Shown: one piece after another, positions 1-64,000 of the stretch
How the letters are laid out: each line of letters begins with the position of its first letter
Position numbering within the stretch: position 1 is the stretch's first letter
Assembly: GCA_964539655.1 (NCBI GenBank)
Contig: CAZIJH010000002.1
Span: forward strand, 80,813 to 144,812
Reading direction: 5' to 3'
From: an uncultured archaeon
GTDB taxonomy: Archaea; Aenigmatarchaeota; Aenigmatarchaeia; CG10238-14; SCSR01
Length of the DNA stretch: 64,000 bases
Program-made: the position numbers and the translations under genes
The notes under the pieces: generated by a model
Seen by the model: only the letters and a program-made list of their open reading frames with translations
What the model was told of the DNA's origin: nothing
The model's database searches: none

Positions 1-633
1 GTAAGCGAGTTTGAGCAAAGCGTAAATTCCGATCGTAGCTATGATGAACAGCGCGGCTATGTTTGTCAGCAACGCAAGCGCCGTGAACAGTCCGGTAAGA
101 ATCAAATATTTTCTTCCGTGCATTTTTGTCGAGAGAATAAAACTAAGGAGCGCGATCGTCGCGAAAAACACGAACGGAACGGCGGTGTAGAAAAATACAG
201 AATATGTTACGAACGAAGGTATCGTGACGAGAATTATCGCAGCGATCACTGCAACGTTTTCGGAATAAATTTTCTTGATGAGAAGGTACGCCGCAAGTCC
301 GGTGAAGAACGAGACGAGTGGCAAAAGAATCTTAATGAACATATCGCTGAATCCGAACATCATGTAGAAGCTTCCCTCGATGAAGTTCCACATCGGCGGC
401 CTGTTGTACGTCACGCTCTCCAGCAAGGTCCCCTGCAGAGGATGGAATTTCGGATACAGCTGCTCCGTACCGATCACCCTTGCTGTCGCTACGTGGTACC
501 CCTCGTCACCGAACGCGATAGGACTACTTGTCGTGACCTGAAGCTCCAGCATCAAGACGACGACCAAAAAACCTAGAACGATCCATCTTTTGACGTTTCC
601 GAGCTCCAAATTGATGTTGTTGCTCCCTTCCAT
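1..633 (-). CDS. GT-C type membrane glycosyltransferase (ArnT/PMT-like), N-terminal part; gene continues past the window start
   Basis: Absent from the ORF track because it runs off the edge. My reverse-strand translation from ATG (633-631) reads MEGSNNINLELGNVKRWIVLGFLVVVLMLELQ...GDEGYHVATARVIG...NRPPMWNFIEGSFYMMFGFSDMFIKILLPLVSFFTG... and stays open to position 1. It has multiple hydrophobic helices typical of ArnT/PMT_2 enzymes and heads a glycosylation cluster. Confidence 0.6.
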   Translation of the reverse strand, partial: MEGSNNINLELGNVKRWIVLGFLVVVLMLELQVTTSSPIAFGDEGYHVATARVIGTEQLYPKFHPLQGTLLESVTYNRPPMWNFIEGSFYMMFGFSDMFIKILLPLVSFFTGLAAYLLIKKIYSENVAVIAAIILVTIPSFVTYSVFFYTAVPFVFFATIALLSFILSTKMHGRKYLILTGLFTALALLTNIAALFIIATIGIYALLKLAY

Positions 634-702
634 ACTTAGAAGAAATAATGCACGGAATAGGTTAAATAAGTTAATATACACGAAAAGGAAAATTTGATTC
701 AC

Positions 703-1581
703 ATGAAGAAAATAACGGTCGTGATTGTGAACTGGAACGGCCTCGAGAATCTAAAAATAGTAATACCCTCGCTGAAAGCGCAGACATTCAAAGATTTTGA
801 TATAATAATTTCCGACAACGGATCCACCGACGGCTCAATCGAGTGGCTAAAGAAAAACAAAATTAAAGTCATCGAGAACGGAAAGAATCTGGGATTCCCC
901 GCGGGCGCAAACAGGGGAATGAGGACGGCGAAGACGAAATATATCGCTGTTCTGAACGACGACATGTACGTCGACAAGAATTGCCTGAAAAATCTTTACG
1001 ATTTTGCCGAGAAGCATCCCGATGCGGGGGCCGCCCAAGTACTGCTTGTTAATTTCAACGGGGATCGCATCGAAAGCACGGGACTGATCGTCACTCACGG
1101 ATCGTTCATCGCGACGAACAGCCGCGGGGAAAAATTCACAAAATCGGCAACGAGGATGGAGCCGAGAGAAATTCTCGGAGTCGGAGGCGGCTGCGGTATA
1201 TTCAGAACAGAATTGGTGAGAAAGCTGGGATTTTTCGACGAAAACTTTTCTCCGGGTTACTACGAGGACGCGGACATCTCGTTCAGGATACGCAAAGCCG
1301 GATACAAATGCTATCTCGTTCCGTCGGCAGTAATCTACCACAAGCACGGGAACACGATAAACAAAATCGGATCGCCGTTCAGGCTGGCTTACCACAGGAA
1401 CCGATATCTGTTTCTGAAAAAGCATGGCACGCCGGAAATGTGGGCGAAAACTTTACTCTGGCTTCCGATCGTTACGGCATTCTTCACTTTCAGAAAGCCG
1501 GAATTCCAGCACCACAGAGAGACTTATAGATTTTTCTCGTCAATTGTTAAAGAGAGGCTGCTAAACAAAAAAGGTCGATGA
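703..1581 (+). CDS. Family 2 glycosyltransferase (GT-A fold)
   Basis: ORF 694..1581, with ATG at 703 (MKKITVVIVNWNG). GT2 signatures: VVIVNWNGLENLK, IIISDNGSTDGS, GFPAGANRG, LNDDMYV. Confidence 0.85.
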   Translation: MKKITVVIVNWNGLENLKIVIPSLKAQTFKDFDIIISDNGSTDGSIEWLKKNKIKVIENGKNLGFPAGANRGMRTAKTKYIAVLNDDMYVDKNCLKNLYDFAEKHPDAGAAQVLLVNFNGDRIESTGLIVTHGSFIATNSRGEKFTKSATRMEPREILGVGGGCGIFRTELVRKLGFFDENFSPGYYEDADISFRIRKAGYKCYLVPSAVIYHKHGNTINKIGSPFRLAYHRNRYLFLKKHGTPEMWAKTLLWLPIVTAFFTFRKPEFQHHRETYRFFSSIVKERLLNKKGR

Positions 1582-2741
1582 GAAAAAAAATGAAACTGCT
1601 TTTCATAATAGATTTTTTCTATCCGCATGTAGGCGGAGTGCCCACGCTGTTTTTGAATCTCACAAAAGAAATGGTGCGCAGAGGACACGATGTTACAGTT
1701 TTGACCACGCATTCCGACAAGACAAAAAATCACGAGGTGCATGACGGGATAAAAATCCACAGGCTCGGAAGAAACAGAAAAGAATTCCTCTCGAAATCCG
1801 TATCGTACGTTCTGAAGAGCAAGGAAAAATACGATCTGATACACACGAGCACCTACTCCGCGATGATCCCCGCGTACATACTGTCCGTGATGAAAGGAAT
1901 CCCGACATTCCTCAACGTGCACGAAGTATGGTCGATGAAAGAATGGATGGAATTCACGAAATCAAAAGGGATGTTCTATTTCACCGAGGAAAGAATACTT
2001 TTCAAACTTCCGTTTTCAATCTACGCTTGCCCGAGCGAGCACACGAAAAAAGACCTGATGAAACTCGGAATCAGCCCCCAAAAAATTGTAGTGATACCCC
2101 ACGGGATAGATAGAGAAATATTCAATCCGGGCATGAAAAAATTCAGGAAATACATCAGGGGGCTTTACAAAATCGGCGACGACGAGATAATCGGATGCTT
2201 TGTCGGAAAGCCGACCGTGTTCAAAGGAATAGAATATCTGCTGGATTCGATAAAGCAGGTCGCGAAAATGGCGGACATCCGTTTCATATTTCTTTTGTCC
2301 GAACTTCACAAGTCCGCGTACGAAAAATTCATCGCGAGGATCTCGAAAGATCCCGATTTGAAAAGGTCGATCATACTCGCAAAGTACACTGGCGACCACA
2401 GGTTCGTCGGAAAGATAATCGGCGCTTCGGATTTCGCAGTTATGCCTTCGCTCACTGAGGGATTCGGATTTGTCGCTGCCGAGGCCGCATCTATGGGGAT
2501 TCCGATAATCGTCACGAAGGGCACGAGCCTCACCGAAATAATTTCGCACGGCAAGCACGGGGTGCACGTGAACATCAGGGACGTCAAAGACCTTACCGAA
2601 GCGGTCGCTTCGTTTGCAAATCTGGGGACGAGGAAAAAATTCGTGGCCGCCAAGAAGTTCAAGACGTGGGGCGAAGTCGCGGAAGACTACGAAAGAATTT
2701 ATAAGCGAATAATTAAGAATCATAGAGAGGTTGACAAGTGA
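1578..2741 (+). CDS. Family 4 glycosyltransferase (GT-B, Glycos_transf_1)
   Basis: C-terminal GT4 signature AVMPSLTEGFGFVAAEAASMGIPIIVTKG. The start overlaps the upstream stop (ATGA), suggesting an operon. Confidence 0.85.
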   Translation: MRKKMKLLFIIDFFYPHVGGVPTLFLNLTKEMVRRGHDVTVLTTHSDKTKNHEVHDGIKIHRLGRNRKEFLSKSVSYVLKSKEKYDLIHTSTYSAMIPAYILSVMKGIPTFLNVHEVWSMKEWMEFTKSKGMFYFTEERILFKLPFSIYACPSEHTKKDLMKLGISPQKIVVIPHGIDREIFNPGMKKFRKYIRGLYKIGDDEIIGCFVGKPTVFKGIEYLLDSIKQVAKMADIRFIFLLSELHKSAYEKFIARISKDPDLKRSIILAKYTGDHRFVGKIIGASDFAVMPSLTEGFGFVAAEAASMGIPIIVTKGTSLTEIISHGKHGVHVNIRDVKDLTEAVASFANLGTRKKFVAAKKFKTWGEVAEDYERIYKRIIKNHREVDK

Positions 2742-5077
2742 AGAAAATAATTCTTGACCTGTTCAAGCGGTACTGGCATCTTGCGCTTCTGGCCGCAATA
2801 ATCGGGCTCGGAGTTTTTTTGAGATGGTCCACGGCGAACGCGGACATACTTCTTGACTACGACCCGTGGTGGTTCTACAGGCACGCGGAAAATATCCTGG
2901 AAAACAATTTCCAGCCGCCAAGATGGGACACTCAGAGTTTCTATCCTCCGGGAAGGCCGATCGATTTCGCTCTCGGATGGCCGTACACCATTGCAATATT
3001 TTATTCATTGTTCGGAAACCTGCTCGGACTGTCGTTGAGGAAATTCAGCGCGTATTTCGTCGCATGGTTCTCGGCGGCGGCGGCGATACCCGCGTACTTT
3101 GCAGGAAAATACGTGACGAACAAATGGGGAGGACTCATGACCGCATTTGTCGCGGTGGCCACGCCGACTTTCATAAGCGTGTCGATGGCCGGATATCCCG
3201 ACAGCGATGCGGTCGACGTGTTCTACTCGTTCATAGTTTTGCTCACCACGCTTTACGCGATAAAGAAAGCCGACATTGTCAAGTTCGAAAATGTTAAAGA
3301 ATTTGGAAAAAGTTTTGCGAAATATTTGCCTTACGTACTTCCTGCAATAGTTTCGAATTTCGTTTTCGCGCTCAACTGGAACGCGAGCTGGTACATGTAC
3401 TTCATATTTTTCCTCTTCGCGCCGATCTACATAATTTTCAAGATAATTGAGCTCTTTATCGAGGGGGTTCAAACCAAAACAAAGATCACTCTTCCGAAAA
3501 TTTTGGAGAAGGTGAGGGAAAGCAAAAACATTTTCCTCGCGATAATCGTCATCGGGCTTCTCGGAGAATTGCTGAGCATACTGACAATGGGGTGGCCGTA
3601 TAACACAATTCCTCCGCACGACCAGTTTGTACAAGGATCAAATCTTTTGATTTCACGCATAACAGAACCTGCAATGAGGAGCGCGTCTTACATTGTAATG
3701 GCATTGTTATACGGGCTCTACGGCGCGCTCGCAGGATACTCGTTCTCCAGATTCAAGGGAGTTGTTGCAGGAGGGGTCGCGGGACTCGCAGTTGGGCTTT
3801 CGATAATTATTTTCGGAGGACTGACAGGACAGAGCCTCATCGTAAACATTTCAGTCGCAGAGCTGCAGCCGCTCAACGTGTTCACCTCGGACGGGTTCTC
3901 GCAGGTGCTCGGAAGGATCGGAGGATTCCCGATGCTGCTCGCTCTCGTGGGGCTTCCGCTCGTGACGGCGTACAAATTAATTTTCAGAAAAAAAATTGAC
4001 ACTGCAGAATATTTCGTAATAATCTGGATGATAATTTCGTTCTGGCTCATAACAAGAGGCGTGAGGTTCTCGCTCCTGTTCTCGCTCTCAGTCGCGACCG
4101 CTGCAGGATTCGTAGTGGGAAACATGCTCAACAACATCAGGTCGTTCAGGAAAGACGAAAACAACAGCTGGCCGAGTTCCATATCTGCGACAGTGATAGC
4201 ATTCATAATTATCGGAGTCGTCTGGCAGATATCCGACACTAGCTTGTTCGCCCAGTTCACAGGCGGATTGGAAGTGAACGGAAACTGGAGAGGCATGATG
4301 GACTGGATCAAAGCGAATGCCGACAAGGACGCGATCATAGCGACGTGGTGGGATCCCGGGCACATCCTTGCTGGATATACCGGGATGAAAATTATGGCCG
4401 ACGGAGCACACTGCGGTCCGGCGTCGTGCGCGGTGTACGACCACAACACCAGGATACAGGACATGGGGCGCGCGTTCGCTGTTTCCGACGAGGACGAATC
4501 GATGAAAATTTTGAGCAAGTACATGAGCCTGACAAAGGAGCAGTGCGACAAAGTGAAGCTTATGTTCGGCGGCAGCGTTCCGTCGGACGCCTGCAATAGT
4601 CCGAGCGAGATGTACGTGATCGCCAGCGCCGACCTCATCGGAAAATATTACTGGCTCACGTATTTCGGGACGGGCTCGGGAAGGAATTACGCGCAGTTCC
4701 CCCTGAAAAGCGTCGACGGACAGGGCAATCTCAATTACGGAGACACGATCACAATAATGCAGACGAACAACCAGATCATACCCGTCATCAATGTTCCCAA
4801 TCAGGGAATCAGGAACGGAATAATTAAGAATCTCGTCTACTTTCAGGACGGACAATGGAGGATGCTCGATTACGGAGAGACGCAGGGAAACGTAATCAAC
4901 GGGATGCTGTGGCTCGACCAGAGCTACCAGACGGCGATATTCATGGACCCGACCGTCAAGGACAGCGTGTTCACGAGGATGTACTTCTTCAACGGCGAGG
5001 GATTGAAAAATTTCAAGCTCGTCTACCAGAACCCGGAGATAAAATTATTTAAGGTGTCATTCGAAAATCTAAGTTAA
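2738..5077 (+). CDS. aglB: Archaeal oligosaccharyltransferase AglB (STT3 family)
   Basis: 779 aa with a polytopic N-terminal half and a soluble C-terminal half. It has an acidic first-loop motif (LLDYDPWWFYRH) and the STT3 catalytic WWDxG motif, here ATWWDPGHILAGY. GTG start overlaps the upstream stop. Confidence 0.8.
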   Translation: MKKIILDLFKRYWHLALLAAIIGLGVFLRWSTANADILLDYDPWWFYRHAENILENNFQPPRWDTQSFYPPGRPIDFALGWPYTIAIFYSLFGNLLGLSLRKFSAYFVAWFSAAAAIPAYFAGKYVTNKWGGLMTAFVAVATPTFISVSMAGYPDSDAVDVFYSFIVLLTTLYAIKKADIVKFENVKEFGKSFAKYLPYVLPAIVSNFVFALNWNASWYMYFIFFLFAPIYIIFKIIELFIEGVQTKTKITLPKILEKVRESKNIFLAIIVIGLLGELLSILTMGWPYNTIPPHDQFVQGSNLLISRITEPAMRSASYIVMALLYGLYGALAGYSFSRFKGVVAGGVAGLAVGLSIIIFGGLTGQSLIVNISVAELQPLNVFTSDGFSQVLGRIGGFPMLLALVGLPLVTAYKLIFRKKIDTAEYFVIIWMIISFWLITRGVRFSLLFSLSVATAAGFVVGNMLNNIRSFRKDENNSWPSSISATVIAFIIIGVVWQISDTSLFAQFTGGLEVNGNWRGMMDWIKANADKDAIIATWWDPGHILAGYTGMKIMADGAHCGPASCAVYDHNTRIQDMGRAFAVSDEDESMKILSKYMSLTKEQCDKVKLMFGGSVPSDACNSPSEMYVIASADLIGKYYWLTYFGTGSGRNYAQFPLKSVDGQGNLNYGDTITIMQTNNQIIPVINVPNQGIRNGIIKNLVYFQDGQWRMLDYGETQGNVINGMLWLDQSYQTAIFMDPTVKDSVFTRMYFFNGEGLKNFKLVYQNPEIKLFKVSFENLS

Positions 5078-5086
5078 ACTGATTTG

Positions 5087-5707
5087 ATGCAGAACGAGTG
5101 GGAGAGGATTTGGAAGGGGCATCAGAAGCTCAAGTTTTTCGGAAGGATGCTGAAGTCCTCGCAGAAAAAAGTTTTGTGGAAAATTTTAGACAAAATAGCC
5201 AGCCTTCCGAGAAACTCAAAAATTATTGACGTTGGCTGCGGGACAGGATCGACTCTGAACCTTTTCAGGAGATTCGGATACAGAAACGCGATAGGTGCGG
5301 ATTTTTCGGAAGAGTCGCTGAAGATATGCAACAAGCTTTTCGGCTACCAGAAAAACAGGGACGTGTTCCAGATGGATGCGAGAAAATTAAAATTGAGGAC
5401 GAAGTCTTTCGACATGGTTTTTTCCGACGGGGTTCTAGAGCATCTTCCCGATATGTCCAAATCCCTCTCAGAATTTGCGCGGGTCTCGAAAAGATACGTA
5501 CTCCTTTTCCAGCCTAACCAAAAATCGGTGTTCGGCCTCGTGAAGGATTTCGTGTCGAAGCATCACGACGTCTCCTGGGAGAGGGAATACGAGTATTCGA
5601 AAAACGATTACGTCGCTCCGCTCGAAAACAATGGGTTCAAGCTGATTGCAAGCGGCTCGATAAATTTCAACGAGATGATGTGGCTTCTTTTCGAGAGGTC
5701 AAAGTAA
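5087..5707 (+). CDS. Class I SAM-dependent methyltransferase
   Basis: SAM-binding motif I IIDVGCGTGSTL and a downstream acidic loop (GADFSEE). Located in the glycosylation cluster. Confidence 0.8.
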   Translation: MQNEWERIWKGHQKLKFFGRMLKSSQKKVLWKILDKIASLPRNSKIIDVGCGTGSTLNLFRRFGYRNAIGADFSEESLKICNKLFGYQKNRDVFQMDARKLKLRTKSFDMVFSDGVLEHLPDMSKSLSEFARVSKRYVLLFQPNQKSVFGLVKDFVSKHHDVSWEREYEYSKNDYVAPLENNGFKLIASGSINFNEMMWLLFERSK

Positions 5708-6835
5708 TTTTCCGTATAGGTTCAACGTGGTCCTCGCGATATTTTTCCATTCAAGTTTTTTCGCGAGCGATAGATTTTCTTTTCCCATCTTTTGTACAAG
5801 TCTTGAATCTAGGAAAAGTTTTCTTATCGCGGCCGACAGCTGTACGATATCCTCAGGCTCGATTACGAATCCAGTCTTTCCATTTTCCACGCTCTCGTAT
5901 ATTCCCGGAACTTTCGTGACGATGACGGCTTTTCCGGAAGAGATTGCATCAAGCAAGGCCGCGCTCTGGCCGGCAGAATAACTTTTGGCGTAAGGGAACA
6001 CCGCAATCTGCGATTTTATTTTCGGAATGAATTCCCTCGGCGTGTACGTTTCTTTGAATTCAACATTTTTTCTCAACCCGATCCCGTCTATCAAGTTTTC
6101 CAATTCCATTTTGTAAATTCTTTCCGACTCGTGAATCGGATTTACCGATCCGTAAATCAAAAGCTTTGCGTCGGGAAATTCGTCGACGATTTTCTTGAAC
6201 GCGCGCACGAGATACGAAACTCCCTTGTGTGGCGAGAGGTATCCGAAAAAGAAAACGCTTTTCGCCGATTTGACGAACCTGCCTTTCAGCGGAATGGACG
6301 GTATTCCCATCGGTATCGTCTCCACGTTCCTAATTCCTATATTTTTCATTCTCTTTTCGTGGCTTCTCGTGTGTACGATTATCTTGTCCGGCAATCCGTA
6401 CAGGAAACTTTTGTGGAAAACGTTCAGCGGAAAATAATCCCTGCCGTGCAACGTGAGAACGATTTTGAATTTTCTTTCTTTCAGTTTCATGAAAAGCAGG
6501 GGGAGGAAGAACAAATTATAAAGCCCCGGCTCGTACTGGGCATGGACAATGTCCGGATTTATTTTTTCTATTATTGCAAGAGCCTCATCAACTTCTTTCA
6601 TCGTCCTGGGAAGAGATTTCAGTTCTCTCGCGATTTGCATGTACGATCTGTGCGAGACCTTCTGCGTTATTGTCCTGAAAATTTTCGGGCCACTCCGCGC
6701 GTCGTTGCGTTTGTGCGTAATGACGAAAACTTTTGATTTGCTGTCGACATTCTCAATTCCGGCCACCAGGCGTACAGAAACATCGCCGACCCCGTCCTTC
6801 GCGGGAGGGTAGGAGGTTATCATGCAGATTTTCAT
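5699..6835 (-). CDS. Family 4 glycosyltransferase
   Basis: ORF 5699..6970, trimmed to the internal ATG at 6835 (MKICMITSYPPAKDGVGD, a typical GT4 N-terminus). The longer version would overlap the histone gene. C-terminal GT-B region: VFPYAKSYSAGQSAALLDAISSGKAVIVTKV. Confidence 0.8.
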   Translation of the reverse strand: MKICMITSYPPAKDGVGDVSVRLVAGIENVDSKSKVFVITHKRNDARSGPKIFRTITQKVSHRSYMQIARELKSLPRTMKEVDEALAIIEKINPDIVHAQYEPGLYNLFFLPLLFMKLKERKFKIVLTLHGRDYFPLNVFHKSFLYGLPDKIIVHTRSHEKRMKNIGIRNVETIPMGIPSIPLKGRFVKSAKSVFFFGYLSPHKGVSYLVRAFKKIVDEFPDAKLLIYGSVNPIHESERIYKMELENLIDGIGLRKNVEFKETYTPREFIPKIKSQIAVFPYAKSYSAGQSAALLDAISSGKAVIVTKVPGIYESVENGKTGFVIEPEDIVQLSAAIRKLFLDSRLVQKMGKENLSLAKKLEWKNIARTTLNLYGKLL

Positions 6836-6894
6836 CGAACCAATCCGAATTAAATAAATATACTCCGCACGATTAATAATCTTAGTGAGACAAA

Positions 6895-7101
6895 TTGGCG
6901 TACCTTCCAAGACTGCCCTTTGAAAGAATACTGAAGCGCGCAGGTGCGAAAAGGGTTTCTCAGGACGCATTGGAAGAGATCGCGAATATACTCGAGGAAA
7001 AACTGATGATCATCGCAGAGGAGGCGGCCGCCCTCGCGAAGCACGCGGGAAGGAAAACAGTCATAGACGAGGACATCAGGATGGCCAAGAAAAAGGTTTA
7101 A
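6895..7101 (+). CDS. Archaeal histone (HMf/CBF-NFY fold)
   Basis: 68 aa: LPRLPFERILKRAGAKRVSQDALEEIANILEEKLMIIAEEAAALAKHAGRKTVIDEDIRMA matches the archaeal histone-fold pattern. It appears to use a TTG start, with no upstream in-frame ATG. Confidence 0.9.
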   Translation: MAYLPRLPFERILKRAGAKRVSQDALEEIANILEEKLMIIAEEAAALAKHAGRKTVIDEDIRMAKKKV

Positions 7102-7133
7102 CCTTGACGCACAAAAATTAGATTGAGATTTTC

Positions 7134-8090
7134 TTGTCGGTCGAAGACATAATTAACGAAATCCAGAAGAGGACGGGCAAGTCCAAGTCGGAGATATCTG
7201 ACATGATGGACGCGAAGCACGACGAGTTTTCCGGTATGATAACCAAGGAGGCAGCTGGGCTTCTTGTAGCTAGGGAGCTCGGAATTACGATGCCGAACAA
7301 CGGCACGAGGATGATACAGATATCCAACATTTTTTCCGGAATGAGGAACATCAACACTGTAGGCCGCGTGTTCAGGATTTCCCCGGTGAACCAGTTCGAA
7401 AAAAAGAACGGGGAGGCCGGCAGGGTCGTGAACATATTCATCGGCGACTCGACCGGATTCATCAGGATACCGCTGTGGAACGACCAGGTCAGGATAATCG
7501 AGGAGAACATTGTGAAGATGGGCGATGTGATACAAGTGTCCGGCGGACTTTCGAAGGAAAATAATTTTGGCGACGTGGAAATTTCTCTCGGAAAATTTGG
7601 GACCGTGAAGGCGCTCGAGAACGAGAGCGGGCTTCCATCGCTGGATTACCTGATGAAAAAATATTTCGCCGACAGGTCGGTACAGAGAATTTTGATCCGC
7701 GACGCGATTCCCGGGACCTTCGAATTCAAGGCGACTGTTTCCCAGATTTTCAGGGGAAGGTTCCTTTTCGATTCGGGTTCCGATCAGGCGATGATAATCT
7801 CGTGCATCCTGGACGACGGGTCGGCGACGATGCGCGCGGTGATGTTCAGGGATGTCGCTGAAAAGGCGTGTGGGCTGAAGGCTGGAGAGATCTCTTCTCT
7901 TGACGAGCAGGCCAGATACGGCGCTGTAGCGCAAGGAATTCTCGGAAAGGAATTTATCGTGTCAGGAAGAGTGAAAAACAACGAGATGTCGGGCGCGATG
8001 GAAATAATTGCGAACGACATCAAAAATATAAATCCTTTAGACGAGAGTAAAAGATTACTGAATGAGTTGGAAACTCTTGTTGGTGCTTGA
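7134..8090 (+). CDS. Replication protein A-like ssDNA-binding protein (OB folds)
   Basis: N-terminal helical domain followed by an OB-fold pattern: [44 protein letters not shown]...GDVIQVSG. A second OB-like half follows. Lies immediately upstream of radA and overlaps it. TTG start. Confidence 0.7.
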
Positions 8091-8095
8091 GATTT

Positions 8096-9046
8096 ATGGC
8101 AAGTAAAAAAGAACCGGTCCTCGAAGACATCCCCGGAGTGGGAGTGAAGATCGCGGAGAAGCTGCGCGAGATCGGGTACACCGACATGATGACGATTGCC
8201 ACGACTTCTCCGACGGAGCTGGCATCGATCGCCGAGATAGGGGAGGGCCAGGCGACAAAGATAATCAACGCCGTGAGGCAGATGCAGAACATAGGATTCG
8301 AGACGGCCGACATAATTTTACAGAGAAAACTCGCCGCCCACAAAATTACAACCGGCAGCAAGAATTTGGACACTCTTCTCGGCGGAGGGATAGAGACTCA
8401 GGCCATCACGGAAGTCTACGGGCAGTTCGCAAGCGGAAAATCGCAGCTCAGCTTCCAGCTCGCGGTCAACGTGCAGCTTCCAATCGAGAAAGGCGGGCTG
8501 GGGAAGAACTGTTTGTTCATCGACACGGAAAACACATTTTCGCCCAACAGGATCGTGCAGATAGCGCGCGGTCTGAAGCTCGAGCCTGAAAAAATTTTGA
8601 GAAATATTTTTGTCGCACGCGCGTACAACACGGAGCACCAGGTGCTTCTTGTGGAGAAAGCGATCGAGGAGATCGAATCGAAGAACATCGGGCTGATAAT
8701 CGTCGACAGCCTCACTTCGCATTTCCGCGCGGACTTCGTCGGACGAGGTGAGCTCGCGCCGAGACAGCAGAAGCTCAACAAGCACCTACACGCACTACAG
8801 AGACTTGCGGACGCGCACAACCTTGCAGTTTATGTTACAAACCAAGTAATGGCAAGACCCGACGTCCTCTTCGGAGATCCAACAGCGCCGGTAGGCGGAC
8901 ACGTCCTCGCGCACCAGGCGACATACAGATTATATTTCAGAAAGGGGAGAGAGGGGACGAAGATTGCGAAACTCATGGACGCGGCAAACCTTCCGGAAGG
9001 CGAATGTGTTTTTAAAATAACTGAGAACGGAATAATAGACGCGTGA
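8096..9046 (+). CDS. radA: DNA repair and recombination protein RadA
   Basis: N-terminal HhH ([20 protein letters not shown]), Walker [11 protein letters not shown] and Walker [14 protein letters not shown]; length is typical for RadA. ATG at 8096 lies within ORF 8087..9046. Confidence 0.95.
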
Positions 9047-9047
9047 A

Positions 9048-9503
9048 TTATTTATTTTGCAAACCAGATTGCTCCTCTTCGGCTTTCTTTTTGTCAGCGT
9101 CCCTCTTTAAGAAGTCTTCATTTTTCTCCGCAACTTTTTTCAGTCTCTGCTCATGTTGCCGGTAGATAGGAATCTTTCTTATGCGCTCTTCCGAATCACC
9201 GACGGACAGACTTCCAATTTCGTCCGAAGCTCTCATGGCCCACAAATCCTCTCCCACATCCAACAGATGAACTCCCATCATTGTGGCGTAGTAAGTGAAA
9301 TGATCACCATTGTAAAAAACAAGCCCTTCATCGACTAATTTTCTAAGGATAACATAGTGAATCTTCTTCGAATAACCAAGGAGCTTCACCCCGGCTTCCC
9401 CTCTAGGCAATCCTTCCATCGCGTGCCTGAGAACATCCCAAGACTCCGGCCTGCCCATGGTCTTGCATATTGTCGCCAATACTTCGTCCTCTTCGCCGTA
9501 CAT
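9048..9503 (-). CDS. Hypothetical protein, probable winged-helix DNA-binding protein with charged C-terminal tail
   Basis: 151-aa ORF. The segment YVILRKLVDEGLVFYNGDHFTYYATMMG resembles a wHTH recognition helix plus wing. No catalytic motif seen. Confidence 0.4.
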   Translation of the reverse strand: MYGEEDEVLATICKTMGRPESWDVLRHAMEGLPRGEAGVKLLGYSKKIHYVILRKLVDEGLVFYNGDHFTYYATMMGVHLLDVGEDLWAMRASDEIGSLSVGDSEERIRKIPIYRQHEQRLKKVAEKNEDFLKRDADKKKAEEEQSGLQNK

Positions 9504-9542
9504 AATTACAAGAAGAAAATTAGAAACGGCGCAAATCCGTAT

Positions 9543-9914
9543 CTAATTTTTATTAGCCTGTACATCTTTTCGCGCAGGTTGATTACAAACGCATTTTGCC
9601 AAATTTATCATGCGACTACCAAGTTGCGTCGGAAAATAGGATGGCTCGGGAATAGCATCATTATACAAGCCGATCAGACCGTTACTCTCAAGATCCCTGA
9701 TGCGCTTGTAGTAAGTGCTCGTTTTCATTCCCAGTATTTCGATTGTTTCACGTGTGCTATGCTTTGTCGGAAGTCCGTATTCGGATTCCATAAGCACTTC
9801 CCACGACCCCTTCCTTCTCATAACTTCCTGGATTCCAAGAAAACTTTCGAGGAAACCATCCCTTTTTATTTTGATGTACGCCTCGTAAAGAGTCTCTTTC
9901 CTAAACTCTGTCAC
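9543..9914 (-). CDS. Hypothetical protein, probable HTH/wHTH DNA-binding protein
   Basis: 123-aa ORF. ETIEILGMKTSTYYKRIRDLESNGLIGLY looks like an HTH. Tandem with another small putative DNA-binding ORF. Confidence 0.4.
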   Translation of the reverse strand: MTEFRKETLYEAYIKIKRDGFLESFLGIQEVMRRKGSWEVLMESEYGLPTKHSTRETIEILGMKTSTYYKRIRDLESNGLIGLYNDAIPEPSYFPTQLGSRMINLAKCVCNQPARKDVQANKN

Positions 9915-10081
9915 GGATTTTTACAGCTCCATCATTAGAAATGCAGCTCACATTTATACGTTTATCCAAAATTTAGGGGAATTGCTGATCGCTTTCTGAA
10001 ATTTGTAATTTTGTAAATTTTACCAGGCTGCAATCATCCGAGAAAAAATATATTTTATAGAATGCACACTTATTTTCGAGG

Positions 10082-10831
10082 ATGGTTAAGGTGGGCAGAT
10101 TCGGGGCAGGGAAGAGAGTAAGCAAGTCGGTAGAATTTGGAGGAAGAAAGATAGACTACGTTCTCGAGAGGAGGAAAGTGAGGAACGCCAGGTTGCATTT
10201 TAGTGCCGGCAGATTTTTGGTCGTGATCCCGGACAGGCTCAAGGACGGATCGGAAGTGGATTTCCTGCGCGAGAAAAGAAAATGGATACTCAAAAAATAC
10301 GCGATGCTCGAGAATGTCTCGTCTATCGTAAATTCCGACATGCGGGAGAACAGGATGCCGATACTCGGCGACCATTATCAAATAGCCCCGTCGGAAAAAT
10401 TTTCGTTCGACAAAGGTTCCAAAATGCTGAACATGGATTTTCAAAACCGCAGGCACGTCGGCAAGCTCGGAAAAATCTTGAAGAATATCCTGTGCGAAGA
10501 AATAGATCGCGTGCTCAAAAAATACAGCGGGCTCACCGGCGGGAAAAAATTCACGCTATCTGTAAGAAAGCAAAGAACAAGATGGGCGAGCTGCTCGCCG
10601 TATGACGGAAGGATGAGCTTCAACCTGAGAATGGCGTTCATCCCGAAAGATTTGGTGGAATACATCATATTCCACGAGCTTACACATGACAAGGAAATCC
10701 ACCACAATTCGAAATTTTACAAGATCATATCGGACAGGTTCCCGAACTTCAAGGACTACGAGAAGGAGCTGAACAAGCACTGGCTGCTTTCGTACATGTA
10801 CCTGAAAAATTTTTTTCTCGTGAAAAATTAA
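10082..10831 (+). CDS. YgjP-like metal-dependent hydrolase (DUF45 / M48-like)
   Basis: C-terminal motif YIIFHELTHDKEIHHNSKFYKII matches the DUF45 HExxH...H..F(W/Y) signature. Size is about 250 aa. Confidence 0.7.
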   Translation: MVKVGRFGAGKRVSKSVEFGGRKIDYVLERRKVRNARLHFSAGRFLVVIPDRLKDGSEVDFLREKRKWILKKYAMLENVSSIVNSDMRENRMPILGDHYQIAPSEKFSFDKGSKMLNMDFQNRRHVGKLGKILKNILCEEIDRVLKKYSGLTGGKKFTLSVRKQRTRWASCSPYDGRMSFNLRMAFIPKDLVEYIIFHELTHDKEIHHNSKFYKIISDRFPNFKDYEKELNKHWLLSYMYLKNFFLVKN

Positions 10832-10900
10832 ATTACAATTTCCCAGTCTCTCACCCACGTGTCAAGCATTTAAAATTCACATTCCAATTTTTTGATTGGT

Positions 10901-11365
10901 ATGCTCAATTACAATTCGGAAAGCGAGAACGTGTTCAGCCAATGGGCGGTCGACATCCTTGACATATTGCGCGACTGCTACGCCGACATTTGTTTCGACG
11001 TCCCCTCCGGCATGAAGATTCAGGACATTGCGATGAGGATCCCTTTCAAGTACGGCAACATAAGGGGAGTCGATCTGGAAGACGCGCTGACGATGCTGTA
11101 CGTGGCCGGGCTCGTCGACATAAAGTCCCTGCGGAACGGTCTGGAATATTTCAGGCTGACGCGCGACGGGAACGAATTTGCCGAGCTCTTCTCGAACAAT
11201 GAAACGAGGACGGAATCGTTCACTCGTCTAATTAGCATGACGATGAAGCTGGACGACGTCATCAACGATGTCGGAGTAGACAAAAGCAGGTACGAGCAGA
11301 GGGTAGTCGGGCTGCTGACAGACTTCTACAAAATCGCGGACGCGCACAAGCCTTCCGTAAGTTAA
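10901..11365 (+). CDS. Hypothetical protein (possible wHTH)
   Basis: ORF 10892..11365, with ATG at 10901. LEDALTMLYVAGLVDIKSLRNGLEYFRLTRDG resembles a winged helix. Confidence 0.35.
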   Translation: MLNYNSESENVFSQWAVDILDILRDCYADICFDVPSGMKIQDIAMRIPFKYGNIRGVDLEDALTMLYVAGLVDIKSLRNGLEYFRLTRDGNEFAELFSNNETRTESFTRLISMTMKLDDVINDVGVDKSRYEQRVVGLLTDFYKIADAHKPSVS

Positions 11366-11436
11366 GCTCCAACTGCGAAATTGCCACTCATGCAAGTTAC
11401 AAATCTTTATATTTAGATGATACCAAATGGTATCAT

Positions 11437-11715
11437 ATGAGCCAGATAAACCTTAGGCTTCCCAGAGATCTCAGGCGCGAAGCCGAGAGGTACGTGAAAA
11501 GGCACGGATACAAGAGCATACAGGACCTCACCAAACAAGTCTTGAGGGAAAAAATTCTGCAAGAAGAAAGCGAGAAGGAGACCAGGGAAATAATGAGGAA
11601 CAAGGAACTTCTCGAGAGCATCAAAAGGTCGACCGACGACATCAGGCACGGCCGCGCACACACATTCGAAAAAATGAACGATCTCAGAGACAGATACCAA
11701 AAAGGCAAAAAATGA
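11437..11715 (+). CDS. Type II antitoxin, ribbon-helix-helix (RelB/CopG-like)
   Basis: The N-terminus MSQINLRLPRDLRREAERYVKRHGYKSIQDLTKQVLREKI fits an RHH fold. Its stop overlaps the start of a RelE-like toxin (ATGA). Confidence 0.65.
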   Translation: MSQINLRLPRDLRREAERYVKRHGYKSIQDLTKQVLREKILQEESEKETREIMRNKELLESIKRSTDDIRHGRAHTFEKMNDLRDRYQKGKK

Positions 11716-11957
11716 GATTCCAGGTTTCAAAAGAGCTCGACGAAATCTTGCGGAAGCTCGACAGGAATTTGCGCGAACAGGTTTTCAAAAAAATCGAGAA
11801 GATATTGTCGCACCCCGAACTCGGGAAACCGCTTTCAAACGAGTTGGCAAGTTACAGGAGCGAACGCGTCGGAAAGTTCAGGCTGATTTACAGGACCGAA
11901 AGCGATCTGATAATTTTCCACACATCCGAGCACAGGAAGAAAGCATACGGAAGGTAA
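11712..11957 (+). CDS. relE: Type II toxin, RelE/ParE superfamily
   Basis: 81 aa. ...HPELGKPLSNELASYRSERVGKFRLIYRTESDLIIFHTSEHRKKAY matches the RelE/StbE pattern G.pL.g.l.g.yr.RvG.yRiiY....i.i..i.hR..aY. Confidence 0.8.
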   Translation: MRFQVSKELDEILRKLDRNLREQVFKKIEKILSHPELGKPLSNELASYRSERVGKFRLIYRTESDLIIFHTSEHRKKAYGR

Positions 11958-12443
11958 TCAGTTGAGCTGCCACAGGTAGAAGTTAAGAAGAGTCGCGACG
12001 CTCACCCAGATCATGTAAGGAACGAGAAGCCACGCGGCCTTTTTCGAAATTTTGTAGAACGCGATGATTGTCGCGGCTATCGATAACCACATGGCGATTA
12101 TCACGAGCAGTCCGCCGAAGATGTCGCGCATCCCGAAAAACACTATGGACCATGCCGCGTTCAGCGAGAGCTGCGCTCCGAAAACGTACAGCGCATTTCT
12201 GTTCTCGTTTTTCTTGAAACCCTTCTGCCAGACAAGGTATAGAGAGATCCCCATCAGGGTGTAGAGAGCGATCCATACGGGACCGAACAGCCAGCTCGGC
12301 GGCGTGAAGATTGGCTTCGCCAATGACGCATACCATGTCGGAATGGAAGATATTGTGAAGACTGAACCGATGATCCCTGCGAGCTGGCAGATTATTATCG
12401 CTGCGACCAGCCTGGAAAAATTCACAGACTTTGGTTTCAGCAT
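11958..12443 (-). CDS. tspO: TspO/MBR family tryptophan-rich sensory protein
   Basis: 161 aa with five hydrophobic helices. Motifs: WYASLAKPIFTPPSWLFGPVWIALYTLMG and NAAWSIVFFG. Confidence 0.85.
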   Translation of the reverse strand: MLKPKSVNFSRLVAAIIICQLAGIIGSVFTISSIPTWYASLAKPIFTPPSWLFGPVWIALYTLMGISLYLVWQKGFKKNENRNALYVFGAQLSLNAAWSIVFFGMRDIFGGLLVIIAMWLSIAATIIAFYKISKKAAWLLVPYMIWVSVATLLNFYLWQLN

Positions 12444-12549
12444 ATCATTAATTTAATTCCCTCAGTTAAAAAATATCGGGCAGTCCCTGTTTATTCCAGG
12501 GAGTTTGGACAATTTCTTTAAATACATGCGAGCACCATGAACATCTTCA

Positions 12550-13110
12550 GTGAGAAAGTTGGCGCGCAGGTTTTTCGTATGCGACGTGGTGGGCAGCGTA
12601 AGGGGACAGGACCTGGAGCAGCCCCTGAAGGAGATGTTCGGCAGGCTCGAATCCCAGGATTTCAAAGTGAACGTAGAACACATTCGTGCGGGCGGCGAAG
12701 ATTCGGGAGCGGACAACAACTTGACATCGATCGCATTTTACGCGGAGAAGGTTTCGGGGCTGAAGAAGATCGTCATCTCGACTGAAATTTTTCCAGACAG
12801 GGAATACGGCTATCTGAACATCGATTTTTCAAAACAGATGCGCGGGCCGTCTTACGCGAAGAAGGCGGAGGCGGTCGCCGGAATTGCCGGATTCGCGGGA
12901 ACGCTGCTCGCAACCGGGCCGCTGCAATACGCAAGCCTGATGGCGATGGGCGCGGGAGTCGCGGGAATGGGAGCACATTCTATATTCTCCGGGGATCTCA
13001 GCGACGACGACCCGGTAGTGGAGAGATTCGACGACGAATTCAATGAATGCGTCAGGCACCTGTACACGGCCAGGTCGGAAAAACGACACTACGTTCCGGT
13101 GCGCGCTTGA
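12550..13110 (+). CDS. Hypothetical protein with Gly/Ala-rich hydrophobic segment
   Basis: 186-aa ORF with a GTG start. AVAGIAGFAGTLLATGPLQYASLMAMGAGVAGMGA suggests a membrane or amphipathic segment. No recognised domain. Confidence 0.35.
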   Translation: MRKLARRFFVCDVVGSVRGQDLEQPLKEMFGRLESQDFKVNVEHIRAGGEDSGADNNLTSIAFYAEKVSGLKKIVISTEIFPDREYGYLNIDFSKQMRGPSYAKKAEAVAGIAGFAGTLLATGPLQYASLMAMGAGVAGMGAHSIFSGDLSDDDPVVERFDDEFNECVRHLYTARSEKRHYVPVRA

Positions 13111-13189
13111 AATAAAAATCCTATTGAATTCACACGTACTGTTTCCTGCAACGTAGGCTCGAATTTAAAGCTACCCGCATCATTAAATT

Positions 13190-13669
13190 TTGAGAAGGGT
13201 GGCCGAGGAAATAAGACACGCGCTGAAAGACATCAGGAAGGCGAAGAACAAAAAAGAACTGGAGTTCGCGGAAGTCCGCCTGGAGAGGGTTGAGAAGGAC
13301 CTGAAGAAGCTTCTCGACAGGGTGACGGACGATTGGAAATGCCTCGAGCTGAATCACGGCGGACACTCGAAGAACAGCATCTACAGTCTGGCGTCGAAGG
13401 CGTTTGCAAGATGGAAATATAACGAATTCACCCCGAAGCAGGCCATGCGTCTCGTGTACGAACTTGTCGAAGAAGCGAAGAACCGCAACGCGAGCGCGGA
13501 GGAAATAGGACAGATAAGGTCCAACTACCGGGCTATAGCGTACACCTGGCACACGAGGCTCTACGCGGAAGGCGTGCTGGAGAGGAAGCTGGGATGCGGG
13601 AAGGACCACGTGTACAGGTTCAGGGAGGAGGGCGCGGAGTTTCTGAGGAAGAGAACAAAACAATTTTAA
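13190..13669 (+). CDS. Hypothetical helical protein
   Basis: 159-aa ORF with protein-like composition (charged helical N-terminus). The overlapping minus-strand ORF 13130..13684 has an antisense-like L/R/P-rich composition. Confidence 0.4.
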   Translation: MRRVAEEIRHALKDIRKAKNKKELEFAEVRLERVEKDLKKLLDRVTDDWKCLELNHGGHSKNSIYSLASKAFARWKYNEFTPKQAMRLVYELVEEAKNRNASAEEIGQIRSNYRAIAYTWHTRLYAEGVLERKLGCGKDHVYRFREEGAEFLRKRTKQF

Positions 13670-13780
13670 GATTGCCATCACCAATGCGAATTCATTCCCT
13701 TGATTTTCTGTCTGTATGATAGGAATGATAATTAGATGGAATAAATAGAATAATTTAAATTGTAAAAAGTATTCTATATT

Positions 13781-14203
13781 ATGCTCACACTAAATTTAAA
13801 TATCGATAATCTTTTAGCAAGAATAACTCCTAATTTTTTTGTTATTCTCATCTTTTTTATTTCATTTTGTGCTGGGTTAATTCAATCAATCTATGGGTCG
13901 ATAGTAGATATAATAAATTTTAGAAATACAGGCGATTTAGCATTGCTTAGTCTTGGAATAACTTTATTCTTGTGGGCATTAGATAAATCGGGTGTTTTGG
14001 ATAATGAAAAATCAAAAATTCTTAAAAATTTATTAGTCGTAATATATGCAATCTTAGGTATTATTCTAATCGCTCTTGGGTCGACGAATTCTTTAATTAT
14101 TTTAGTTATAATGGGCCTTTTGGCAGAAGTTATTTTATTTTTGAAAATATACAAATATCTTCGCAATAGAAAAGAGAAAAATAATGTTCTTAAAACGGAC
14201 TGA
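13781..14203 (+). CDS. Hypothetical small membrane protein in an AT-rich patch
   Basis: 140 aa with about 4 hydrophobic helices (FFVILIFFISFCAGLI, LALLSLGITLFLWAL, LLVVIYAILGIILIALG, LIILVIMGLLAEVILFL). The surrounding DNA 13.69-14.34 kb is visibly AT-rich. Confidence 0.5.
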   Translation: MLTLNLNIDNLLARITPNFFVILIFFISFCAGLIQSIYGSIVDIINFRNTGDLALLSLGITLFLWALDKSGVLDNEKSKILKNLLVVIYAILGIILIALGSTNSLIILVIMGLLAEVILFLKIYKYLRNRKEKNNVLKTD

Positions 14204-14266
14204 TTTAAAATTAAAAATATTAGAAATTCAGAATGATTATAATAAAAAAATTTAGATAAAATTATT

Positions 14267-14329
14267 ATGACTGACGTATTTACAAAAGAGAAGCGCAGTT
14301 GTATAATGAACATGATAAGGAGCAAATAG
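14267..14329 (+). pseudogene. Relic of a vsr (very-short-patch repair endonuclease) N-terminus
   Basis: The 20-codon ORF MTDVFTKEKRSCIMNMIRSK* aligns with the N-terminus of the intact Vsr at 14986 (MTDIFSKQKRSWIMSRIRGK). It is truncated by a stop and is diverged at the nucleotide level (roughly 70% by eye). Confidence 0.6.
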
Positions 14330-14411
14330 ACTTTTCAGAAAAAGCTTGTTCACAATTGACTATCTTAGACTCGATTATCAAAATAAATTCTTGCCACTAC
14401 CAATAATCCTT

Positions 14412-14960
14412 ATGGTTGAAATCGTCGACCTGGTAAAAGTTGCCACGGATTTCAAAGAATCGAGATCCAGAAGCTTCAGAACCAGAGTCGGAGTCGCGCT
14501 TGAGACTTTCGACGGGAAAATTTATGGCGGGCACAACATCGAGACTTATTTCCTGGACGGATCGCTGCACGCCGAAAGGGTGGCGCTGGTCAGGGCGCTG
14601 GCGGACGGCTACAACGGGACGGACTTCAGAAGAATCGTGGTAGTCTTCCAGGACGCTGGCCACGACAAGGCGGAGATATTCCCCGCCTGCCTTTCGTGCT
14701 GGCAGTTCCTATGGGACTTCACCCATCCTTACCTCGAGATAATAAACGCGGACGTCTCGGGAAACATCCGCAGACAGACCAAGCTGAAAGACATATTCGC
14801 GCTGGATCACGGCTCCATATATCCGTCTAACAACACGCGCGCCGTGAAGCCGAGGAGCAACTCCGAGCCGAAGCTCCCGCTGAATTCAGAACTGCTGCCC
14901 TTTTACGAAAAGGACGCGGACTTCAGGAAATACTGCGACGAGATTCTGAAAGTGAAATAA
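14412..14960 (+). CDS. Cytidine/deoxycytidylate deaminase-fold protein (CDA superfamily)
   Basis: Zinc-binding signature H-A-E ... P-C-x-x-C: GSLHAERVALVRAL and IFPACLSCWQFL. ATG at 14412 within ORF 14346..14960. An extra C-terminal tail of about 50 aa exceeds a minimal CDA. Confidence 0.65.
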   Translation: MVEIVDLVKVATDFKESRSRSFRTRVGVALETFDGKIYGGHNIETYFLDGSLHAERVALVRALADGYNGTDFRRIVVVFQDAGHDKAEIFPACLSCWQFLWDFTHPYLEIINADVSGNIRRQTKLKDIFALDHGSIYPSNNTRAVKPRSNSEPKLPLNSELLPFYEKDADFRKYCDEILKVK

Positions 14961-14985
14961 GTTAATAAAATAATATTATAAATTT

Positions 14986-15381
14986 ATGACCGATATTTTC
15001 TCTAAGCAGAAAAGAAGCTGGATAATGAGCAGGATTAGAGGAAAAGACACCAAGATCGAGAAGCTTCTACAGTCGGAAATGAAAAAAGCCGGAATAAAAT
15101 TCAAGACGCATCCGAAAATTTCCGGAAATCCGGATTTTCTAGTCAGAGAAAAAATTGTTGTTTTTGTCGACGGATGTTTCTGGCATGGGTGCCCCAAACA
15201 TTACAGGCCGCCCAAAAGTAATGGAAAATTCTGGCTGCCAAAAATAAACAAAAATATGGAAAGGGACAGGAAAGTTACAAGACAGTTGCGTAAAACGGGA
15301 TACATAGTTGTTAGATTGTGGGAACATAATTTAGAGGATGATATCAGATTTTGCATAGGTAGAATATCAAAATTCGAGTAA
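14986..15381 (+). CDS. vsr: Very short patch repair endonuclease Vsr
   Basis: 131 aa. MTDIFSKQKRSWIMSRIRGKDTKIE ... PDFLVREKIVVFVDGCFWHGCPKHY is the Vsr signature. It lies beside a C5-cytosine methyltransferase. Confidence 0.9.
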   Translation: MTDIFSKQKRSWIMSRIRGKDTKIEKLLQSEMKKAGIKFKTHPKISGNPDFLVREKIVVFVDGCFWHGCPKHYRPPKSNGKFWLPKINKNMERDRKVTRQLRKTGYIVVRLWEHNLEDDIRFCIGRISKFE

Positions 15382-15557
15382 AATACCTCTTTTCGGAGTA
15401 CTAAATTGGCATATATCAAATTATCCCTAAAATAAAACGACGGGTTGCGACTTTTCCTGCATGGGTGATTGAATACACAGTCGTGCCCGTTTTAATTTTT
15501 TTTGTTAACCTTATGGAGTGCTATTTTCTTTTAAAGTCATATTACACAATTAAAATC

Positions 15558-16517
15558 ATGGTCAAAGAGATAATCAGAGATTTTCATAAGCTTCTCGCAT
15601 CGTCGATAAGAATTCCTCATTCTTACCTAAGGAGGTCCAGAGGTTTCGTAAGCGAATTGAAATTCAAGAGAAAATGCGAGGACGATAAAATAAAATATCT
15701 CGATGGTGGGTGGATATTCTTCAAAGGTGGTAGGCTGGCTGGTGAAAAGCAAACAGTTTATGTTACAACAACATTTGACGCACCTGACGGGTACAAAGAT
15801 TTTTATGAAAAATTATCGAGGTGTCCTCTTGTTAAAAGGCTATTCTTCCTTAAGATAGAACCTGCTGAAAAATGGGGGAAGACGAAGGTCAAAGCGAATC
15901 ATCAGTTGGAATTAGATATTCCGGAACCGTTGTTCGACGTGTACGAGTATAAAGACAGCAAATTCATAAAATCTAGACTCTCTGATTTCTTGGATTCATT
16001 CCAATTAATCAAACCGCCGTTATTCTACAGAATAGATACAAAGGACATATCTCTTCTGGAGTACCTTGACGAATTCTCGGAAAAAGAGTTGTCAGAATTG
16101 TACTGTGCCAGATTCGTTGTCGATTATCTCATGAAAGGCCGCGACATTAGCTATGGCATGGATTTTGACGGAATAATCATTGAAAACGGAAAATATTTTG
16201 TCGTCGAAACAAAGGAAAAGGATCCTGGGCCGAGTAACAGAAACCAAGTCGACAAATCGGAATGGTTTTTCGGATGGGACACGCTTCGAATAGTATGGTA
16301 TCTGTATCTGATCAAAACAACAGATATCAATTGCTACAGTACAATTCTCGAGATAAACAATCAAACCGATAGGAAGTTTGTTGCTTGGAAAAGATGCGAG
16401 CTTCTCAAACTTTGCAGATCTATAAATTACAGTTCTGCAATAGCTGGAGGTATTGGTATGGGAACCACAAAGGGTTCGACTACGATAGCGCCCTATTCGG
16501 TATTTGAAGAATTCTGA
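15558..16517 (+). CDS. Candidate type II restriction endonuclease (PD-(D/E)xK-like), partner of the adjacent C5-MTase
   Basis: Orphan ORF between vsr and dcm. It has a PD-(D/E)xK-like motif, MDFDGIIIENGKYFVVETKEKD (D ... E-x-K). It converges on the methyltransferase gene and overlaps its 3' end by 25 bp. ATG at 15558 preferred over the upstream alternative start at 15465. Confidence 0.5.
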   Translation: MVKEIIRDFHKLLASSIRIPHSYLRRSRGFVSELKFKRKCEDDKIKYLDGGWIFFKGGRLAGEKQTVYVTTTFDAPDGYKDFYEKLSRCPLVKRLFFLKIEPAEKWGKTKVKANHQLELDIPEPLFDVYEYKDSKFIKSRLSDFLDSFQLIKPPLFYRIDTKDISLLEYLDEFSEKELSELYCARFVVDYLMKGRDISYGMDFDGIIIENGKYFVVETKEKDPGPSNRNQVDKSEWFFGWDTLRIVWYLYLIKTTDINCYSTILEINNQTDRKFVAWKRCELLKLCRSINYSSAIAGGIGMGTTKGSTTIAPYSVFEEF

Positions 16518-17509
16518 AGACCCTTTTTAATTTCCTCGGCGACTGCTTTTGCAAGCAGACATGGAACAGCATTTCCTATCTGCCTGTACTGTTCCCTTTT
16601 GCTTCCGCAGAAAATAAAGTCATCCGGAAAACTCTGAACCCTCGCGGCTTCCAACGGAGTAAGCATCCTCATTTCATTCTCCGAGTATTTGACAAGCGCG
16701 TCCGACCCGTCCTTCCAATACCTTGCGGATATCGTATACGAAGGTTTGTTTAAATCGAGTATCTGAAAACCGAACCCCCTTCCCATTTTTTCGTTCCTAG
16801 CCTTTCTTTTCTTAAATCCTTCTATCATTCTAGGCGTATGGAAGAATTTTTTGTCAACCTTGCTTTTTGGAAGCAGTATTTCTTTTACAGGAACCCACGG
16901 TTCAATTTTTTGAAGGACGACGTTGGCCCTATACTTTTTGGAGTGTGTCGGCCTAGGATACGATATCGGTTTGTCCGTTCTTGTGCCTATGAAAATAACC
17001 CTCTTTCTTGTTTCCGGAACACCGTAATCCGCGGAGTTGAGTTTCCTGTGTTCTATTTTATATCCGAGTTTTTTGAACTCGTTTTCGATAATATCCCTTA
17101 CAAGCTTGCCTTCAGAAAGCCTGCTCGTAAGAATGCCCGGAACGTTTTCGATTACAACCCATTTTGGCCTCAGGTCCTTTACAAATCTTAGAAATTCTAT
17201 GAAAAGAGAGTTTCTTGGATCCTTCGGATCGCGCCTGCCAGCCATACTGAATCCCTGACACGGGGGGCCTCCGATAATAAGATCGACATTGCTCCTTCCA
17301 GTGGACTTTAGAAAATCTTTTGCATCGATCTTTTTTATATCGCCGCATACAGCCACAGAATTCGGATGATTTGTCTTGAATGTGTCTATGGAGTATTTGT
17401 CGAAATCTATTCCGCCGATTATCTCGAATCCCGCCATTTCGAACCCCTTGCTTAGGCCACCCGCACCGCAGAATAAATCCAACACTGTCGTTCTTTTCAT
17501 ACTTATCAC
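16493..17509 (-). CDS. dcm: DNA (cytosine-5)-methyltransferase
   Basis: All canonical C5-MTase motifs are present: I LFCGAGGLSKGF, IV GGPPCQGFS, VI ENVPGI, VIII ETRKRVIFIG, X QIGNAVP. Confidence 0.95.
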   Translation of the reverse strand: MISMKRTTVLDLFCGAGGLSKGFEMAGFEIIGGIDFDKYSIDTFKTNHPNSVAVCGDIKKIDAKDFLKSTGRSNVDLIIGGPPCQGFSMAGRRDPKDPRNSLFIEFLRFVKDLRPKWVVIENVPGILTSRLSEGKLVRDIIENEFKKLGYKIEHRKLNSADYGVPETRKRVIFIGTRTDKPISYPRPTHSKKYRANVVLQKIEPWVPVKEILLPKSKVDKKFFHTPRMIEGFKKRKARNEKMGRGFGFQILDLNKPSYTISARYWKDGSDALVKYSENEMRMLTPLEAARVQSFPDDFIFCGSKREQYRQIGNAVPCLLAKAVAEEIKKGLQNSSNTE

Positions 17510-17539
17510 ATAACGCTTTGATTTTATTTTAGCTTAACC

Positions 17540-17610
17540 CTACGTAGTTATCTACGTATAGATATTTTTATATTCGCTGGTATTTAAATGTTACGTAGGT
17601 GGCAACGTAG
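17540..17610. promoter_or_regulatory. Four ACGTA-core repeats plus TATA-like boxes between dcm and the AbrB-like mini-gene (putative operator/promoter)
   Basis: CTACGTAG (17540-17547, palindromic), CTACGTAT (17552-17559), TTACGTAG (17591-17598) and CAACGTAG (17603-17610). AT-rich TATA-like stretches are TATTTTTATAT (about 17563-17574) and TATTTAAAT (17581-17589). Confidence 0.45.
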
Positions 17611-17765
17611 TGATAAAAGTTAAACTTGTAAAACAGGGGTCGGGGGTTTACACAATAACAATCCCGAAAGCTATAGTGGAGGCACACAGCCTGTACGGAT
17701 CGGATTTCAACTTGGAGATTTCAGGAACCAAAATCATCTTGACCAAAGGTTCGAATAAAAAATAA
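17610..17765 (+). CDS. AbrB/MazE/SpoVT-type DNA-binding mini-protein (51 aa)
   Basis: Below the ORF-track size cutoff. My translation from GTG 17610 is VIKVKLVKQGSGVYTITIPKAIVEAHSLYGSDFNLEISGTKIILTKGSNKK*. The core YTITIPKAIVEAHSL resembles the swapped-hairpin AbrB motif (xVxIPKxIRexLgL). Confidence 0.5.
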   Translation: MIKVKLVKQGSGVYTITIPKAIVEAHSLYGSDFNLEISGTKIILTKGSNKK

Positions 17766-17972
17766 ATTTATAGCAGAACTGGGCAGTAGTTCCGTATAGC
17801 TCTATAGAAAAGTATTTCTGATTCAAATTATACTAATTTCTTAGAAAGGGGTGACAAAACAAGCAATAGAAAAGTTGAGGGAATGTGCAGTCATATTCGA
17901 ACCAACGAATCATGCACCACTTAGATAAAAATTTCTCTTGATACAATATAAACTTACTGTTCTTGAAGCATT

Positions 17973-18815
17973 ATGAAAAATATATTTCAAAAGCATTTGG
18001 TACCAGTAATCAAACTGGCAGAACCAAAAACTTACAGACCTTGGGATTGCATAGATAGTCCTTACATTGTAATTAGGTTGAGTGACTTTCTATCAGTGGA
18101 CGGAACTAAATTCAATTTAAAATATTATGATGTGATTAACTGTGGTGGTCTGCACAATTTTTTGAGTTATCACGGCAGAATTTTACTATCGTCTGTGATA
18201 CCTGATAAGAAAATACTTGGTTTTACTGTAGAAATGTACATAGAATGTATCAATAACTTCCGACCAGATTTTTATATGACTCCTGATGGAGAAACATATG
18301 AAGGTCAACCTAAGATATCGCAAAAAGAAATCGATAGGATAATTAAGGACACTGAAAAGCTTGTAAAAAATTGTCCAGCAAGCACCCCCTTTGGTCTTGT
18401 GAAAGGTTCTACATTTTTTCAAATTGAAAATCATGTAAAAATCATGTTATCTTTTGGAATTACATTTTTCGCTCTACACACAGCAGAATTCTTTAGAGAT
18501 AATAAGATATTCCGTATTTCAAAATGTGTAGAATATGCTAAGATAATTAGAAAGTTTGTCCCATATTTAGCTGTTTACGGTATAGGGTCGAAGGAAAATA
18601 TAAGAAAGTTTTTCTTCGTGGACGATTTCATAACTCAAAGTCATTACACGAAAGCATTCCGAAGAAAAGTTTTACAGCATGGTAAGTGGGTTGAATACAG
18701 AGGCGAAATAACGAGAGATGTAATCATGAATAATCTTAAGGGATTAGAATTGTTTCTAGAGAATCTAAAAAAAGAATATGGAGGTTTAATTAATGGGTGG
18801 TGGCTCGAGAGGTAG
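17973..18815 (+). CDS. TGT-fold (tRNA-guanine transglycosylase / DpdA-like) protein lacking the zinc subdomain
   Basis: Block-wise resemblance to bacterial Tgt as I remember it. CGGLHNFLSYHGRILLSS vs GDLHDFMQWKGPILTDSGG. VEMYIECINNFRPDFYMTPDGE vs SMEIQYDLGSDIVMIFDEC. FGLVKGS vs FGIIQGS. VPYLAVYGIGSKENIRKFFFVDDF vs [25 protein letters not shown]. There is no CxCxxC...H zinc motif and it is only 280 aa. Confidence 0.5.
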   Translation: MKNIFQKHLVPVIKLAEPKTYRPWDCIDSPYIVIRLSDFLSVDGTKFNLKYYDVINCGGLHNFLSYHGRILLSSVIPDKKILGFTVEMYIECINNFRPDFYMTPDGETYEGQPKISQKEIDRIIKDTEKLVKNCPASTPFGLVKGSTFFQIENHVKIMLSFGITFFALHTAEFFRDNKIFRISKCVEYAKIIRKFVPYLAVYGIGSKENIRKFFFVDDFITQSHYTKAFRRKVLQHGKWVEYRGEITRDVIMNNLKGLELFLENLKKEYGGLINGWWLER

Positions 18816-19326
18816 CCGCATATCTTACGCGGCATCAAGAATAGACAACACTGGCAGACCTTTTAGTCAAACAAGAAATCTCAGAACATATACGAGTGTG
18901 ACATCTTCTGATGTTACTGATTTAATTTTACCAATTTTGGTCGAAGTTGGGAAGACTATATACCCGCCCGCCGCTCCCATTCTAGAATTGGGTTATGCAC
19001 TATATGTAAATAGAGATCGTATACAAATTATCTTCAAAGTTGTCAAAGAGTTTAGCGAAGGCGACACAGAAGGTGCCCTGACGGAAGTTGGTAAAGGTGT
19101 TGCAAGAGAAGTTATCAAAGGTAGTCTACAAACAATACAACAACCTCATGTATCTTCATTTGTCGAGAAATCATCAAAAACATTGAATGAAAATGGCTTC
19201 CTAAATTCATCAAAGTATGAAGTTACATACAAAAGAGCCGCCAAAAGAACAGCAGAAGCTGCTCTAGATAAAGTAAATACAAAAGTGGCAGATAAAATTA
19301 TTAAAGAGGGAGATAAAGATGAATGA
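18793..19326 (+). CDS. Hypothetical protein (cassette gene 2)
   Basis: 177-aa ORF whose start overlaps the upstream gene by 23 nt. No recognised motif; the central and C-terminal parts look helical. Confidence 0.45.
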   Translation: MGGGSRGSRISYAASRIDNTGRPFSQTRNLRTYTSVTSSDVTDLILPILVEVGKTIYPPAAPILELGYALYVNRDRIQIIFKVVKEFSEGDTEGALTEVGKGVAREVIKGSLQTIQQPHVSSFVEKSSKTLNENGFLNSSKYEVTYKRAAKRTAEAALDKVNTKVADKIIKEGDKDE

Positions 19327-19612
19327 CGAAGATAAACAAATAGAAATAATAATGAACACTATAGTTAATTACATCTCATCAGAATTCGATGCAAAAATTG
19401 ATCAGAAAAAAATAGATTTTAAGAAAAAAATGGAACTTAAAAAGTTAGTCAAAGATAACTTGATAGAAACTTTAAAATCGATGAATAAAAAAGAATTACT
19501 TCCCTCAAGAAATATTACTACCAAAGAAGAATTTTCACAACATATTTTGAAATTGATGAATATAGTACGTCCACTGCTCATTATTAAAATAAAGGCAGAG
19601 AGTAAAATATGA
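19319..19612 (+). CDS. Hypothetical small Lys-rich helical protein (cassette gene 3)
   Basis: 97-aa ORF overlapping both neighbours (8 nt and 4 nt). No recognised motif. Confidence 0.4.
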   Translation: MNDEDKQIEIIMNTIVNYISSEFDAKIDQKKIDFKKKMELKKLVKDNLIETLKSMNKKELLPSRNITTKEEFSQHILKLMNIVRPLLIIKIKAESKI

Positions 19613-21345
19613 AAATAAGTTATTGGAATTCAAAAATAATATCTCTAACAGACGAGGAATTCGAAGAGTTGTGTTACGATTTGGTAAAATCACTTAATTT
19701 TGTAAATGTTAAATGGGTGGGCAGAGGAGGAAGTGATAAAGGTAGAGATATAACTGCTGAAAAAATCGAAACTAAAGCTGGAGTAACCACAATAAAAGAA
19801 ATTTGGTTTTTCCAATGTAAAAAATATTCAAATGGTATACCAGAATCTAAAATTAGTTCAGCTATAGACTGGGCACATGCTGAGAAATCCGATTATTTAG
19901 TTTTTATATCAAATAGTCATCTCACAACCCATACACAAGAATATATAAAAAAAAGGCAAGAACAAATTTCATGTAAAATTTTTGAATGGACAGATAAACA
20001 ATTTTTTGATTTGCTATTTAGGTTTCCTCATTTGGTAAAAGCATATTTTCCTGACGAGAAATTACCCAAATTAGAAAAAAATAATATACCCAATAGTATA
20101 TTCGAAATCATCTTAAATGTACCACAAGATCTTAAATCTGAATTAGAACAAAAATTCTTTGAGATTAAAGACTTAGAAAATAATGTAAAGATGAAAAAAT
20201 TATTTGAAATAATTAAAGTCAAAATATTAGATTCTCAGAATTTTGATTTGAATGTTAAAGCTTTAATTTTACAAAATTTCTCTGTAATATCTTACAGATT
20301 AGGTAATACAGAAGACGCTATAAAATTCATTGAAGAAGCTTTAAAAATTACTCCTAAAAACATTGTAGTCATGTTTGACAAAGCAGTTTATTTGACATCA
20401 ATGAAACGATATGAAGAATCTTTGGAAATTTATGATAAAATTTTAGAATTGGATCCATCCAATAAAATTGCCTTGAATGATAAAGGTTATGCTTTTGCTC
20501 AATTGAAAAGATACATTGGTGCTATACACTGTTTTGACAAAGCAGTTGCGATAGATCCGACGTTTATTATTGCTAGAGATAACAAAGGAGTGACTTTAGT
20601 ACAACAAGATAAACATTTAGAAGCCATGAGAATTTATGATGATACATTAGCGCATTTTCCTAACTCAAAAACAACTTTGAACAAAAAAGGAAATTTATTG
20701 TTGGAACAGAAGAACTTCAAAGTTGCATACGACTGCTTTGAAAGGGCTTTGCAAATTGATTCTACTTTTCTAGACGCGTTAAATAATCTAGGTGTGGTGA
20801 TCCAAAATATGGATAATTATGTCAAAAATGAAGAAGAATATAATGGGTGGAACTTACTTGCATTAAAAAAGTTCGAAAATATATTATCTTTGGATGAAAA
20901 CTATAGCAGAGCTTATACAAATCGTATTGCATGTTTACTTAATTTGAATAAAATTGAAGATGCATCAAAAATAATAGAAGAAACATTGGCAATATTTCCT
21001 GTGAATTTTTTGGTATTCGGGGAAAAAGCTCGTCTGTTTGGAATGTTAGGTAAATACAACGAAGCTTTGGGATTCGTAAAGAAGGCATTGAATTTGGAGC
21101 CGAAATCCAAAGAATTACTTTTAACAAAATGCTGGCTTCTAATAAAGCAAGGCAAAGAGAAAAAATCTTTAAAACTAGTGGATGAAATTATTAATATATT
21201 TCCGAAAAGTTTTGAAGCATGGCGACTAAAAGGAGATGCATTAAAGTTATTAGGTAAATTAGAAAAGTCGAAAAAATGTTACGCCAAAGCGCAAGAATTA
21301 ATTACTCCGAAAAGTTTGCTTAATCTCTCAGAGTTGCTTTCTTAG
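19609..21345 (+). CDS. Mrr-like restriction endonuclease domain fused to a long TPR array
   Basis: The N-terminus FEELCYDLVKSLNFVNVKWVGRGGSDKGRDITAEK...IWFFQCKKYSNGIPESKISSAIDWA matches the Mrr_cat PD-(D/E)xK pattern (G.DgGiDi ... QcK+y). The C-terminal 350 aa or so hold repeated 34-aa TPR-like units (e.g. AIKFIEEALKITPKN, SLEIYDKILELDPSN, AIHCFDKAVAIDPTF, AYDCFERALQIDSTF, ALGFVKKALNLEPKS). Confidence 0.7.
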   Translation: MKISYWNSKIISLTDEEFEELCYDLVKSLNFVNVKWVGRGGSDKGRDITAEKIETKAGVTTIKEIWFFQCKKYSNGIPESKISSAIDWAHAEKSDYLVFISNSHLTTHTQEYIKKRQEQISCKIFEWTDKQFFDLLFRFPHLVKAYFPDEKLPKLEKNNIPNSIFEIILNVPQDLKSELEQKFFEIKDLENNVKMKKLFEIIKVKILDSQNFDLNVKALILQNFSVISYRLGNTEDAIKFIEEALKITPKNIVVMFDKAVYLTSMKRYEESLEIYDKILELDPSNKIALNDKGYAFAQLKRYIGAIHCFDKAVAIDPTFIIARDNKGVTLVQQDKHLEAMRIYDDTLAHFPNSKTTLNKKGNLLLEQKNFKVAYDCFERALQIDSTFLDALNNLGVVIQNMDNYVKNEEEYNGWNLLALKKFENILSLDENYSRAYTNRIACLLNLNKIEDASKIIEETLAIFPVNFLVFGEKARLFGMLGKYNEALGFVKKALNLEPKSKELLLTKCWLLIKQGKEKKSLKLVDEIINIFPKSFEAWRLKGDALKLLGKLEKSKKCYAKAQELITPKSLLNLSELLS

Positions 21346-21414
21346 TACATATGAATTGTCTAGTTATGTAAGAGTGTTGATTCATTTTTATTCCTTTAAA
21401 ATAGATTCTGTTAT

Positions 21415-21810
21415 ATGAAACACCTCTTAAGAAGATCTCGAAAATTGTGCATGAAAATTCTTAAGAAGAAATTTAAACCAATTAAAAATATAACCTTTCC
21501 AAAATCTCAAGGAGTTTACATTGTTAAAGAAAAAAACAGGAAATTTTTTGGCGGAAAAATATTCTATGTAGGAAAATCGTATAATTTATACAGAAGAATA
21601 ATGAACGGACATATTGGGCATGGTAGTATACTGACAATTAAATTGAAAAAATATATGCCACGTAAAAAAATCAAAGATTATTTACTAAATAGATGTTTGT
21701 GGACTTTTGAAGAAATAGAAAAATTTGACATTAATTCTTTAGTAGAAATTTTATTGATTGCATATTTAAGACAGAAAGGAATCAGCCATTTGCTAAATCA
21801 ATCTCGATAA
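21415..21810 (+). CDS. GIY-YIG domain protein (stand-alone nuclease-like)
   Basis: SQGVYIVKEKNRKFFGGKIFYVGKSYNLYRRIMNGH fits the GIY...YVG motifs with a downstream Arg. 131 aa, AT-rich, same strand as the cassette. Confidence 0.55.
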   Translation: MKHLLRRSRKLCMKILKKKFKPIKNITFPKSQGVYIVKEKNRKFFGGKIFYVGKSYNLYRRIMNGHIGHGSILTIKLKKYMPRKKIKDYLLNRCLWTFEEIEKFDINSLVEILLIAYLRQKGISHLLNQSR

Positions 21811-21826
21811 AAAATCAATAAATTAA

Positions 21827-22612
21827 TTACGAATTTTTTTTGTTAGAATACAGTTGCTCCAAAATTCTCATCGTTTCCATCTGTAGCCAGTCAACTTTTT
21901 CTGGCGGACACCATGTCATAGGAGTCTGCGAGCGTGCAATTGTTATTACATCTGGCCTGTTCACGCCATTGAGGAGGTTGCGCACATTTTCCATTCTTGA
22001 AATACAGTCGGACGGGCCGTCTTCCCCGATCCTGTCGTTTCCGGATGCGAACGCGTCAAGGTCGATGTCGAGTATGAGCGAACGCGGAGAACCGTTTATC
22101 TCGCCGCACATCTCTTTCATGCCGATAATGTCCGGGCTTGGAACAGAATGTTTGCCGGTCGTCGTTTCCCACAAAATGTTGTATCTCTCGTCAAAACGTG
22201 TTTTCGGGACGTTTTTGATTTCTCCGTTGGCTATCCTGCCATACGCGCAGATGTATTTGTTCCTCGGATCGTAATGGTAGATCGGGCCAGCTATTCCGTC
22301 GGTGACTGCGACAGAGATGAAATCTCCTATGTTTATGTCTCTGACAATGTTTTTCCTGTAAAATTCTCCGCGCATTTTGTCCAAGTCGCATTTCTTTGCT
22401 ATTTGGCTGGGAACCAGCGCGCCGCACGCCATATCGCTGTGATTGTCTATATGCAAGACCGCCGCCGGACTGCCTTTTACCCTGTACCACGCATCAAGCA
22501 CATCGTCGTGCGGATCAACTATGCAGCAGTCGATGCCCGCGATCGAAATGTTCTCGGGATATGTGTACGTTCCTTTTTCTTTGCTCAACAGTTTTGTGTC
22601 TGCCTTCAGCAT
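21827..22612 (-). CDS. UPF0489 (C5orf22-like) family protein
   Basis: Resembles blocks I recall from eukaryotic UPF0489. CCIVDPHDDVLDAWYRV...AVLHIDNHSDMA vs VVEDHQEVLPFIYRA...FLHFDSHPDL. SLILDIDLDAFAS vs FVLDIDLDFFSV. PDVITIARSQTPMTWCPPEKVDWLQ vs [24 protein letters not shown]. Confidence 0.6.
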   Translation of the reverse strand: MLKADTKLLSKEKGTYTYPENISIAGIDCCIVDPHDDVLDAWYRVKGSPAAVLHIDNHSDMACGALVPSQIAKKCDLDKMRGEFYRKNIVRDINIGDFISVAVTDGIAGPIYHYDPRNKYICAYGRIANGEIKNVPKTRFDERYNILWETTTGKHSVPSPDIIGMKEMCGEINGSPRSLILDIDLDAFASGNDRIGEDGPSDCISRMENVRNLLNGVNRPDVITIARSQTPMTWCPPEKVDWLQMETMRILEQLYSNKKNS

Positions 22613-22683
22613 GAGAATTAGCTATGTGGCTGAACGATTTAAATGCCGCTAATATGGCCACTCTAAAAAATAAAGTTTAAATA

Positions 22684-22748
22684 GTTCTAGTTTAGAACGT
22701 ATGTTATATGATAGAACCGCACGGTAATGAAAACGAACATACGTTCTA
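22684..22748. promoter_or_regulatory. TAGAAC/GTTCTA half-site cluster, including a 13-bp perfect inverted repeat bracketing the MNT start codon
   Basis: TAGAACGTATGTT (22693-22705) and its exact complement AACATACGTTCTA (22736-22748) flank ATG 22708. Extra half-sites are GTTCTA (22684-22689) and TAGAAC (22712-22717). Confidence 0.5.
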
Positions 22749-23298
22749 TATACAAACCGCTCTCCAGAAAGTGCAGGAGGTCTTCTATAAATTTCCTGAA
22801 AGGGAGTTCAGCCTGAGCGACCTCGCAGAGGAGGCGGGCGTGGCGAAGGCGAATCTGGGGCGCATCATCGTCATTCTTGAGAAATACGGATTCGTCAAGC
22901 TCGAGAAACTCACGAAAATTTGGCGCATCAAAGCGAACCAGTCAAGCTGGTTCTTTGTTAAGAACAAAATAATTTACAATCTGAATTTGATTTATCAAAG
23001 CGGAATAACAGAAATTCTCAACGAAATATACAGCCGTCCAAAATCGATAACACTCTTTGGGAGTTTCAGGAAAGGCGAGGACATTTCTACATCCGACATA
23101 GACGTAGCCGTGGAGAGCGACGAATTCAAGGAATACAAGATATTGTCCGGGCTGAAGGAGCTCGAATCGATCGGGAAGACGATCGGCGGACGCAAGATCC
23201 AGATACACGAGTTCAGCAGGAAAACAGTCGACAAGAACCTGTTCAACAACATCGCGAACGGTATCGTGCTCATAGGATTTCTGGAAGTGAACCCGTGA
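22708..23298 (+). CDS. wHTH-fused minimal nucleotidyltransferase (MNT)
   Basis: N-terminal wHTH-like region (FSLSDLAEEAGVAKANLGRIIVILEKYGFVKLEK) plus the pol-beta NTase motif LFGSFRKGEDISTSDIDVAV. Overlaps the downstream HEPN gene by 4 nt. Confidence 0.8.
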   Translation: MIEPHGNENEHTFYIQTALQKVQEVFYKFPEREFSLSDLAEEAGVAKANLGRIIVILEKYGFVKLEKLTKIWRIKANQSSWFFVKNKIIYNLNLIYQSGITEILNEIYSRPKSITLFGSFRKGEDISTSDIDVAVESDEFKEYKILSGLKELESIGKTIGGRKIQIHEFSRKTVDKNLFNNIANGIVLIGFLEVNP

Positions 23299-23735
23299 GA
23301 AAAGAATTTCTCGGCATGCTCGTCAGGGACGGAAGGATCAGAATAAGGAGCGTGGACAACGAAAGGATAAAATCGTTGCTCAGCTCCGCCGCGATGAATA
23401 CGAAAGTTGTCCTGTCGATGAAAGTCACCGAAGAAAATGCCACGGTCATATTCAGGGAAGTGTACGAATCCGTACGGCAGTTGGGGGACGCAAGATGGTG
23501 GTCTCTGGGATACGAACCCTGGGGTTCTGGAGGGCACGAAGTGTGTCTGGAAATTTTGAAGGACATGGAAGTCGAACAGAAAACAAAACTTAATTTTTTG
23601 GACAGGTTCAGGCAGATAAGGAACGAGGCGAATTACCGCGGATACAAAATATCTGTCGCCCAGGCCACGGAAATTGCAAATTTCTGGAACGAAGTGGGGA
23701 AAGAGATACTTGGATTGCTTAAGAAAAATCTTTGA
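23295..23735 (+). CDS. HEPN domain protein (cognate of MNT)
   Basis: 146 aa, helical. The motif RFRQIRNEANYRG resembles the HEPN R-x4-6-H region, though with Tyr where His is expected. Canonical MNT-HEPN gene pair arrangement. Confidence 0.65.
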   Translation: MRKEFLGMLVRDGRIRIRSVDNERIKSLLSSAAMNTKVVLSMKVTEENATVIFREVYESVRQLGDARWWSLGYEPWGSGGHEVCLEILKDMEVEQKTKLNFLDRFRQIRNEANYRGYKISVAQATEIANFWNEVGKEILGLLKKNL

Positions 23736-23747
23736 CAAATGAAAATT

Positions 23748-24005
23748 TTACTTCCCTATCAATTTCTTCAATTTAGAAATATATTCTGCCTTTTCTTCCT
23801 CGGGCAGCAGGGAAATCAGCTTTAGATAAATATCAACGTAATTCTCTGCGCGCTGAAGAACATAATCCAGTCCTTCTTTCACATTTTCGGTTTTGAATTT
23901 GGAAGGATCAGTAGTGTTTGCTGGACCCAATAGTCGAGTTTTAGATCTGCCGGCTGACAGGTACAGATAAGAATTGCCGTGTATCTTCTTGGTGCTTAGA
24001 CTCAT
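23748..24005 (-). CDS. Small hypothetical protein, paralogue A of a tandem pair
   Basis: 85 aa: MSLSTKKIHGNSYLYLSAGRSKTRLLGP...GLDYV...LLPEEE. Shares MSL...GN..Y.Y...LGP...L(D/E)Y...LLP with the neighbouring ORF. Confidence 0.45.
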   Translation of the reverse strand: MSLSTKKIHGNSYLYLSAGRSKTRLLGPANTTDPSKFKTENVKEGLDYVLQRAENYVDIYLKLISLLPEEEKAEYISKLKKLIGK

Positions 24006-24013
24006 GTTTTGTT

Positions 24014-24262
24014 TCAGCTTCCTTTCTTAATCAGAAAATATACCTCTTCCACATCTTTCGGCGGAAGGAGAGCAAACAATTGGTCTTCGACATCATTGTA
24101 ATGTTTGACGGCGTCATGTTTCAATTTCTCCATGTACTCTAATGCCTCTATGATTTTCTGCCGATTTTCTTTTCCCACCGGCCCTAGGTATATTTGGGCA
24201 GTTCCACCCTTCTTGAAGTATCTGTAATCCGTGTTGCCTTTGCGCCGTTTGAACAAACTCAT
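24014..24262 (-). CDS. Small hypothetical protein, paralogue B of a tandem pair
   Basis: 82 aa: MSLFKRRKGNTDYRYFKKGGTAQIYLGP...ALEYM...LLPPKD. Same pattern as 23748..24005. Confidence 0.45.
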   Translation of the reverse strand: MSLFKRRKGNTDYRYFKKGGTAQIYLGPVGKENRQKIIEALEYMEKLKHDAVKHYNDVEDQLFALLPPKDVEEVYFLIKKGS

Positions 24263-24337
24263 GAAATTCAGATTACCAGCAAAGAATTTAAACTTGAACT
24301 GATTTCTTGCTCAATAAGGAGAATTAGTTGATGTAAA

Positions 24338-24673
24338 ATGAATTCTGACAAAACTAATCTGCAGAATTATGTGAAAAAGTTAAGACGATACCTTAGACCA
24401 GAAACTATGTTGCTATTGAGGATGTACATATCCGAGGAAGCTATTTCATTTTCTCAGTTGGCTAAAGACACGCATGTTCCACGTAGTGCTGTTGTAAAAC
24501 ACTTAAAATCTTTGACACAAGAAGGAACGGTATCATCCTACAAAGACCCATCTCACCAACAGAGAAAATTATACACAATAAATGATAACAGCCGAGACAC
24601 AGTTCAACACCTCCTAAATATTGATGATGTATCAAACACGTATGCAAATTATCTGGAAAAAAATAGGAAGTGA
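24338..24673 (+). CDS. ArsR/MarR-like winged-helix transcriptional regulator
   Basis: ISFSQLAKDTHVPRSAVVKHLKSLTQEGTVSSYKD is a classic HTH plus wing. Divergent from the small paralogue pair. Confidence 0.6.
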   Translation: MNSDKTNLQNYVKKLRRYLRPETMLLLRMYISEEAISFSQLAKDTHVPRSAVVKHLKSLTQEGTVSSYKDPSHQQRKLYTINDNSRDTVQHLLNIDDVSNTYANYLEKNRK

Positions 24674-24677
24674 AAAA

Positions 24678-24983
24678 ATGAGTGATTCTGTAAATCCTAA
24701 CAACTACGGAACCTGCGTAAGAAGGGTCAGGATTTTGGACGGCCGAGAAGTTGGTGCAGTAACGCCTTCGGACGGCGATTATAAAATCGATAGCAAGCCC
24801 CAAATTATGGGGAACAAAATTCTCGTCTCGTACACGAACAGGCAAAATAAACGCGACATCATCGTAGAAACTTACAAAAGACGGGAACAATCGGCGCAGC
24901 CTGATTTTTATTTCGGGATGGACCTGGCGGATCTGCTGGAAAAAATAGAAAGCGGAAGAAAGGCCGCACACGAAGGAAAATAG
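24678..24983 (+). CDS. Hypothetical protein
   Basis: ATG at 24678 (MSDSVNPNNYGTC...) within ORF 24621..24983, starting 5 nt after the regulator stop. No recognised motif. Confidence 0.4.
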   Translation: MSDSVNPNNYGTCVRRVRILDGREVGAVTPSDGDYKIDSKPQIMGNKILVSYTNRQNKRDIIVETYKRREQSAQPDFYFGMDLADLLEKIESGRKAAHEGK

Positions 24984-25042
24984 GAACGAACTTCTACTTA
25001 AATCAAGAAATATTTAAATAGTTCTTAACATAAGTAAATAGT

Positions 25043-25294
25043 ATGTCAAAGGTGATCACGCTCAGCCTGAAGGACGACGTTGAGAAGGAATTGCGAAGAT
25101 TGGCCGTTCAGAAGTTCGGTGGCGGCAAGGGGAGCATGTCGAAAGTCGTGGCCGAGGCCGTAGACGAATTGAAGAAGAAGGAAACGATTGATCCCGGATA
25201 TGCGAAATTCCTACAGGTCATGAAAGAGATCGAAGGAAAGGGTTACGGCGGACTGAAAAAGTACAAATCCAGGAGCGAACTCTATGAAAGATGA
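25043..25294 (+). CDS. vapB: Type II antitoxin (RHH/VapB-like)
   Basis: 83 aa: MSKVITLSLKDDVEKELRRLAVQKFGGGKGSMSKVVAEAVDEL is RHH-like. Overlaps the downstream PIN gene by 11 nt. Confidence 0.65.
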   Translation: MSKVITLSLKDDVEKELRRLAVQKFGGGKGSMSKVVAEAVDELKKKETIDPGYAKFLQVMKEIEGKGYGGLKKYKSRSELYER

Positions 25295-25715
25295 AATTTT
25301 CTTCGACACAAATATTCTGACTTACGTACACGACGAAAGCGAGCCGGCCAAAAGAGAAATCTGCGGCGCCCTGATGCAGAGCGCATTCAAAGGCGAAATC
25401 GCCGGCGTGGTGTCGAACCAGATACTGGCGGAATTCTACGCCTCTTTGACAGAACGGCTGAGAAAGCCCGTCCCAAAATTGCTCGCGATGTCGCTCGTCG
25501 AGTCGCTGATAGTGTCCGGAAAATGGACGAAGGTAAGTTACGACGCAAAGACCGTGCAAAACGCCCTTGACATATTGGAGGCGAACGGCGGCACGATTTT
25601 CGACGCGATTGTCGTCAGCACCATGAAAGAAAACGGAATCACCAAGATTTACACCGAGGACAAATTTTTCTTCAAGGTGCCCGGAATAAAAGCCATAAAC
25701 CCGTTCAAGAAATAA
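25284..25715 (+). CDS. vapC: PIN-domain toxin VapC
   Basis: IFFDTNILTYVHD (first acidic residue), later SNQILAEF, IFDAIVV and IYTEDKFF supply the remaining PIN acidic residues. 143 aa. Confidence 0.8.
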   Translation: MKDEIFFDTNILTYVHDESEPAKREICGALMQSAFKGEIAGVVSNQILAEFYASLTERLRKPVPKLLAMSLVESLIVSGKWTKVSYDAKTVQNALDILEANGGTIFDAIVVSTMKENGITKIYTEDKFFFKVPGIKAINPFKK

Positions 25716-25795
25716 TTTTTTTTGTTCAATACACATTCAATTTTTTTCCCAAACAACTCGATCACTTTATAAATTTCAACGTCGTTCCATAAGAT

Positions 25796-26563
25796 ATGCG
25801 CGTTGAGAAATTTCTGGAAAACACAATAGAAGAAGCAAGACAGAGATCAAATGTGAAGCACGGAGTGAGATACAGATTTTCTCCGGGAAGATACGTTGGA
25901 TTAGATTGCAATTCTGACGAAGGCGGAAATATCTCGCTCATATTTCCCGACAACTGGTTTCAGCATTTTGGTAGGCTGGAGATGTCCGGTTGCATTTATC
26001 ATGAGATATCCGGCCACCTGAAATATTACGAGGAGCAGTATCCTGTATTTCTGGTATATCTTGGACAGGACGACGCAAGGCGTTTATCCGGCGATACTTT
26101 CATCTATGACAATGACGGCCAAGAAAAAGAGTTCAACATCAAAAAAATGGACGCTTCTCAGGTGTCATCGGATGCCGGAATAAGCGTGGACGACGTCGTG
26201 TTCCTGACGCGCTTTTTTAACGACAATCTTGTCGATTCGAACGTGGTCCTGGCAATGGGCCCAGAAAAATGGAGAGACTGCAGTCCTTTGTCCAAAATAA
26301 ATAAGGTCAACTCGTATTTCCGCAGATCCTTCGTTCATGCCACCCTGCTGACAACGATACAGAAGGCGGGAAATCCGAAGGCATTACAGAAATACAAGGA
26401 ACAGCTGGTAATCCCAGGCGAGTTTGACGAAATAGTAAAAATTTTTGGATTGCTTAAGCCAACATATGACGAAGAACTTTTGAACGAACAGTATTTGTCG
26501 CTCCTTTCAGAAGCTAGAAGATTATTCGATTTGAATCCATTTTGGAGCCAACAGAAATTTTAA
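25796..26563 (+). CDS. Hypothetical protein with HExxH motif (possible zinc metallopeptidase)
   Basis: 255 aa. CIYHEISGHLKYYEE contains HExxH. No other family recognised. Confidence 0.4.
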   Translation: MRVEKFLENTIEEARQRSNVKHGVRYRFSPGRYVGLDCNSDEGGNISLIFPDNWFQHFGRLEMSGCIYHEISGHLKYYEEQYPVFLVYLGQDDARRLSGDTFIYDNDGQEKEFNIKKMDASQVSSDAGISVDDVVFLTRFFNDNLVDSNVVLAMGPEKWRDCSPLSKINKVNSYFRRSFVHATLLTTIQKAGNPKALQKYKEQLVIPGEFDEIVKIFGLLKPTYDEELLNEQYLSLLSEARRLFDLNPFWSQQKF

Positions 26564-26583
26564 CTTGACAAAAGGAATTTATT

Positions 26584-27219
26584 ATGGACCGTATGCAGAT
26601 TCTCAAGCAGGGCGCGGAAGCAATATTATACTTGGACAAGTTCGACGGGCAGAAAGTTCTCGTGAAGGAAAGAATAAAAAAAGATTACCGAATATCGCAA
26701 ATCGATGAAAAAATCAGAAGGGAAAGGACGAGGCAGGAAATAAAATTGTTAACGGACGCCCGCAGCGTAGGAGTGCCGACTCCAAAAATACTTTCGACCG
26801 ACGAGAAGGAAAACAAAATCGTGATGGAATTCATCGAAGGAAAACTGCTGAAGGATTTCCTCGATTCCGCAAAACAAAACGAAATAAAAAAAATATGCGT
26901 CGAAGTCGGAAAGCTGATAGGAAAATTGCACACAGCCGGGATAATACACGGAGACCTTACGACATCGAACATGATTGTTGCCGACAAGAAAATATTTTTC
27001 ATCGACTTCGGTCTAGGATCCTTTTCAAAAAGAATCGAGGACCAGGGAGTCGACATGAACGTCATGCAGGAAGCTCTGAAGGCGACTCATTACAAAGCGT
27101 TAAAAACATGCTGGGAGAATATAGTAAAAGGCTACAGGCAGACGCATGCCGGGGCCGAACAAGTGATGAAAAAGGTCGATGAGATTGAAAAACGCGCTAG
27201 GTATGCTGAAAGGGAGTAA
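26584..27219 (+). CDS. bud32: Kae1-associated kinase Bud32 (KEOPS subunit)
   Basis: About 210 aa atypical kinase: ILKQGAEAILY, KERIKKDYR, catalytic loop GIIHGDLTTSNMIV, and FFIDFGL. Confidence 0.85.
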   Translation: MDRMQILKQGAEAILYLDKFDGQKVLVKERIKKDYRISQIDEKIRRERTRQEIKLLTDARSVGVPTPKILSTDEKENKIVMEFIEGKLLKDFLDSAKQNEIKKICVEVGKLIGKLHTAGIIHGDLTTSNMIVADKKIFFIDFGLGSFSKRIEDQGVDMNVMQEALKATHYKALKTCWENIVKGYRQTHAGAEQVMKKVDEIEKRARYAERE

Positions 27220-27415
27220 CAAGATAGAGACTCTCGAAAGATGGTCGATATTCCTGATCTTCGTCGGGCTCGTTTTGTTTTCGATCGGAACCCTCATAGC
27301 GATATGGGTGCAGCAGGGATTCCCGGTTGCGATCGCGCTGTTCGGAAGTTTTATAACGTTTGTCTTCACTATTGTATTAATCCTCGTCTGGCTTTTGCAG
27401 GACAAGGGAAAATAA
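27203..27415 (+). CDS. Small two-helix membrane protein
   Basis: ATG at 27203 within ORF 27179..27415: MLKGSNKIETLERWSIFLIFVGLVLFSIGTLIAIWVQQGFPVAIALFGSFITFVFTIVLILVWLL. Overlaps the 3' end of bud32. Confidence 0.4.
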   Translation: MLKGSNKIETLERWSIFLIFVGLVLFSIGTLIAIWVQQGFPVAIALFGSFITFVFTIVLILVWLLQDKGK

Positions 27416-27439
27416 AAATAAAAATCAACCGGTGAAAAA

Positions 27440-27898
27440 ATGGCAAGAATGTACAGCAGGAAGAAGGGGAAGCACGGAAGCAAGAAGCCCATTGTCAGGA
27501 TGGTCCCTACGTGGGTCGAGGCCAAGAAGGACGACGTCGAGAAGACTATAGTCGAACTTGCGAAGGAGAGGAACAATTCCTCTGTCATCGGGACGATACT
27601 GCGCGACCAGCACGGAGTGCCGGACACGAAGATACTTCTGCAGAAATCCGTGACGACCGTGATGCGCGAGAACAATTTGTATCCTGTCATGCCCGAGGAC
27701 CTCATGAATCTTTTTAGGAAGGCTGTCGAGCTCCGCACCCACATAAAGAGGCAGAAGTCCGACAGGAACGCCGTGTCGCAGCTTCAGCACCTCGAGTCGA
27801 AAATAAGAAGGCTCGTCAAGTACTACAAGCGCGAAAGCAAAGTCAACAAGGACTTCAGCTACGACCCAGAGAAGGTCAAGCTCATAATCCAGAAATAA
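27440..27898 (+). CDS. rps15: 30S ribosomal protein uS15 (S15P/S13e)
   Basis: MARMYSRKKGKHGSKKP... N-terminus, about 150 aa, and a conserved C-terminal helical S15 domain. Confidence 0.9.
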   Translation: MARMYSRKKGKHGSKKPIVRMVPTWVEAKKDDVEKTIVELAKERNNSSVIGTILRDQHGVPDTKILLQKSVTTVMRENNLYPVMPEDLMNLFRKAVELRTHIKRQKSDRNAVSQLQHLESKIRRLVKYYKRESKVNKDFSYDPEKVKLIIQK

Positions 27899-27916
27899 AA
27901 AAATAAAAGTGATTGA

Positions 27917-29287
27917 TTGTTCCTCGAAGAGATTGAGAAGGTCGCGAAATCAGTCAGGCCGATAATCTCCGAGAAAAAAATAAAAGTTTTCTGCCAGTTC
28001 GACTGCGACGGGATAACGAGCGCGTCTATATTGACGAAGATGTTTTTGCGCGCGGGAATGAATTTCGAATTGCGGATATTGAAGCAGCTGAGTTCGGAAA
28101 ACGTGTGCGAGCTGAACGCGACCGAGAAAGATTTCATCGTGCTCGCGGATTTCGGAAGCGGGCAACTGGAATTGCTGAGCGAAGTTCTGGACAAGACGCA
28201 CGTGCTGATTCTGGACCACCACGAGCCGGCGGATTTCAGCCACATGAATCTTTTTCATTTGAATCCGATGCTGTTCGGCGAGGATGAGATGTCGACGTCG
28301 ACGATGTGCTACCTTTTCGCGAAGCAGTTCGACGTGCACAACGCGGACATAGTGGACCTTGCTCTGATCGGAGCCACCGCGGACGAGGCCGACGAGAAAT
28401 GGGAGTTCAAGGGGCTGCTGAAAAAAATTCTCGACGAGGCGGAGACGCTCGGAAAAATTTCGGTCACCAGAGGCATCAGGCTCTACGGAAGATTCAGCAG
28501 GCCGATCTACAAGTCGCTCGCGTATTCCTTCGATCCGGTGATTCCCGGAATTTCTGGGTCCGAATCGCAGGCAGTCCAGTTCTTGTCAGAGCTCGGGATA
28601 CAGGTGAAGCACGACGGCAGATGGAAAAAGCTGAGCGACCTCACGTCGGACGAGCTGCAGAAGCTCGCGAGCGCGATAATAATTTCGAGACTGAAAACCG
28701 ACGAGGACGCTGTCGATATTTTCGGAGAAAACTATACGATTCTCGGAAGGCCGCAGGAGCTGCAGGATGTCAGGGAGTTCGCCACGCTTGTGAATTCGTG
28801 CGGAAGGACGGGCAACCACGACATAGCAGTAAGGCTGCTGCTCGGAGACTACAGCGTGATGGAAAAATCGTGGGAAATTCTCGACGGATACAGGAAGATG
28901 CTCGGAGACGGAATGAGCTGGATACGAGATACGAAGAGCGCCGTGCAGAAAACTGATTATGCGACATTCATCCTTGCGCAGGAAAAGATCCCGGACACGG
29001 TCATCGGTACAGTTTCGTCCATTGTGATCAATTCCGGAATGGTGGACGAGCTAAAACCGCTGTTCGGACTGGCGTACTGCGACGACGGAAAAATAAAAGT
29101 TTCGGCAAGAATTTCGAAAAAAACAAAGAAGATAAACCTGAAGGAACTAATTTTTAATTCTACAAAGGCCGTCGGGGGCGAGGGCGGAGGTCACGCGAAC
29201 GCGGCCGGCGGATACATACCGAAAGACAAGGAAAAAGAATTTATGCAGACGATTGATAACCTATTAGGTGGAATGAATGGCAGTTAA
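27917..29287 (+). CDS. DHH/DHHA1 phosphoesterase, archaeal RecJ/GAN (Cdc45-like)
   Basis: DHH motifs FDCDGITSASIL, VLADFGSG, LILDHHEP and the DHHA1 motif GGEGGGHANAAGG. TTG start. Confidence 0.75.
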   Translation: MFLEEIEKVAKSVRPIISEKKIKVFCQFDCDGITSASILTKMFLRAGMNFELRILKQLSSENVCELNATEKDFIVLADFGSGQLELLSEVLDKTHVLILDHHEPADFSHMNLFHLNPMLFGEDEMSTSTMCYLFAKQFDVHNADIVDLALIGATADEADEKWEFKGLLKKILDEAETLGKISVTRGIRLYGRFSRPIYKSLAYSFDPVIPGISGSESQAVQFLSELGIQVKHDGRWKKLSDLTSDELQKLASAIIISRLKTDEDAVDIFGENYTILGRPQELQDVREFATLVNSCGRTGNHDIAVRLLLGDYSVMEKSWEILDGYRKMLGDGMSWIRDTKSAVQKTDYATFILAQEKIPDTVIGTVSSIVINSGMVDELKPLFGLAYCDDGKIKVSARISKKTKKINLKELIFNSTKAVGGEGGGHANAAGGYIPKDKEKEFMQTIDNLLGGMNGS

Positions 29288-29837
29288 GAAAGCGAAAGCC
29301 AAGCAGTGGTACCTCATCGTAGCCCCGAAGATATTCGGAGGAAGGGAGATCGGAAAGACCGTCACCGGAAATCCAGAAAAAATAATCGGCAGAAGGATAA
29401 CGGTGCCAGCGTACGAGATCTCGAACGACTACAGCAAGTTCTACCTCAAGTTCAAGTTCAGGATATCCGAACTGAACGGAACAACTGCGACAACCGTTTT
29501 CGACGGGATGGAAGCTATGCGCGATTATATCTCGAGGATGATCCTCAGGAGAGTCAGGAGGGTCGACACGATACAGGACCTGGCCACGAAGGACGGACTG
29601 AAGCTGCGCGTGAAGGGGCTGACAGTCATTTCCAGGCGAGTGAAGACCAGCATCGAGAAGAAAGTCCGCGAGAGGGTCATGGAGATGATAACTCATTTTG
29701 TCGAATCGAACAACCTGGAAGACCTCGTCGAGAAAATCCTGTCGGAAGAACTGAAGAACAGAATCTTGCAGGAAATCAGGAGAATATATCCTGTCAGGAA
29801 TTTCGAGTTCAGAAGGATCGACGTGCTGAAAAAATAG
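29277..29837 (+). CDS. rps3ae: 30S ribosomal protein eS1 (S3Ae)
   Basis: MAVKKAKAKQWYLIVAPKIFGGREIGKT is the characteristic S3Ae N-terminus. 186 aa. Confidence 0.9.
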   Translation: MAVKKAKAKQWYLIVAPKIFGGREIGKTVTGNPEKIIGRRITVPAYEISNDYSKFYLKFKFRISELNGTTATTVFDGMEAMRDYISRMILRRVRRVDTIQDLATKDGLKLRVKGLTVISRRVKTSIEKKVRERVMEMITHFVESNNLEDLVEKILSEELKNRILQEIRRIYPVRNFEFRRIDVLKK

Positions 29838-29852
29838 TCCGCTTAATTTTTT

Positions 29853-31004
29853 TTACATCAAACTTTTTATTATTCCTATACCGAAAAGATTGAACAGTAT
29901 CATCGACACTGTTAGCACAGTGAGAACGTTCATCATCAGCTTACCATGGTCCTTTGAAATTTTCGTCAGCAGCTCCTCGAATATGTGCCCGCCGTCGAAC
30001 GGCTTCATCGGAAGAAGGTTCGCGATTCCAATTCCGAGGCTGAGGATCGTGAGCCAGAACAGCAGCTTGAACCAAGATTCGAACGCTCCTATAACAGAAT
30101 TTGGAACGATTCCCGAAAACGGAGCCTTGTATGCGAAAACGTTGCTAAGATTTGAAATTCCAATGTAGGCAGCTCCCTCCACGTCGGGATGCCCGACTGT
30201 CTTGATCGAATAAATATTTTCCGTAGTCGCTATCTCGACGACTTCGCCAGGACCGACAGTGTCCAGCACGTCGACAAAATCCGTGAGGCCAGCTACACGA
30301 TATCCGTTGATGGCGACGATTGTCCCGCTCATTTCGGCCAGCGCAGCCGGAGTGCCTTCTATTGTCGACTGGAAACTTACTCCCGCACTCTCGAAAATAT
30401 TCGAAGAAAAAATTGAAGACACCGACAAGAGACCGAACATCAATGCCGCAGTAAGAAGATTCGTGAAGCTTCCCGCTGAAAATATTCTCAGCTTTTTAAT
30501 TGTCTGCAACTTTTTCATCTGCCTGTCGTCCGGATCGACAAACGCGCCCAGCGGCAACAGCAGCAACAAAATTATTCCGTAATTTTTGACCTTCACTCCT
30601 TCCAGCCTGGAATAGATTGCATGAGCAGATTCGTGCGTGGCGATTATCAGAAATATTCCGACGATCCAGTACCAGAAAGGTATCGAGAGAACAGGGCCGG
30701 GATACTGGTATCCTGAAACAGAAGGAAGAACTAGGCCGAACGCCTGCTGCATGTTCACGGTCACGAGAACCAAAAATAAAAATCCTACGATTCCGCCGAC
30801 AACGCCCGCGACGGCCGAGATGTTGCCCACTGTCGTGACAATTTTCCTGTGCTTCTTGACGAAGTCGTCGATAAGATGGAGCCCTTTATTCCATCTCCTG
30901 ATCGAAATCCCGTAGCTGAACTGGACGTTTTTCCTGTCGTAAATCAGAAGCAGCCCGACAACAATGAAAAATATAATTGTAGAAACAAGCTCGATATCAA
31001 CCAT
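29853..31004 (-). CDS. Site-2 protease family (M50) membrane metalloprotease with PDZ-like insert
   Basis: HExxH in a TM helix (IIATHESAHAIYS), multiple TM segments, a central soluble insert (GTIVAINGYRVAGLTDFVDVL, PDZ-like) and a C-terminal LPMKPFDGG motif. Confidence 0.8.
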   Translation of the reverse strand: MVDIELVSTIIFFIVVGLLLIYDRKNVQFSYGISIRRWNKGLHLIDDFVKKHRKIVTTVGNISAVAGVVGGIVGFLFLVLVTVNMQQAFGLVLPSVSGYQYPGPVLSIPFWYWIVGIFLIIATHESAHAIYSRLEGVKVKNYGIILLLLLPLGAFVDPDDRQMKKLQTIKKLRIFSAGSFTNLLTAALMFGLLSVSSIFSSNIFESAGVSFQSTIEGTPAALAEMSGTIVAINGYRVAGLTDFVDVLDTVGPGEVVEIATTENIYSIKTVGHPDVEGAAYIGISNLSNVFAYKAPFSGIVPNSVIGAFESWFKLLFWLTILSLGIGIANLLPMKPFDGGHIFEELLTKISKDHGKLMMNVLTVLTVSMILFNLFGIGIIKSLM

Positions 31005-31046
31005 ACAAAATGTATGTGACGCATTATATAAATTTATTCTAAATAG

Positions 31047-31460
31047 CTATTCAATCAAATTTCTTTTTACAAGCTCAGGAATAACAAACTTCTCAAGAAT
31101 TGAACCAATTTTTATTTTTCCGACATCTTTAGAATTAATGTACCTCAATTCACTGATTTCTTTTGCTGCTTTCGGAACCCTTTCAACATCAACCATGTAA
31201 ACAACCATTTTAATTTTCATTCCCGGATCCAATGCAGCGTTATCTTCAAAATTGCCGAAATATTCCTGTGAAATTAAAGTTAGTTTGAATTCCTCTTTCA
31301 ATTCTCTTCTCAAACATTCGATATCGTTTTCGTTCTGCTCGATTTTACCGCCAGGAATAATGAACTTGTCCCTCTTTCTTCCGACAAGGATTTTTCTGTT
31401 CTTCAAAATTATTGCCCCAATTTTATTGATCACATCCATAACTAGAATTTTGTCAACCAT
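31047..31460 (-). CDS. NUDIX hydrolase
   Basis: Nudix box GGKIEQNENDIECLRRELKEEFKL. Confidence 0.8.
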   Translation of the reverse strand: MVDKILVMDVINKIGAIILKNRKILVGRKRDKFIIPGGKIEQNENDIECLRRELKEEFKLTLISQEYFGNFEDNAALDPGMKIKMVVYMVDVERVPKAAKEISELRYINSKDVGKIKIGSILEKFVIPELVKRNLIE

Positions 31461-31487
31461 TTATTAATCGTCGTTCAATTTTGAATC

Positions 31488-32009
31488 ATGGAATTTCTGG
31501 ACGTCGTCAACAAGAATGACGAAGTCGTAGGAAGTGCAACGAAGCAAGAAGTTCACGACAAGTTTCTGATGCACAGAATCGTTCATGTCCTCGTGTTCAA
31601 CAAAAAGGATAAGCTCGCCTTGCAGCTGAGATCGAAGAACGTGCCGTTTTGCCCGTATCACTGGTCGACGACCGTCGGCGGGCACGTGCAATCCGGCGAA
31701 TCGTACGAGCAGGCGGCGGCGAGGGAATTCCAAGAGGAGCTCGGCACGAATCCGAAACTGGAATTTTTCAGCAAGGACTTCTACGAAGCTCCGAGCGGAC
31801 TGAAAGAATTCCTGACAACCTTCAAGACGGTCAGCGAAGGCCCGTTCAACTCGAATCCTAAAGAGGTCGAGCTTGTAAAATTTTTCGGCATGGACGAGAT
31901 ACAGGAAATGATAAACAGCGGCGAGAAATTCCATCCCGAACTTCTGTTCCTGCTTAGAAAGCATTTCGGATTGAAATTGCGCTTGAGAGGGTGGCACAAG
32001 AAATTTTGA
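31488..32009 (+). CDS. NUDIX hydrolase (Idi-like subgroup)
   Basis: Nudix box GGHVQSGESYEQAAAREFQEELG. The N-terminal pattern HRIVHVLVFN is as in IPP-isomerase-like Nudix proteins. Confidence 0.75.
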   Translation: MEFLDVVNKNDEVVGSATKQEVHDKFLMHRIVHVLVFNKKDKLALQLRSKNVPFCPYHWSTTVGGHVQSGESYEQAAAREFQEELGTNPKLEFFSKDFYEAPSGLKEFLTTFKTVSEGPFNSNPKEVELVKFFGMDEIQEMINSGEKFHPELLFLLRKHFGLKLRLRGWHKKF

Positions 32010-32018
32010 GGTTACGAT

Positions 32019-32309
32019 TTAAGCCGTTCTCATATTTGCGACCGCATGAATCCTGATTCGGTAAAGACTTACGCCAGTATTCTCTCCCCTAGGATCCAAT
32101 TCAAGCTCTCTATTTTTCACCATGTCGCCGAGTATCGCGTCGAGAGTAATTTCATCAATCCCAACTAAACCAGCACCCTTATATATCGCACGATTTTCAA
32201 AATATTTGTCAGGTCGAGCAGACACGAATTCTCTTATTTTCTGCCTGTTCTCTTCTTCGTACTGCAACCTTTCCATGATTAAATTTAATTTCTGTAGAAA
32301 TTTAAGCAC
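32019..32309 (-). CDS. Hypothetical small protein (possible wHTH)
   Basis: 96-aa ORF. ITLDAILGDMVKNRELELDPRGENTGVSLYRI resembles a recognition helix plus wing. Confidence 0.35.
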   Translation of the reverse strand: MLKFLQKLNLIMERLQYEEENRQKIREFVSARPDKYFENRAIYKGAGLVGIDEITLDAILGDMVKNRELELDPRGENTGVSLYRIRIHAVANMRTA

Positions 32310-32450
32310 AACGGTGTTCGCAAAAGAAAACTATTCAAGTCGCTTATTTAAGTTTTGCGTCTTAACAAGACATTATGCAGCTTAACAACAGGGACATCTT
32401 GCTCAAGAATCTGAATTTGATTTAACTTTTAATATCTCGTAGTTGAGAAA

Positions 32451-32933
32451 TTGTGTATGGGTTTGAAATCCAGACTGAAAAAGATGGAAGAAATCGCGGA
32501 ACTCATGATTGTCTATCCGTATGTGTCTCCTTATGATCTGGATGTTCTCGGCCACAGTAGGGGCGTCCGATTGGTGAACAAATACAGGAATTCCCTTACA
32601 GGTAATCCTTATTTTACAAAATTCATCGAGCCGCTTGTGATAAGGCTTCATGACGATGCAGTGCAATCGAAGCGCGTCGTTAAATTTCCTTGCAAGTATC
32701 TTGTCGATGGTAAGCCACAAGGGTCCACGCTGGGCTACAGCATAGGCAAATACACAGTGCCAATATTGACAATGGGCAGCGAAAAGCAGCTGCAGGAAGT
32801 GTGCAAGAAGGAATGTTGCATATGCCCGATTCTTGTCTACAACCCTCTCGCAGTAGCTGGAGGCCTTATGGAATTGTCAATATTCGAAGCAGCCGGAGCA
32901 GTTTCAAAAGTAAGAAACAAAATTAGAATTTAA
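32451..32933 (+). CDS. Hypothetical protein
   Basis: 160-aa ORF, Cys-containing (CKKECCICP). Competes with the shorter antisense ORF 32403..32720; the longer one was chosen. Confidence 0.3.
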   Translation: MCMGLKSRLKKMEEIAELMIVYPYVSPYDLDVLGHSRGVRLVNKYRNSLTGNPYFTKFIEPLVIRLHDDAVQSKRVVKFPCKYLVDGKPQGSTLGYSIGKYTVPILTMGSEKQLQEVCKKECCICPILVYNPLAVAGGLMELSIFEAAGAVSKVRNKIRI

Positions 32934-33544
32934 TCCAAATTTTTTTTTGACAAATTATCAGCATCCTTGAAAAGTATTGTCTTCATACCAAGATTTTTGG
33001 CCATCTTCAAGAATTTTTCTCTATCATCAATGATTACGCATTCTTCAGGTTTGGCTTTTATAATTTTCAGTAATATTTTGTAAAATTTTGGAGACTTTTT
33101 GTTCATACCATGTTCAAAAGAAAAAACAAAATCATCGAACTCGTTTAATAATCCATACTTTTCATCCAAATATTTTACTCTTTCTTTTGTATTCCCGCTG
33201 AAAGCAACAACCTCGTAATTTTTCCTCAATTTTCTTATTAACGGCCGCATGCCTTTGACTGGTTTGTAAGAACTATGCCACATTTCTTTTATTGTAAAAA
33301 TTTGCTCTCTGTTCAGATTCAACTTATGCGAAACGATTTTCCAAAATTCTTTGCTGCTCAACTTTCCTATTCTCAGCAGGTAACCTTCTTTTCCCGGAGC
33401 CTCCCTGAAAAGCTCGTTGATTAATCTGTCTTTATGACTATCTTGAGATTTAATAAATTTTTTAATTTTATGGAAAGCAATCGAGCTACCATCGGTGAAA
33501 TACACTCCTCCCAGATCGCAGATGACGAATTTTATCGGATTCAT
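32930..33544 (-). CDS. HAD-superfamily hydrolase
   Basis: Motif I FVICDLGGVYF (DxG), motif II VVAFSGN, and motif IV-like ECVIIDDREKF. Confidence 0.75.
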   Translation of the reverse strand: MNPIKFVICDLGGVYFTDGSSIAFHKIKKFIKSQDSHKDRLINELFREAPGKEGYLLRIGKLSSKEFWKIVSHKLNLNREQIFTIKEMWHSSYKPVKGMRPLIRKLRKNYEVVAFSGNTKERVKYLDEKYGLLNEFDDFVFSFEHGMNKKSPKFYKILLKIIKAKPEECVIIDDREKFLKMAKNLGMKTILFKDADNLSKKNLD

Positions 33545-33583
33545 TATTTGTAATTAGAGAGTGTTAAGGAAAAAAGCTCGTAA

Positions 33584-33949
33584 TTAGGCTTCGACTAATT
33601 GAAGTTGAGGAAGAAGTTCGCACATGTATGGTGGAAGGTTTTGTTGAAGAAATGCCAAAACTACAGGATTGATTTCGACCTGCTGATCGTATATATTATG
33701 TTCGTGTACTCTTCCACGATGTGTTTCAGTCTCATAACCAATGGTTGCTCTGCGTTCTCCAGGAAGATGGTAAATTATCTCTAGAATTTTTCTTGTAACC
33801 GTACTAACTCCGGATTCTTTTGTCCTTTCAGTCGTAAAATGTACATAAAATTCTGATATTTCTTTTAAATCAGGAACACAATTATCTGGAAATTCAAGTT
33901 CTGTTCTGTCTTCCTTACGTCTTTTTGAAATTATTTCCCCGCTTTTCAT
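33584..33949 (-). CDS. Hypothetical protein
   Basis: 121-aa ORF with no recognised motif. The antisense 61-aa ORF is less plausible. Confidence 0.35.
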   Translation of the reverse strand: MKSGEIISKRRKEDRTELEFPDNCVPDLKEISEFYVHFTTERTKESGVSTVTRKILEIIYHLPGERRATIGYETETHRGRVHEHNIYDQQVEINPVVLAFLQQNLPPYMCELLPQLQLVEA

Positions 33950-34002
33950 TTGATTTCTAAATGATTGGTAGAATTTTAATTATTTAAGCTTGACAACAAA
34001 GT

Positions 34003-34087
34003 GCGGGAGGTGGGATTTGAACCCACGTAAGCACTAAGCTACTGGCTCCTGAAGCCAGCCGAATTGACCAGGCTATCGGACCCCCGC
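34003..34087 (-). tRNA. tRNA-Leu (anticodon CAG), class II with long variable arm
   Basis: The reverse complement GCGGGGG-UC-CGA..UCG-G-CUGGC-UUCAGGA-GCCAG-UAGCUUAGUGCUUAC-GUGGG-UUCAAAU-CCCAC-CUCCCGC folds into a cloverleaf. It has a 7-bp acceptor stem (one G-U), a 5-bp anticodon stem with loop UUCAGGA (anticodon CAG), a long variable arm, and T-loop UUCAAAU. CCA is not encoded. Confidence 0.9.
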
Positions 34088-34091
34088 GTAA

Positions 34092-34946
34092 CTACTTGTT
34101 AATTATTTCCTCGAACTTCTTTAAATTCGGATCGTCGTTGACGGGGATCCACATCTCGGAAGGCAGAAGGACCTTAAGCATCTTTCCTGACTGCGCAATC
34201 TTTTTCAGGATTGTCCTCTCGATTTTTATTTCCTTGCCGGACTCGAGTTCATTTATCATCGGCAAAACATTTTCGCTCAGCCAGAAAATTCCTATGTTCG
34301 AATCTTTATTGATGAACGGCTTCTCGACAAAATCGACAACTTTCCCGTCATGATCGATGACCTCTCCGTAAGGATAAACGGTTCCCGGCACGCATATGAC
34401 TATCGCATCGAATCCGGCAGACTTGGCTGCCTGGGTTATCTTGAAAAAATCTTTCGGGAAATTTTCGTAGCCGACAATCTCGTCGTCAGGAAAATGATTC
34501 ACGAATTCCTTGCTTATCACGCCGTCCTCGATCGCGAGCTTCAGCGCACCGCCAGATCCCAGTTTTTTGTCTTCGATAGAATATTTAATCTGAACGCCGA
34601 ATTTTTTCCCGTCACCGTAATAATCTTTTATCGAATCACCTTTCTGCGAGTTGTCGGTGAGGAACGCGAAATTTTTGAATCCGGAATTTCTCCACAGATC
34701 GAAAACGTACCTGCTCAGCGGGTGGTCGCCGATTCCGATCATGTGCTTTGAAAATTGGTCCTTGGTTACGTGAAGCAACCTAGTTCCGCTTCCTCCCATG
34801 AGAAAAACTATTTGTACGTTTCCATTGTTCGTGTCGTGAATTTTCAAGTTGACGCTTGGATCAACATAGAGGTGCTCTCCGACCTTTTGGTAGTTGTGAT
34901 TGAGCCAATTTTCTGTTTTTTCGATGTTTACCATTTCGTGTGCCAT
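34092..34946 (-). CDS. Sugar-1-phosphate nucleotidyltransferase
   Basis: N-terminal NTP_transferase motif VFLMGGSGTRLLHVT (GxGTRL). About 280 aa. Confidence 0.7.
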   Translation of the reverse strand: MAHEMVNIEKTENWLNHNYQKVGEHLYVDPSVNLKIHDTNNGNVQIVFLMGGSGTRLLHVTKDQFSKHMIGIGDHPLSRYVFDLWRNSGFKNFAFLTDNSQKGDSIKDYYGDGKKFGVQIKYSIEDKKLGSGGALKLAIEDGVISKEFVNHFPDDEIVGYENFPKDFFKITQAAKSAGFDAIVICVPGTVYPYGEVIDHDGKVVDFVEKPFINKDSNIGIFWLSENVLPMINELESGKEIKIERTILKKIAQSGKMLKVLLPSEMWIPVNDDPNLKKFEEIINK

Positions 34947-35732
34947 TCAGATCACTTTGATGTCTATCCTTACTTTCCATTTCCTCGGCGCGTACGGAAG
35001 AACCGACTGCCTGCCGATTATTCTGTATTTCTTGCCAATCTTCTTAAACTCATCTTTTATTTTCATTTCGACGTCCTTGAAAAGATTTTTTTCCTCGCTG
35101 ACGGCGTAAAGGTTGATAATCCCCTTTTTCTTTTTCAGGCACCCTACTGCGACATCCAAAAATTCCAAGGCCTGCAACGGCAGAGGCATTATGACTCTGT
35201 CGGATTTTCCTAAAAATTCTTTCGGAATTTTTCTCGCATCTGCATTGATCGGAACTATGATGTGCGAAAGCTTGTTGATTCTCGCGTTCTCTTCGGTGTA
35301 TTTTGTCCCGTGCTTGTTTATCTCGACAGCGAAAATTTTCTCGACAGGCTTCCTCTTCGCGATCGCCACGGCAAACACCCCGACGCCCGCAAACAGCAGC
35401 ATCACGGTCTCGTTTTTCTTTACCTGGCCCGCGATCCTCTGGCGTTCTGTAGATTCCCTCGGTGAAAAATAAACTTTCTGCGGGTCGACTTTTATTGCGT
35501 ACCCGTATTCCTTGTGCAGCACTTCGGTATTTTTGTCGCCAGCCACAAATTTGTAATCTCTCAATCTCACTGTACCTTTTCTCGAAGAAGTTTTTTTCAG
35601 AACGGATTTCACTATCTTGTTTTCCAGCATTATCTTTTCCGCAATCTTTTTTTCGTTCTTCGACTCGGAGTCGTCAACTTCGATTATCGCTACCGCTTTT
35701 TCTCCAGACCCTATTATGTCGAAACTTTTCAT
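34947..35732 (-). CDS. trm5: tRNA (guanine37-N1)-methyltransferase Trm5 / Met-10+ family
   Basis: FDIIGSGEKAVAIIEV, KVYFSPRESTERQRI, SAM motif VMLLFAGVGVFAVAIA, and DRVIMPLP. Confidence 0.8.
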   Translation of the reverse strand: MKSFDIIGSGEKAVAIIEVDDSESKNEKKIAEKIMLENKIVKSVLKKTSSRKGTVRLRDYKFVAGDKNTEVLHKEYGYAIKVDPQKVYFSPRESTERQRIAGQVKKNETVMLLFAGVGVFAVAIAKRKPVEKIFAVEINKHGTKYTEENARINKLSHIIVPINADARKIPKEFLGKSDRVIMPLPLQALEFLDVAVGCLKKKKGIINLYAVSEEKNLFKDVEMKIKDEFKKIGKKYRIIGRQSVLPYAPRKWKVRIDIKVI

Positions 35733-35799
35733 TGCAAATCAGCTGATAATTATTTGGTCTAGGCAATTGATTTAAACATGCGATTACTGGATTTGTTGT

Positions 35800-36588
35800 A
35801 TGCTCACACTGGTTGGCCTAGGATTGAATGACGAGCGCGACATAACATTGAAAGGGATCGACGCCGCGAAGAACGCCGACAAAGTCTACGCCGAGCTCTA
35901 TACCGGAAAATGGAAGGGTGACTTCGAGAAGCTTTCGGAAAATTTCGGCAAGAAAATAATCCAGCTTCAGAGAAAGGATCTAGAGGAGAGTTCAGAAAAA
36001 ATTTTGGAGGAGGCCAAATCAAAAAATATTGTAATTCTAGTTCAGGGAGATCCGCTGGTCGCGACGACCCATTCTTCGCTAATCGTTGACGCAAAGAAAA
36101 ATAAGATCGAAACAAAGGTAATTCACAATTCATCCATCTTTTCTGCCGTCGCGGAAACCGGACTGCACATCTACAAATTCGGTTCCACAGTTACGATTCC
36201 GTTTCTGGAAAAAACAAAAGGGCTGCTTCCGGAATCTGTTTACATTACGATAAAGGAAAACAAATCGCGCGGACTGCACACGATGTGCCTGCTGGATGTT
36301 TCGGCCGAAGATAAAAAATTCATGGCGCCGAAAGAAGCCCTTGAAATTATTTTGAAGATGGAAGACGAGTTCGGCGAAAAAATCATAGACGAAAATTCCG
36401 AGACAGTTGTCCTTTCTTCCGCTGGGAGCGATTCGAGAAAAATTTTCTCAGGAAAAATTTCAGACGCAGTGAAAATGGATTTCGAGACTCCGTGCGTTTT
36501 GGTGATCCCGGGAAATCTGCACTTCTCGGAAAAGGAGATTTTGGAAATATATAATGAAGAATATAAATGTTTATATACTGATAAGTAG
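35800..36588 (+). CDS. dph5: Diphthine synthase
   Basis: MLTLVGLGLNDERDITLKGIDAAKNADKVYAELYT and VILVQGDPLVATTH are typical tetrapyrrole-methylase-fold Dph5 motifs. 262 aa. Confidence 0.9.
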   Translation: MLTLVGLGLNDERDITLKGIDAAKNADKVYAELYTGKWKGDFEKLSENFGKKIIQLQRKDLEESSEKILEEAKSKNIVILVQGDPLVATTHSSLIVDAKKNKIETKVIHNSSIFSAVAETGLHIYKFGSTVTIPFLEKTKGLLPESVYITIKENKSRGLHTMCLLDVSAEDKKFMAPKEALEIILKMEDEFGEKIIDENSETVVLSSAGSDSRKIFSGKISDAVKMDFETPCVLVIPGNLHFSEKEILEIYNEEYKCLYTDK

Positions 36589-36594
36589 TAACAG

Positions 36595-37080
36595 ATGCAT
36601 ATGTCACAAGAATACAGAAGCACAGAGGAAGCAAGTGAAAAATTGAATTCTACTTTGAAAAATCTCAACGAAGTTTTGACATCAAAAAAAGAAACAGACA
36701 AAGTAATTAGCGATATCGGACAACTCCAAATGCTTCTTTATGGGGACGGAAAGGAACAGGAAGGATTTATTCCAGGCGTTTTAAACGGTGCGAACCACAA
36801 CACTCAGGGTTTTATGAACTTGGATGCGTTATACGAAAAAATTAGACCTTTGATAGATTCTATCAACCAGAAAATAGGTAAGAAATACAAGTTCAATTTC
36901 GGCGGTCTAAAAGCTATTTTGAACAAAGACAACTACTTGAAACCAATTAATTATTTGTTTGGAAAAGCTGAGTCTGCACTTCAGACACTGATTCCTTTGT
37001 ACAAGGAACAAATTTTACAAGATAGGGACAGTACAGTAAAGGCTTACAACAGTTTCTTAGCAAAATACAAGCTTACGTAA
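36595..37080 (+). CDS. Hypothetical protein
   Basis: 161-aa ORF with no recognised motif. Confidence 0.35.
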   Translation: MHMSQEYRSTEEASEKLNSTLKNLNEVLTSKKETDKVISDIGQLQMLLYGDGKEQEGFIPGVLNGANHNTQGFMNLDALYEKIRPLIDSINQKIGKKYKFNFGGLKAILNKDNYLKPINYLFGKAESALQTLIPLYKEQILQDRDSTVKAYNSFLAKYKLT

Positions 37081-37082
37081 AA

Positions 37083-37682
37083 TTACTTGCCCGCGGAAGC
37101 AGAGTGTACGCTGTTGCCACTACTTTTGTTAATCCAGTAGATTGCCAGTCCAGTTACCACGACGACTATGATAATCCCCAGGTCCTGAGAGCTTATTCCG
37201 GGTAAATAAAATGACGGCGCTCCGTATCCTCCTCCTCCGATCCCTCCGAGATTTATTCCTGGAAATACAGCCGCGCCTCCGCTCGTTATGAAGACTCCGA
37301 TTCCGAGTATGGCCGCAATTCCTACAATCAGTCCGACATACTTTCCGAAATCAGGCTGCTCCTTGCCCGTGAGAGGTATGAAGAGCATGAACATCACTAT
37401 GAGGAACGAGAGTATTGTCAGAACTATCATCAACGTTCCGGCAAAAAGGTTTGATATGAAAGTCGAGATCTGCATCGCGGCCGGACCCACAGGAGTGAAG
37501 ACCATCACGAAAAGCGACGCGGACAGGGCAATTATCAGATTGATGTTTTTGGCTTCCTTGCCGAAAATCTTAGTCCTGTCGAGAAGTCCGTACAAAATCG
37601 CGAAAGTTATGATGAACGGAAGGTAGAACTGGAATATTCCCAAGTCCTTTCCCATTGCGATTAAATCCGAAATTCCTGCCAT
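37083..37682 (-). CDS. Polytopic membrane protein, paralogue 1 of a five-member tandem family
   Basis: The N-terminus MAGISDLIAMGKDLGIFQFYLPFIITFAILYGLLDRTKIFG shares the family motif (L/F)PF(I/M/L)x(T/S)xAI(F/L)YxL(L/I)x(K/R)(S/T)xxxG. It has 4-5 TM helices and a Gly-rich loop. Confidence 0.6.
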   Translation of the reverse strand: MAGISDLIAMGKDLGIFQFYLPFIITFAILYGLLDRTKIFGKEAKNINLIIALSASLFVMVFTPVGPAAMQISTFISNLFAGTLMIVLTILSFLIVMFMLFIPLTGKEQPDFGKYVGLIVGIAAILGIGVFITSGGAAVFPGINLGGIGGGGYGAPSFYLPGISSQDLGIIIVVVVTGLAIYWINKSSGNSVHSASAGK

Positions 37683-37689
37683 TTTTCAT

Positions 37690-38268
37690 TCAACTCTTCT
37701 TTCCGCCACCGAATCCAACTATCGCCGCGACGGACACGGCTAAAATAATTAGCACAATCAAAGTTAATATTGTTTCCTCTGAGAGACCCTGGCCGCCCGG
37801 ACCGCCGAGAGAAGGCAAAAGTATTCCTCCGGGGATTATGAGATTCACTAGGCCGCTGGATATCAGCACGCCTGCGGCGATCAGAACTCCGAAAATCACA
37901 ACGATTCCAGAACCCTTCTTGTCGAAAAGTTTCTGTCCGAGGGACGCGGCAAGATCTTCGGGAAGGAACATTCCCGTTATGAGAAGACCGACCACGATGA
38001 CCATCATCATCGATATTGCCTGCAGGAAAAACGCGGAAAGAGATTTTTCTATGTTTATTCCGAGAATCACCGGAGAAGCCCAGACCATGAAAGCCGCGAC
38101 AAGAGAAACTATCGTGTTGACCGCGACGTTCTCCTCGGCCTTTCCGAAAAGCCTTGATTTCCTGATTAGGCCGTAGAAAATCGCGGCAGTGAGCATGAAC
38201 GGGAACAGGAACTGGAAAGCCCCGAGGCTCTGCAGTTTCAGAATGACGATTTCAAACGGGGTTGGCAT
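37690..38268 (-). CDS. Polytopic membrane protein, paralogue 2
   Basis: MPTPFEIVILKLQSLGAFQFLFPFMLTAAIFYGLIRKSRLFG. Same architecture as its neighbours. Confidence 0.6.
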   Translation of the reverse strand: MPTPFEIVILKLQSLGAFQFLFPFMLTAAIFYGLIRKSRLFGKAEENVAVNTIVSLVAAFMVWASPVILGINIEKSLSAFFLQAISMMMVIVVGLLITGMFLPEDLAASLGQKLFDKKGSGIVVIFGVLIAAGVLISSGLVNLIIPGGILLPSLGGPGGQGLSEETILTLIVLIILAVSVAAIVGFGGGKKS

Positions 38269-38823
38269 CTATCCCGCACCGCTCCTGAATATAGAACTCG
38301 CGATGAGTATCAGCACCACGAAAATAATTAGGGCCGAAACGATTAATATTATGTCTGTCGGAGCCGACGGAGTAGTCGGGGTCTTTCCTGTCGCAGCAGG
38401 ATTCGCTCCCAGCGTGAATATCTGCACCATTCCGCTCGTGACGAACAGCGCCACGCCTACAGCAAGCATTTCGTACACAGTCGTCCTCTTGGTGAACTGC
38501 TCTCCCAGAACTTTCATAAGGTCGGGATAGAATACGCTCGCGAGGATCATGCCGACGACGAAAATCAAAATCCACGCTGTAGCCTGAGTGAAAAACGTCG
38601 CGAGCGGAGTCGCGAAGCTGAATCCGACGAGGATCGGGAAGCCGAGAATCATGAACGAGAGGGAAAGCGCGACGAAAGAATTCGTGACGATCGACTCTCC
38701 AAGTATCCTGGATTTTTTCAGAAGAGCGTAAAATATCGCGGCGCTGATGATGAACGGAAACAGGTAGTCGTAAAATCCGAGCTCAACCATTTTCTGCACA
38801 ACGATCTCGAACGGGTTCGCCAT
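38269..38823 (-). CDS. Polytopic membrane protein, paralogue 3
   Basis: MANPFEIVVQKMVELGFYDYLFPFIISAAIFYALLKKSRILG. Directly abuts paralogue 2 (stop and start adjacent). Confidence 0.6.
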   Translation of the reverse strand: MANPFEIVVQKMVELGFYDYLFPFIISAAIFYALLKKSRILGESIVTNSFVALSLSFMILGFPILVGFSFATPLATFFTQATAWILIFVVGMILASVFYPDLMKVLGEQFTKRTTVYEMLAVGVALFVTSGMVQIFTLGANPAATGKTPTTPSAPTDIILIVSALIIFVVLILIASSIFRSGAG

Positions 38824-38877
38824 TTTATCCTAATAGAAATTTGTTTTTCAGAATTTATTAAGCAATCGTGCTGCAAA

Positions 38878-39348
38878 TCAGGAATGCATTATGGTGTCTT
38901 CGTCCTCTTCGAGCCTTTTCAGCTGCTCGTAGACCGCGTGCATCTTGTCCTTGTCATTCTTTTCCTTGGCCTTGTTCAATTCCTTCCTGAGTTCCGCCTT
39001 CTGCTTCCTTATGATTTTCAGCTTGCCCCACTTCGGCATGTTCTCGCTGTATATGTCGGCCGTCTTTCCTGTCGCATACATGCCAATTCCGAGGATGAAA
39101 ATTATGCCGAACGCTATCAATGCAGTATAGCCTCCGAGCTGCGATACGAATACCGTGAACGTTGCGAAATACGGAGTGCTTGCGACGAGGATGGAAATAA
39201 CGATCGAAATTACGAAGCTTATCTTCTTGTCGAAAAGTTTCAGCATGGAAACCATTCCGAAGAGCACGGCGAAAATGAGCAGGAACGGAAGAATGAAATT
39301 GTACAGAAGGTCGGCCGGGATGATCCGCGCGTAGTCAGTCAAAGCCAT
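38878..39348 (-). CDS. Membrane protein, paralogue 4 (shorter, charged coiled-coil tail)
   Basis: MALTDYARIIPADLLYNFILPFLLIFAVLFGMVSMLKLFDKK. The C-terminus is KQKAELRKELNKAKEKNDKDKMHAVYEQLKRLEEDED. Confidence 0.55.
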   Translation of the reverse strand: MALTDYARIIPADLLYNFILPFLLIFAVLFGMVSMLKLFDKKISFVISIVISILVASTPYFATFTVFVSQLGGYTALIAFGIIFILGIGMYATGKTADIYSENMPKWGKLKIIRKQKAELRKELNKAKEKNDKDKMHAVYEQLKRLEEDEDTIMHS

Positions 39349-39425
39349 AAAGAAAATTGTTCTTCAACGCCTATATTCTTTAGCCGGGCAACGTTTTTTA
39401 TATTCTTTTAATCACAATTTCTTTT

Positions 39426-40151
39426 ATGAAAAAAGTCATCGCAGGTTTTCTTGGCGCGTTCATTTCGATTTCGATTTTAACTAATGTTGTTCTGGCTCAA
39501 GGATTGGAAAATCCGGCGAAATTTCCGGTCGTTTTGAACAGCGACATGACGAGCTTCCTTACCAAAATCCTTAACATTCCTAGCGAGTGGCTGACCGGAA
39601 ACGCAATTCTGTTCAACGTATTCCTTCCGTTCCTTGCAATTTTCATGATAGTTCTGGGATTCATGAAGACGCTAAGAATTTTCCAGACAAGCGGAGCCAT
39701 ACAGTGGGTTCTGTCTTTCCTGATCGCGTTCATGACATTTCCAACTTCCGCATTTTTGTACATAGTCAGCTTCTTCCTCCAGCTGTCTGGAGTTGTTGCT
39801 GTTCTAGGATTCGTCGCGCTGTTCATCGGAGGAGTAGCGCTGACCACAGGATTGGGGATAAGAAAAAGGCAGTGGAGATATGAAAGAGCTGGGCATCTCA
39901 AGGATGTTTACAAAAATACTCTTCTGAGTTCTAAAAGGGAAGTCGATAACATGGACAAGAGAATAGAACAAATCGAGGACAGGATTGAAGACATAAGGAC
40001 GATAAGATTGCCTGCGGCCGCTGGCGATGCGAATTTGGTAAACTCGTTGAACGCAGAAATAAAACAGTTGGAAGACAAGAAAAAAGAATTTGCAGTAAGG
40101 TTGAAAGAACTAATCAAACAGGCGCAAGACATTCAAAGGTCGAAACTATAG
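39426..40151 (+). CDS. Membrane protein, divergent paralogue 5 with signal-like N-terminus and coiled-coil tail
   Basis: MKKVIAGFLGAFISISILTNVVLAQ is followed by NAILFNVFLPFLAIFMIVLGFMKTLRIFQ (the family motif), more TM helices, and a charged C-terminal coiled coil (IEQIEDRIEDIRT...IKQLEDKKKEF). Confidence 0.55.
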   Translation: MKKVIAGFLGAFISISILTNVVLAQGLENPAKFPVVLNSDMTSFLTKILNIPSEWLTGNAILFNVFLPFLAIFMIVLGFMKTLRIFQTSGAIQWVLSFLIAFMTFPTSAFLYIVSFFLQLSGVVAVLGFVALFIGGVALTTGLGIRKRQWRYERAGHLKDVYKNTLLSSKREVDNMDKRIEQIEDRIEDIRTIRLPAAAGDANLVNSLNAEIKQLEDKKKEFAVRLKELIKQAQDIQRSKL

Positions 40152-40165
40152 ACCTTTTACGGAAA

Positions 40166-41347
40166 TTATTTTCTAACTTTGTTGTAAACTTCTATAACTC
40201 TGTCCGCTATCCTGTCAAGCGAATATTTTTCAGTCGCAACTTTCTTCACTGTCTCCGCGTTTTTCTTGGCCCTTTCAGGGTTGTCCATGATCCAATTCAC
40301 ATTCTTTGCTATCTGGTCGGGGCGATGCGGCTCGATTCCATATGCGAGCATCGGATCAACGAAAAACTCGTGCGGACCTTCTATGTCAGAAACCACTACT
40401 GGAGTTCCCATCATCATCGCTTCAAGAGCGACCAGGCCGAAAGATTCTTTGTACGTCGGCAAAACAAGAACGTCCGACGCCTTGTAAAATGCCGCCAGCT
40501 CCCTTTTCGGAACCCATTTGCTGAAGTATACGCTGCCTTGAAGATTGTTCGCTGACGCGCAATTCAAAATTTCTTTTTTCGCTTCCCCTTCCCCTACAAA
40601 AAGTAGCGAAGAATTTTCGTGCCCGTCCTTGACTTCGCGGAACGCTTCTGTGAGATCGAGAACGCCTTTGTCTCTCACGAGCCTGCCAGCGAACATAGCG
40701 ATTTTTCCATCCGGATATTGCCGATTGAAATTCCTTTTTTTAATTTCTCCCAATCCTGCGACCTTTGGATCAGAATTGAACTTGTAGAAATTCGATCCGT
40801 TCGGAATAACGTCGGATTTGTGCGCAATAGAAATTTCCGGATGATAAAATTTGCTGAGATCGACGTACGACTTGGACGGACAAATTATCCTGTCTGCCAA
40901 ATCCATGAGAGCAAGCTGATTTTCAGAATACCTTTTGTATCCCTGCAAAAATCTTTGCCTTTCGTTGTCGGGCATTAAATCCAATTTCGGTTTCATCTCT
41001 CCGAGAAGCTCGTGTGAAATAAGGCTATGCATCAGATAGACAATGCTCGCATTCGTCAGACTTTTTGTCATTCGAAATTCATGCGGGGACATCGTGCACG
41101 AATTGAAATGAAGCACGTCGTATTTCTTGAGATTCACGTGTTCTGTGTCGTTCATGAATCTTTGCCAATTCCCAAACTGGAATGTCCTGCCGTTTTGTTC
41201 GTAAGTGACAGCTCCATACGGATTGTTGTAGACAGCATCGGCCTGAATACCCCTTTCCTCAAGAGACTGCTTCAAGTCTTTTGCGACCTCGGTCGCACCG
41301 CCGTTCCCGTTCCAGTTGAAAAATAGCACGTTTTGGAAGTCCCTCAT
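40166..41347 (-). CDS. Family 4 glycosyltransferase
   Basis: LVLPTYKESFGLVALEAMMMGTPVVVSD is the GT4 E-x7-E region. 393 aa. Confidence 0.85.
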   Translation of the reverse strand: MRDFQNVLFFNWNGNGGATEVAKDLKQSLEERGIQADAVYNNPYGAVTYEQNGRTFQFGNWQRFMNDTEHVNLKKYDVLHFNSCTMSPHEFRMTKSLTNASIVYLMHSLISHELLGEMKPKLDLMPDNERQRFLQGYKRYSENQLALMDLADRIICPSKSYVDLSKFYHPEISIAHKSDVIPNGSNFYKFNSDPKVAGLGEIKKRNFNRQYPDGKIAMFAGRLVRDKGVLDLTEAFREVKDGHENSSLLFVGEGEAKKEILNCASANNLQGSVYFSKWVPKRELAAFYKASDVLVLPTYKESFGLVALEAMMMGTPVVVSDIEGPHEFFVDPMLAYGIEPHRPDQIAKNVNWIMDNPERAKKNAETVKKVATEKYSLDRIADRVIEVYNKVRK

Positions 41348-41348
41348 T

Positions 41349-42260
41349 TCATTCAGGCTCCTTTTTCAGAAATTCCGCGGATTTTTCCAAAAGCGACTCC
41401 CTAGACATTCCAGACACGAGCTTTGCCTTGTCGAAGAACGATTTGGCCGCATAAAATTCCGCCTCTGTTCCAAAATCGGTCCCGTATCCGGTTTCGTAAC
41501 CCTCCAAAAATTTCGCCAGCGAAGAATCGACGGAATCAGCACCGAGCAACTTGTTATACAAATGGAATTTGTTGTTCGCGAGAAACACACCAACGTCTTT
41601 TGCCACGGGCCCGATAGTTCCTTGCAAATCGATCGAATACAGACCATCCGGCTCTTGTATGAAATGCAGCAGGCTCGGATCGCCGTGAAGCATTCCAAAT
41701 TTTGAAATGTAAGATTTTTCCTTCAGCTGCTCGAGCATTCCTTTCAGTGCCGAAGCCGCTTCGCTGTCAAACTGCGCGCGGTCCAATCCGAAATAAAAAC
41801 TTCTGAATTCGTCGGTCTCTCCGAGAACATATTTTTTTTCTTCCGCGTCGATTTCGTGCAATCTCGACATCCATCCGTTGCACGCTTCTAATGATTTGTC
41901 GATGTCCGAAACTTCTTTGATATTTTCTAAGTAAGACCTTCCCAAAAGCCTCTGTTGCAAAAGGATGCCGTCTTCCGGATAAAAACCAATCAGTTCAGCC
42001 ACCTTGTAAGGAGGCTTGTCGAAACCAATCTGCCACAATTTTTTCATGCACCCTGCCTCGTTTTCCAAAAGTCGCTTCTGCGCCGGAGAAGAACCTGCAA
42101 CTTTGGCAACTAATCCCTTGTGGCGGAATTCGGGAGTGTAAAAGAAAAAAACTTGGTTGTCAATAGTCTGCATCAGGGCGCGATCCTCAATTGAAATAGG
42201 CGTGAACTCGCGAATCCTTTTCTGCAACTTTTGCACCAATTCGCTGTTCACATCAATCAT
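41349..42260 (-). CDS. Aminoglycoside/choline-kinase-like phosphotransferase (APH fold)
   Basis: Catalytic-loop-like MLHGDPSLLHFI and downstream SIDLQG (DxG). About 300 aa. Separated by 1 nt from the GT4 gene. Confidence 0.5.
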   Translation of the reverse strand: MIDVNSELVQKLQKRIREFTPISIEDRALMQTIDNQVFFFYTPEFRHKGLVAKVAGSSPAQKRLLENEAGCMKKLWQIGFDKPPYKVAELIGFYPEDGILLQQRLLGRSYLENIKEVSDIDKSLEACNGWMSRLHEIDAEEKKYVLGETDEFRSFYFGLDRAQFDSEAASALKGMLEQLKEKSYISKFGMLHGDPSLLHFIQEPDGLYSIDLQGTIGPVAKDVGVFLANNKFHLYNKLLGADSVDSSLAKFLEGYETGYGTDFGTEAEFYAAKSFFDKAKLVSGMSRESLLEKSAEFLKKEPE

Positions 42261-42327
42261 CTTCTAATTGTATCCGATAACCGACTACTTAGAGGTTGAT
42301 GATACAAAAAACATGAAATTAAAGAAT

Positions 42328-42561
42328 TCAAACTTCGTTTTTGTATCTCATTACGTCTCTCACAAGTTGTGAGACGCTCTTGGCCAATCTAAGGTCTTCA
42401 ATCGTCGGTATTCTGCCTGCAGCATTGTAAGTACCAGGCGTAGTATCCAACAGACTTCCAACCATCGCTTCCGAAGAAGTGGCTACAGTTTGATAGAAAC
42501 TGCAACCTGCTTTCTTGACGTCGCGTTTAGCTGACCAAATTTTTCCACCAGGTATGTCCAT
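42328..42561 (-). CDS. Hypothetical small protein
   Basis: 77-aa ORF with no recognised motif. Confidence 0.3.
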   Translation of the reverse strand: MDIPGGKIWSAKRDVKKAGCSFYQTVATSSEAMVGSLLDTTPGTYNAAGRIPTIEDLRLAKSVSQLVRDVMRYKNEV

Positions 42562-42680
42562 TTTATCACCTTCCAGTGAATACTAATCGGGTATATTTAA
42601 GCATTTCGATTATTCACTATATATTAGTAGTAAATTCTAGACTCGCTATATTTACCAGAATCCTCACAATTCCATTTAAG

Positions 42681-43844
42681 ATGGAAGCCGGCTATTTTGC
42701 TGAGTACGTAAATTCCGTGCTGGAATCGGACTTCTTCCCGGAAGTCTTCACCCCCATAAAAGTCGACGACTATTTTCTCGGATCCCGAAATTCGAGGCTC
42801 GAAGGGACGATCTTAGACAAGATGCTGAATTCGGACATGGACGGCGTCTGGAATTCGAAGGATTCGCGCAGTTTCGCAGAAGGATGGGTGGAAGCGATCG
42901 GAAACAAATACGGGTTTTCTGATTCGCAGAAAAAAGAAATTCTGAAAAACCTGGTCATCGCGCAGAAAACTTTCGACAGCGAAAGGGCGAAGAAAGCGAT
43001 CATGCCTCTGATCGACGCGGGGCTCACTTACGAAGCGCATATCGACGCATGCGCGTACGGCGCAAGCAATCCGAAAATAGTGCCGGGCGCGATGCAATTC
43101 AGAGATGAAATGCTGAAGTCCGGATACGCGATTGTCCTGAATTCGCTGTCGCCAATTGAAATGGTACAGATTGTCGGGCATGAAAGGCTCGGAATCCCGG
43201 CATCAAATTGTTTCGGAACCAGGCTGTTCGACGAGAATCACAAAATCCTAGCCGAGCCGGAATTCAATTTCTCTCCGACAAAAAGAATAAACACCGACGT
43301 GTACAAACCGCAGCACGGTCTCACCGAAAGAACCTTGGAAATAACATTGGGAGACGAAATTTCCGACGCGCAGATGAGATCGAGGATTGGCTTGCATCCA
43401 TTCATACTGGTCGCAAACGCAAACGACAATCTTCCGTTGGGAACGAAGTTGAAATTTCCGGAAGGGAGAGAATGCATCTTTCCGCTTGCAAAAAAGATCA
43501 AGCAGTACGAAGTCGCGTTGGTCGAAATCGCTCTCGGGAAAGATGTGAGATCGTCGTGCAGAAAAAGCCTGGAGATAAGGCGGCTGTTCGAAGAACTGAA
43601 AAACAATCAGAGCCGCGAAAAAATTTTATCCGAATCCATCAGAAATTTCATGCAGTCAAAAATTCCGGCTATGCAATACGGGTCATGCGAAAGAATCAAC
43701 AGTCTTCTGAATCGCGCTGCAATGAAATCGCAAACCGACAAAATAAAGATTTTCGAAAAAATATTGTACGAAGAACTGAAAACTTACACGTTCGAATTCG
43801 GATCCAGCGCGGAAGTTGTAGAAAAAATATCGAATTTCAATTGA
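42681..43844 (+). CDS. Hypothetical protein
   Basis: ATG at 42681 (MEAGYFAEYVNS...) within ORF 42576..43844. About 387 aa, soluble, no recognised motif. Confidence 0.45.
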   Translation: MEAGYFAEYVNSVLESDFFPEVFTPIKVDDYFLGSRNSRLEGTILDKMLNSDMDGVWNSKDSRSFAEGWVEAIGNKYGFSDSQKKEILKNLVIAQKTFDSERAKKAIMPLIDAGLTYEAHIDACAYGASNPKIVPGAMQFRDEMLKSGYAIVLNSLSPIEMVQIVGHERLGIPASNCFGTRLFDENHKILAEPEFNFSPTKRINTDVYKPQHGLTERTLEITLGDEISDAQMRSRIGLHPFILVANANDNLPLGTKLKFPEGRECIFPLAKKIKQYEVALVEIALGKDVRSSCRKSLEIRRLFEELKNNQSREKILSESIRNFMQSKIPAMQYGSCERINSLLNRAAMKSQTDKIKIFEKILYEELKTYTFEFGSSAEVVEKISNFN

Positions 43845-44634
43845 TGTTGCCGATCAGTTTGTCGAATCTTCCTTTGATGACGCGCTTGTACTGCGGTCCT
43901 ATCTGCTCGTTGTCCCCTATCCCTTCCAGATCCTCGACAAGCGATTCCCATTTTGCAGCTACCTCGGGAGACGGCGGTGAAGAGTAGAGAGTCTTACCTA
44001 CTTCCTTGGACCATTTCTTCACCTCCTTGCCGAGCGTCACCTCGTCCATCAGCGCGCTAGCAAGACCGAGCAATTGGTCCTTTAAAGTTGACTGGTCCTT
44101 GGAAAATTGCAGATATGTCTGCGCACTTTGTTGCGGGATTTGTTGCGCAGATGCGGCCAACCTTTGTTTCAGATTTTCATTCTCGTCTATCTTTCTTTGT
44201 TCAAGAATTTCATCGGGCGTCTGCACTTCAATCCCCATTTTTCTAAAATGATTGATTATTACGCCCGACCGTTCAATGTATTCTTTGGTGGCCTGTAATT
44301 TCATCTCAAAAATATTTGCGTCGGAAGACAAGAATGCTAACTTTTTCACAATCACATCAGGTTGCAATTTGTATTTCAGCGAACCTTTCTCAGTTTTAGC
44401 CTTCTCAATCAGATTTGCTGCAGATGCATAGACTTCCTTGATTTCTGTATTCTTTTTCACTTCATCGTAAAGGCCGATTTCGCTGAGAGCGCTTGCTGCA
44501 AACATCAGATAAGCATCAATCTGACCCCTTTCCCAATTATGTTCGTTATTGTTGTATCGTAATTCTCTCAACGAGAAAATCAGATCGGCATTTTTCCTGC
44601 TCAGCCTTTTCAGAGCTTGTTGAAAAGTTGCCAT
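43837..44634 (-). CDS. Hypothetical helical/coiled-coil protein
   Basis: 265-aa ORF, predominantly helical and charged. No recognised motif. Confidence 0.45.
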   Translation of the reverse strand: MATFQQALKRLSRKNADLIFSLRELRYNNNEHNWERGQIDAYLMFAASALSEIGLYDEVKKNTEIKEVYASAANLIEKAKTEKGSLKYKLQPDVIVKKLAFLSSDANIFEMKLQATKEYIERSGVIINHFRKMGIEVQTPDEILEQRKIDENENLKQRLAASAQQIPQQSAQTYLQFSKDQSTLKDQLLGLASALMDEVTLGKEVKKWSKEVGKTLYSSPPSPEVAAKWESLVEDLEGIGDNEQIGPQYKRVIKGRFDKLIGNIN

Positions 44635-44660
44635 TTGTTAAAATTAGTGAAGTTAGAAAT

Positions 44661-45356
44661 TTATCCTTCTTTTTTCATCTTCTGCACGACGTCTCCGAGA
44701 CCGCGCACGGATTCAATCAGCGCCGGAAGAGTTTCCTTGAAAGCCCTCTCCAGGCTCCCGACTCTCGACCCGATGTCGTTGACGGTGTCGTTGAAATTCT
44801 CTATCCTGTTCGCGACTTCGTGCGATTCGGATTTGCCCTGAGAAATCTGCACAATCTTTTCGTTCACAGAATTTATTTTCCCGTCAAGCTCGTTGATCTT
44901 CTTTTCCATGTCTCCTATTTTGTCCGAGAATTCGGACACTCTTGCCTGAACTATGTAATCAATGTAATCTTCCGTCGGATATTGCGCGGAATAATCTTCG
45001 GGCAGAGAAGTTTCCGGAATCTGCGGCATCAATTCGTTAATGTCCGGCTGCTGCTCTTTCTGCGGAAGTTGCGGAAGCTGGGGAGCCGCTGACATTTGAG
45101 GAGCCTGATAAGGAGTCGGTTGCGGCGCTGAAGCCGTCTGATGCTGCTCACCGCTCACTCCGATCTGCAGAGCCTGCGTCAATGCCTTGTCTATTTCCTC
45201 GGGAGAAAAACCGTCCCTTCTCAAAACGTCTATCATCTCCGGCTCGGAAAATCCGCGCGATGCGAGCTCTCTCACGCGGTCGACCGGAACCATTCCCTTT
45301 CCTTGGATGACTCCGGGAGACTTTTTTTTCATAAAAGGAAGCTCGAGATCCATCAA
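44661..45356 (-). CDS. Coiled-coil protein with Q/P-rich linker (possible FlaC-like pilus/archaellum accessory protein)
   Basis: N-terminal small helical domain (VDRVRELASRGFSEPEMIDVLRRDGFSPEEIDKAL), a Q/P-rich linker (APQPTPYQAPQMSAAPQLPQLPQKEQQP), and a C-terminal coiled coil (MEKKINELDGKINSVNEKIVQISQ...). Lies next to the pilus ATPase. Confidence 0.4.
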   Translation of the reverse strand: MMDLELPFMKKKSPGVIQGKGMVPVDRVRELASRGFSEPEMIDVLRRDGFSPEEIDKALTQALQIGVSGEQHQTASAPQPTPYQAPQMSAAPQLPQLPQKEQQPDINELMPQIPETSLPEDYSAQYPTEDYIDYIVQARVSEFSDKIGDMEKKINELDGKINSVNEKIVQISQGKSESHEVANRIENFNDTVNDIGSRVGSLERAFKETLPALIESVRGLGDVVQKMKKEG

Positions 45357-45410
45357 ATCACAATAAACTAATTTTCTTTTTGAGCTATATTAAAACTACG
45401 TTTTTAGTTT

Positions 45411-45806
45411 TCAAGTTCTTCTCGGCCTGCTGGCGGATTCCTCGATTTCCTTCTTTGTTTCCTCCTTCGTCGCCAGACCTGAAGTAAGAGGGTTCATCAG
45501 GCTGATGTAGGATTCAAGCTCCCTTATGTCGTTCTTCGCGACTTTCTTGCTGAGGTCGCCGACGATTTTCGAAATCTCCGCCTCGATGACCACTAGCCTA
45601 TCCAAAATATTCTTCACGCTTTCAGAAAGCTTGTCAATGCTGGCTTTGGTTTCAGACGTGTGGCTGCTTGTCTGCTCCTCGAGCGAGGCCATGCTCATCT
45701 CAATCCTGTCGATCCTCTGCTCCATCACCCTGATTCTCCGCGCGTCCTCGTTTATCCTTTTCACGATTTCGCTCGTCAGCACGCGTATGTCCGCAGTCTC
45801 TACCAT
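45411..45806 (-). CDS. Coiled-coil protein divergent from the pilus ATPase
   Basis: ATG at 45806 (MVETADIRVLTSEIVKRINEDARRIRVMEQRIDRIEMSMASLEEQ...). A TTG at 45839 would extend it by 11 aa. Heptad-like pattern throughout. Confidence 0.45.
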   Translation of the reverse strand: MVETADIRVLTSEIVKRINEDARRIRVMEQRIDRIEMSMASLEEQTSSHTSETKASIDKLSESVKNILDRLVVIEAEISKIVGDLSKKVAKNDIRELESYISLMNPLTSGLATKEETKKEIEESASRPRRT

Positions 45807-45862
45807 GAAAACCAGACCATAAGTAATATTTGCCGTCAACAGCAGATAAATTATATTCAGAT

Positions 45863-48097
45863 ATGGCAGTAGAGTACGAAGTTCTTGACGGCGCGCTGAG
45901 GATAAACGCGGCGAACTGGGCCATAGCCCCGAGCATAGAAGATTCAGAAGCTGCGATGGCGATAGTCATCGACAAACTGCGCGAAGTGAAAGACGTCAAC
46001 AGGATAGTTTTGATCGAGTCGAGGGAGAACGAGTACGATTTCGAGCAGACGCAGATGCTGATTGAAATATCGAGAATTTACGACAGGATCATAAACCAGG
46101 ACAAAATTTTGAGCATCAACAATCTCGGGGACAAGGGATGCGAGACGCACATTCCGCACAGGCTCGCCGAACTGCAGTTCCTCGTGCTCGAAGTCCTGAG
46201 AAAAGATCCGATTGGAGCGTACGTAAGGATAAACACTTTGATTAACGCGACGAAAAAAAACGTGCACATGGACATGAGCCACCAGACGTGCCATTACAAT
46301 TATCTGATGTACGGACTCGAGCCGATAAGATTTTTGCTCGAAAATACTTTGCTGATACAGCGCGTCCTTCCGAGAATTGGAAATTTCAAATTCGGAGACA
46401 GGAGCCTTTACAGGGAAATTTTTTCGCCGGTCGTCAGGCCGAACTTCATGCTCACGAGATACATGGCGATGCCCCCGAAAATGGGAAAGACGATCGAGAA
46501 ATACAATGTCGGAAACACTCTTGTCGAAATTTTCCAAGTCCCGGGAAAAGTCAGGAACATCTATCACGTCACTCCGCGCGAATTCATGCTGAGCGAGGAA
46601 AAATATTCGGTGCTCGATTCCGCAAGAAGATACCTCACCGCGCACAAGCCGAGCGAGCAGGAATCGGTCGAGGTGGAAAAATCCCGAGAAATTTTCATGA
46701 ACATCGGAAGAGATTTGATACGCGACCTGTCCGGAAATTCGCGGATGCAGATGACAACTCAGGAGATAGAGGAGCTGGCCGCGATACTTTCCAGATACAC
46801 TGCGGGTTTCGGAGTTTTGGAGATTTTGCTGGCGGACGAAAAAGTGCAGGACATTTATGTGAATTCGCCGATCGGCACTTCGCCGATCTACATTTTCCAC
46901 CAAGATTACGAGGAATGCGAGACAAATCTTATTCCGACAAAAGAGGATGCGGAATCTTGGGCAACCAGATTCAGATTGTTTTCCGGAAGGCCGCTCGACG
47001 AGGCTAATCCCGTCCTCGATACTGAATTGAATCTCGCAGTCGGACGAGCAAGAGTCGCAGCGATAACAAGAACACTTTCTCCAGAAGGTCTCGCGTTCGC
47101 ATTCAGGAGACACAGGGAAAGACCCTGGACATTCCCACTTTTCATGAAGGCAAATTACATAGATCCGATGTACGCCGGACTGATGAGCTTCATAATCGAC
47201 GGAGGAAGATCGATACTTATCGCGGGCGGAAGGAGCAGCGGAAAAACTTCCCTGCTTGGAGCGATGATGCTCGAAATTCTGCGCAAGTTCAGAATAGTTG
47301 TCAGTGAGGACACCTTGGAGTTACCTGTCGTTGCGTTGAGGGAATTAAATTATAATATCGAAAGATTGAAATCGCGCTCGGTAATCACTCGAGTAGAAAC
47401 AGAACTTCCGCCAGAGGAGGCGCTGAGGACAGCATTGCGTCTCGGAGATTCAGCATTGATCGTCGGAGAAGTCCGTTCCACGGAATCAGTCGCGCTTTTT
47501 GAGGCGATGAGAATCGGAGCGCTCGCGCATGTGGTCGCGGGAACGATCCACGGAGAATCGCCGTACGGAGTTTTCGACAGGGTCGTGAACGATCTCGGAG
47601 TGAAGCCGACAAGCTTCAAGGCAATTGACATAATCAACATCGCGAATCTTCTGCGCTCGCCAGACGGACTTCATAGATTCAGAAGAGTGACCGAAGTAAC
47701 GGAAGTTAGGAAGAAATGGAAAACTGATCCGGCAGACGAAGGAGGATTTGTGCAGCTCTTGCAATATTCTGCGCACGAAGACAGAATGAAACCAACAGAC
47801 ACCTTAATTGATGGTGAATCCGAAGTGCTGAACGAGATTTCAAAACAGGTAAGGGATTGGAGAGGTTCATGGGATCTTGTCTGGGAAAATATTTTGCTGA
47901 GGTCTAAAATAAAACAGTCGATTGTTGATTATTCGCGCGACCTTGCGAGGCCCGATATACTTGAAGCGGAGATTTCGGTTGAATCGAACGAGATGTTCCA
48001 CATAATTTCCGAGCAGGTCAGGAGGGAAGTCGGATCGCTGGATTCAAAAATAATTTACGAAAAATGGCTCGAGTGGTTCAAGTCGAGAATAAAATAA
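45863..48097 (+). CDS. Type II/IV secretion-family ATPase (archaeal FlaI/PilB-like) with long N-terminal extension
   Basis: Walker A IAGGRSSGKTSLLGAMM, Asp box VSEDTLEL, Walker B ALIVGEVRSTE, His box AGTIHGES. ATG at 45863 within ORF 45830..48097. Walker A sits about 455 aa from the start. Confidence 0.9.
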   Translation: MAVEYEVLDGALRINAANWAIAPSIEDSEAAMAIVIDKLREVKDVNRIVLIESRENEYDFEQTQMLIEISRIYDRIINQDKILSINNLGDKGCETHIPHRLAELQFLVLEVLRKDPIGAYVRINTLINATKKNVHMDMSHQTCHYNYLMYGLEPIRFLLENTLLIQRVLPRIGNFKFGDRSLYREIFSPVVRPNFMLTRYMAMPPKMGKTIEKYNVGNTLVEIFQVPGKVRNIYHVTPREFMLSEEKYSVLDSARRYLTAHKPSEQESVEVEKSREIFMNIGRDLIRDLSGNSRMQMTTQEIEELAAILSRYTAGFGVLEILLADEKVQDIYVNSPIGTSPIYIFHQDYEECETNLIPTKEDAESWATRFRLFSGRPLDEANPVLDTELNLAVGRARVAAITRTLSPEGLAFAFRRHRERPWTFPLFMKANYIDPMYAGLMSFIIDGGRSILIAGGRSSGKTSLLGAMMLEILRKFRIVVSEDTLELPVVALRELNYNIERLKSRSVITRVETELPPEEALRTALRLGDSALIVGEVRSTESVALFEAMRIGALAHVVAGTIHGESPYGVFDRVVNDLGVKPTSFKAIDIINIANLLRSPDGLHRFRRVTEVTEVRKKWKTDPADEGGFVQLLQYSAHEDRMKPTDTLIDGESEVLNEISKQVRDWRGSWDLVWENILLRSKIKQSIVDYSRDLARPDILEAEISVESNEMFHIISEQVRREVGSLDSKIIYEKWLEWFKSRIK

Positions 48098-48150
48098 GCA
48101 ATGACAAAACATTAGCTAAAATAAAACGAATTTCTATCTAGGTAATTTGA

Positions 48151-50100
48151 TTGACAGAATCCAAAGAATACAGGCAGTATCTGACAGCCGAGGTGCAGAA
48201 GCCAAAGCCCACTTGGTATGAAAATCTGGTCAATTCGTTTGGGAAAATTCCGATAACATTTCCTGTTGACAAGGATGCCGAGAAAAGAATAACAGAACAA
48301 GCCAGCTTCATCGGCTACGAAATAAAGCCATCGTCAATCTACATCACTTCCATTTTCATTTTTATATTGGCGCTTGTTGCGTCTGTCGCGACCCTTTTCT
48401 ACACCGGTTCGATGCTCGCACTGCTCGTCGGGATAATGGGAGGCGCAGGACTTGCGTACTACATCTATTCGTATCTTCCGAACCAGCTTGCGTTCACGAG
48501 AATCAGAGCGACGTCAGACCTCCTGCTGTCAGTACTTTACATGGTCATATCTCTGCGAATAACTCCTAACTTGGAGAACGCTCTCGTATTCGCATCCGTC
48601 AACGTGGGCGGAATCGTGGGAAGGGACCTGAAAAAAATAGCGTGGGACATGTCGCTCGGAAAATACAAGACGGGCGACGATGCGCTAGAAATTTTTGCAA
48701 GAAAATGGAAACAGGAAAACAACGAGTTTTCCGAAGCGATCGACATAATCAGAACGTCTTCTTTCAAGGCCGAGAGCGAAAGGCTGAAAATGTACGAGGA
48801 AGCTGTCAACGTAATTTTGGAGAGGAACACTGACAGGATGAAGACCTACAGCGCGGAGCTCAACAATCCGGTCAACATTATAAATTATCTGGGAATCACT
48901 CTTCCTGTACTGACAATAATTCTTTTTCCTGTGATGACCATTTTCCTTTCGCAGTCAATCCGGGCAGAGCTGCTCGTTCTGATCTATAATGTAGCACTCC
49001 CGCTCATCGTCTACTGGATGATGATGGAAACTTTGAAAAAGCGCCCGATAAGTTTCGGAGTGGTCGACATATCGACGCATCCAGATGCGTACAAGATCGG
49101 CACTTACAAAATCAAAAATAAAATCATTCCGCTGCTTCCGATTTCGATCGCCGTCTCGATATCACTGATCGCATTAGGATATTTCATCATCCAATCCGAA
49201 GAGAGCATGATATCGCTGAGCAAAATAATCGGAGGCCTTGTCGTCATCTGGGGGATTGCTGCAGGGATAATAATCTATTCGTACTTCTCGTACAGAAAAA
49301 ACATCAAGATAAAGGAAGATATCATCATAACCGAAAACGAATTCACCGAAGCCCTTTACGAGCTCGGATTAATTCTGTCTTCAGGATATTCCGTTGAGAC
49401 ATCGATAGAAAAGCTGCTGACAAAAATAAGAAATCTCAAAATTTCATTTCTGTTCACGAAGACTCTGAACAACGTCAAAGAATTCGGAATGACTATACAG
49501 AAGGCGATCTTCGACCAGAACGAAGGCGTGATAAAATATTATCCATCGAAGCTGATAAAAAACATACTGCAGATTTTTGTAGAATCGCTTAACAGAGGAT
49601 CGAAGACCACGGCAGTCGCAATGATGTCGGTTTCCGGCTATCTCAAATCAATCAAGCGCGTAGAGGAGTATCTCAAGGAAATCCTGCAGGAGACCACGAG
49701 CGAGATGCAGTTCATGCTAGCCATACTCGTGCCTGTCGCAACCGCTATAATCGTTGCGATAGCAGGACTGCTCACTTCGGTGCTCGTCCAGACATCAATG
49801 TTCCTTGCGACACTCACGGGGCTTTCCAGCAATCCGATATTTTCGCAGCAGAACACGCTCGGCTCGCTTGTCGACGTGACTCGCATAGTTCCAATACAAT
49901 GGTTCGTCCTCATAGTCGGCGGTTACATGCTCGAAGTTATATTAACGCTCGCGATTTTCCTCGCAGCGCTGAAACACGGAGACGACCCGCTGGAGAAGCA
50001 TAAGCTCATCGCGAACGGACTATTCAGAGGGATGCTGATATTCACCGTGATATCTCTCATAACTTTCGTAACATTCAACGGATTGGTGAAGATAGGATGA
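48151..50100 (+). CDS. FlaJ/TadC/PilC-like polytopic platform protein of a type IV pilus-like machine
   Basis: 649 aa with clusters of TM helices alternating with two cytoplasmic helical domains (the GspF-like duplicated architecture). Lies immediately downstream of the ATPase. TTG start. Confidence 0.7.
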   Translation: MTESKEYRQYLTAEVQKPKPTWYENLVNSFGKIPITFPVDKDAEKRITEQASFIGYEIKPSSIYITSIFIFILALVASVATLFYTGSMLALLVGIMGGAGLAYYIYSYLPNQLAFTRIRATSDLLLSVLYMVISLRITPNLENALVFASVNVGGIVGRDLKKIAWDMSLGKYKTGDDALEIFARKWKQENNEFSEAIDIIRTSSFKAESERLKMYEEAVNVILERNTDRMKTYSAELNNPVNIINYLGITLPVLTIILFPVMTIFLSQSIRAELLVLIYNVALPLIVYWMMMETLKKRPISFGVVDISTHPDAYKIGTYKIKNKIIPLLPISIAVSISLIALGYFIIQSEESMISLSKIIGGLVVIWGIAAGIIIYSYFSYRKNIKIKEDIIITENEFTEALYELGLILSSGYSVETSIEKLLTKIRNLKISFLFTKTLNNVKEFGMTIQKAIFDQNEGVIKYYPSKLIKNILQIFVESLNRGSKTTAVAMMSVSGYLKSIKRVEEYLKEILQETTSEMQFMLAILVPVATAIIVAIAGLLTSVLVQTSMFLATLTGLSSNPIFSQQNTLGSLVDVTRIVPIQWFVLIVGGYMLEVILTLAIFLAALKHGDDPLEKHKLIANGLFRGMLIFTVISLITFVTFNGLVKIG

Positions 50101-50318
50101 AGAAAAAAGAAAAAGGGCTCAGCATAGTCAGCGAGAAGATGGCCTTTCTGATAATTCTGGTAATCATTGTAATGTTTCTGCTCGTGTGGCTTGGTCTCGG
50201 GCAAACGCTGATCAATTACATCAGCGGAGAAAAGCTGGAGAGCACTGTGCAGACATGCGAACAGTTAGGGACAACCACGTTCGATCCCGAAGATCCCACA
50301 AAGAAGATATGCACTTAA
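50097..50318 (+). CDS. Pilin-like protein with class III signal peptide
   Basis: MKKKEKG-LSIVSEKMAFLIILVIIVMFLLVWL: a basic N-terminus, a KG motif, then a hydrophobic helix. ATGA overlap with the platform gene. Confidence 0.55.
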   Translation: MKKKEKGLSIVSEKMAFLIILVIIVMFLLVWLGLGQTLINYISGEKLESTVQTCEQLGTTTFDPEDPTKKICT

Positions 50319-50343
50319 GAAAAGCAACGGACAATTTTAATTT

Positions 50344-50529
50344 ATGACAAAAAAGGCTGCTGTAAGTTTTCCAATGACGGTGGTAGTGTCTATTGTGATA
50401 ATTTTGGTTATATTGGTTCTCGTCTTCATGTTAGTCGAAAATGTGGGGGATCTCCTTATAAAGGGATTCAGCAACGTAATCAAACAAGGCACATTGTTTG
50501 TTGGGGGACTTTTGGGTCCTCTGGGCTAA
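50344..50529 (+). CDS. Small pilin-like/TM protein
   Basis: MTKKAAVSFPMTVVVSIVIILVILVLVFMLV... 61 aa with a single N-terminal hydrophobic helix. Confidence 0.4.
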   Translation: MTKKAAVSFPMTVVVSIVIILVILVLVFMLVENVGDLLIKGFSNVIKQGTLFVGGLLGPLG

Positions 50530-50570
50530 TAACTTTTTATCTTGCCTTCCGAAATAATCATAGTGGGCAG

Positions 50571-50726
50571 ATGTCTGACGCAGTAAAAATGATAGTGAGC
50601 ATAGCAATAATTGTTGTCGCGCTTGCAGTGATTATCTGGTATCTTCTGACGAATTACAACAGCGTAACAAGTCAATTTTATCTGTATCTCGGAAGCGCGT
50701 TCTCGAACATGTTTTGGAAACCTTAA
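50571..50726 (+). CDS. Small pilin-like/TM protein (51 aa, below ORF-track cutoff)
   Basis: My translation is MSDAVKMIVSIAIIVVALAVIIWYLLTNYNSVTSQFYLYLGSAFSNMFWKP*. Same strand and spacing as the neighbouring pilin-like ORFs. Confidence 0.35.
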   Translation: MSDAVKMIVSIAIIVVALAVIIWYLLTNYNSVTSQFYLYLGSAFSNMFWKP

Positions 50727-50763
50727 ATCAAACATTTTATTTCTAAAAGCTGAATTATAATCA

Positions 50764-53577
50764 ATGTTCGCCGTTTCAAAAGGCCTTGCTATCGGACTTA
50801 TAGTCAAACTTGCTATCGGAATAATTGTAATCGCTGTCGCGCTTTCAATTTTCGGAAACGGCCTGCCCGGCATTTCCATACCTACTAAATGCAACGACAA
50901 AACTGGAATAGCTCTAAGCTCAGTCGAAGCACTCAAATGCGGAATCGACATGGCCGCCACGCAGTCCCTGTCAGTCGCTAGCTGCACAGGAAAATCAGAT
51001 TCGCAAAGCCAAGATATCATGAGTAAATTCGTATTCAGAAGTGCCAGCGAGCAGACAGGTGGATGCAAAAGAACTGACACAGGCGCAAGTCAGATTTATG
51101 CGAAGTTCGCATGCACAAACAAAAATTCATGCGTTCCAAAAGACGTCGAATGCAAAAGGACTTCGATAAATGACAAATGGTCATGCAGGGTTCTGGAATT
51201 CGAGCTGCCTCAAAGCCAGACGTTCAGAGACATGTTGAAAGCCATTGGATTGAACAACGTCGCAGAAGCTAACGAATTTATTTCGGAATGGATAGGCGCA
51301 GTCGGGCAGCCAGACTTTGTTCTCTCGTACGAATACTTCCCGTCGGAAAGCAGGGTTCTTTTCACGCGCGAAAACAAGGAGATATCATCGGTGATGGCCA
51401 GCGTTGCGCTTGGCGGGCTTCTGAATCTTGCGCCGGGCGGAGGATCGAAAATATCCGCGACTAAAAACGGACTGAAAAATATTCCGAAAAATATAATCGC
51501 GCTTTTCAAGAAAGACACTTATGTCGGGCTGAAAGGAAAGCTGTTCGAGAATTTTGCATCGAAGGCAGGAGTCAAGGCTTTGGAAGAATTAACGGCTGCG
51601 CGTCTCGTGTCTACATATGCGACTGCGGAAGGAATCGAAGAAATAGTTGGTAAAAATGTCGTCAAGCAAATTTTGAAAAAAGAGAACGTGAAGAAATTTA
51701 CAAACGATGTCAAGAAATTAATTTTGGAAAAGATGCCAGATGGAGCCGAGAAAAACCACTTGGAGATAACTTTGGACAACAGGTTCGATTATTTCTGGTC
51801 AGGAGTTTTTGAAAAATACATCAAAACATGCAGAGATATTCCGAGCACGTGCACGCCAGACGACGACTTTGTCGTGAAAGAAATGATGGATTTCGTGAAG
51901 ATTTCAGACCTGGGAATTCCAAATTCAGTTGCTGACGACGTCGCAAAACAAGTCCCATCAATCGCTTCTGCGAAAACAGCCACTGACGACATAAAAATTA
52001 TTTCAGGAGAGTTTTCCAAATCAGGCAATCTTCTTGACAGTGCTCTGAAACCAGAGTTGGCCGCGCAGCTCAAGCAAAACTTGGACGACCTGGCAATGCA
52101 GAGTCTGCTCGACAAAAGCATGGCGCAGTCCGCCAAGAAATACAAAAATGTCCAACAGTTCCAAGAAGTCCTGAGCAAGATGGACCAAAAGGCGGAAAGA
52201 ATTTCGGAAATTGCCTACAAAGATCTGCTGACCAAGCTGCATACGGCCGACAAGCATTCAGGGCTCTCGCTGAAAGGACAGTTCATCGGAAGGCTTGAAA
52301 AATCCTTGAAGCTTTTGGACGAAGGAACGTTGGAAGGACTGGAAGACAAGAGCACGAAGGACGCAGCGAAAAGTCTTGTGAAGAAAGCATTGACAGAGAA
52401 GGCGCCGATGCTGCTGAAGGGATTGACGGGCCTGCCTGCAGATTTGGAGCCAAAGGAAACTTCGGAAAGATTAATTTTGATGGCAGCGGTGTACATACTT
52501 TCTTACAATTCTATCGTTGACGACACGAACGAAGCTCTGCACAAGACCTGCGGAGGGAACACGCTCTGCCTCATGACAAACAAGCTTCTGCTTTCCGGAG
52601 AAGAAAATTATTGGGAAAGTTACGAGTTGAAAAAGGACAGCGACGTGTTCGTCTCGTCCAAAGTCTCGTCAATAAATCTCGACGGCGAGGAATTCGAAAG
52701 GGCGTACGCGTTGAGCCCGTGCAAAGCGAATGTCGACATATCTTTGAGCAAAGACCAGAAATGCAACGGCGCGCTGAAAACAAGCGAAAATATTTATTAC
52801 GAGATAAGGGACTTCTGGTGCTACGTGTACTATCCGAACGACGCTAACAAGTATTCTACCGATGACTATTCGTTCTGTCTCGACGAGACAAAAAGATTCG
52901 CAGAAACATGTTTGGATCAGTCACAAGGACTTCTGAAGCTGGTCACGAATTCCTGCGCCGGCCAGAAAGATAAGAAAGGTCCGATCGAATCTTTCGAAGA
53001 AGACGAGTCTAAGAACAATTTAGTCGACGGAAAAGTTTTCAGCATCTCGTTCGCAGACTGCAAGAAAAAATACAACACTGACGACATATTCAAATGCGTG
53101 AACGACGATTCGCTTGACAAAATAGACGACGTGAAAAAACAGTTGAAGAGCGACTGGTCAGCTAATCAGTACAATTTAATTTTGAAGCAGACAAATTTCC
53201 GGGCAGTCCCGATTAACATCCAGAAGGACGTAAACGGAAATCTGGTGACAGTCTCTGATTGCAGTTCTCCTTACTTCGCGCAAGAAATCGTGGGCGGAGT
53301 GAAAAGCGTAGACACGGTCACGCTAAGGTTCAACGACATTTTGAAATTCAAAGAGAAAGGCACGGATCCCAACTACTGCGTGCTTAGCAAATCGAAGATG
53401 TCAGATTGGGGCAAGCTTGGATGCCAGGTTGGAACAGTCGCAGGTTCGCTCGCGACAACATTCTTCACAACAGGAGCAACATCGCAAGTAACGTTGTATA
53501 TGATTGGCTCTAGCGGAGTGGTCTGCGATCAGATTCTTGACAATACCGAAAGCAGATGGCCGAATACCCAGCAGTAA
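50764..53577 (+). CDS. Large (937 aa) Cys-rich extracellular protein with pilin-like N-terminus (candidate pilus-associated adhesin)
   Basis: MFAVSKG-LAIGLIVKLAIGIIVIAVALSIF is followed by a long hydrophilic region with many Cys (e.g. TKCNDK, LKCGID, SCTGKSD, GGCKRTD, FACTNKNSCVPKDVECKRT). A hydrophobic C-terminal stretch (LGCQVGTVAGSLATTFFTTGATSQVTLYMIGSSGVV) is present. Confidence 0.55.
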   Translation: MFAVSKGLAIGLIVKLAIGIIVIAVALSIFGNGLPGISIPTKCNDKTGIALSSVEALKCGIDMAATQSLSVASCTGKSDSQSQDIMSKFVFRSASEQTGGCKRTDTGASQIYAKFACTNKNSCVPKDVECKRTSINDKWSCRVLEFELPQSQTFRDMLKAIGLNNVAEANEFISEWIGAVGQPDFVLSYEYFPSESRVLFTRENKEISSVMASVALGGLLNLAPGGGSKISATKNGLKNIPKNIIALFKKDTYVGLKGKLFENFASKAGVKALEELTAARLVSTYATAEGIEEIVGKNVVKQILKKENVKKFTNDVKKLILEKMPDGAEKNHLEITLDNRFDYFWSGVFEKYIKTCRDIPSTCTPDDDFVVKEMMDFVKISDLGIPNSVADDVAKQVPSIASAKTATDDIKIISGEFSKSGNLLDSALKPELAAQLKQNLDDLAMQSLLDKSMAQSAKKYKNVQQFQEVLSKMDQKAERISEIAYKDLLTKLHTADKHSGLSLKGQFIGRLEKSLKLLDEGTLEGLEDKSTKDAAKSLVKKALTEKAPMLLKGLTGLPADLEPKETSERLILMAAVYILSYNSIVDDTNEALHKTCGGNTLCLMTNKLLLSGEENYWESYELKKDSDVFVSSKVSSINLDGEEFERAYALSPCKANVDISLSKDQKCNGALKTSENIYYEIRDFWCYVYYPNDANKYSTDDYSFCLDETKRFAETCLDQSQGLLKLVTNSCAGQKDKKGPIESFEEDESKNNLVDGKVFSISFADCKKKYNTDDIFKCVNDDSLDKIDDVKKQLKSDWSANQYNLILKQTNFRAVPINIQKDVNGNLVTVSDCSSPYFAQEIVGGVKSVDTVTLRFNDILKFKEKGTDPNYCVLSKSKMSDWGKLGCQVGTVAGSLATTFFTTGATSQVTLYMIGSSGVVCDQILDNTESRWPNTQQ

Positions 53578-53622
53578 ATCCAAAAATTTCTTTATAGGGA
53601 TACAATTAATCATGAGATTAAA

Positions 53623-53925
53623 ATGGTTTCGATGCTTTACGTCGGCGCAATCGTTCTGGCCATAATTCTGATGGCTGTCATTTTTGTTTTCTCTTCGGAC
53701 TTACTGCAAGGGAAGGCTCCTGGTATTGTAAACGATTTTATTTCAGGCCTCCCCGATGCAATCGAGAAAGCAACGCAGAGATGCGGAGGGCATAAGACTC
53801 TAGAAAATTGCAGAAATGACTCCGCTTGCGAATGGTGCGAGACCGAAGATGAAAATCAGAATACTTTCCTGTTCTGCACGACCAAAAAGTACGTGGCAGA
53901 ATACAAATGCGCCCCACCGGCATAA
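53623..53925 (+). CDS. Small N-terminally anchored protein with PSI-like Cys motif
   Basis: MVSMLYVGAIVLAIILMAVIFVF anchor, then CGGHKTLENCRNDSACEWCETEDENQNTFLFCTTKKYVAEYKC. Confidence 0.5.
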   Translation: MVSMLYVGAIVLAIILMAVIFVFSSDLLQGKAPGIVNDFISGLPDAIEKATQRCGGHKTLENCRNDSACEWCETEDENQNTFLFCTTKKYVAEYKCAPPA

Positions 53926-53960
53926 CGGACTATTTTTATCCCCAACCCTAATAATATTTT

Positions 53961-54251
53961 ATGCTCAGTTCTGAACAGAAAGGTAGTCTTGCCATAACCC
54001 AAATCGTTCTTCTGACAATCGGAATAATAGTTGTCGCAATAGTGATATGGGTCCTTTACACGCAGACAATGAGCGGGACGAGCGCGATAGACGCAAACAA
54101 ATGTACCGCGGAAAAGCTGAGGATCTGCACGATGTGCAAATTCGGCGGCGATCCGAAAGCATGCAATCCGAGCTCTAATAAAATTGCCGAATTCTGTTCG
54201 GGAACTACGTTGCCTATAGACTGCGTGGCACAAAACATACTGCCTAAATGA
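53961..54251 (+). CDS. Pilin candidate (class III signal peptide), paralogue group with 58916 and 60352
   Basis: MLSSEQKG-SLAITQIVLLTIGIIVVAIVIWVLYTQ, then a small Cys-rich globular part (CTAEKLRICTMCKFGGDPKACN...FCSG...DC). Confidence 0.65.
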   Translation: MLSSEQKGSLAITQIVLLTIGIIVVAIVIWVLYTQTMSGTSAIDANKCTAEKLRICTMCKFGGDPKACNPSSNKIAEFCSGTTLPIDCVAQNILPK

Positions 54252-54288
54252 ACAGTCTCCTTTTTAGAAGTCGACTCCAAATAATATT

Positions 54289-54702
54289 ATGCCGAGTTCC
54301 GCCGATTTGCTGATAGGAGTAGTAGTCATTTTCATAATCATTTTCTTTATCGCCGATGCCACTATTTTTCCCAAAATGTCTCAGGTGCTTTTGGGAGGAA
54401 GCTGCGAGGAGTTTGCGAAGTCTAACATACGGGATTTAATTGCTAGAGCGAACGCGGCTGCCCTTGGCAACCAGGAGTTTTTCGACGAATTCAAATTCGA
54501 CGACAGATGCGTGGAAAGAATATCGGCTTCAAGCGGAATACTGAACGTGAAATTCAAATCCCAGGACGAGAATGAGAAGTTCGGCGACGGCGTAACTTTC
54601 GCGATGGATGGCATAATCGTCAATCCGGGAACATACAAAGTCCAAATCACAGGCAACAGAGTGAAGATAACGAATGACAAAGTCACGGAATCGACAGCCT
54701 AG
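54289..54702 (+). CDS. Pilin-like protein (N-terminal hydrophobic helix)
   Basis: MPSSADLLIGVVVIFIIIFFIADATIF..., 137 aa, with a beta-rich-looking C-terminal part. Confidence 0.45.
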   Translation: MPSSADLLIGVVVIFIIIFFIADATIFPKMSQVLLGGSCEEFAKSNIRDLIARANAAALGNQEFFDEFKFDDRCVERISASSGILNVKFKSQDENEKFGDGVTFAMDGIIVNPGTYKVQITGNRVKITNDKVTESTA

Positions 54703-54711
54703 GTGTACAGC

Positions 54712-55185
54712 ATGACACAGCAACAGTTTCTTGCAAGGATAGTGATGACCGCGATGTTTGTAGCGTTAATCATAACACTCTACGTGACATTCTTCTCAGG
54801 AATCTTCAAACCAACATGCAGTTCGAACCAAGAATTTCTTATGATGCAACTTGTCAACGACGCCACCAATTTCAGAAATCCGACGTCGTCAGTGATCAAA
54901 CAGTTCAAAATCCTGGACTGCACCAAAGAGATTCTGCTTTACAGCGACGGGTATGTAATCAATTACAAAAACGGTGACTCGTTTGATTCGGACACGAAAT
55001 TCTACAAGGGCGTGGGCGAGAACAATTTCCCAGTGAACATAGACGCTCTTTGCATCGAGGGGTGCAACGCGGCCAAATTGTCCGGCTCTGGATGCGTGCT
55101 GCCAGAGGAGTCAGGCGAAGACACTTACAAGGTATCTATAAGCCCTCTGAATCTGAAATTCCTGTCGTCCTCCGACGAATGCTAG
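54712..55185 (+). CDS. Pilin-like protein (N-terminal hydrophobic helix)
   Basis: ATG at 54712: MTQQQFLARIVMTAMFVALIITLYVTFF. It begins immediately after the upstream stop. Confidence 0.45.
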   Translation: MTQQQFLARIVMTAMFVALIITLYVTFFSGIFKPTCSSNQEFLMMQLVNDATNFRNPTSSVIKQFKILDCTKEILLYSDGYVINYKNGDSFDSDTKFYKGVGENNFPVNIDALCIEGCNAAKLSGSGCVLPEESGEDTYKVSISPLNLKFLSSSDEC

Positions 55186-55225
55186 CGCATTTCTTTTTAA
55201 TAAGACATAATTATTGCAGGATACT

Positions 55226-55666
55226 ATGGGAAAGTTCACCATCTCGAAATTGATTTCAATCATAATTTTTCTGGTAACGTTCTTCATGTTTCTTATATGG
55301 ATGATAAACTATTCGACCGACATCGCAATACTTTTCGGATTCAGAATGTCAAATGTCGTCGCCAATGATCTGGCCGGAAGGATTTCTTCACTCGCATCGG
55401 TTTCAGGAGAAGCGACGTCACAATACATTCTAGGCAGCAAGTCCGAGAGCCAGGGAGCAATCTACGACGTGACGATCAGAAACTACATCGTGTGCGTGAA
55501 AAGCGTGGCATCCTCGACTCTCACATCTGATTGCGCCTCGCATAATTTTGCATTGGAATTTCCTTTCAGCGAAAAAAGCGTGACATACAGGAAACTTACG
55601 ATTGAAAAATTCTACGACACCGATTACGAAAATTATAAGATAAGAGTAAAATCGGAGGCGGCCTGA
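55226..55666 (+). CDS. Pilin-like protein (N-terminal hydrophobic helix)
   Basis: ATG at 55226: MGKFTISKLISIIIFLVTFFMFLIWM. Confidence 0.45.
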   Translation: MGKFTISKLISIIIFLVTFFMFLIWMINYSTDIAILFGFRMSNVVANDLAGRISSLASVSGEATSQYILGSKSESQGAIYDVTIRNYIVCVKSVASSTLTSDCASHNFALEFPFSEKSVTYRKLTIEKFYDTDYENYKIRVKSEAA

Positions 55667-57120
55667 TGGATCTAGAAGACATGATAATGTGGGTGCTTTC
55701 AATTGCATTCGTTGTAACAATAGTTCTTCTGATACAGGGAAATTTCATCGACATTTCTCTTGAGAGACAGGGCGCGGATGTTCAGCGCGCCGCGATAAAT
55801 TTCATAAATTCCATTTCCTCTTCGAGCGACTTCCTGGTCAAAGATGCAAACAATATTCCAGTCAAGAATTCTTTCAGTCTCCAAAGTCTGGCAGACCCTT
55901 CGAAAATTTTGAAGGCGTCTGGGTGCTGCGACATGCTGCAATACGATTATCTGCTGAAGGTTGCCAATTTTGGCAAGGACGCAGAAGAAGACGGGAGGAC
56001 TCTCTACGTTTCAAGCATACAGCCTACGGCAAATGCAAGGAGCCCGGTTACGAATTCGAATCCTGAAAAATTCGCGTACTTCAGCAAGATGTCCGCATGC
56101 TATCTCGGTAGCGGCTATCTTCCTGCCGCATCGGCCGAGAGGTTTGTGAACGTGTGCGAGAATGGAAAATGTTCTGCTGGAGTGGCATCGGTAGAAATTG
56201 CAGAAACACCTCTTTCGCAACTTGCATTCTGGATCAGCAGGACATGCAACGACGATCAGAATTTTGTCAAGCAAATACTCATCGACAAGGACGATGTCGA
56301 GACGAACAGCATAAGGATTGACCAGGCGAACATGCAGGTGTGCATGAAAATAAAGGGCAGCGAAAACGAACTGTGCAAAAAATATGTTTGCACGTCTTCT
56401 GTTGAAGAAAAAAGATCCGCAGAGCTCGAAACTTTTGAAAAGTCCAACGCGTTGGGCTACAAAATCGGTACGAATTGCTTCAACGTTATTTTAGAAAAGA
56501 CTTCGTCCGGTCCGGCAATAACATTACCGCCGTATACAGAATCCCAAAATTTCGTCGGAGCTCTGCCTGCGAATTTCGACAGATGGACAGAACAAACATC
56601 TTCAAAGTTCGTGGCAGCGAAAACTAAGTCTGCATTAAAGCCGCTATCGAACGATCCATGTGTTTCGGTCTCGGACGACCCCGATGAACAGAATGCTGAT
56701 GTCTCTGAAATCAGCAGAAGCAGCGTAAGACTCGACAACATGGAACCGATGTGCAACGTAATGTTTTCCAGTTTCACCGACGACGAAGGAAACACAAAAA
56801 GCGAGATAGACGCAAAAATCTACAAGAAGATCAGCTTTGCAGTGACGTACGACGGTCCGGTCGACATAAATTTAGTTTTGTTGCTGGATAACGGAGAGGG
56901 AAGAGAAGAATCGACATGCAAAATTCCATTGGAATACAAAACTCCCAACTATTGGGAATTGAAGACTGTTGAAATCGACAAAATCCAACCTAGCAATCTT
57001 TGCTACAAATCTTTCCTCGACAAGAAAATCGTGAAATCGATTGGATTCGAAAGAGGCGCATTCGGCGAAAATAAAAATGCCCCAAGAATATGGATAGATA
57101 CTTTGTTCTTCTCTAAGTGA
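55666..57120 (+). CDS. Large pilin-like/minor pilus subunit (484 aa), Cys-containing
   Basis: MDLEDMIMWVLSIAFVVTIVLLIQ anchor. The start overlaps the upstream stop by 1 nt. The ectodomain has several Cys pairs. Confidence 0.45.
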   Translation: MDLEDMIMWVLSIAFVVTIVLLIQGNFIDISLERQGADVQRAAINFINSISSSSDFLVKDANNIPVKNSFSLQSLADPSKILKASGCCDMLQYDYLLKVANFGKDAEEDGRTLYVSSIQPTANARSPVTNSNPEKFAYFSKMSACYLGSGYLPAASAERFVNVCENGKCSAGVASVEIAETPLSQLAFWISRTCNDDQNFVKQILIDKDDVETNSIRIDQANMQVCMKIKGSENELCKKYVCTSSVEEKRSAELETFEKSNALGYKIGTNCFNVILEKTSSGPAITLPPYTESQNFVGALPANFDRWTEQTSSKFVAAKTKSALKPLSNDPCVSVSDDPDEQNADVSEISRSSVRLDNMEPMCNVMFSSFTDDEGNTKSEIDAKIYKKISFAVTYDGPVDINLVLLLDNGEGREESTCKIPLEYKTPNYWELKTVEIDKIQPSNLCYKSFLDKKIVKSIGFERGAFGENKNAPRIWIDTLFFSK

Positions 57121-57125
57121 CCAAC

Positions 57126-57722
57126 ATGGAAAAAAAGAAAAAAGGAATAGGCTCGATATTCTTCCTGTTCCTGACAGGATTTGTTGTAATCACGATGGCT
57201 TTCTTGTTCCTGATTTTCTTCAAGCTTCACGTCACGACGTTCGCAGTTGACTACATGAACATAAATTCATACAACACTTTTCTGTCAGCAATAATTCCGC
57301 TAAGCATCCCCGAAGAGAATACTGAAATGTTCCTCTACGTCAACAAGATCAGCGGCATCGCAGGATACGATCAGAATTTCGATACGGCCGGAACGTCGAC
57401 ATTGGAAAAGATAGTTGACGCTGCGCTGCCAGGATCCTGCTACAGATTCTCGATAGGTTCGAAGGAATCGAAATCCAAAATTGTTTTCGAGAAAATCACT
57501 AAATTCATTCCATTAATCTCGCAGAACATTCCAGGCTTCAGCTGCGACACATCGATTGTAAAATTCAGAAACACCGTGCCGATGCCCGTGATACAAAACG
57601 GAAAATCTGAACTTGTTAATTCGGAACTCGTGATATATGGAGTCGGAAAATTCGAGTTTACGTCAAGAACAGTCGAGTCTCTCATATCTGCTTCGGCATG
57701 GCCATTGGTGATCAGAAGATGA
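57126..57722 (+). CDS. Pilin-like protein with class III signal peptide
   Basis: ATG at 57126: MEKKKKG-IGSIFFLFLTGFVVITMAFLFLIFF. Confidence 0.55.
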   Translation: MEKKKKGIGSIFFLFLTGFVVITMAFLFLIFFKLHVTTFAVDYMNINSYNTFLSAIIPLSIPEENTEMFLYVNKISGIAGYDQNFDTAGTSTLEKIVDAALPGSCYRFSIGSKESKSKIVFEKITKFIPLISQNIPGFSCDTSIVKFRNTVPMPVIQNGKSELVNSELVIYGVGKFEFTSRTVESLISASAWPLVIRR

Positions 57723-58858
57723 AAGGGATAATACATGCATTGGTTGCACTCGGGCTGATTTTCGTAGTCTGGATACTCATACTCAGCTTCGCATTCAATC
57801 TTACTTCGATTACGCAGAGGCAGCTTGCTGAATCCAAGACTCTCACGGATGCGGAAGAAGCCGAGAATATCGTGCGCTCGATAGAAAATTCTTTCAAGCT
57901 TTCGTTTATCCAAGGGACATACGACTCGTTGAATACCGGAGACTATTGGGCGAGCTACGACAAAGATTTGTTGACAGATTCGGCCATCCAAAACATAAAG
58001 TCTGGATCTGCGATCAAATCCAGTTTTGAAAGTTACGCGAACGCTTTCCTGCAAAAATATCCGGAATACGTTCAGAGCACCAAGCCTGAAAATACTTTTT
58101 TGATAAGTTCGCTGAAAGATTCGAAAATTGATACGGCGGTTTCGGTGGATGCAAACAGGGTTTCGGCAACTGCAAAGCCTGTAAAAATTTCGTCGAAATA
58201 CAGGAACGTTGAAATAAGAACTGCAATTGATTTTGAATATAGCATTGAGGCGCACATAATCAGGCTAATCGATGTTGCAAAACAATTTACTTCAAGCAAA
58301 TCTTTCAACAGCGCTGTTGACAGTTCGATACCTTCTAAGACTTCTTATTCGCAAACATACTGCGCAGACGAAAGCGAGCCGAGCTCAGGCGATGTATACC
58401 AATCCGGTACAGGAAAATCAATTGACCAGACCATGAATGAAATAGGACAGTCGATAAAATCAAATCTTGAAAGTTTGCAGGACGAATATACAACAGAGAA
58501 CCAGCAGATATTCTCAATTGAAAATCTCCAAATTAACTCGGGAGCGAAAGGCATAACAACGCGCATTGACGCAGACTGCGATGTCAGCGAATCTGGAACC
58601 TGTTGCAAATTACAGTACATGAAAGACGCAAACGGAAATCAAGTTTATGATGCTCTCGGCCAGCCCGCATGGGACTGCGTGCCGCGAGGTTTGGAATACA
58701 CCAAGACATGCACTTACACATCTTATGCGAAGGCCGATTCCAGAATTCGCGTGAAGGAATGGAGCGGAAACAAGTACGCACTTTGGGACATGCACGACGG
58801 CAAAATGGTATTCGACACGATGGGAATTTCGTTCAACGCAGTCGGCGGAAACAGCTGA
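57719..58858 (+). CDS. Pilin-like protein with class III signal peptide (380 aa)
   Basis: The ATG at 57719 overlaps the upstream stop (ATGA): MKG-IIHALVALGLIFVVWILILSF. The long ectodomain has late Cys residues (DADCDVSESGTCCKLQ...WDCVP...KTCTY). Confidence 0.55.
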   Translation: MKGIIHALVALGLIFVVWILILSFAFNLTSITQRQLAESKTLTDAEEAENIVRSIENSFKLSFIQGTYDSLNTGDYWASYDKDLLTDSAIQNIKSGSAIKSSFESYANAFLQKYPEYVQSTKPENTFLISSLKDSKIDTAVSVDANRVSATAKPVKISSKYRNVEIRTAIDFEYSIEAHIIRLIDVAKQFTSSKSFNSAVDSSIPSKTSYSQTYCADESEPSSGDVYQSGTGKSIDQTMNEIGQSIKSNLESLQDEYTTENQQIFSIENLQINSGAKGITTRIDADCDVSESGTCCKLQYMKDANGNQVYDALGQPAWDCVPRGLEYTKTCTYTSYAKADSRIRVKEWSGNKYALWDMHDGKMVFDTMGISFNAVGGNS

Positions 58859-58915
58859 AATTTGAAGGCAATAGTTACCTTTTTATTCATCCGAACAGAA
58901 TTAATTTTGAAAGAT

Positions 58916-59212
58916 ATGGACAGAAAAGGTCTTGCAGTCTCCCAGATAGTTCTTCTCGTTTTGGGGATACTTGTTCTGGCAGTCGTTGCTTATTTGTTAT
59001 ACACTAACTTCATCTCTTCTCAGAGCGGCTTTGATGTGAACAAATGCAAGGCTGCGCTGATATCTGCATGCACGAGCTGGAAGGTAAGCGGTTTCTCGCC
59101 CGCGTCTGCCCCGCCATGGCCGTCCGCTTGCGGCACTGGAGTCAAGGACTTTGGATCTCCTGACCGCGAAAAAATTGGTAGAGCTTCGTGTACAAGCGTT
59201 GGTGTAATTTAA
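58916..59212 (+). CDS. Pilin candidate (class III signal peptide), paralogue of 53961
   Basis: ATG at 58916: MDRKG-LAVSQIVLLVLGILVLAVVAYLLYTN, then a Cys-rich part (CKAALISACTSW...SACGTG...ASCTS). Confidence 0.65.
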   Translation: MDRKGLAVSQIVLLVLGILVLAVVAYLLYTNFISSQSGFDVNKCKAALISACTSWKVSGFSPASAPPWPSACGTGVKDFGSPDREKIGRASCTSVGVI

Positions 59213-59223
59213 TTTTTTGTTTT

Positions 59224-60339
59224 CTAAAACGCCCACATTCCTCTTACGAACATAGATAAGAAAATTACGAACAGCGTCAGCGAGAAAAATACAAATATGT
59301 AATGCAGCCATTGCCTGCTCTCGCTTATCTTTGACATGATGATGAACATCGGAAACAATGTAAGAAGATATCTCGGCGTGCCCAGCCAAAATGAATTGAA
59401 CGTCACGATGAAAAGAGCGACGATCATGTAAATGGCATAAGAGACCCTGAGATATTTCAACGCAAGAATTCCGGAAACCAGTCCAATTATACCCGCGAAC
59501 ATCTCGCTGTATCCTATCATCAAATTCTCATTTGGGCTCCTGGTTTGCGAATTGATGAATGAGTTTTTCAGTCCTTCCCAGAACGGCGCGACATCACGGT
59601 GGAAATAGCCGCCCTGCACCCCTATGAATTCAAATGGATCGCCGAAAATCTGGTAATTGATGAAGGCGTAGAAAATCAATCCCAACGGGATTATCATGAG
59701 CCAAATAAAATCTTTCCTGACATTTTTTAATTTGAATTTCTTCTGATGAAGGTATTCGAATACTAATCCTGCAAAAAGTGCGACGCTTGTAATTCTTACC
59801 AGTGACGAGAACATCCCAAGTATTCCCGACAGCATCCAGTTTCCTTTTCTAGCGTAGTAGAAGCTGGGAATTGCGAACGCCAGGAAAAGGCTTTCAGTGT
59901 AGCCCGTGTGGAAAAAATACGCGGTTGGAAATATCGACAAAAAGAGGACGGCGTTTGTCGCGACATTGTCGCCGCCTTTCTCAAACATGACTAGCTTGTA
60001 CAAATAGAAGCATGCGACAGCGAACGCAAGATTGGAAATTATTAACGCCGCCAGCATCGAGTTGTCGACAAATATCACAAGGAAGCTGATGAGAGACGGC
60101 AGAAGAGGAAACACTGCGATTAAAGACGGGTCTTTTGCCACGCTTGGAAAGTATCCACCATCCGCAACGATAAGATACCTGATCACGTCCCATTGGTTGA
60201 ACAAATCGAGAACAGATGCCTTCGAATTCGTCAGAGTCTCGTAGGAAAATTGCGCTATGAAGAACGTGCCGAAAGTCGCGATAAAAATTATCGCAATAAT
60301 TTTTTTGTACTTTAGAATTTGCTTTGCGAAAAAATTCAT
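59224..60339 (-). CDS. GT-C membrane glycosyltransferase, PIG-V/mannosyltransferase-like
   Basis: 371 aa, polytopic. The N-terminal loop motif WDVIRYLIVADGGYF...AVFPLLPSL resembles the PIG-V family pattern WD..hYl.IA..GY...faFfPl.P. Confidence 0.5.
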   Translation of the reverse strand: MNFFAKQILKYKKIIAIIFIATFGTFFIAQFSYETLTNSKASVLDLFNQWDVIRYLIVADGGYFPSVAKDPSLIAVFPLLPSLISFLVIFVDNSMLAALIISNLAFAVACFYLYKLVMFEKGGDNVATNAVLFLSIFPTAYFFHTGYTESLFLAFAIPSFYYARKGNWMLSGILGMFSSLVRITSVALFAGLVFEYLHQKKFKLKNVRKDFIWLMIIPLGLIFYAFINYQIFGDPFEFIGVQGGYFHRDVAPFWEGLKNSFINSQTRSPNENLMIGYSEMFAGIIGLVSGILALKYLRVSYAIYMIVALFIVTFNSFWLGTPRYLLTLFPMFIIMSKISESRQWLHYIFVFFSLTLFVIFLSMFVRGMWAF

Positions 60340-60351
60340 GTAAGTCCTACT

Positions 60352-60648
60352 TCATTTCAGAATTTCTGTGCATTTGTCTACTGTTGGCCTGACATCCAGA
60401 TCGGAGCATCCTCTAGCAAAACTGTCCCATGTTCCAGGTTGATTTCTTGTATTTGTGGAATCCCTGCTGTAACCTTCTATACTCCACTGAGTACAATATG
60501 AAAATAATTTGTTCTGACAATCCCTAAGTGCTATAGCAGAATTCGTCCGATTATCCTTAATTAAAAAGTTGTAGGCGAGTGCAGCGATGACAACAATTGC
60601 GATCAAAATCAAAATGAAGATCGTGCCCGAAGAGGCAGGCTGTCCCAT
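60352..60648 (-). CDS. Pilin-like protein, related to 53961/58916
   Basis: MGQPASSG-TIFILILIAIVVIAALAYNFL, then a Cys-containing part (CQNKLFSYCTQW...ARGCSDLDVRPTVDKC). Confidence 0.5.
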   Translation of the reverse strand: MGQPASSGTIFILILIAIVVIAALAYNFLIKDNRTNSAIALRDCQNKLFSYCTQWSIEGYSRDSTNTRNQPGTWDSFARGCSDLDVRPTVDKCTEILK

Positions 60649-60699
60649 AAAATTTACTTGATTTTAGAAATATATATATAAAAATTTAATTTACATTTG

Positions 60700-62073
60700 A
60701 TGAAATCGTCCAATTTTGCAATCTTGTTTGTTTCGTTTGCAATCGTGGGATTTTCAATACTATTGTTTTCAAATTTGACAATAGCACAGAAGCCGGGATC
60801 TTGCCAAGTCAACGGTGTGAGTTATTGCAGCGAAGTCGATGACGAAGCATCATCTGGCCAGTCTCCTGATGGATGTTACTGCGATTCGTTGTCAGTGTTG
60901 CCAAATTACAATGATTATTGTGAGGACATAGATACTGTATGCGGAATAGCAAAACCTGTTAAGAATTCGGTTCAGTCTTATCCATATCCTTACCCGTATC
61001 CAACAAAACAATATCCACCGTCTTCTGTCATCTCAAATTTACCAGAAGAGTGTGAAAATTTCGGTTCTCCGTCTGACAATTATTGCGATGACAGTCCTGA
61101 AAATTGCGCGTCCGGATATGTTGAAGAATCCTCTGTGCCGGAGTGCAAGGAATGTTCTACTGGAAAATGGAAGAATTGCAAAAGTTCTGGATCAGTCGCG
61201 CCGCCGTCCGACACATCCTCGTGCTCTTCGAGAACGACCTGCTCCGAATGCGTGAAAGGGAACAAAGTTTACGATGACGATGCTGTTGTAAATTGCGGAT
61301 GGGATAAAGACGTCAAAAAATGCAAGTCTGGAAGTGCGTCATCTTCTTACGACGGAGTCTACGGAGCTGACAAGTGGGCTTGGATGGGCTCATTGTGCGT
61401 AGAGGGAAATGTTCCAAAGTCAAGTCAGAAAACTCAAATATCGACTAACAAGCTGTTTTATGAACAAGGCGAAAAAGTCGTAGTTAGCGGAAAAATAGTT
61501 GCAGGCACGTTCACCATATCAATCTACAATCCCGTAGGAACAATCGGTGCAATTTCGCAAGGAACAACTTCCGCAAATGGCACATACCAGTTGGAAGTTG
61601 GGACTGTCGGAAAACCCGAAATAACTAAACTCGGGATGCTGGGGAGATATACCGTGAAAGTACAGCCTGTTTCCGATTTGAACAATTACAATATTACTTT
61701 TGATGTCGTGCCAGTCGGCAAGTCTTCTTCGTTCAAGAAAATCTACACGGGCGTGAAAAGCCTGATCACGAGGTTAAATTTGGACGAAACGATAAAAGTT
61801 GCGGCTGCAGATGACGGCACAGAATATTTGGTAACATTGTTGGTCACGAATTTCGGACCGACTATAAGAGTCGAGAGCACATCGTCTGCGCAGAACATCG
61901 ACGGCTTGCCGCAGGACCGCTACTTGGAACAAACACCTGCAAGTAATTATGGAACGATTGTTTTAGACGGGAATGATAATATAGATCCAGTGAAAACTAA
62001 AGCCTTGCTCATCTTCGTTCCTGTTCATAAAACCGATGGATTATGGGCAGAAGCAGTGATAACCCCAGTTTAA
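60700..62073 (+). CDS. Secreted Cys-rich protein with YP repeat, PSI-like module and beta-rich C-terminal domains
   Basis: Signal-like N-terminus MKSSNFAILFVSFAIVGFSILLFSNLTIAQ. Contains SYPYPYPYPTKQYPP, CSSRTTCSECVKGNKVYDDDAVVNCGWDKDVKKCKSG, and an Ig-like-looking stretch (LFYEQGEKVVVSGKIVAGTFTISIYNPVG...YTVKVQP). Confidence 0.5.
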   Translation: MKSSNFAILFVSFAIVGFSILLFSNLTIAQKPGSCQVNGVSYCSEVDDEASSGQSPDGCYCDSLSVLPNYNDYCEDIDTVCGIAKPVKNSVQSYPYPYPYPTKQYPPSSVISNLPEECENFGSPSDNYCDDSPENCASGYVEESSVPECKECSTGKWKNCKSSGSVAPPSDTSSCSSRTTCSECVKGNKVYDDDAVVNCGWDKDVKKCKSGSASSSYDGVYGADKWAWMGSLCVEGNVPKSSQKTQISTNKLFYEQGEKVVVSGKIVAGTFTISIYNPVGTIGAISQGTTSANGTYQLEVGTVGKPEITKLGMLGRYTVKVQPVSDLNNYNITFDVVPVGKSSSFKKIYTGVKSLITRLNLDETIKVAAADDGTEYLVTLLVTNFGPTIRVESTSSAQNIDGLPQDRYLEQTPASNYGTIVLDGNDNIDPVKTKALLIFVPVHKTDGLWAEAVITPV

Positions 62074-62097
62074 AAATATTTTATTTCAGAAAATTTT

Positions 62098-63999
62098 TCA
62101 ATTTATGCTTTCATCCATCACTTCAGTTGTTGCTGGAGTAGATGTACTTGCAATCGCATATTCTTCCGAATCAGTCGAAATGCTAAATTCAATTTCGTTC
62201 TCCGAGTTCCTGCTTTTCACCTGGCATGCAAGAACGTTTGATTCATCAGTTTTCAGTCCAGCAAGCTTCGCGCAGTAATCGTAGCTGCTTCCCTCGACGC
62301 ATCCGCTCTTCGGATCCTTTTTTCCCAACTCATGGAGTCCGTTGACGTCATTGATCTGCGGAATCGCAGCACCGTTAAGATAGCATGCGGCGCCATCCCT
62401 GCTCGCGACGTTGAAATACATGCTGTCTTTCATAGACTCGTCGGTGACGAACACCTGCCTGTAAAATCTCGAGCATCCTGCGCAGTTTCCGCTGTCCGGA
62501 AGCTCTGTGGTCGTCCATCCAATGTCGTCATAATTAGAAGACTTCCAATCATTGTCGTCTGTCTTTTCCGGCTCGTTCGATCCTTCGACCTGCAAAGTCT
62601 TCCATCCGGTCGTAGGGATTTCGCACGTGAGGACTTCGTCCACTTCGACTGCTTGACCTTCTCTTGCTATCTGATAAGTGTAATCGGCCGTGGCTTCGAA
62701 GCTGTATGTCGATACATCTTCCAAGTCGAAAGACGATGAGCCTGCCAAATTTTCCGCTCCGAACGAGCAGACTATATTATTACTCTGCTGGTTTTTGCCA
62801 AGAGTTGATACGAATCTCGGGATTTCTATTTTCTCGGATTGTGTTCCTTGTGGAGTTTTGACTTCGCCCGCATATGGTCCGACGCATCCTTGGAACGTAA
62901 GATAATTTCCTTTAAGCTGCAGCGGGGGATTTTGCTTGAGCGTCACAGAATTTATTTTCGCGTCGCCTGTCCCCGAATTCCTGATCACTATGGTCACAGA
63001 AATTTCCGCGTCCCTGTCAAAAGCGAAATCTTTCGGCCTTGGAATGACATCGAGTTTTATCGGGCCAGGGAACGTTATCGGATTCTGCACGGTAGGAGCG
63101 CTGGTTGTGCTGTCCTTCCTCAGACTTATTCTGGCTTCTCCGAACGCGTCATAGTCGTAGGAGAAAACTGCCCTGGGCTTGAACCCCTTTGTAACGCAGC
63201 TGAGAGGAATGAAAGCCGTTATCTCCAACGGAAATATTGACGGACCTATTTCTGATGCAACTTCTTCGCTGAGTCCCAACTTTATTCTGTCCGTGCGGCT
63301 GTCAACCGAAATGCCTTTCAGTTCCGTGACTTTGCTCGAATCGTAGTACATCATGAACTTCGGATTTTTCACCGGAGAAATTTCTTCGCACTTGTTGATT
63401 CCGGCTTCGCTTCTGCAATACTCCTTCCCTTCGGGCGTATCGATCGTAACGGACGCGACAGCCTTCTTCACGCCCATTGTCTCCAGTTCGAGCGAGGTGA
63501 TGCTGTAACAATTGGTGCATCCTATCTCGTCGGCCTTGTCAGTGACCAAAAACTTTTTGCAGTCGTCCCACGCCTTTGTCGGAGAATAAGCCTGCTGCTG
63601 TATGACTTCCGAAGGCACGAAAGATTTTCCGAACCAGCATCCGGTCTGTGTTCCCAAATATTTGAGAGGAACACCTCCTATGAAATCACTGTCCGCAACA
63701 GACTGCAGAGCCGGCGCCACATACATTTCTGCCTGCCTCTCTACATAATTGGACACAGGAGTGTCTATGGCACCAGGCAAATTTCCTTTGATTCCGAAAG
63801 CTTCTGGCATAGCTGGTGCAAGACCAAAAATGTAAATAAGAATTATTCCAATTAGGATAGTGAATTTAAATTTCGATGCGTTCTCTTTTATGGTGCCTGC
63901 CTTTTCTTTTGTACTTCCCCATTTCTCCTTCAGGGCATCATACGTTATGGCATCACGTTTTTCTTTCAGTTTTTGCCTGATATCGTCAAGTTTCCCCAT
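62098..63999 (-). CDS. Large N-terminally anchored surface protein (633 aa), putative adhesin with beta-sandwich/jelly-roll-like domains
   Basis: Charged N-terminus, one TM (FKFTILIGIILIYIFGLAP), then a Cys-containing ectodomain. A CARDB-like stretch (EISVTIVIRNSGTGDAKINSVTLKQ) and a C-terminal segment (DDNDWKSSNYDDIGWTTTELP...FYRQVFV...FNVASRDGAACYLNG) resemble galactose-binding-like jelly rolls. Confidence 0.5.
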   Translation of the reverse strand: MGKLDDIRQKLKEKRDAITYDALKEKWGSTKEKAGTIKENASKFKFTILIGIILIYIFGLAPAMPEAFGIKGNLPGAIDTPVSNYVERQAEMYVAPALQSVADSDFIGGVPLKYLGTQTGCWFGKSFVPSEVIQQQAYSPTKAWDDCKKFLVTDKADEIGCTNCYSITSLELETMGVKKAVASVTIDTPEGKEYCRSEAGINKCEEISPVKNPKFMMYYDSSKVTELKGISVDSRTDRIKLGLSEEVASEIGPSIFPLEITAFIPLSCVTKGFKPRAVFSYDYDAFGEARISLRKDSTTSAPTVQNPITFPGPIKLDVIPRPKDFAFDRDAEISVTIVIRNSGTGDAKINSVTLKQNPPLQLKGNYLTFQGCVGPYAGEVKTPQGTQSEKIEIPRFVSTLGKNQQSNNIVCSFGAENLAGSSSFDLEDVSTYSFEATADYTYQIAREGQAVEVDEVLTCEIPTTGWKTLQVEGSNEPEKTDDNDWKSSNYDDIGWTTTELPDSGNCAGCSRFYRQVFVTDESMKDSMYFNVASRDGAACYLNGAAIPQINDVNGLHELGKKDPKSGCVEGSSYDYCAKLAGLKTDESNVLACQVKSRNSENEIEFSISTDSEEYAIASTSTPATTEVMDESIN

Positions 64000-64000
64000 T

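Follow-up and report, generated by a model that had tools for sequence, protein, structure and literature searches.

Within the window (the whole 64-kb stretch of DNA analyzed), four genes on the forward strand follow one another with overlapping ends, and the first of them encodes the barrel protein considered here (Table 1). The window at large reads as an archaeal chromosome, carrying RadA-type recombinase genes, Bud32, S15 and S3Ae. The barrel ORF lies in a stretch of low GC content (0.29-0.40, against 0.45-0.48 elsewhere), and downstream of the barrel gene the GC falls to 0.29-0.33. This low-GC stretch also holds Vsr, a C5 DNA methylase, an AbrB/MazE-like protein, the Mrr-TPR protein and a weak GIY-YIG-like match, and it is a defense island; a search for direct repeats bounding it gave nothing convincing. 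Upstream of gene 1, the candidate TATA-like box would fit a leaderless or short-leader archaeal operon transcript.

Table 1. Features of the putative four-gene operon in the 64-kb window
Feature	Position	Strand	Remarks
TATA-like box (candidate), AT-rich AATATAAA	17945..17952	+	by-eye reading; ~25 nt before gene-1 ATG
Gene 1, barrel ORF	17973..18815	+	280 aa, ATG start; predicted Cap10-like TGT-superfamily (beta/alpha)8 barrel without zinc subdomain
Shine-Dalgarno GGAGGT	18780..18785	+	7 nt before gene-2 ATG, within gene-1 3' end
Gene 2, tailed partner	18793..19326	+	177 aa; overlaps gene 1 by 23 nt
Gene-2 tail, residues 1-35, MGGGSRGSRISYAASRIDNTGRPFSQ	18793-18897	+	25/35 identical to L001 TIR protein
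Gene 3, 97-aa protein	19319..19612	+	overlaps gene 2 by 8 nt, gene 4 by 4 nt
Gene 4, Mrr_cat + about 10 TPR repeats	19609..21345	+	578 aa; Pfam Mrr_cat E=7.7e-13 + TPR families

The original prediction had described the gene-1 product as a short protein of TGT fold that lacks the zinc subdomain, from four ordered blocks aligned by eye with bacterial Tgt. An AF2 model of the barrel, built with the family alignment, is confident (pLDDT 93.3, pTM 0.90), and when it was compared with the PDB by Foldseek, all 50 matches listed were tRNA-guanine transglycosylases (E~1e-10, probability 1.00, TM(query)~0.70). Against a viral library, the best named Foldseek matches were TGT/DpdA-like proteins, including short ones of 240-290 aa. 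All four blocks were recovered by profile methods as well. An hhalign comparison of the family alignment with E. coli Tgt is collinear and pairs GGLHNFLSYHGRILLSS with GDLHDFMQWKGPILTDS, DFYMTPD-GETYEG with DIVMIFDECTPYPA, FGLVKGS with FGIIQGS, YGIGSKENI with MGVGKPEDL and VDDF with IDMF, but is weak when taken alone (E=0.011, probability 3.8%). The Pfam TGT profile aligns in register with residues 81-165 at profile positions 110-199 (E=2.7e-3), with a score of 17.3 bits that lies below the gathering cut-off of 26.3. The PADLOC 'TGT' model PDLC00912, which we take to be the type IV CBASS TGT, matched the window barrel (E=4e-4) and 12 of 25 family members at E<=0.01 (best E=4.7e-6), and left E. 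coli Tgt unmatched. An NCBIfam search with the barrel protein returned no match, and phmmer and hmmsearch runs against PDB sequences, with the barrel protein and the family profile, returned no real one.

A word-index search with the window barrel found 26 relatives, and exhaustive searching with a profile yielded 263 representatives at E<=1e-3, 99 of these at E<=1e-30; at the 50% identity level the family comprises about 100 clusters. More distantly related is a sister clade whose members are ~350 aa long and have an N-terminal Cys-rich domain, some of them being fused to Metallophos; many keep a C-terminal CxCxxC...HN. At the profile level, membership of the TGT superfamily is indirect and runs through this Zn-bearing clade to ArcTGT. 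The family and the sister clade are joined by hhalign with a probability of 100% (E=1.4e-45), and the sister-clade profile aligns with P. horikoshii ArcTGT (1iq8; E=1.2e-15) over the barrel as well as the CxCxxC..H zinc site; against DpdA 7ui4 it reaches only E=0.2. The existence of this Zn-bearing clade is a hint that ArcTGT-like stock supplied the barrel. The comparison with TGT is thus significant by way of the sister clade and sub-threshold for Pfam directly, and the gene-1 product is, as predicted from the modeled structure and these profiles, a genuine TGT-superfamily TIM barrel. Fusions of barrel and TIR among the long family members were considered and rejected, as no extra Pfam domains were found in them.

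Active-site residues were mapped through the ArcTGT alignment and the hhalign alignment to E. coli Tgt, and conservation was counted over 94 family representatives. The general-base Asp of the TDSGG motif (Zm D102 / Ec D89 / Ph D95) corresponds to S73 in the window protein and is Ser in 89/94, as the by-eye alignment had it. The base-binding Asp of FDEC, correctly thought to be retained, is D105 (kept in 93/94), and the Gln of GIIQG is replaced by K144 (Lys in 89/94). The nucleophile Asp of DMFD, whose position in VDDF had been called ambiguous, can be assigned to D217; it is Asp in 80 and Asn in 7 of the 94 representatives, and P0002, the closest homologue of the window barrel, has Asn here. 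Besides these mapped sites, D78, T103, T108, Y109, G141, G145, H169 and G203 are near-invariant, and the conserved residues that face the pocket are S73, D78, T103, D105, T108, Y109, K144, H169, G203, G205 and D217. The HxGD motif of the family is altered to HTAE in the window protein.

In place of the zinc-motif region, the family has a deletion of ~18 residues, and the HN of the last helix has become NN. Neither a CxCxxC motif nor a PUA domain is present in the 280-aa window protein, which ends 63 residues past D217, close to the ~60 residues estimated originally. Of the features that are canonical in Tgt, ArcTGT and QTRT1, the barrel has lost CxCxxC...H and the general-base Asp and has kept the base-binding and nucleophile Asp. 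ArcTGT (1iq8) and bacterial Tgt share the barrel fold and the order of active-site motifs with the family. In contrast to them, the barrel has no zinc site, PUA or other C-terminal domain, carries Ser for the general-base Asp and Lys for the Gln, and is found in a defense island rather than in a setting of tRNA modification. A tRNA-modifying role, which the original prediction had also discounted, is very unlikely.

Homologue look-ups, a genome scan and a metagenome scan (43 added) gave 57 distinct loci. The 13 loci that come from genomes are without exception archaeal and belong to Methanoregula, Methanoculleus, Methanogenium, Methanofollis, Methanolobus, Bathyarchaeia, Micrarchaeota, Iainarchaeum and Woesearchaeota. 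Close to the stop codon of the barrel gene, an MG-type start is present in 52/52 loci with at least 60 nt of downstream DNA, as found with a permissive start-finding pattern that chose a spurious short ORF at L001 and L011. At nearly every locus with downstream DNA, the downstream gene opens with MG[GST]G.R..R..Y[AS] and continues with ~35 low-complexity residues; the start codons, be they ATG, GTG or TTG, all place MGGG at the N-terminus, and most are preceded by an SD-like purine-rich stretch.

The protein that carries this tail is a highly conserved ThsB-type TIR in 40 of the 45 loci that extend 520 nt or more downstream, the other partners being SMODS (1), metallo-beta-lactamase (MBL; 2) and helical or uncharacterized proteins (2). 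The partner TIR keeps the Glu of WEI in the aligned examples. Among the 40 loci that extend 1100 nt or more downstream, 29 have an 8xMP membrane protein (PF24838) behind the TIR, and several loci (L007, L017, L040, L064) have a second, tail-less TIR and a caspase-like protease instead of 8xMP. The only relative with a SMODS partner, L049, combines a tailed SMODS cyclase with a Cap17-like effector, while L058 and L063 have a tailed MBL. In L052 and L069, a tailed helical protein of ~170 aa is followed by a ~90-aa protein and a UvrD helicase. This L052-type helical partner is encoded beside a Cap10-like gene at two loci (L052, L069) and beside a QueC-like gene at L067/L068, which ties the barrel family to Cap10/Qat biochemistry. 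At least 17 loci have an HFX_2341/CARF-like wHTH regulator encoded upstream in divergent orientation. Literature searches on 8xMP, octameric membrane proteins and Thoeris plus a TIM barrel found nothing relevant.

By comparison of the sequences, the tail goes with the barrel and not with the globular domain of the partner, be it TIR, SMODS, MBL or helical. The window and L001 have barrels that are 61% identical and tails that share 25/35 residues, and their partner domains are unrelated. Between the barrels P0019, whose partner is a SMODS protein, and P0020, whose partner is a TIR, identity is 76%, and the tails that go with them have 17/35 residues in common. Furthermore, the second TIR genes of the same loci are without the tail. 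Conservation of the tail as a by-product of gene overlap was rejected, since many loci, for example L008, L025 and L058, have no overlap.

In the window itself, the gene-2 product starts with MGGGSRGSR and, past the tail, is predicted to be helical with low confidence (single-sequence AF2, pLDDT 45). Gene 3 stands where the L052, L069 and L067 operons have proteins of 90-94 aa, to which its product shows no detectable sequence similarity, and the four-gene layout of the window parallels that of L069; in BLAST and hhalign comparisons of genes 2 and 3 with the L052-type partner and its small protein, no similarity was found beyond the tail. Gene 4 matches PDC-M58A (E=2.6e-20) and LmuA (E=1.7e-7) in PADLOC and is the candidate effector. 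We read genes 1-4 as a four-gene operon with a putative nuclease output. The ThsB-type TIR that, with an effector, makes up Thoeris is absent from the window but present in the 40 related loci mentioned above.

These features recall Cap10 of type IV CBASS, a zinc-less barrel of the TGT family that cannot bind tRNA (Wassarman 2025, Science 389:1347; 10.1101/2025.04.06.647259). In the crystal structure, the base pocket of Cap10 binds the N-terminus of the CD-NTase (CdnD), M(G/S)G(G/S)GG, whose Gly2 bears a 7-amido-7-deazaguanine installed by the QueC-like Cap9; D73/S74/D122/K154 read the base, D248 is catalytic, D73 is essential for defense, and Cap9 is essential in type IV CBASS (10.1101/2025.04.06.647259). 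Here, likewise, a zinc-less TGT barrel stands beside an immune protein with an MG(G/S)G start and a long flexible tail. The Gln of TGT is replaced by Lys in both (K154 in Cap10, K144 here), the base-binding D122 corresponds to D105, and the nucleophile D248 to D217. By TGT-based mapping, the five Cap10 residues would fall on S73, S74, D105, K144 and D217; 4/5 are kept, and the essential D73 is Ser. The likeness extends to type IV CBASS as a system through L049, with its SMODS cyclase and Cap17-like effector. The conserved MGGG tail downstream is a hallmark of Cap10, and the likely ligand is therefore a protein tail rather than DNA or tRNA. The original suggestion of a binding role pointed in the right direction.

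There are also differences from Cap10. The position of the essential D73 is a conserved Ser in the archaeal family. The partner is usually a ThsB-type TIR and not a CD-NTase, its place being taken in the window by an orphan helical protein. The hosts of the 13 loci from genomes are all archaea. Neither a Cap9 (QueC-like) nor a Cap11 (OGG-like) gene is present in any of the 57 loci: a PP-loop motif scan of the locus flanks and of the whole 64-kb window detected no QueC-type ORF, clustering of the flank ORFs gave no recurrent QueC-like cluster, and no Cap11 gene was found. The barrel family is an undescribed archaeal family without the usual tail-modifying partner enzyme. Cap10 chains among the PDB sequences were matched by neither the family profile nor the sister-clade profile (HMMER), and the P0120 sequence gave only noise against the PDB; the nearest detectable relatives of the family are ArcTGT-like. 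As the profiles do not match Cap10, a specific common origin with it, as opposed to parallel derivation from ArcTGT-like ancestors, is unproven.

Two further systems resemble the archaeal cassettes. Thoeris operons with cap9/cap10/cap11 have been noted (Fig. 6G in 10.64898/2025.12.03.692087), and in an AF3 model by the same authors the TIR-Cap10 interaction resembles that of CdnD and Cap10 (10.64898/2025.12.03.692087). In both cases a TIR signaling protein and an effector accompany a Cap10-type TGT protein. However, those operons are bacterial (e.g. Pseudomonadales bacterium) and include cap9 and cap11, whereas the archaeal cassettes consist only of the Cap10-like protein, TIR and 8xMP, often with the CARF-like wHTH regulator upstream, and the window has no TIR. 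The other is QatABCD, where QatB, a helical protein whose long N-terminal tail is disordered and carries an essential MGTS, is recognized by the QueC-like enzyme QatC (PMC13279940). Here, too, a tailed helical immunity protein would meet an enzyme of 7-deazaguanine-pathway type, but the recognizing protein in Qat is QueC-like and not TGT-like. No similarity to the L052-type family could be detected in the helical partner of the window.

We favor the reading that the barrel is a Cap10-like reader of the N-terminal tail of its partner and the constant subunit of a modular archaeal defense cassette, and, arguing by analogy, we give it a probability of about 0.65. By analogy with Cap10 and CdnD, the barrel would bind the partner tail as follows. 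The Met of the partner would be removed, and the N-terminal Gly and tail would be threaded into the barrel pocket that formerly took guanine/preQ. The complex so formed would keep the partner primed but inactive until infection, when the tail may be transferred or released by Asp217, which the barrel retains. For most relatives, a signal made by the ThsB-type TIR would drive the 8xMP membrane protein or the caspase-like protease. In the window, the orphan helical partner is followed by the 97-aa protein and the Mrr-TPR nuclease, and the output would therefore probably be nucleolytic. As no Cap9/QueC gene accompanies any member, several states of the tail are conceivable: it may be unmodified, modified by a housekeeping or unlinked QueC, or modified with another group.

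Several observations count against such a tail reader. No Cap9/QueC is linked, Ser stands at the position of Cap10 D73, and D217 is not invariant. For the window in particular, the partner domain is an orphan, TIR and 8xMP are missing, and HTAE replaces HxGD. In a bolder version, possible but in our view doubtful, the archaeal clade would be a Cap9-independent tail reader and a universal adaptor for any effector (TIR, SMODS, MBL nuclease, helical), whose Ser-for-Asp pocket would recognize an unmodified N-terminal Gly, a tail Arg, or a tail modified by the QueC of the host archaeosine pathway. Asp217 might then covalently tether the effector to invader nucleic acid, and the clade may derive from ArcTGT-like ancestors independently of bacterial Cap10.

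Alternatively, the barrel could act on nucleic acid or on a nucleotide signal, either as a DpdA-like transglycosylase/glycosylase that senses or marks the invader, or as a receptor or processor of TIR/SMODS products. The strong conservation of the pocket residues, including the base-binding and nucleophile Asp, would suit such an activity, as would the similarity to short viral TGT/DpdA-like proteins in Foldseek, the nucleotide-signal synthases encoded next door and the HFX_2341/CARF-like regulator upstream. DpdA (7ui4) and phage DpdA also are TGT barrels in a defense or counter-defense context, some viral versions being equally short. However, the zinc subdomain is absent and the general-base Asp is lost. 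Across the 57 loci, no dpdB/dpdC-type or preQ0 (7-deazaguanine) synthesis genes adjoin the barrel, and the PADLOC DpdA models were matched by neither the window barrel nor 25 family members, although they do match E. coli Tgt. The DNA-acting, DpdA-like role that the original prediction had entertained is accordingly not favored. Non-signaling partners, MBL and helical, exist as well, so that processing of a signal cannot be the general role. Finally, a conserved tail that tracks the barrel across domain swaps is left unexplained by an activity on nucleic acid or signals, which we regard as unlikely.

The window cassette might instead be a decaying remnant, in which recombination removed TIR and 8xMP and left the barrel and a tail stub on unrelated sequence, without function. 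Homology to L001 extends from 17972 to ~18874 in the DNA and to 18897 in the protein and then ends, at about codon 27-35 of gene 2. Downstream, the GC content drops as described above, and no TIR or 8xMP remnant was found anywhere in the 64-kb window. The search for homologues of gene 2 among 5.8 billion proteins returned only gene 2 itself, and the change of HxGD to HTAE could also be read as decay. Yet the barrel ORF is full-length with all invariant residues intact, and gene 2 stays open for ~140 more codons in stop-rich DNA of ~33% GC, for which we estimate a chance of ~2e-5. The SD-like site and the successive overlaps of genes 1-4 (23, 8 and 4 nt) are those of a coupled operon. Moreover, L052 and L069 share the layout of barrel, tailed helical protein, ~90-aa protein and large nucleic-acid enzyme, and non-TIR versions are therefore a recurring arrangement. 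We give little credence to decay on these grounds.

A fortuitous motif match in an ORF rich in AT and in Lys/Ile/Phe, which the original prediction had itself raised and for which the sub-threshold Pfam score and the weak hhalign match to a single Tgt sequence could be cited, can practically be dismissed in view of the confident AF2 barrel, the PDB matches listed, all to TGT, the profile chain from family to sister clade to ArcTGT, and the 263 representatives found.

Both Cap10 and the deazaguanylation of proteins are recent finds, first described in 2025. The archaeal family keeps a Cap10-like barrel and the Gly-rich tail, has dropped Cap9 and Cap11, and swaps freely among TIR, cyclase, nuclease and helical partners. 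This compact, Cap9/Cap11-free and partner-swapping family is therefore a minimal natural system in which to ask what the barrel reads and does. If the barrel does read the tail, priming through a tail would not be confined to CBASS but would reach Thoeris-like and nuclease systems of archaea. In present annotation, no Pfam or NCBIfam name is attached to the barrel proteins, and the TIR partners would be labeled as plain Thoeris.

The neighbouring genes showed that the Cap10-like barrel family is consistently set in defence islands or mobile elements: DUF1156 and DUF499 genes adjoin the cassette of the closest homologue (L001), the related locus L006 contains an N6/N4 methylase, a helicase, an integrase and Mrr, and a JetD-like gene is present in L019. 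In the window, GC is 0.29-0.40 within a low-GC island at 14000-22000 versus ~0.46 in the flanks, and all defence-type genes fall inside this island. Direct repeats bounding the island were not found, nor was a tRNA or integrase at it; the sole tRNA gene of the window lies at 34001-34087. The upstream cluster of the island probably combines type II restriction-modification with very-short-patch repair in one unit. By eye, the two overlapping ORFs beyond the island edge resemble an MNT/HEPN-type toxin-antitoxin pair.

Features of the window and of related loci (coordinates after a colon are within the locus)
Feature	Location	Strand	Remarks
Upstream island cluster	window 14346-17509
Cytidine-deaminase-like ORF	window 14346-14960		204 aa; by eye only
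Vsr mismatch endonuclease	window 14986-15381
Unannotated protein	window 15465-16517		350 aa; no family match
C5 DNA methylase	window 16493-17509	-	convergent
AbrB/MazE-like gene	window 17610-17765		51 aa; upstream of barrel gene, in regulator's place
Small protein	window 21415-21810	+	weak GIY-YIG and PADLOC PDC-S14 matches; island edge
UPF0489 protein	window 21827-22612	-	island edge
Nucleotidyltransferase-like ORF	window 22708-23298		GSF..G..STSDIDV motif; by eye only
146-aa ORF	window 23295-23735		overlaps preceding ORF
PIN/VapC-like ORF	window 25284-25715		by eye only
Closest homologue's cassette surroundings	L001:1364-6827
HFX_2341_N + winged-helix regulator	L008:4962-5753	-
Same	L015:5225-5830	-
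Second TIR + Peptidase_C14 caspase-like protein	L007:7272-9238
Same	L017:7537-8905
Same	L040:5373-6780
Same	L064:1141-1981
Qat-like operon	L067:5001-9466
Same	L068:2189-6654
Sister-clade genes	L021:7001-8083; L022; L023:1670-3523		proteins P0120-P0167

In L008, L015 and at least 15 more loci, a divergently transcribed regulator, composed of HFX_2341_N (a CARF/Csa3-like Rossmann domain) and a winged helix, lies upstream of the barrel-TIR-8xMP cassette, which suggests that transcription of the cassette is controlled in response to a signal. The window lacks this regulator.

At four loci (L007, L017, L040 and L064), the barrel and tailed TIR are immediately followed by a second TIR without the tail and a caspase-like protein, a pair resembling type IV Thoeris. 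The pair in L007 is also followed by a protein of 160 aa that has a weak ShosA-like match.

The Qat-like operons begin with a helical protein of 154 aa that bears the tail (MGTRRG..), followed by proteins of 94 aa, 462 aa (with a faint QueC match) and 796 aa. Their first two proteins are common to the Cap10-like operons L052 and L069, so the same substrate protein can have a QueC-like partner enzyme or a TGT-like one.

The sister clade comprises archaeal TGT-like proteins of ~350 aa, which have no Pfam name and carry an N-terminal Cys-rich domain (CGxxCxxC...GC). Many members retain the CxCxxC..HN zinc motif, and a fused calcineurin-like phosphoesterase occurs in some. In L021 and L022, the gene has housekeeping surroundings, in the order Kae1, Bud32, Ham1, TGT-like gene, LAGLIDADG-like gene, Spt4, Nop56 and fibrillarin.

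Follow-up and report, generated by a model that had tools for sequence, protein, structure and literature searches.

A probable type IV filament locus of Aenigmatarchaeota: a conserved motor followed by thirteen cysteine-rich pilin-like genes

The window analysed here is a stretch of 64,000 nucleotides of archaeal DNA in which genes for a secretion-type ATPase and a platform protein are followed by a long array of pilin-like genes, raising the question of what machine is encoded and if its layout is exceptional. With good probability, the locus encodes a type IV filament (pilus) machine, and its owner is one of the Aenigmatarchaeota (DPANN). Aenigmatarchaeota are tiny, uncultured DPANN archaea, and the locus is their standard, little-studied surface-filament cluster, in which a very conserved motor is followed by 13 fast-evolving, Cys-rich pilin-like genes that probably encode an attachment fibre. 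The initial annotation had also read the locus as type IV pilus-like, with numerous genes for pilin-like proteins, and this was borne out by the ORF listing and by analysis of the N-termini. The motor genes and the features upstream of them are:

37083–39348, minus strand: small multi-pass membrane proteins, four tandem paralogues (199, 192, 184 and 156 aa)
44661–45356, minus strand: cc231, cytoplasmic coiled-coil protein
45411–45839, minus strand: cc142, small coiled-coil protein of the cytoplasm, gene divergent from that of the ATPase
45863–48097, plus strand: type IV filament assembly ATPase (GspE/FlaI/TadA superfamily), 744 aa
48151–50100, plus strand: platform protein (divergent T2SSF/TadC/FlaJ family), 649 aa

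The ATPase ORF as listed spans 45830–48097, and its start is probably 45863 because the product of 744 aa then agrees with all homologues. It has extensions of ~290 aa at the N-terminus and of ~100 aa, helical, at the C-terminus. The catalytic boxes were invariant in an alignment of 26 sequences: Walker A (G455-G-R-S-S-G-K461-T-S), the Asp box (D483-T-x-E486), the Walker B region (G535-E-x-R538) and the His box (H563-G). The Pfam match was T2SSE (3e-13), and the PDB search returned afGspE (2oap, 2e-26), CpaF (1.6e-18), FlaI (3e-13) and VirB11 (5e-6), an order repeated by Foldseek with a poor model (pLDDT 57). Matches in NCBIfam were to the TadA family (124 bits) and to FlaI (114 bits), both far under their cut-offs, which for the FlaI equivalog is 550 bits. 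The nearest relatives are therefore archaeal GspE, CpaF/TadA and FlaI, far from VirB11/TrbB. Homologues were present in at least 557 species genomes and were 52–89% identical in the loci kept from these. The protein is thus a secretion ATPase of the hexameric type whose catalytic boxes are all intact.

The platform protein has ~8 transmembrane segments (8 hydrophobic segments were counted) and two cytoplasmic domains, and its gene lies directly 3' of the ATPase gene in 52–59 related loci. The copy in the window had no match in Pfam, NCBIfam or PDB; its proposed FlaJ/TadC-like identity was upheld by transitive homology, 21 of 28 aligned orthologues matching PF00482 T2SSF (best 2.3e-8).

Two conserved cytoplasmic coiled-coil genes upstream of the ATPase are new here. 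cc231 has a three-helix domain at its N-terminus and the conserved LEKAFKETLPALIESVR at its C-terminus, and between them a P/Q-rich linker, a PETSLP motif and a coiled coil. It contains neither hydrophobic segments nor Cys, and adjoins the ATPase gene in 62 of 81 related loci. Its Pfam matches were sub-threshold and to coiled coils only (DUF7310, FlaC_arch, RecX_HTH1), and nothing beyond generic coiled coils was found in PDB. cc142, which likely starts at 45806 to give ~131 aa, is 65% identical to the 129-aa protein of a relative, gave only weak coiled-coil matches in Pfam and is kept in 63 of the 81 loci, where its gene invariably separates cc231 from the ATPase. Also new is the linked family of small multi-pass membrane proteins, separated from the core in the window by ~5 kb (39426–44634). 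The family shares an N-terminal motif (G-f-f-x-f-x-L-P-F...Y-G-L-L-x-K) and has homologues in 41 related loci in 1–6 copies, ~20 of which directly adjoin the coiled-coil gene; three of the paralogues are 70–83% identical to those of the relative at locus L001 and the fourth 31%. As these proteins match nothing in Pfam and lack a conserved pair of Asp residues, an A24-type peptidase was rejected. The family is a probable extra component of the filament system. The limits first drawn for the locus (44661–64000) missed these upstream parts (the role of the coiled-coil pair and the family at 37083–39348) and included genes at 59224–62073 that are absent from the closest relative.

The array itself reads as follows (a slash marks a possible cleavage site; E-values are for HMMs linking window genes to families defined across loci):

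50097–50318, plus strand: p73, very small pilin-like protein, MKKKEKG/LSIVSEK..., 2 Cys; start overlaps the platform stop
50344–50529, plus strand: p61, very small pilin-like protein, family F4 (8e-6), possible site KKA/AVSF
50571–50726, plus strand: p51, 51-aa single-helix membrane protein without recognisable cleavage motif
50764–53577, plus strand: p937, giant pilin-like protein, MFAVSKG/LAIG..., 24 Cys, no N-X-S/T sequons
53623–53925, plus strand: p100, bitopic protein, helix at extreme N-terminus, 6 Cys, no cleavage motif
53961–54251, plus strand: p96, small Cys-rich pilin, family F0 (6.8e-15), MLSSEQKG/SLAITQIVLL...
54289–54702, plus strand: p137, bitopic N-terminal-helix protein, 2 Cys, no canonical cleavage motif
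54703–55185, plus strand: p160, bitopic N-terminal-helix protein, 6 Cys, no canonical cleavage motif
55214–55666, plus strand: p150, family F3 (2.5e-7), motif degenerate in this copy
55666–57120, plus strand: p484, large bitopic protein, 14 Cys, no sequons
57117–57722, plus strand: p201, pilin-like protein, MTNMEKKKKG/IGSIFF...
57719–58858, plus strand: p386, large pilin-like protein, family F2 (3.8e-15), MKG/IIHALVALG...
58916–59212, plus strand: p98b, second F0 small Cys-rich pilin (1.5e-17), MDRKG/LAVSQIVLL...

The 13 ORFs on one strand, each with a hydrophobic helix near its N-terminus, the additional one on the opposite strand and the size range of 51–937 aa for the 13 were all reproduced, as were the overlapping or abutting stop/start pairs (50097/50100, 54702/54703, 55666/55666, 57117/57120 and 57719/57722). 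The ORFs start at the coordinates above except for p386 and p98b, whose ORFs as listed open at 57698 and 58862. Each of the 13 has a hydrophobic stretch of ~20 residues inside its first 35 residues. The same criterion holds for 23% of the control ORFs in related loci (110 of 471), a rate at which 13 out of 13 would arise by chance with a probability of ~5e-9 by our own arithmetic; the helix array is therefore more than chance. None of the array proteins, nor any of 91 F0 members, matched a known pilin family in Pfam.

In the relative whose ATPase is 89% identical, all 13 ORFs are present in the same order with nearly equal Cys counts; of the 33 loci that extend far enough downstream, most hold 8–12 such ORFs, and the family order F4-F7-F0-F5-F3-F1-F6-F2 is conserved in one large clade. 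Independent gene calls agree with this layout in related loci. The locus had been described as much more complex than typical archaeal adhesion-pilus operons, which needs qualifying: it is not exceptional for its lineage, its layout being standard in Aenigmatarchaeota, and is comparable to the 11-gene Epd cluster of Methanococcus maripaludis. Identity to the closest relative falls from 89% for the ATPase and 78% for the platform to 65–80% for the coiled-coil proteins and 36–68% for the array proteins, a gradient that would fit an exposed fibre on a conserved motor.

The extracellular parts of the array proteins are Cys-rich, even in Cys number and poor in sequons, a signature that is also new here. 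They contain 3.2% Cys, against 0.9% in controls. Cys counts are even in all 12 Cys-containing array proteins of the window and in 130 of 151 from other loci, compared with 83 of 204 controls, and N-glycosylation sequons are 6-fold depleted. This composition suggests that the domains outside the cell owe their stability to disulfides and not to N-glycans.

F0, represented by p96, p98b and p98c, is the strongest candidate for the major subunit. For p96 at least 243 homologues were found, none of them named or carrying a Pfam domain, and the family conserves K7 and four Cys. In an AlphaFold model of moderate confidence (mean pLDDT 70.7; head 50–70), p96 forms an unbroken helix over residues 8–60 directly after K-G and then a small head with 4 Cys, and no structural match was found in PDB. 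p98b, the final gene of the conserved array, is 68% identical over 57 residues to its counterpart in the relative, which starts MDKKG/IAVSQ. The candidate modular pilin or tip adhesin is p937, which had no match in Pfam, NCBIfam or PDB and a single detectable homologue (975 aa, 44% identical, likewise with 24 Cys) in a search of 5.8 billion proteins, another feature new here. In most related loci its place is taken by another large protein (families F7, F24, F32, F37 and F50), and these mostly begin MSK[GAS]. The true product of p386 has 379 aa; homologues align from residue 8 of the long ORF, and the relative's protein starts MKGIVHAL. It has 24 representative homologues at E ≤ 1e-3 among 1.84 billion proteins, and F2 is the last large array gene in many lineages. 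p484 is weakly related to F1 (1.4e-7), whose members mostly begin KGQ, and is 43% identical to a relative's protein that also has 14 Cys. Identities to the relative for the remaining proteins are 55% for p73 (relative MKG/LEIV), 51% for p61, 39% for p51 (also 51 aa), 54% for p100 (also 6 Cys), 36% for p137, 47% for p160, 63% for p150 and 47% for p201 (relative ...SKKG/IATIMF).

These genes could also be read as a short pseudopilus-type device, resembling a type II secretion, bindosome or competence machine rather than a long adhesive pilus, with a piston or scaffold across the periplasm that exports Cys-rich surface proteins or imports host DNA or nutrients. The same ATPase, platform and pilin-like core serves secretion and uptake machines in other lineages (preprint 10.64898/2026.04.22.720090), the pilin-like proteins are many and none is clearly dominant, and Cys-rich secreted proteins flank the array. 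Conservation of the ATPase at 89%, against 73–79% for neighbouring housekeeping genes, between two relatives would fit an essential uptake function in a reduced symbiont. However, searches of the locus and its neighbours returned neither a substrate-binding-protein domain nor a ComEC-like channel or a nuclease, and F0, with its strongly conserved N-terminal helix and 1–3 tandem copies, looks like a major filament subunit. Such a device is considered unlikely.

A second alternative to a pilus is that the helices are ordinary uncleaved signal anchors of surface proteins lying by chance beside an ATPase/platform pair. The initial annotation had proposed class III signal peptides, and the six x-K-G motifs it named before the helix (EKG-LS, SKG-LA, QKG-SL, KKG-IG, MKG-II and RKG-LA) were all found. 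Nevertheless, K/R-G/A/S directly precedes the helix in only 6–8 of 14 window proteins, no plausible site was found in p51, p100, p137, p160, p150 and p484, and a strict pattern of the FlaFind type matched only p73 and p98b. Such gaps, the lack of matches to known pilin families and the missing peptidase gene would suit plain anchors, and the motif-less proteins could be uncleaved bitopic accessory proteins. Across orthologous loci the proposal fared better. The pattern M.{0,6}[KR][GAS] occurs in 112 of 192 array proteins against 14 of 110 control N-terminal-helix ORFs (about 4.5-fold; enrichment is 4–6-fold overall), and M..KG in 59 of 192 against 6 of 110. In the eight orthologous families F0–F7 the motif stands at the extreme N-terminus in 67 of 77 members, 18 of these 67 having an acidic residue 4–8 positions past it, mainly in F7, F3 and F1; F3 members of other lineages start MK[GA]xxxx[DE] in six of nine cases. 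Together with strict linkage and co-orientation with the motor genes throughout the phylum, and a modelled F0 helix of 53 residues, far longer than a membrane anchor, this renders chance anchors very improbable.

The reported lack of a prepilin peptidase held within the window: Pfam searches of every multi-pass membrane ORF returned no Peptidase A24, and a GxGDxK-type motif was absent within every window ORF in six frames. Two matches to the pattern were dismissed, one in a stop-codon-broken stretch and one inside the 633-aa surface protein at 62098–63999. No prepilin peptidase was found within 10 kb in 81 related loci either. In archaea, a peptidase gene away from the pilus locus is normal. 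A locus without one says nothing about genome content.

A reduced or divergent archaellum, the reading of KEGG-style annotation, shares homologous ATPase and platform superfamilies and cytoplasmic coiled-coil proteins beside the motor genes, and is echoed by FlaG, FlaI, FlaJ and adjacent homologues listed in most Aenigmarchaeota MAGs (Li et al. 2021, PMC8407114), by the JGI name 'flagellar protein FlaI' on some ATPase homologues and by weak FlaC_arch matches of both coiled-coil proteins, yet can be practically dismissed, as the ATPase is far under the FlaI cut-off and closer to afGspE and TadA/CpaF, its long extensions differ from the minimal archaellum ATPase (preprint 10.64898/2026.04.22.720090), no locus protein matched an archaellin, FlaH, FlaF/G (as first noted) or FlaX family, and the FlaC matches are sub-threshold and typical of any coiled coil.

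The preferred reading, a type IV pilus, has precedents. DPANN islands illustrated by Makarova, Wolf and Koonin (2019, PMC6393860, Fig. 2A) likewise hold an ATPase and a TadC-like platform followed by unannotated 'dark-matter' signal-peptide proteins, and were already read as pilus loci with diverse pilins lacking detectable similarity to those of other archaea. They are presented there as a generic example without family analysis, whereas here about eight pilin-like families have a conserved order; the coiled-coil pair, the membrane-protein family and the Cys/sequon signature are likewise additions to that illustrated example. The Epd pilus, or archaeal TFF system 1 (M. maripaludis; reported in DPANN), is also a large single-operon cluster with many pilin-like proteins, an adhesin-like component and a small major pilin whose globular head is slight or lacking. 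Several proteins of the families here begin KGQ, resembling EppA substrates, and the best NCBIfam match of the ATPase, TadA, is a bacterial offshoot of the system 1 lineage. However, system 1 differs by a second platform gene and by a dedicated peptidase, encoded within the cluster or close to it, against a single 649-aa platform and no peptidase here; no array protein matched DUF361 or Class_IIIsignal in Pfam, and coiled-coil partners are not described for system 1.

Loci of TFF subclade 4F (likened here, as is 4C, by description only) encode a cytoplasmic coiled-coil protein unique to them (arCOG07564) and a protein resembling S-layer proteins or adhesins; their ATPases carry additional domains at the N-terminus, and the 4F ATPase occurs also in 'nanoarchaea' whose pilins escaped identification (Makarova et al. 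2016, PMC4858521). cc231 homologues weakly match the DUF7310 coiled-coil family. In contrast, 4F pilins are of the euryarchaeal PilA family, not detected here in Pfam searches, and the N-terminal ATPase domain, Cys-rich in 4F, has only 3 Cys here. Bacterial Tad/Flp systems and minimal pilins (Flp, ComGC, Geobacter PilA) share the TadA/CpaF-like ATPase core, very small precursors (51–98 aa here) dominated by the N-terminal helix and, in some families, an acidic residue a few positions past the cleavage site. They differ in leader (G/xxxxEY, against archaeal K-G), in having TadB plus TadC rather than one two-domain platform, and in the secretin and other Tad accessory proteins, none of which is found here; the disulfide-rich mini-head is not a Flp feature.

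Beyond the array lie four further genes:

59224–60339, minus strand: GT-C-type membrane glycosyltransferase-like protein, 371 aa, ~7 TM
60352–60648, minus strand: p98c, third F0 small Cys-rich pilin paralogue, MGQPASSG/TIF...
60697–62073, plus strand: s458, secreted Cys-rich protein, 18 Cys, Sec-type signal peptide
62098–63999, minus strand: s633, surface protein with a type II membrane anchor, 16 Cys, convergent on the array

The first three are absent from the closest relative. The glycosyltransferase-like gene, with sub-threshold PIG-V mannosyltransferase and LA_3751 glycosyltransferase matches, is a lineage-specific neighbour outside the conserved array. p98c has 4 Cys, lacks the basic residue at −2 and scores with F0 (2.9e-12) and F5 (1.4e-12). 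s458 is an adjacent surface protein with a weak SlaB-like NCBIfam match (25 bits; cut-off 700) and no PDB match, and its tie to the pilus is uncertain. s633 is the conserved 3' neighbour, a 649-aa homologue (50% identity) directly following the array in the relative; it had no family or PDB match.

In the mechanism proposed, pilin precursors would enter the membrane in N-in/C-out orientation, a class III signal peptidase whose gene lies elsewhere would cut off the leader after G/A/S, and the ATPase, docked on the platform, would lift subunits from the membrane into a helical fibre with a core of N-terminal helices. The F0 pilins would most likely be the major subunit, or alternatively the tiny Flp-like p73 and p61. 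The larger p937, p484, p201 and p386 may form a priming or tip complex, with hypervariable p937 the likely adhesin, and p51, p100, p137, p160 and p150, without cleavage motif, may remain in the membrane as alignment or anchoring parts. The coiled-coil proteins would be lineage-specific cytoplasmic partners of the motor, and the small multi-pass proteins possibly its membrane partners.

A literature search returned no expression, filament or host data for Aenigmatarchaeota. Conserved type IV pilus machinery has been shown to mediate host binding and twitching in Saccharibacteria/Patescibacteria episymbionts, as described in PMC9894109 and PMC11623550. The likeness is functional only, both being cases of ultrasmall host-dependent cells; the bacterial machinery is of the T4aP type with pilins not homologous to those here. 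A role in host interaction, as the initial annotation had suggested, is plausible. Judged only from lifestyle and evolutionary pattern, the most probable role of the filament in these archaea would be attachment to a host cell or surface.

Downstream of a large ATPase ORF (45830-48097) lie a gene for a multi-pass membrane protein (48151-50100) and, after it, 13 consecutive plus strand ORFs of 51-937 aa, referred to here by their length in residues (p73, p937 and so on). Each of the 13 encodes a short polar leader and then a hydrophobic stretch of ~20 residues, and one more such ORF (p98c) lies on the opposite strand at 60352-60648. The genes of the locus and its surroundings are the following.

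37083-39348, minus strand: four tandem multi-pass membrane protein paralogues (156-199 aa) without a Pfam family; counterpart at 2311-4589 in L001, the locus of the closest relative
44661-45356, minus strand: cc231, coiled-coil protein
45411-45839, minus strand: cc142, coiled-coil protein
45863-48097, plus strand: ATPase (ORF from 45830)
48151-50100, plus strand: platform protein
downstream of the platform, plus strand: array of 13 pilin-like ORFs
59224-60339, minus strand: GT371, glycosyltransferase-like protein
60352-60648, minus strand: p98c, pilin-like ORF
60697-62073, plus strand: s458, secreted protein
62098-63999, minus strand: s633, surface protein

The 13 same-strand helix ORFs and the single opposite-strand ORF of the initial annotation were reproduced by the ORF list and the analysis of N-termini, the six x-K-G motifs before the helix are present as it quoted them, and several of its frequent stop/start overlaps were confirmed, with abutting or overlapping gene ends at 50097/50100, 54702/54703, 55666, 57117/57120 and 57719/57722. 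GT371, p98c and s458 (59224-62073) are missing from the closest relative, whose s633 homologue directly follows the array; the conserved array therefore ends at 59212.

The best 120 homologues of the ATPase were 67-89% identical and, where named, were assigned to Candidatus Aenigmatarchaeota, which places the window in a DPANN archaeon. With each species represented by one genome, at least 557 loci encoding a relative of the ATPase were detected. The 80 that were kept are almost all from Aenigmatarchaeota MAGs, a few being labelled Nanoarchaeota or Nanohaloarchaea, and ATPase identity across these kept relatives, out of the at least 557 matching species genomes, was 52-89%. When every window protein was compared by BLAST, the ATPase, platform, cc231 and cc142 were each found in about 52-63 related loci, whereas the 13 array proteins were recognisable almost solely in the closest relative. 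Identity to that relative was 89% for the ATPase, 78% for the platform, 80% for cc231 and 65% for cc142, against 36-68% for the array (44% for p937, which had one detectable homologue in 5.8 billion proteins). The locus is sharply two-speed in its conservation. In the same pair, the only one compared in this way, the ATPase (89%) exceeded the neighbouring Trm5/TYW2-like (79%) and TP_methylase-family (73%) proteins (34947-36588).

A simple search for ORFs was made in the 33 loci that extend 6 kb or more downstream, and in most of them 8-12 same-strand N-terminal-helix ORFs follow the platform. Clustering of these pilin-like proteins into families gave a conserved order in one large clade: F4 (~60 aa), F7 (330-830 aa), F0 (~100 aa, one to three copies), F5 (~95 aa), F3 (~125 aa), F1 (~210 aa), F6 (~150 aa) and F2 (430-560 aa). 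Family HMMs related p96, p98b and p98c to F0 and F5, p61 to F4, p150 to F3, p386 to F2 and, weakly, p484 to F1. Independent gene calls on two long contigs gave the same layout, with zero Pfam annotation on the array genes, and all 13 array genes occur in the same order in the relative with 89% ATPase identity. As the architecture recurs across loci and all 13 genes are present in this relative, the locus is real, and it is the usual state in the phylum, not a peculiarity of this genome.

In the closest relative, a 215-aa gene and a ParE-type toxin-antitoxin pair have been inserted so as to separate ATPase from platform, and a 253-aa opposite-strand gene has been inserted after the homologue of the giant p937; the operon evidently tolerates insertions. 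Synteny of the wider neighbourhood (window 34947-45356) was seen across distant Aenigmatarchaeota, and in two of these (L083 and L084) Peptidase_M50, Trm5/TYW2 and TP_methylase genes lie ahead of the paralogous small membrane proteins and the core of the pilus locus. Residues 100-165 of the p386 ORF (window 57998-58192) match 11 repeated stretches of a 5750-aa protein (P0245) in the representative library, and appear to be an extracellular module in common with this giant surface protein.

The ATPase matched T2SSE in Pfam (3e-13), and its PDB matches ranked Archaeoglobus GspE (2oap, 2e-26) above CpaF/TadA (1.6e-18), FlaI (3e-13) and VirB11 (5e-6), followed by PilT. In NCBIfam the TadA family led with 124 bits, ahead of FlaI with 114, both far under their trusted cut-offs; VirB11 and TrbB scored 54-60 bits. 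The Walker A, Asp box, Walker B and His box residues were invariant in 26 homologues. The protein has extensions of ~290 residues at the N-terminus and ~100 at the C-terminus. In an AlphaFold model of the ATPase, based on 26 close homologues, the catalytic core was poor (pLDDT 57) and only residues 1-190 and 670-744 were confident; Foldseek with this model (afGspE > FlaI > CpaF > PilT) repeated only the sequence ranking and left the N-terminal domain without placement. The ATPase is a member of the PilB/GspE/FlaI/TadA family of the type IV filament (TFF) superfamily. The bit scores and the PDB ranking speak against a type IV secretion (VirB11/TrbB/DotB) or other non-filament ATPase; VirB4, VirD4 and relaxase-type genes were absent from the window. 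Four ATPase homologues (P0066, P0067, P0073 and P0112) are ~1260 aa long, with an intein and homing endonuclease inside the ATPase.

The window platform protein, which has ~8 TM segments, itself gave no match in Pfam or NCBIfam, and the platform profile against the PDB was also empty. The family assignment was obtained by scanning orthologues individually against Pfam, and 21 of the 28 aligned orthologues (24-78% identical) matched PF00482 (T2SSF), the best at 2.3e-8. Since these orthologues match, the label FlaJ/TadC-like holds by transitive homology, and the platform, adjoining the ATPase, is assigned on the same footing to the T2SSF/PilC/TadC/FlaJ family. The motor described in the initial annotation, a FlaI/PilB-family ATPase with intact catalytic boxes beside such a platform, is therefore upheld, and in the score rankings the ATPase is not closest to the non-pilus secretion ATPases, which would have told against it. 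That this motor drives a pseudopilus-type secretion or uptake device rather than a surface filament is considered unlikely.

Starts of the form M.{0,6}[KR][GAS] were found in 112 of 192 downstream N-terminal-helix ORFs of other loci and in 14 of 110 controls, and M..KG starts in 59 of 192 and 6 of 110 respectively, the controls being N-terminal-helix ORFs from the upstream flanks of related loci. The motif is thus enriched 4-6-fold in the related loci. Among F0-F7, 67 of 77 members start with it, and 18 of the 67, chiefly from F7 (MSKG↓ALAIE), F3 and F1, have an acidic residue 4-8 positions after it. KGQ N-termini were seen in F1 and in some F6 and F12 members of relatives, and in none of the window proteins. 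A strict FlaFind-type regular expression matched only p73 and p98b in the window, and the looser motif with explicit controls was therefore used. For the class III signal peptides first proposed, there are the family-level enrichment and a cleavage-type motif in 6-8 of the 14 window proteins; the strict pattern accepts two.

The most conserved N-terminus is that of F0, a Cys-rich family (K[GA]↓[IV]AVPYIIA...GYW.F, plus four conserved cysteines) with at least 243 homologues, none of which carries a name. The AlphaFold model of p96 has a continuous helix over residues 8-60, starting just after K-G, and then a small two-disulfide head. In length, this modelled helix corresponds to the N-terminal helix found in type IV pilins of bacteria. 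At the family level, the array proteins are for the most part probably pilins. That they are ordinary signal-anchored surface proteins is very unlikely, as the p96 helix is much longer than a membrane anchor and the cleavage motif is enriched over controls; in favour of such anchors, p51, p100, p137, p160, p150 and p484 have no cleavage motif, nor have their orthologues in the close relative, and none of the 13 array proteins matched a known pilin family in Pfam (E ≤ 1), NCBIfam or a PDB sequence search. Similarly, 91 F0 homologues matched no pilin family in Pfam and gave only chance membrane-helix matches, such as PsbJ. Foldseek of the p96 model against the PDB gave no match at E < 0.001, a long helix with a small low-confidence head being unsuited to such a search. 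The six motif-less proteins may be uncleaved bitopic parts and, by analogy, may be functionally akin to PilN/PilO or FlaF/FlaG.

Cysteine makes up 3.2% of the array proteins and 0.9% of controls. Cysteine counts were even in all 12 Cys-containing array proteins of the window and in 130 of 151 in other loci (21 odd), compared with 83 of 204 controls, and they are nearly identical in the relative, whose array proteins are 36-68% identical. The richness in cysteine, with even and near-constant counts, therefore points to disulfide-bonded extracellular domains. Sequons (N-X-S/T) were scarce in the 14 window proteins (4 against 25.0 ± 4.5 expected, about 6-fold depletion) and in the array proteins of other loci, L002-L081 (106 against 288 ± 16), and were at expectation in upstream control ORFs (359 against 376). 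They were also depleted in the ATPase (ratio 0.49) and cc142 (0.52) sets, in which homologues are non-independent samples, so that part of the effect may be unrelated to glycosylation. The window also holds AglB, as part of the following protein-glycosylation gene set.

1-702: PMT_2-type mannosyltransferase fragment
694-1581 and 1578-2741: ORFs within the set
2738-5077: AglB/STT3
5699-6970 and 40166-41347: GT4 glycosyltransferases

From their sequences, the array proteins would be disulfide-stabilised, non-glycosylated surface proteins, as these data suggest.

Elsewhere in the window, RadA, an RPA-like OB-fold protein, a DHH/RecJ-like protein, AglB/STT3 and tRNA-Leu fit an archaeal chromosome. 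A low-GC island at 14000-22000 (GC 0.29-0.41, against ~0.46 elsewhere in the window) is probably horizontally acquired defence DNA and contains two such genes.

16493-17509: C-5 cytosine DNA methylase
19609-21345: Mrr-type restriction endonuclease fused to TPR repeats

An A24-family prepilin peptidase was absent from the 64-kb window, as the initial annotation had stated. A motif scan for A24-like proteins over all ORFs within 10 kb either side of the ATPase in 81 loci yielded nothing convincing, and Pfam annotated no prepilin peptidase in the surroundings of the locus in three relatives. This absence is unremarkable, because archaea usually have the gene for the general peptidase PibD/FlaK at another site (Makarova 2016, PMC4858521). 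The tandem 5-TM proteins at 37083-39348 were rejected as the missing peptidase, a 35-sequence alignment showing neither a conserved Asp pair nor a GxGD motif.

These small multi-pass membrane proteins (~160-210 aa) occur in 41 related loci in one to six copies and adjoin cc231 in about 20. The two coiled-coil proteins, divergently transcribed upstream of the ATPase, are cytoplasmic, with zero hydrophobic segments and zero cysteines. cc231 has a three-helix domain at its N-terminus, followed by a linker rich in P and Q, the motif PETSLP, a coiled coil and, at the C-terminus, the strongly conserved LEKAFKETLPALIESVR; cc142 is a short coiled coil. The cc231 profile matched only generic coiled coils in the PDB, and its homologues matched DUF7310 weakly. 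Both coiled-coil proteins and the family of small membrane proteins are candidates for new motor parts.

Among known systems, the nearest one in print is the 'dark-matter pilin island' that Makarova et al. (2019, PMC6393860) described in generic form for DPANN archaea. In subclade 4F the unique mark is a coiled-coil protein (arCOG07564), the pilins are of the PilA family (arCOG02981/10216), and the ATPase occurs also in 'nanoarchaea' without identified pilins (Makarova 2016, PMC4858521); the coiled-coil partners and weak DUF7310 matches point towards 4F, as a lead. By size and style the studied machine that comes closest is the Epd cluster of M. maripaludis, with 11 genes, so that the claim of a locus much more complex than typical archaeal ones was only partly right. 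As defined in a preprint (10.64898/2026.04.22.720090), Epd/archaeal TFF system 1 has two separate TadC-like platform genes and a dedicated EppA-type peptidase, whereas a single 649-aa platform is found here and in 52 relatives, with no linked peptidase found in the window or within 10 kb in relatives. The DUF361-type (K-G-Q...E) pilins of that system had no Pfam match here, and KGQ starts, as in Methanococcus EppA peptidase substrates, occur in F1 and in some F6 and F12 members of relatives. FlaG, FlaI and FlaJ homologues have been reported in most Aenigmarchaeota (Li et al. 2021, PMC8407114), a listing that probably refers to this locus. A degenerate archaellum is the least probable reading of all, since, in agreement with the initial annotation, no array protein matched archaellin (Arch_flagellin) or FlaF/G in Pfam (E ≤ 1) or NCBIfam, the locus has no KaiC/FlaH-like gene (RadA, 8087-9046, being an unrelated housekeeping gene), and the ATPase scores far below the threshold of the FlaI equivalog (NF058587, 114 bits against a cut-off of 550); an archaellum proper is rejected on the same evidence.

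The locus is likely to be a type IV filament machine with a class III peptidase encoded elsewhere, a small major pilin and larger priming or tip pilins. The peptidase would trim the K/R-G/A/S leaders, and the ATPase, acting on the platform, would polymerise the major pilin, for which F0 is the best candidate and the Flp-like p73/p61 an alternative. The larger pilin-like proteins would form a priming or tip complex, with p937 as candidate adhesin. A role in attachment to a host or surface may be proposed from the DPANN lifestyle, the pattern of conserved motor and hypervariable tip, and analogy with Saccharibacteria pili (PMC9894109, PMC11623550).

A broader reading, possible but doubtful as a whole, is that of a phylum-wide, near-essential Aenigmatarchaeota host-interaction organelle forming a distinct branch of the TFF superfamily. 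Its proposed fibre would consist of all-helical pilins that are unusually small, stapled by disulfides and deliberately kept free of glycans. About seven further conserved pilin families would prime it, and a hypervariable giant pilin at its tip would determine host specificity. The motor would have its own cytoplasmic coiled-coil pair and a family of small multi-pass membrane partners not known from other pilus systems, and processing may be by a peptidase other than the classical locus-linked type.

No member of the Aenigmatarchaeota is known from culture or with a host, and the cultured DPANN archaea that are known all need direct cell contact with a host for growth. The pilus cluster is among the most conserved features of the lineage while its exposed parts are fast-evolving, the pattern expected of a host-recognition device. 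The analysis also corrects the existing 'partial archaellum' annotation of these genes. The F0 pilins and p937 provide concrete targets on the exposed side, and the coiled-coil pair and small membrane proteins on the motor side; for a pilus of archaea, the apparent exchange of N-glycans for disulfides would, if confirmed, be out of the ordinary. A pilus locus in a DPANN archaeon is in itself unsurprising, but the searched literature gave no description of the conserved architecture of several families, of the additional motor partners or of the disulfide-rich, sequon-poor mini-pilins. With these features, host attachment becomes directly testable in a phylum without cultures.
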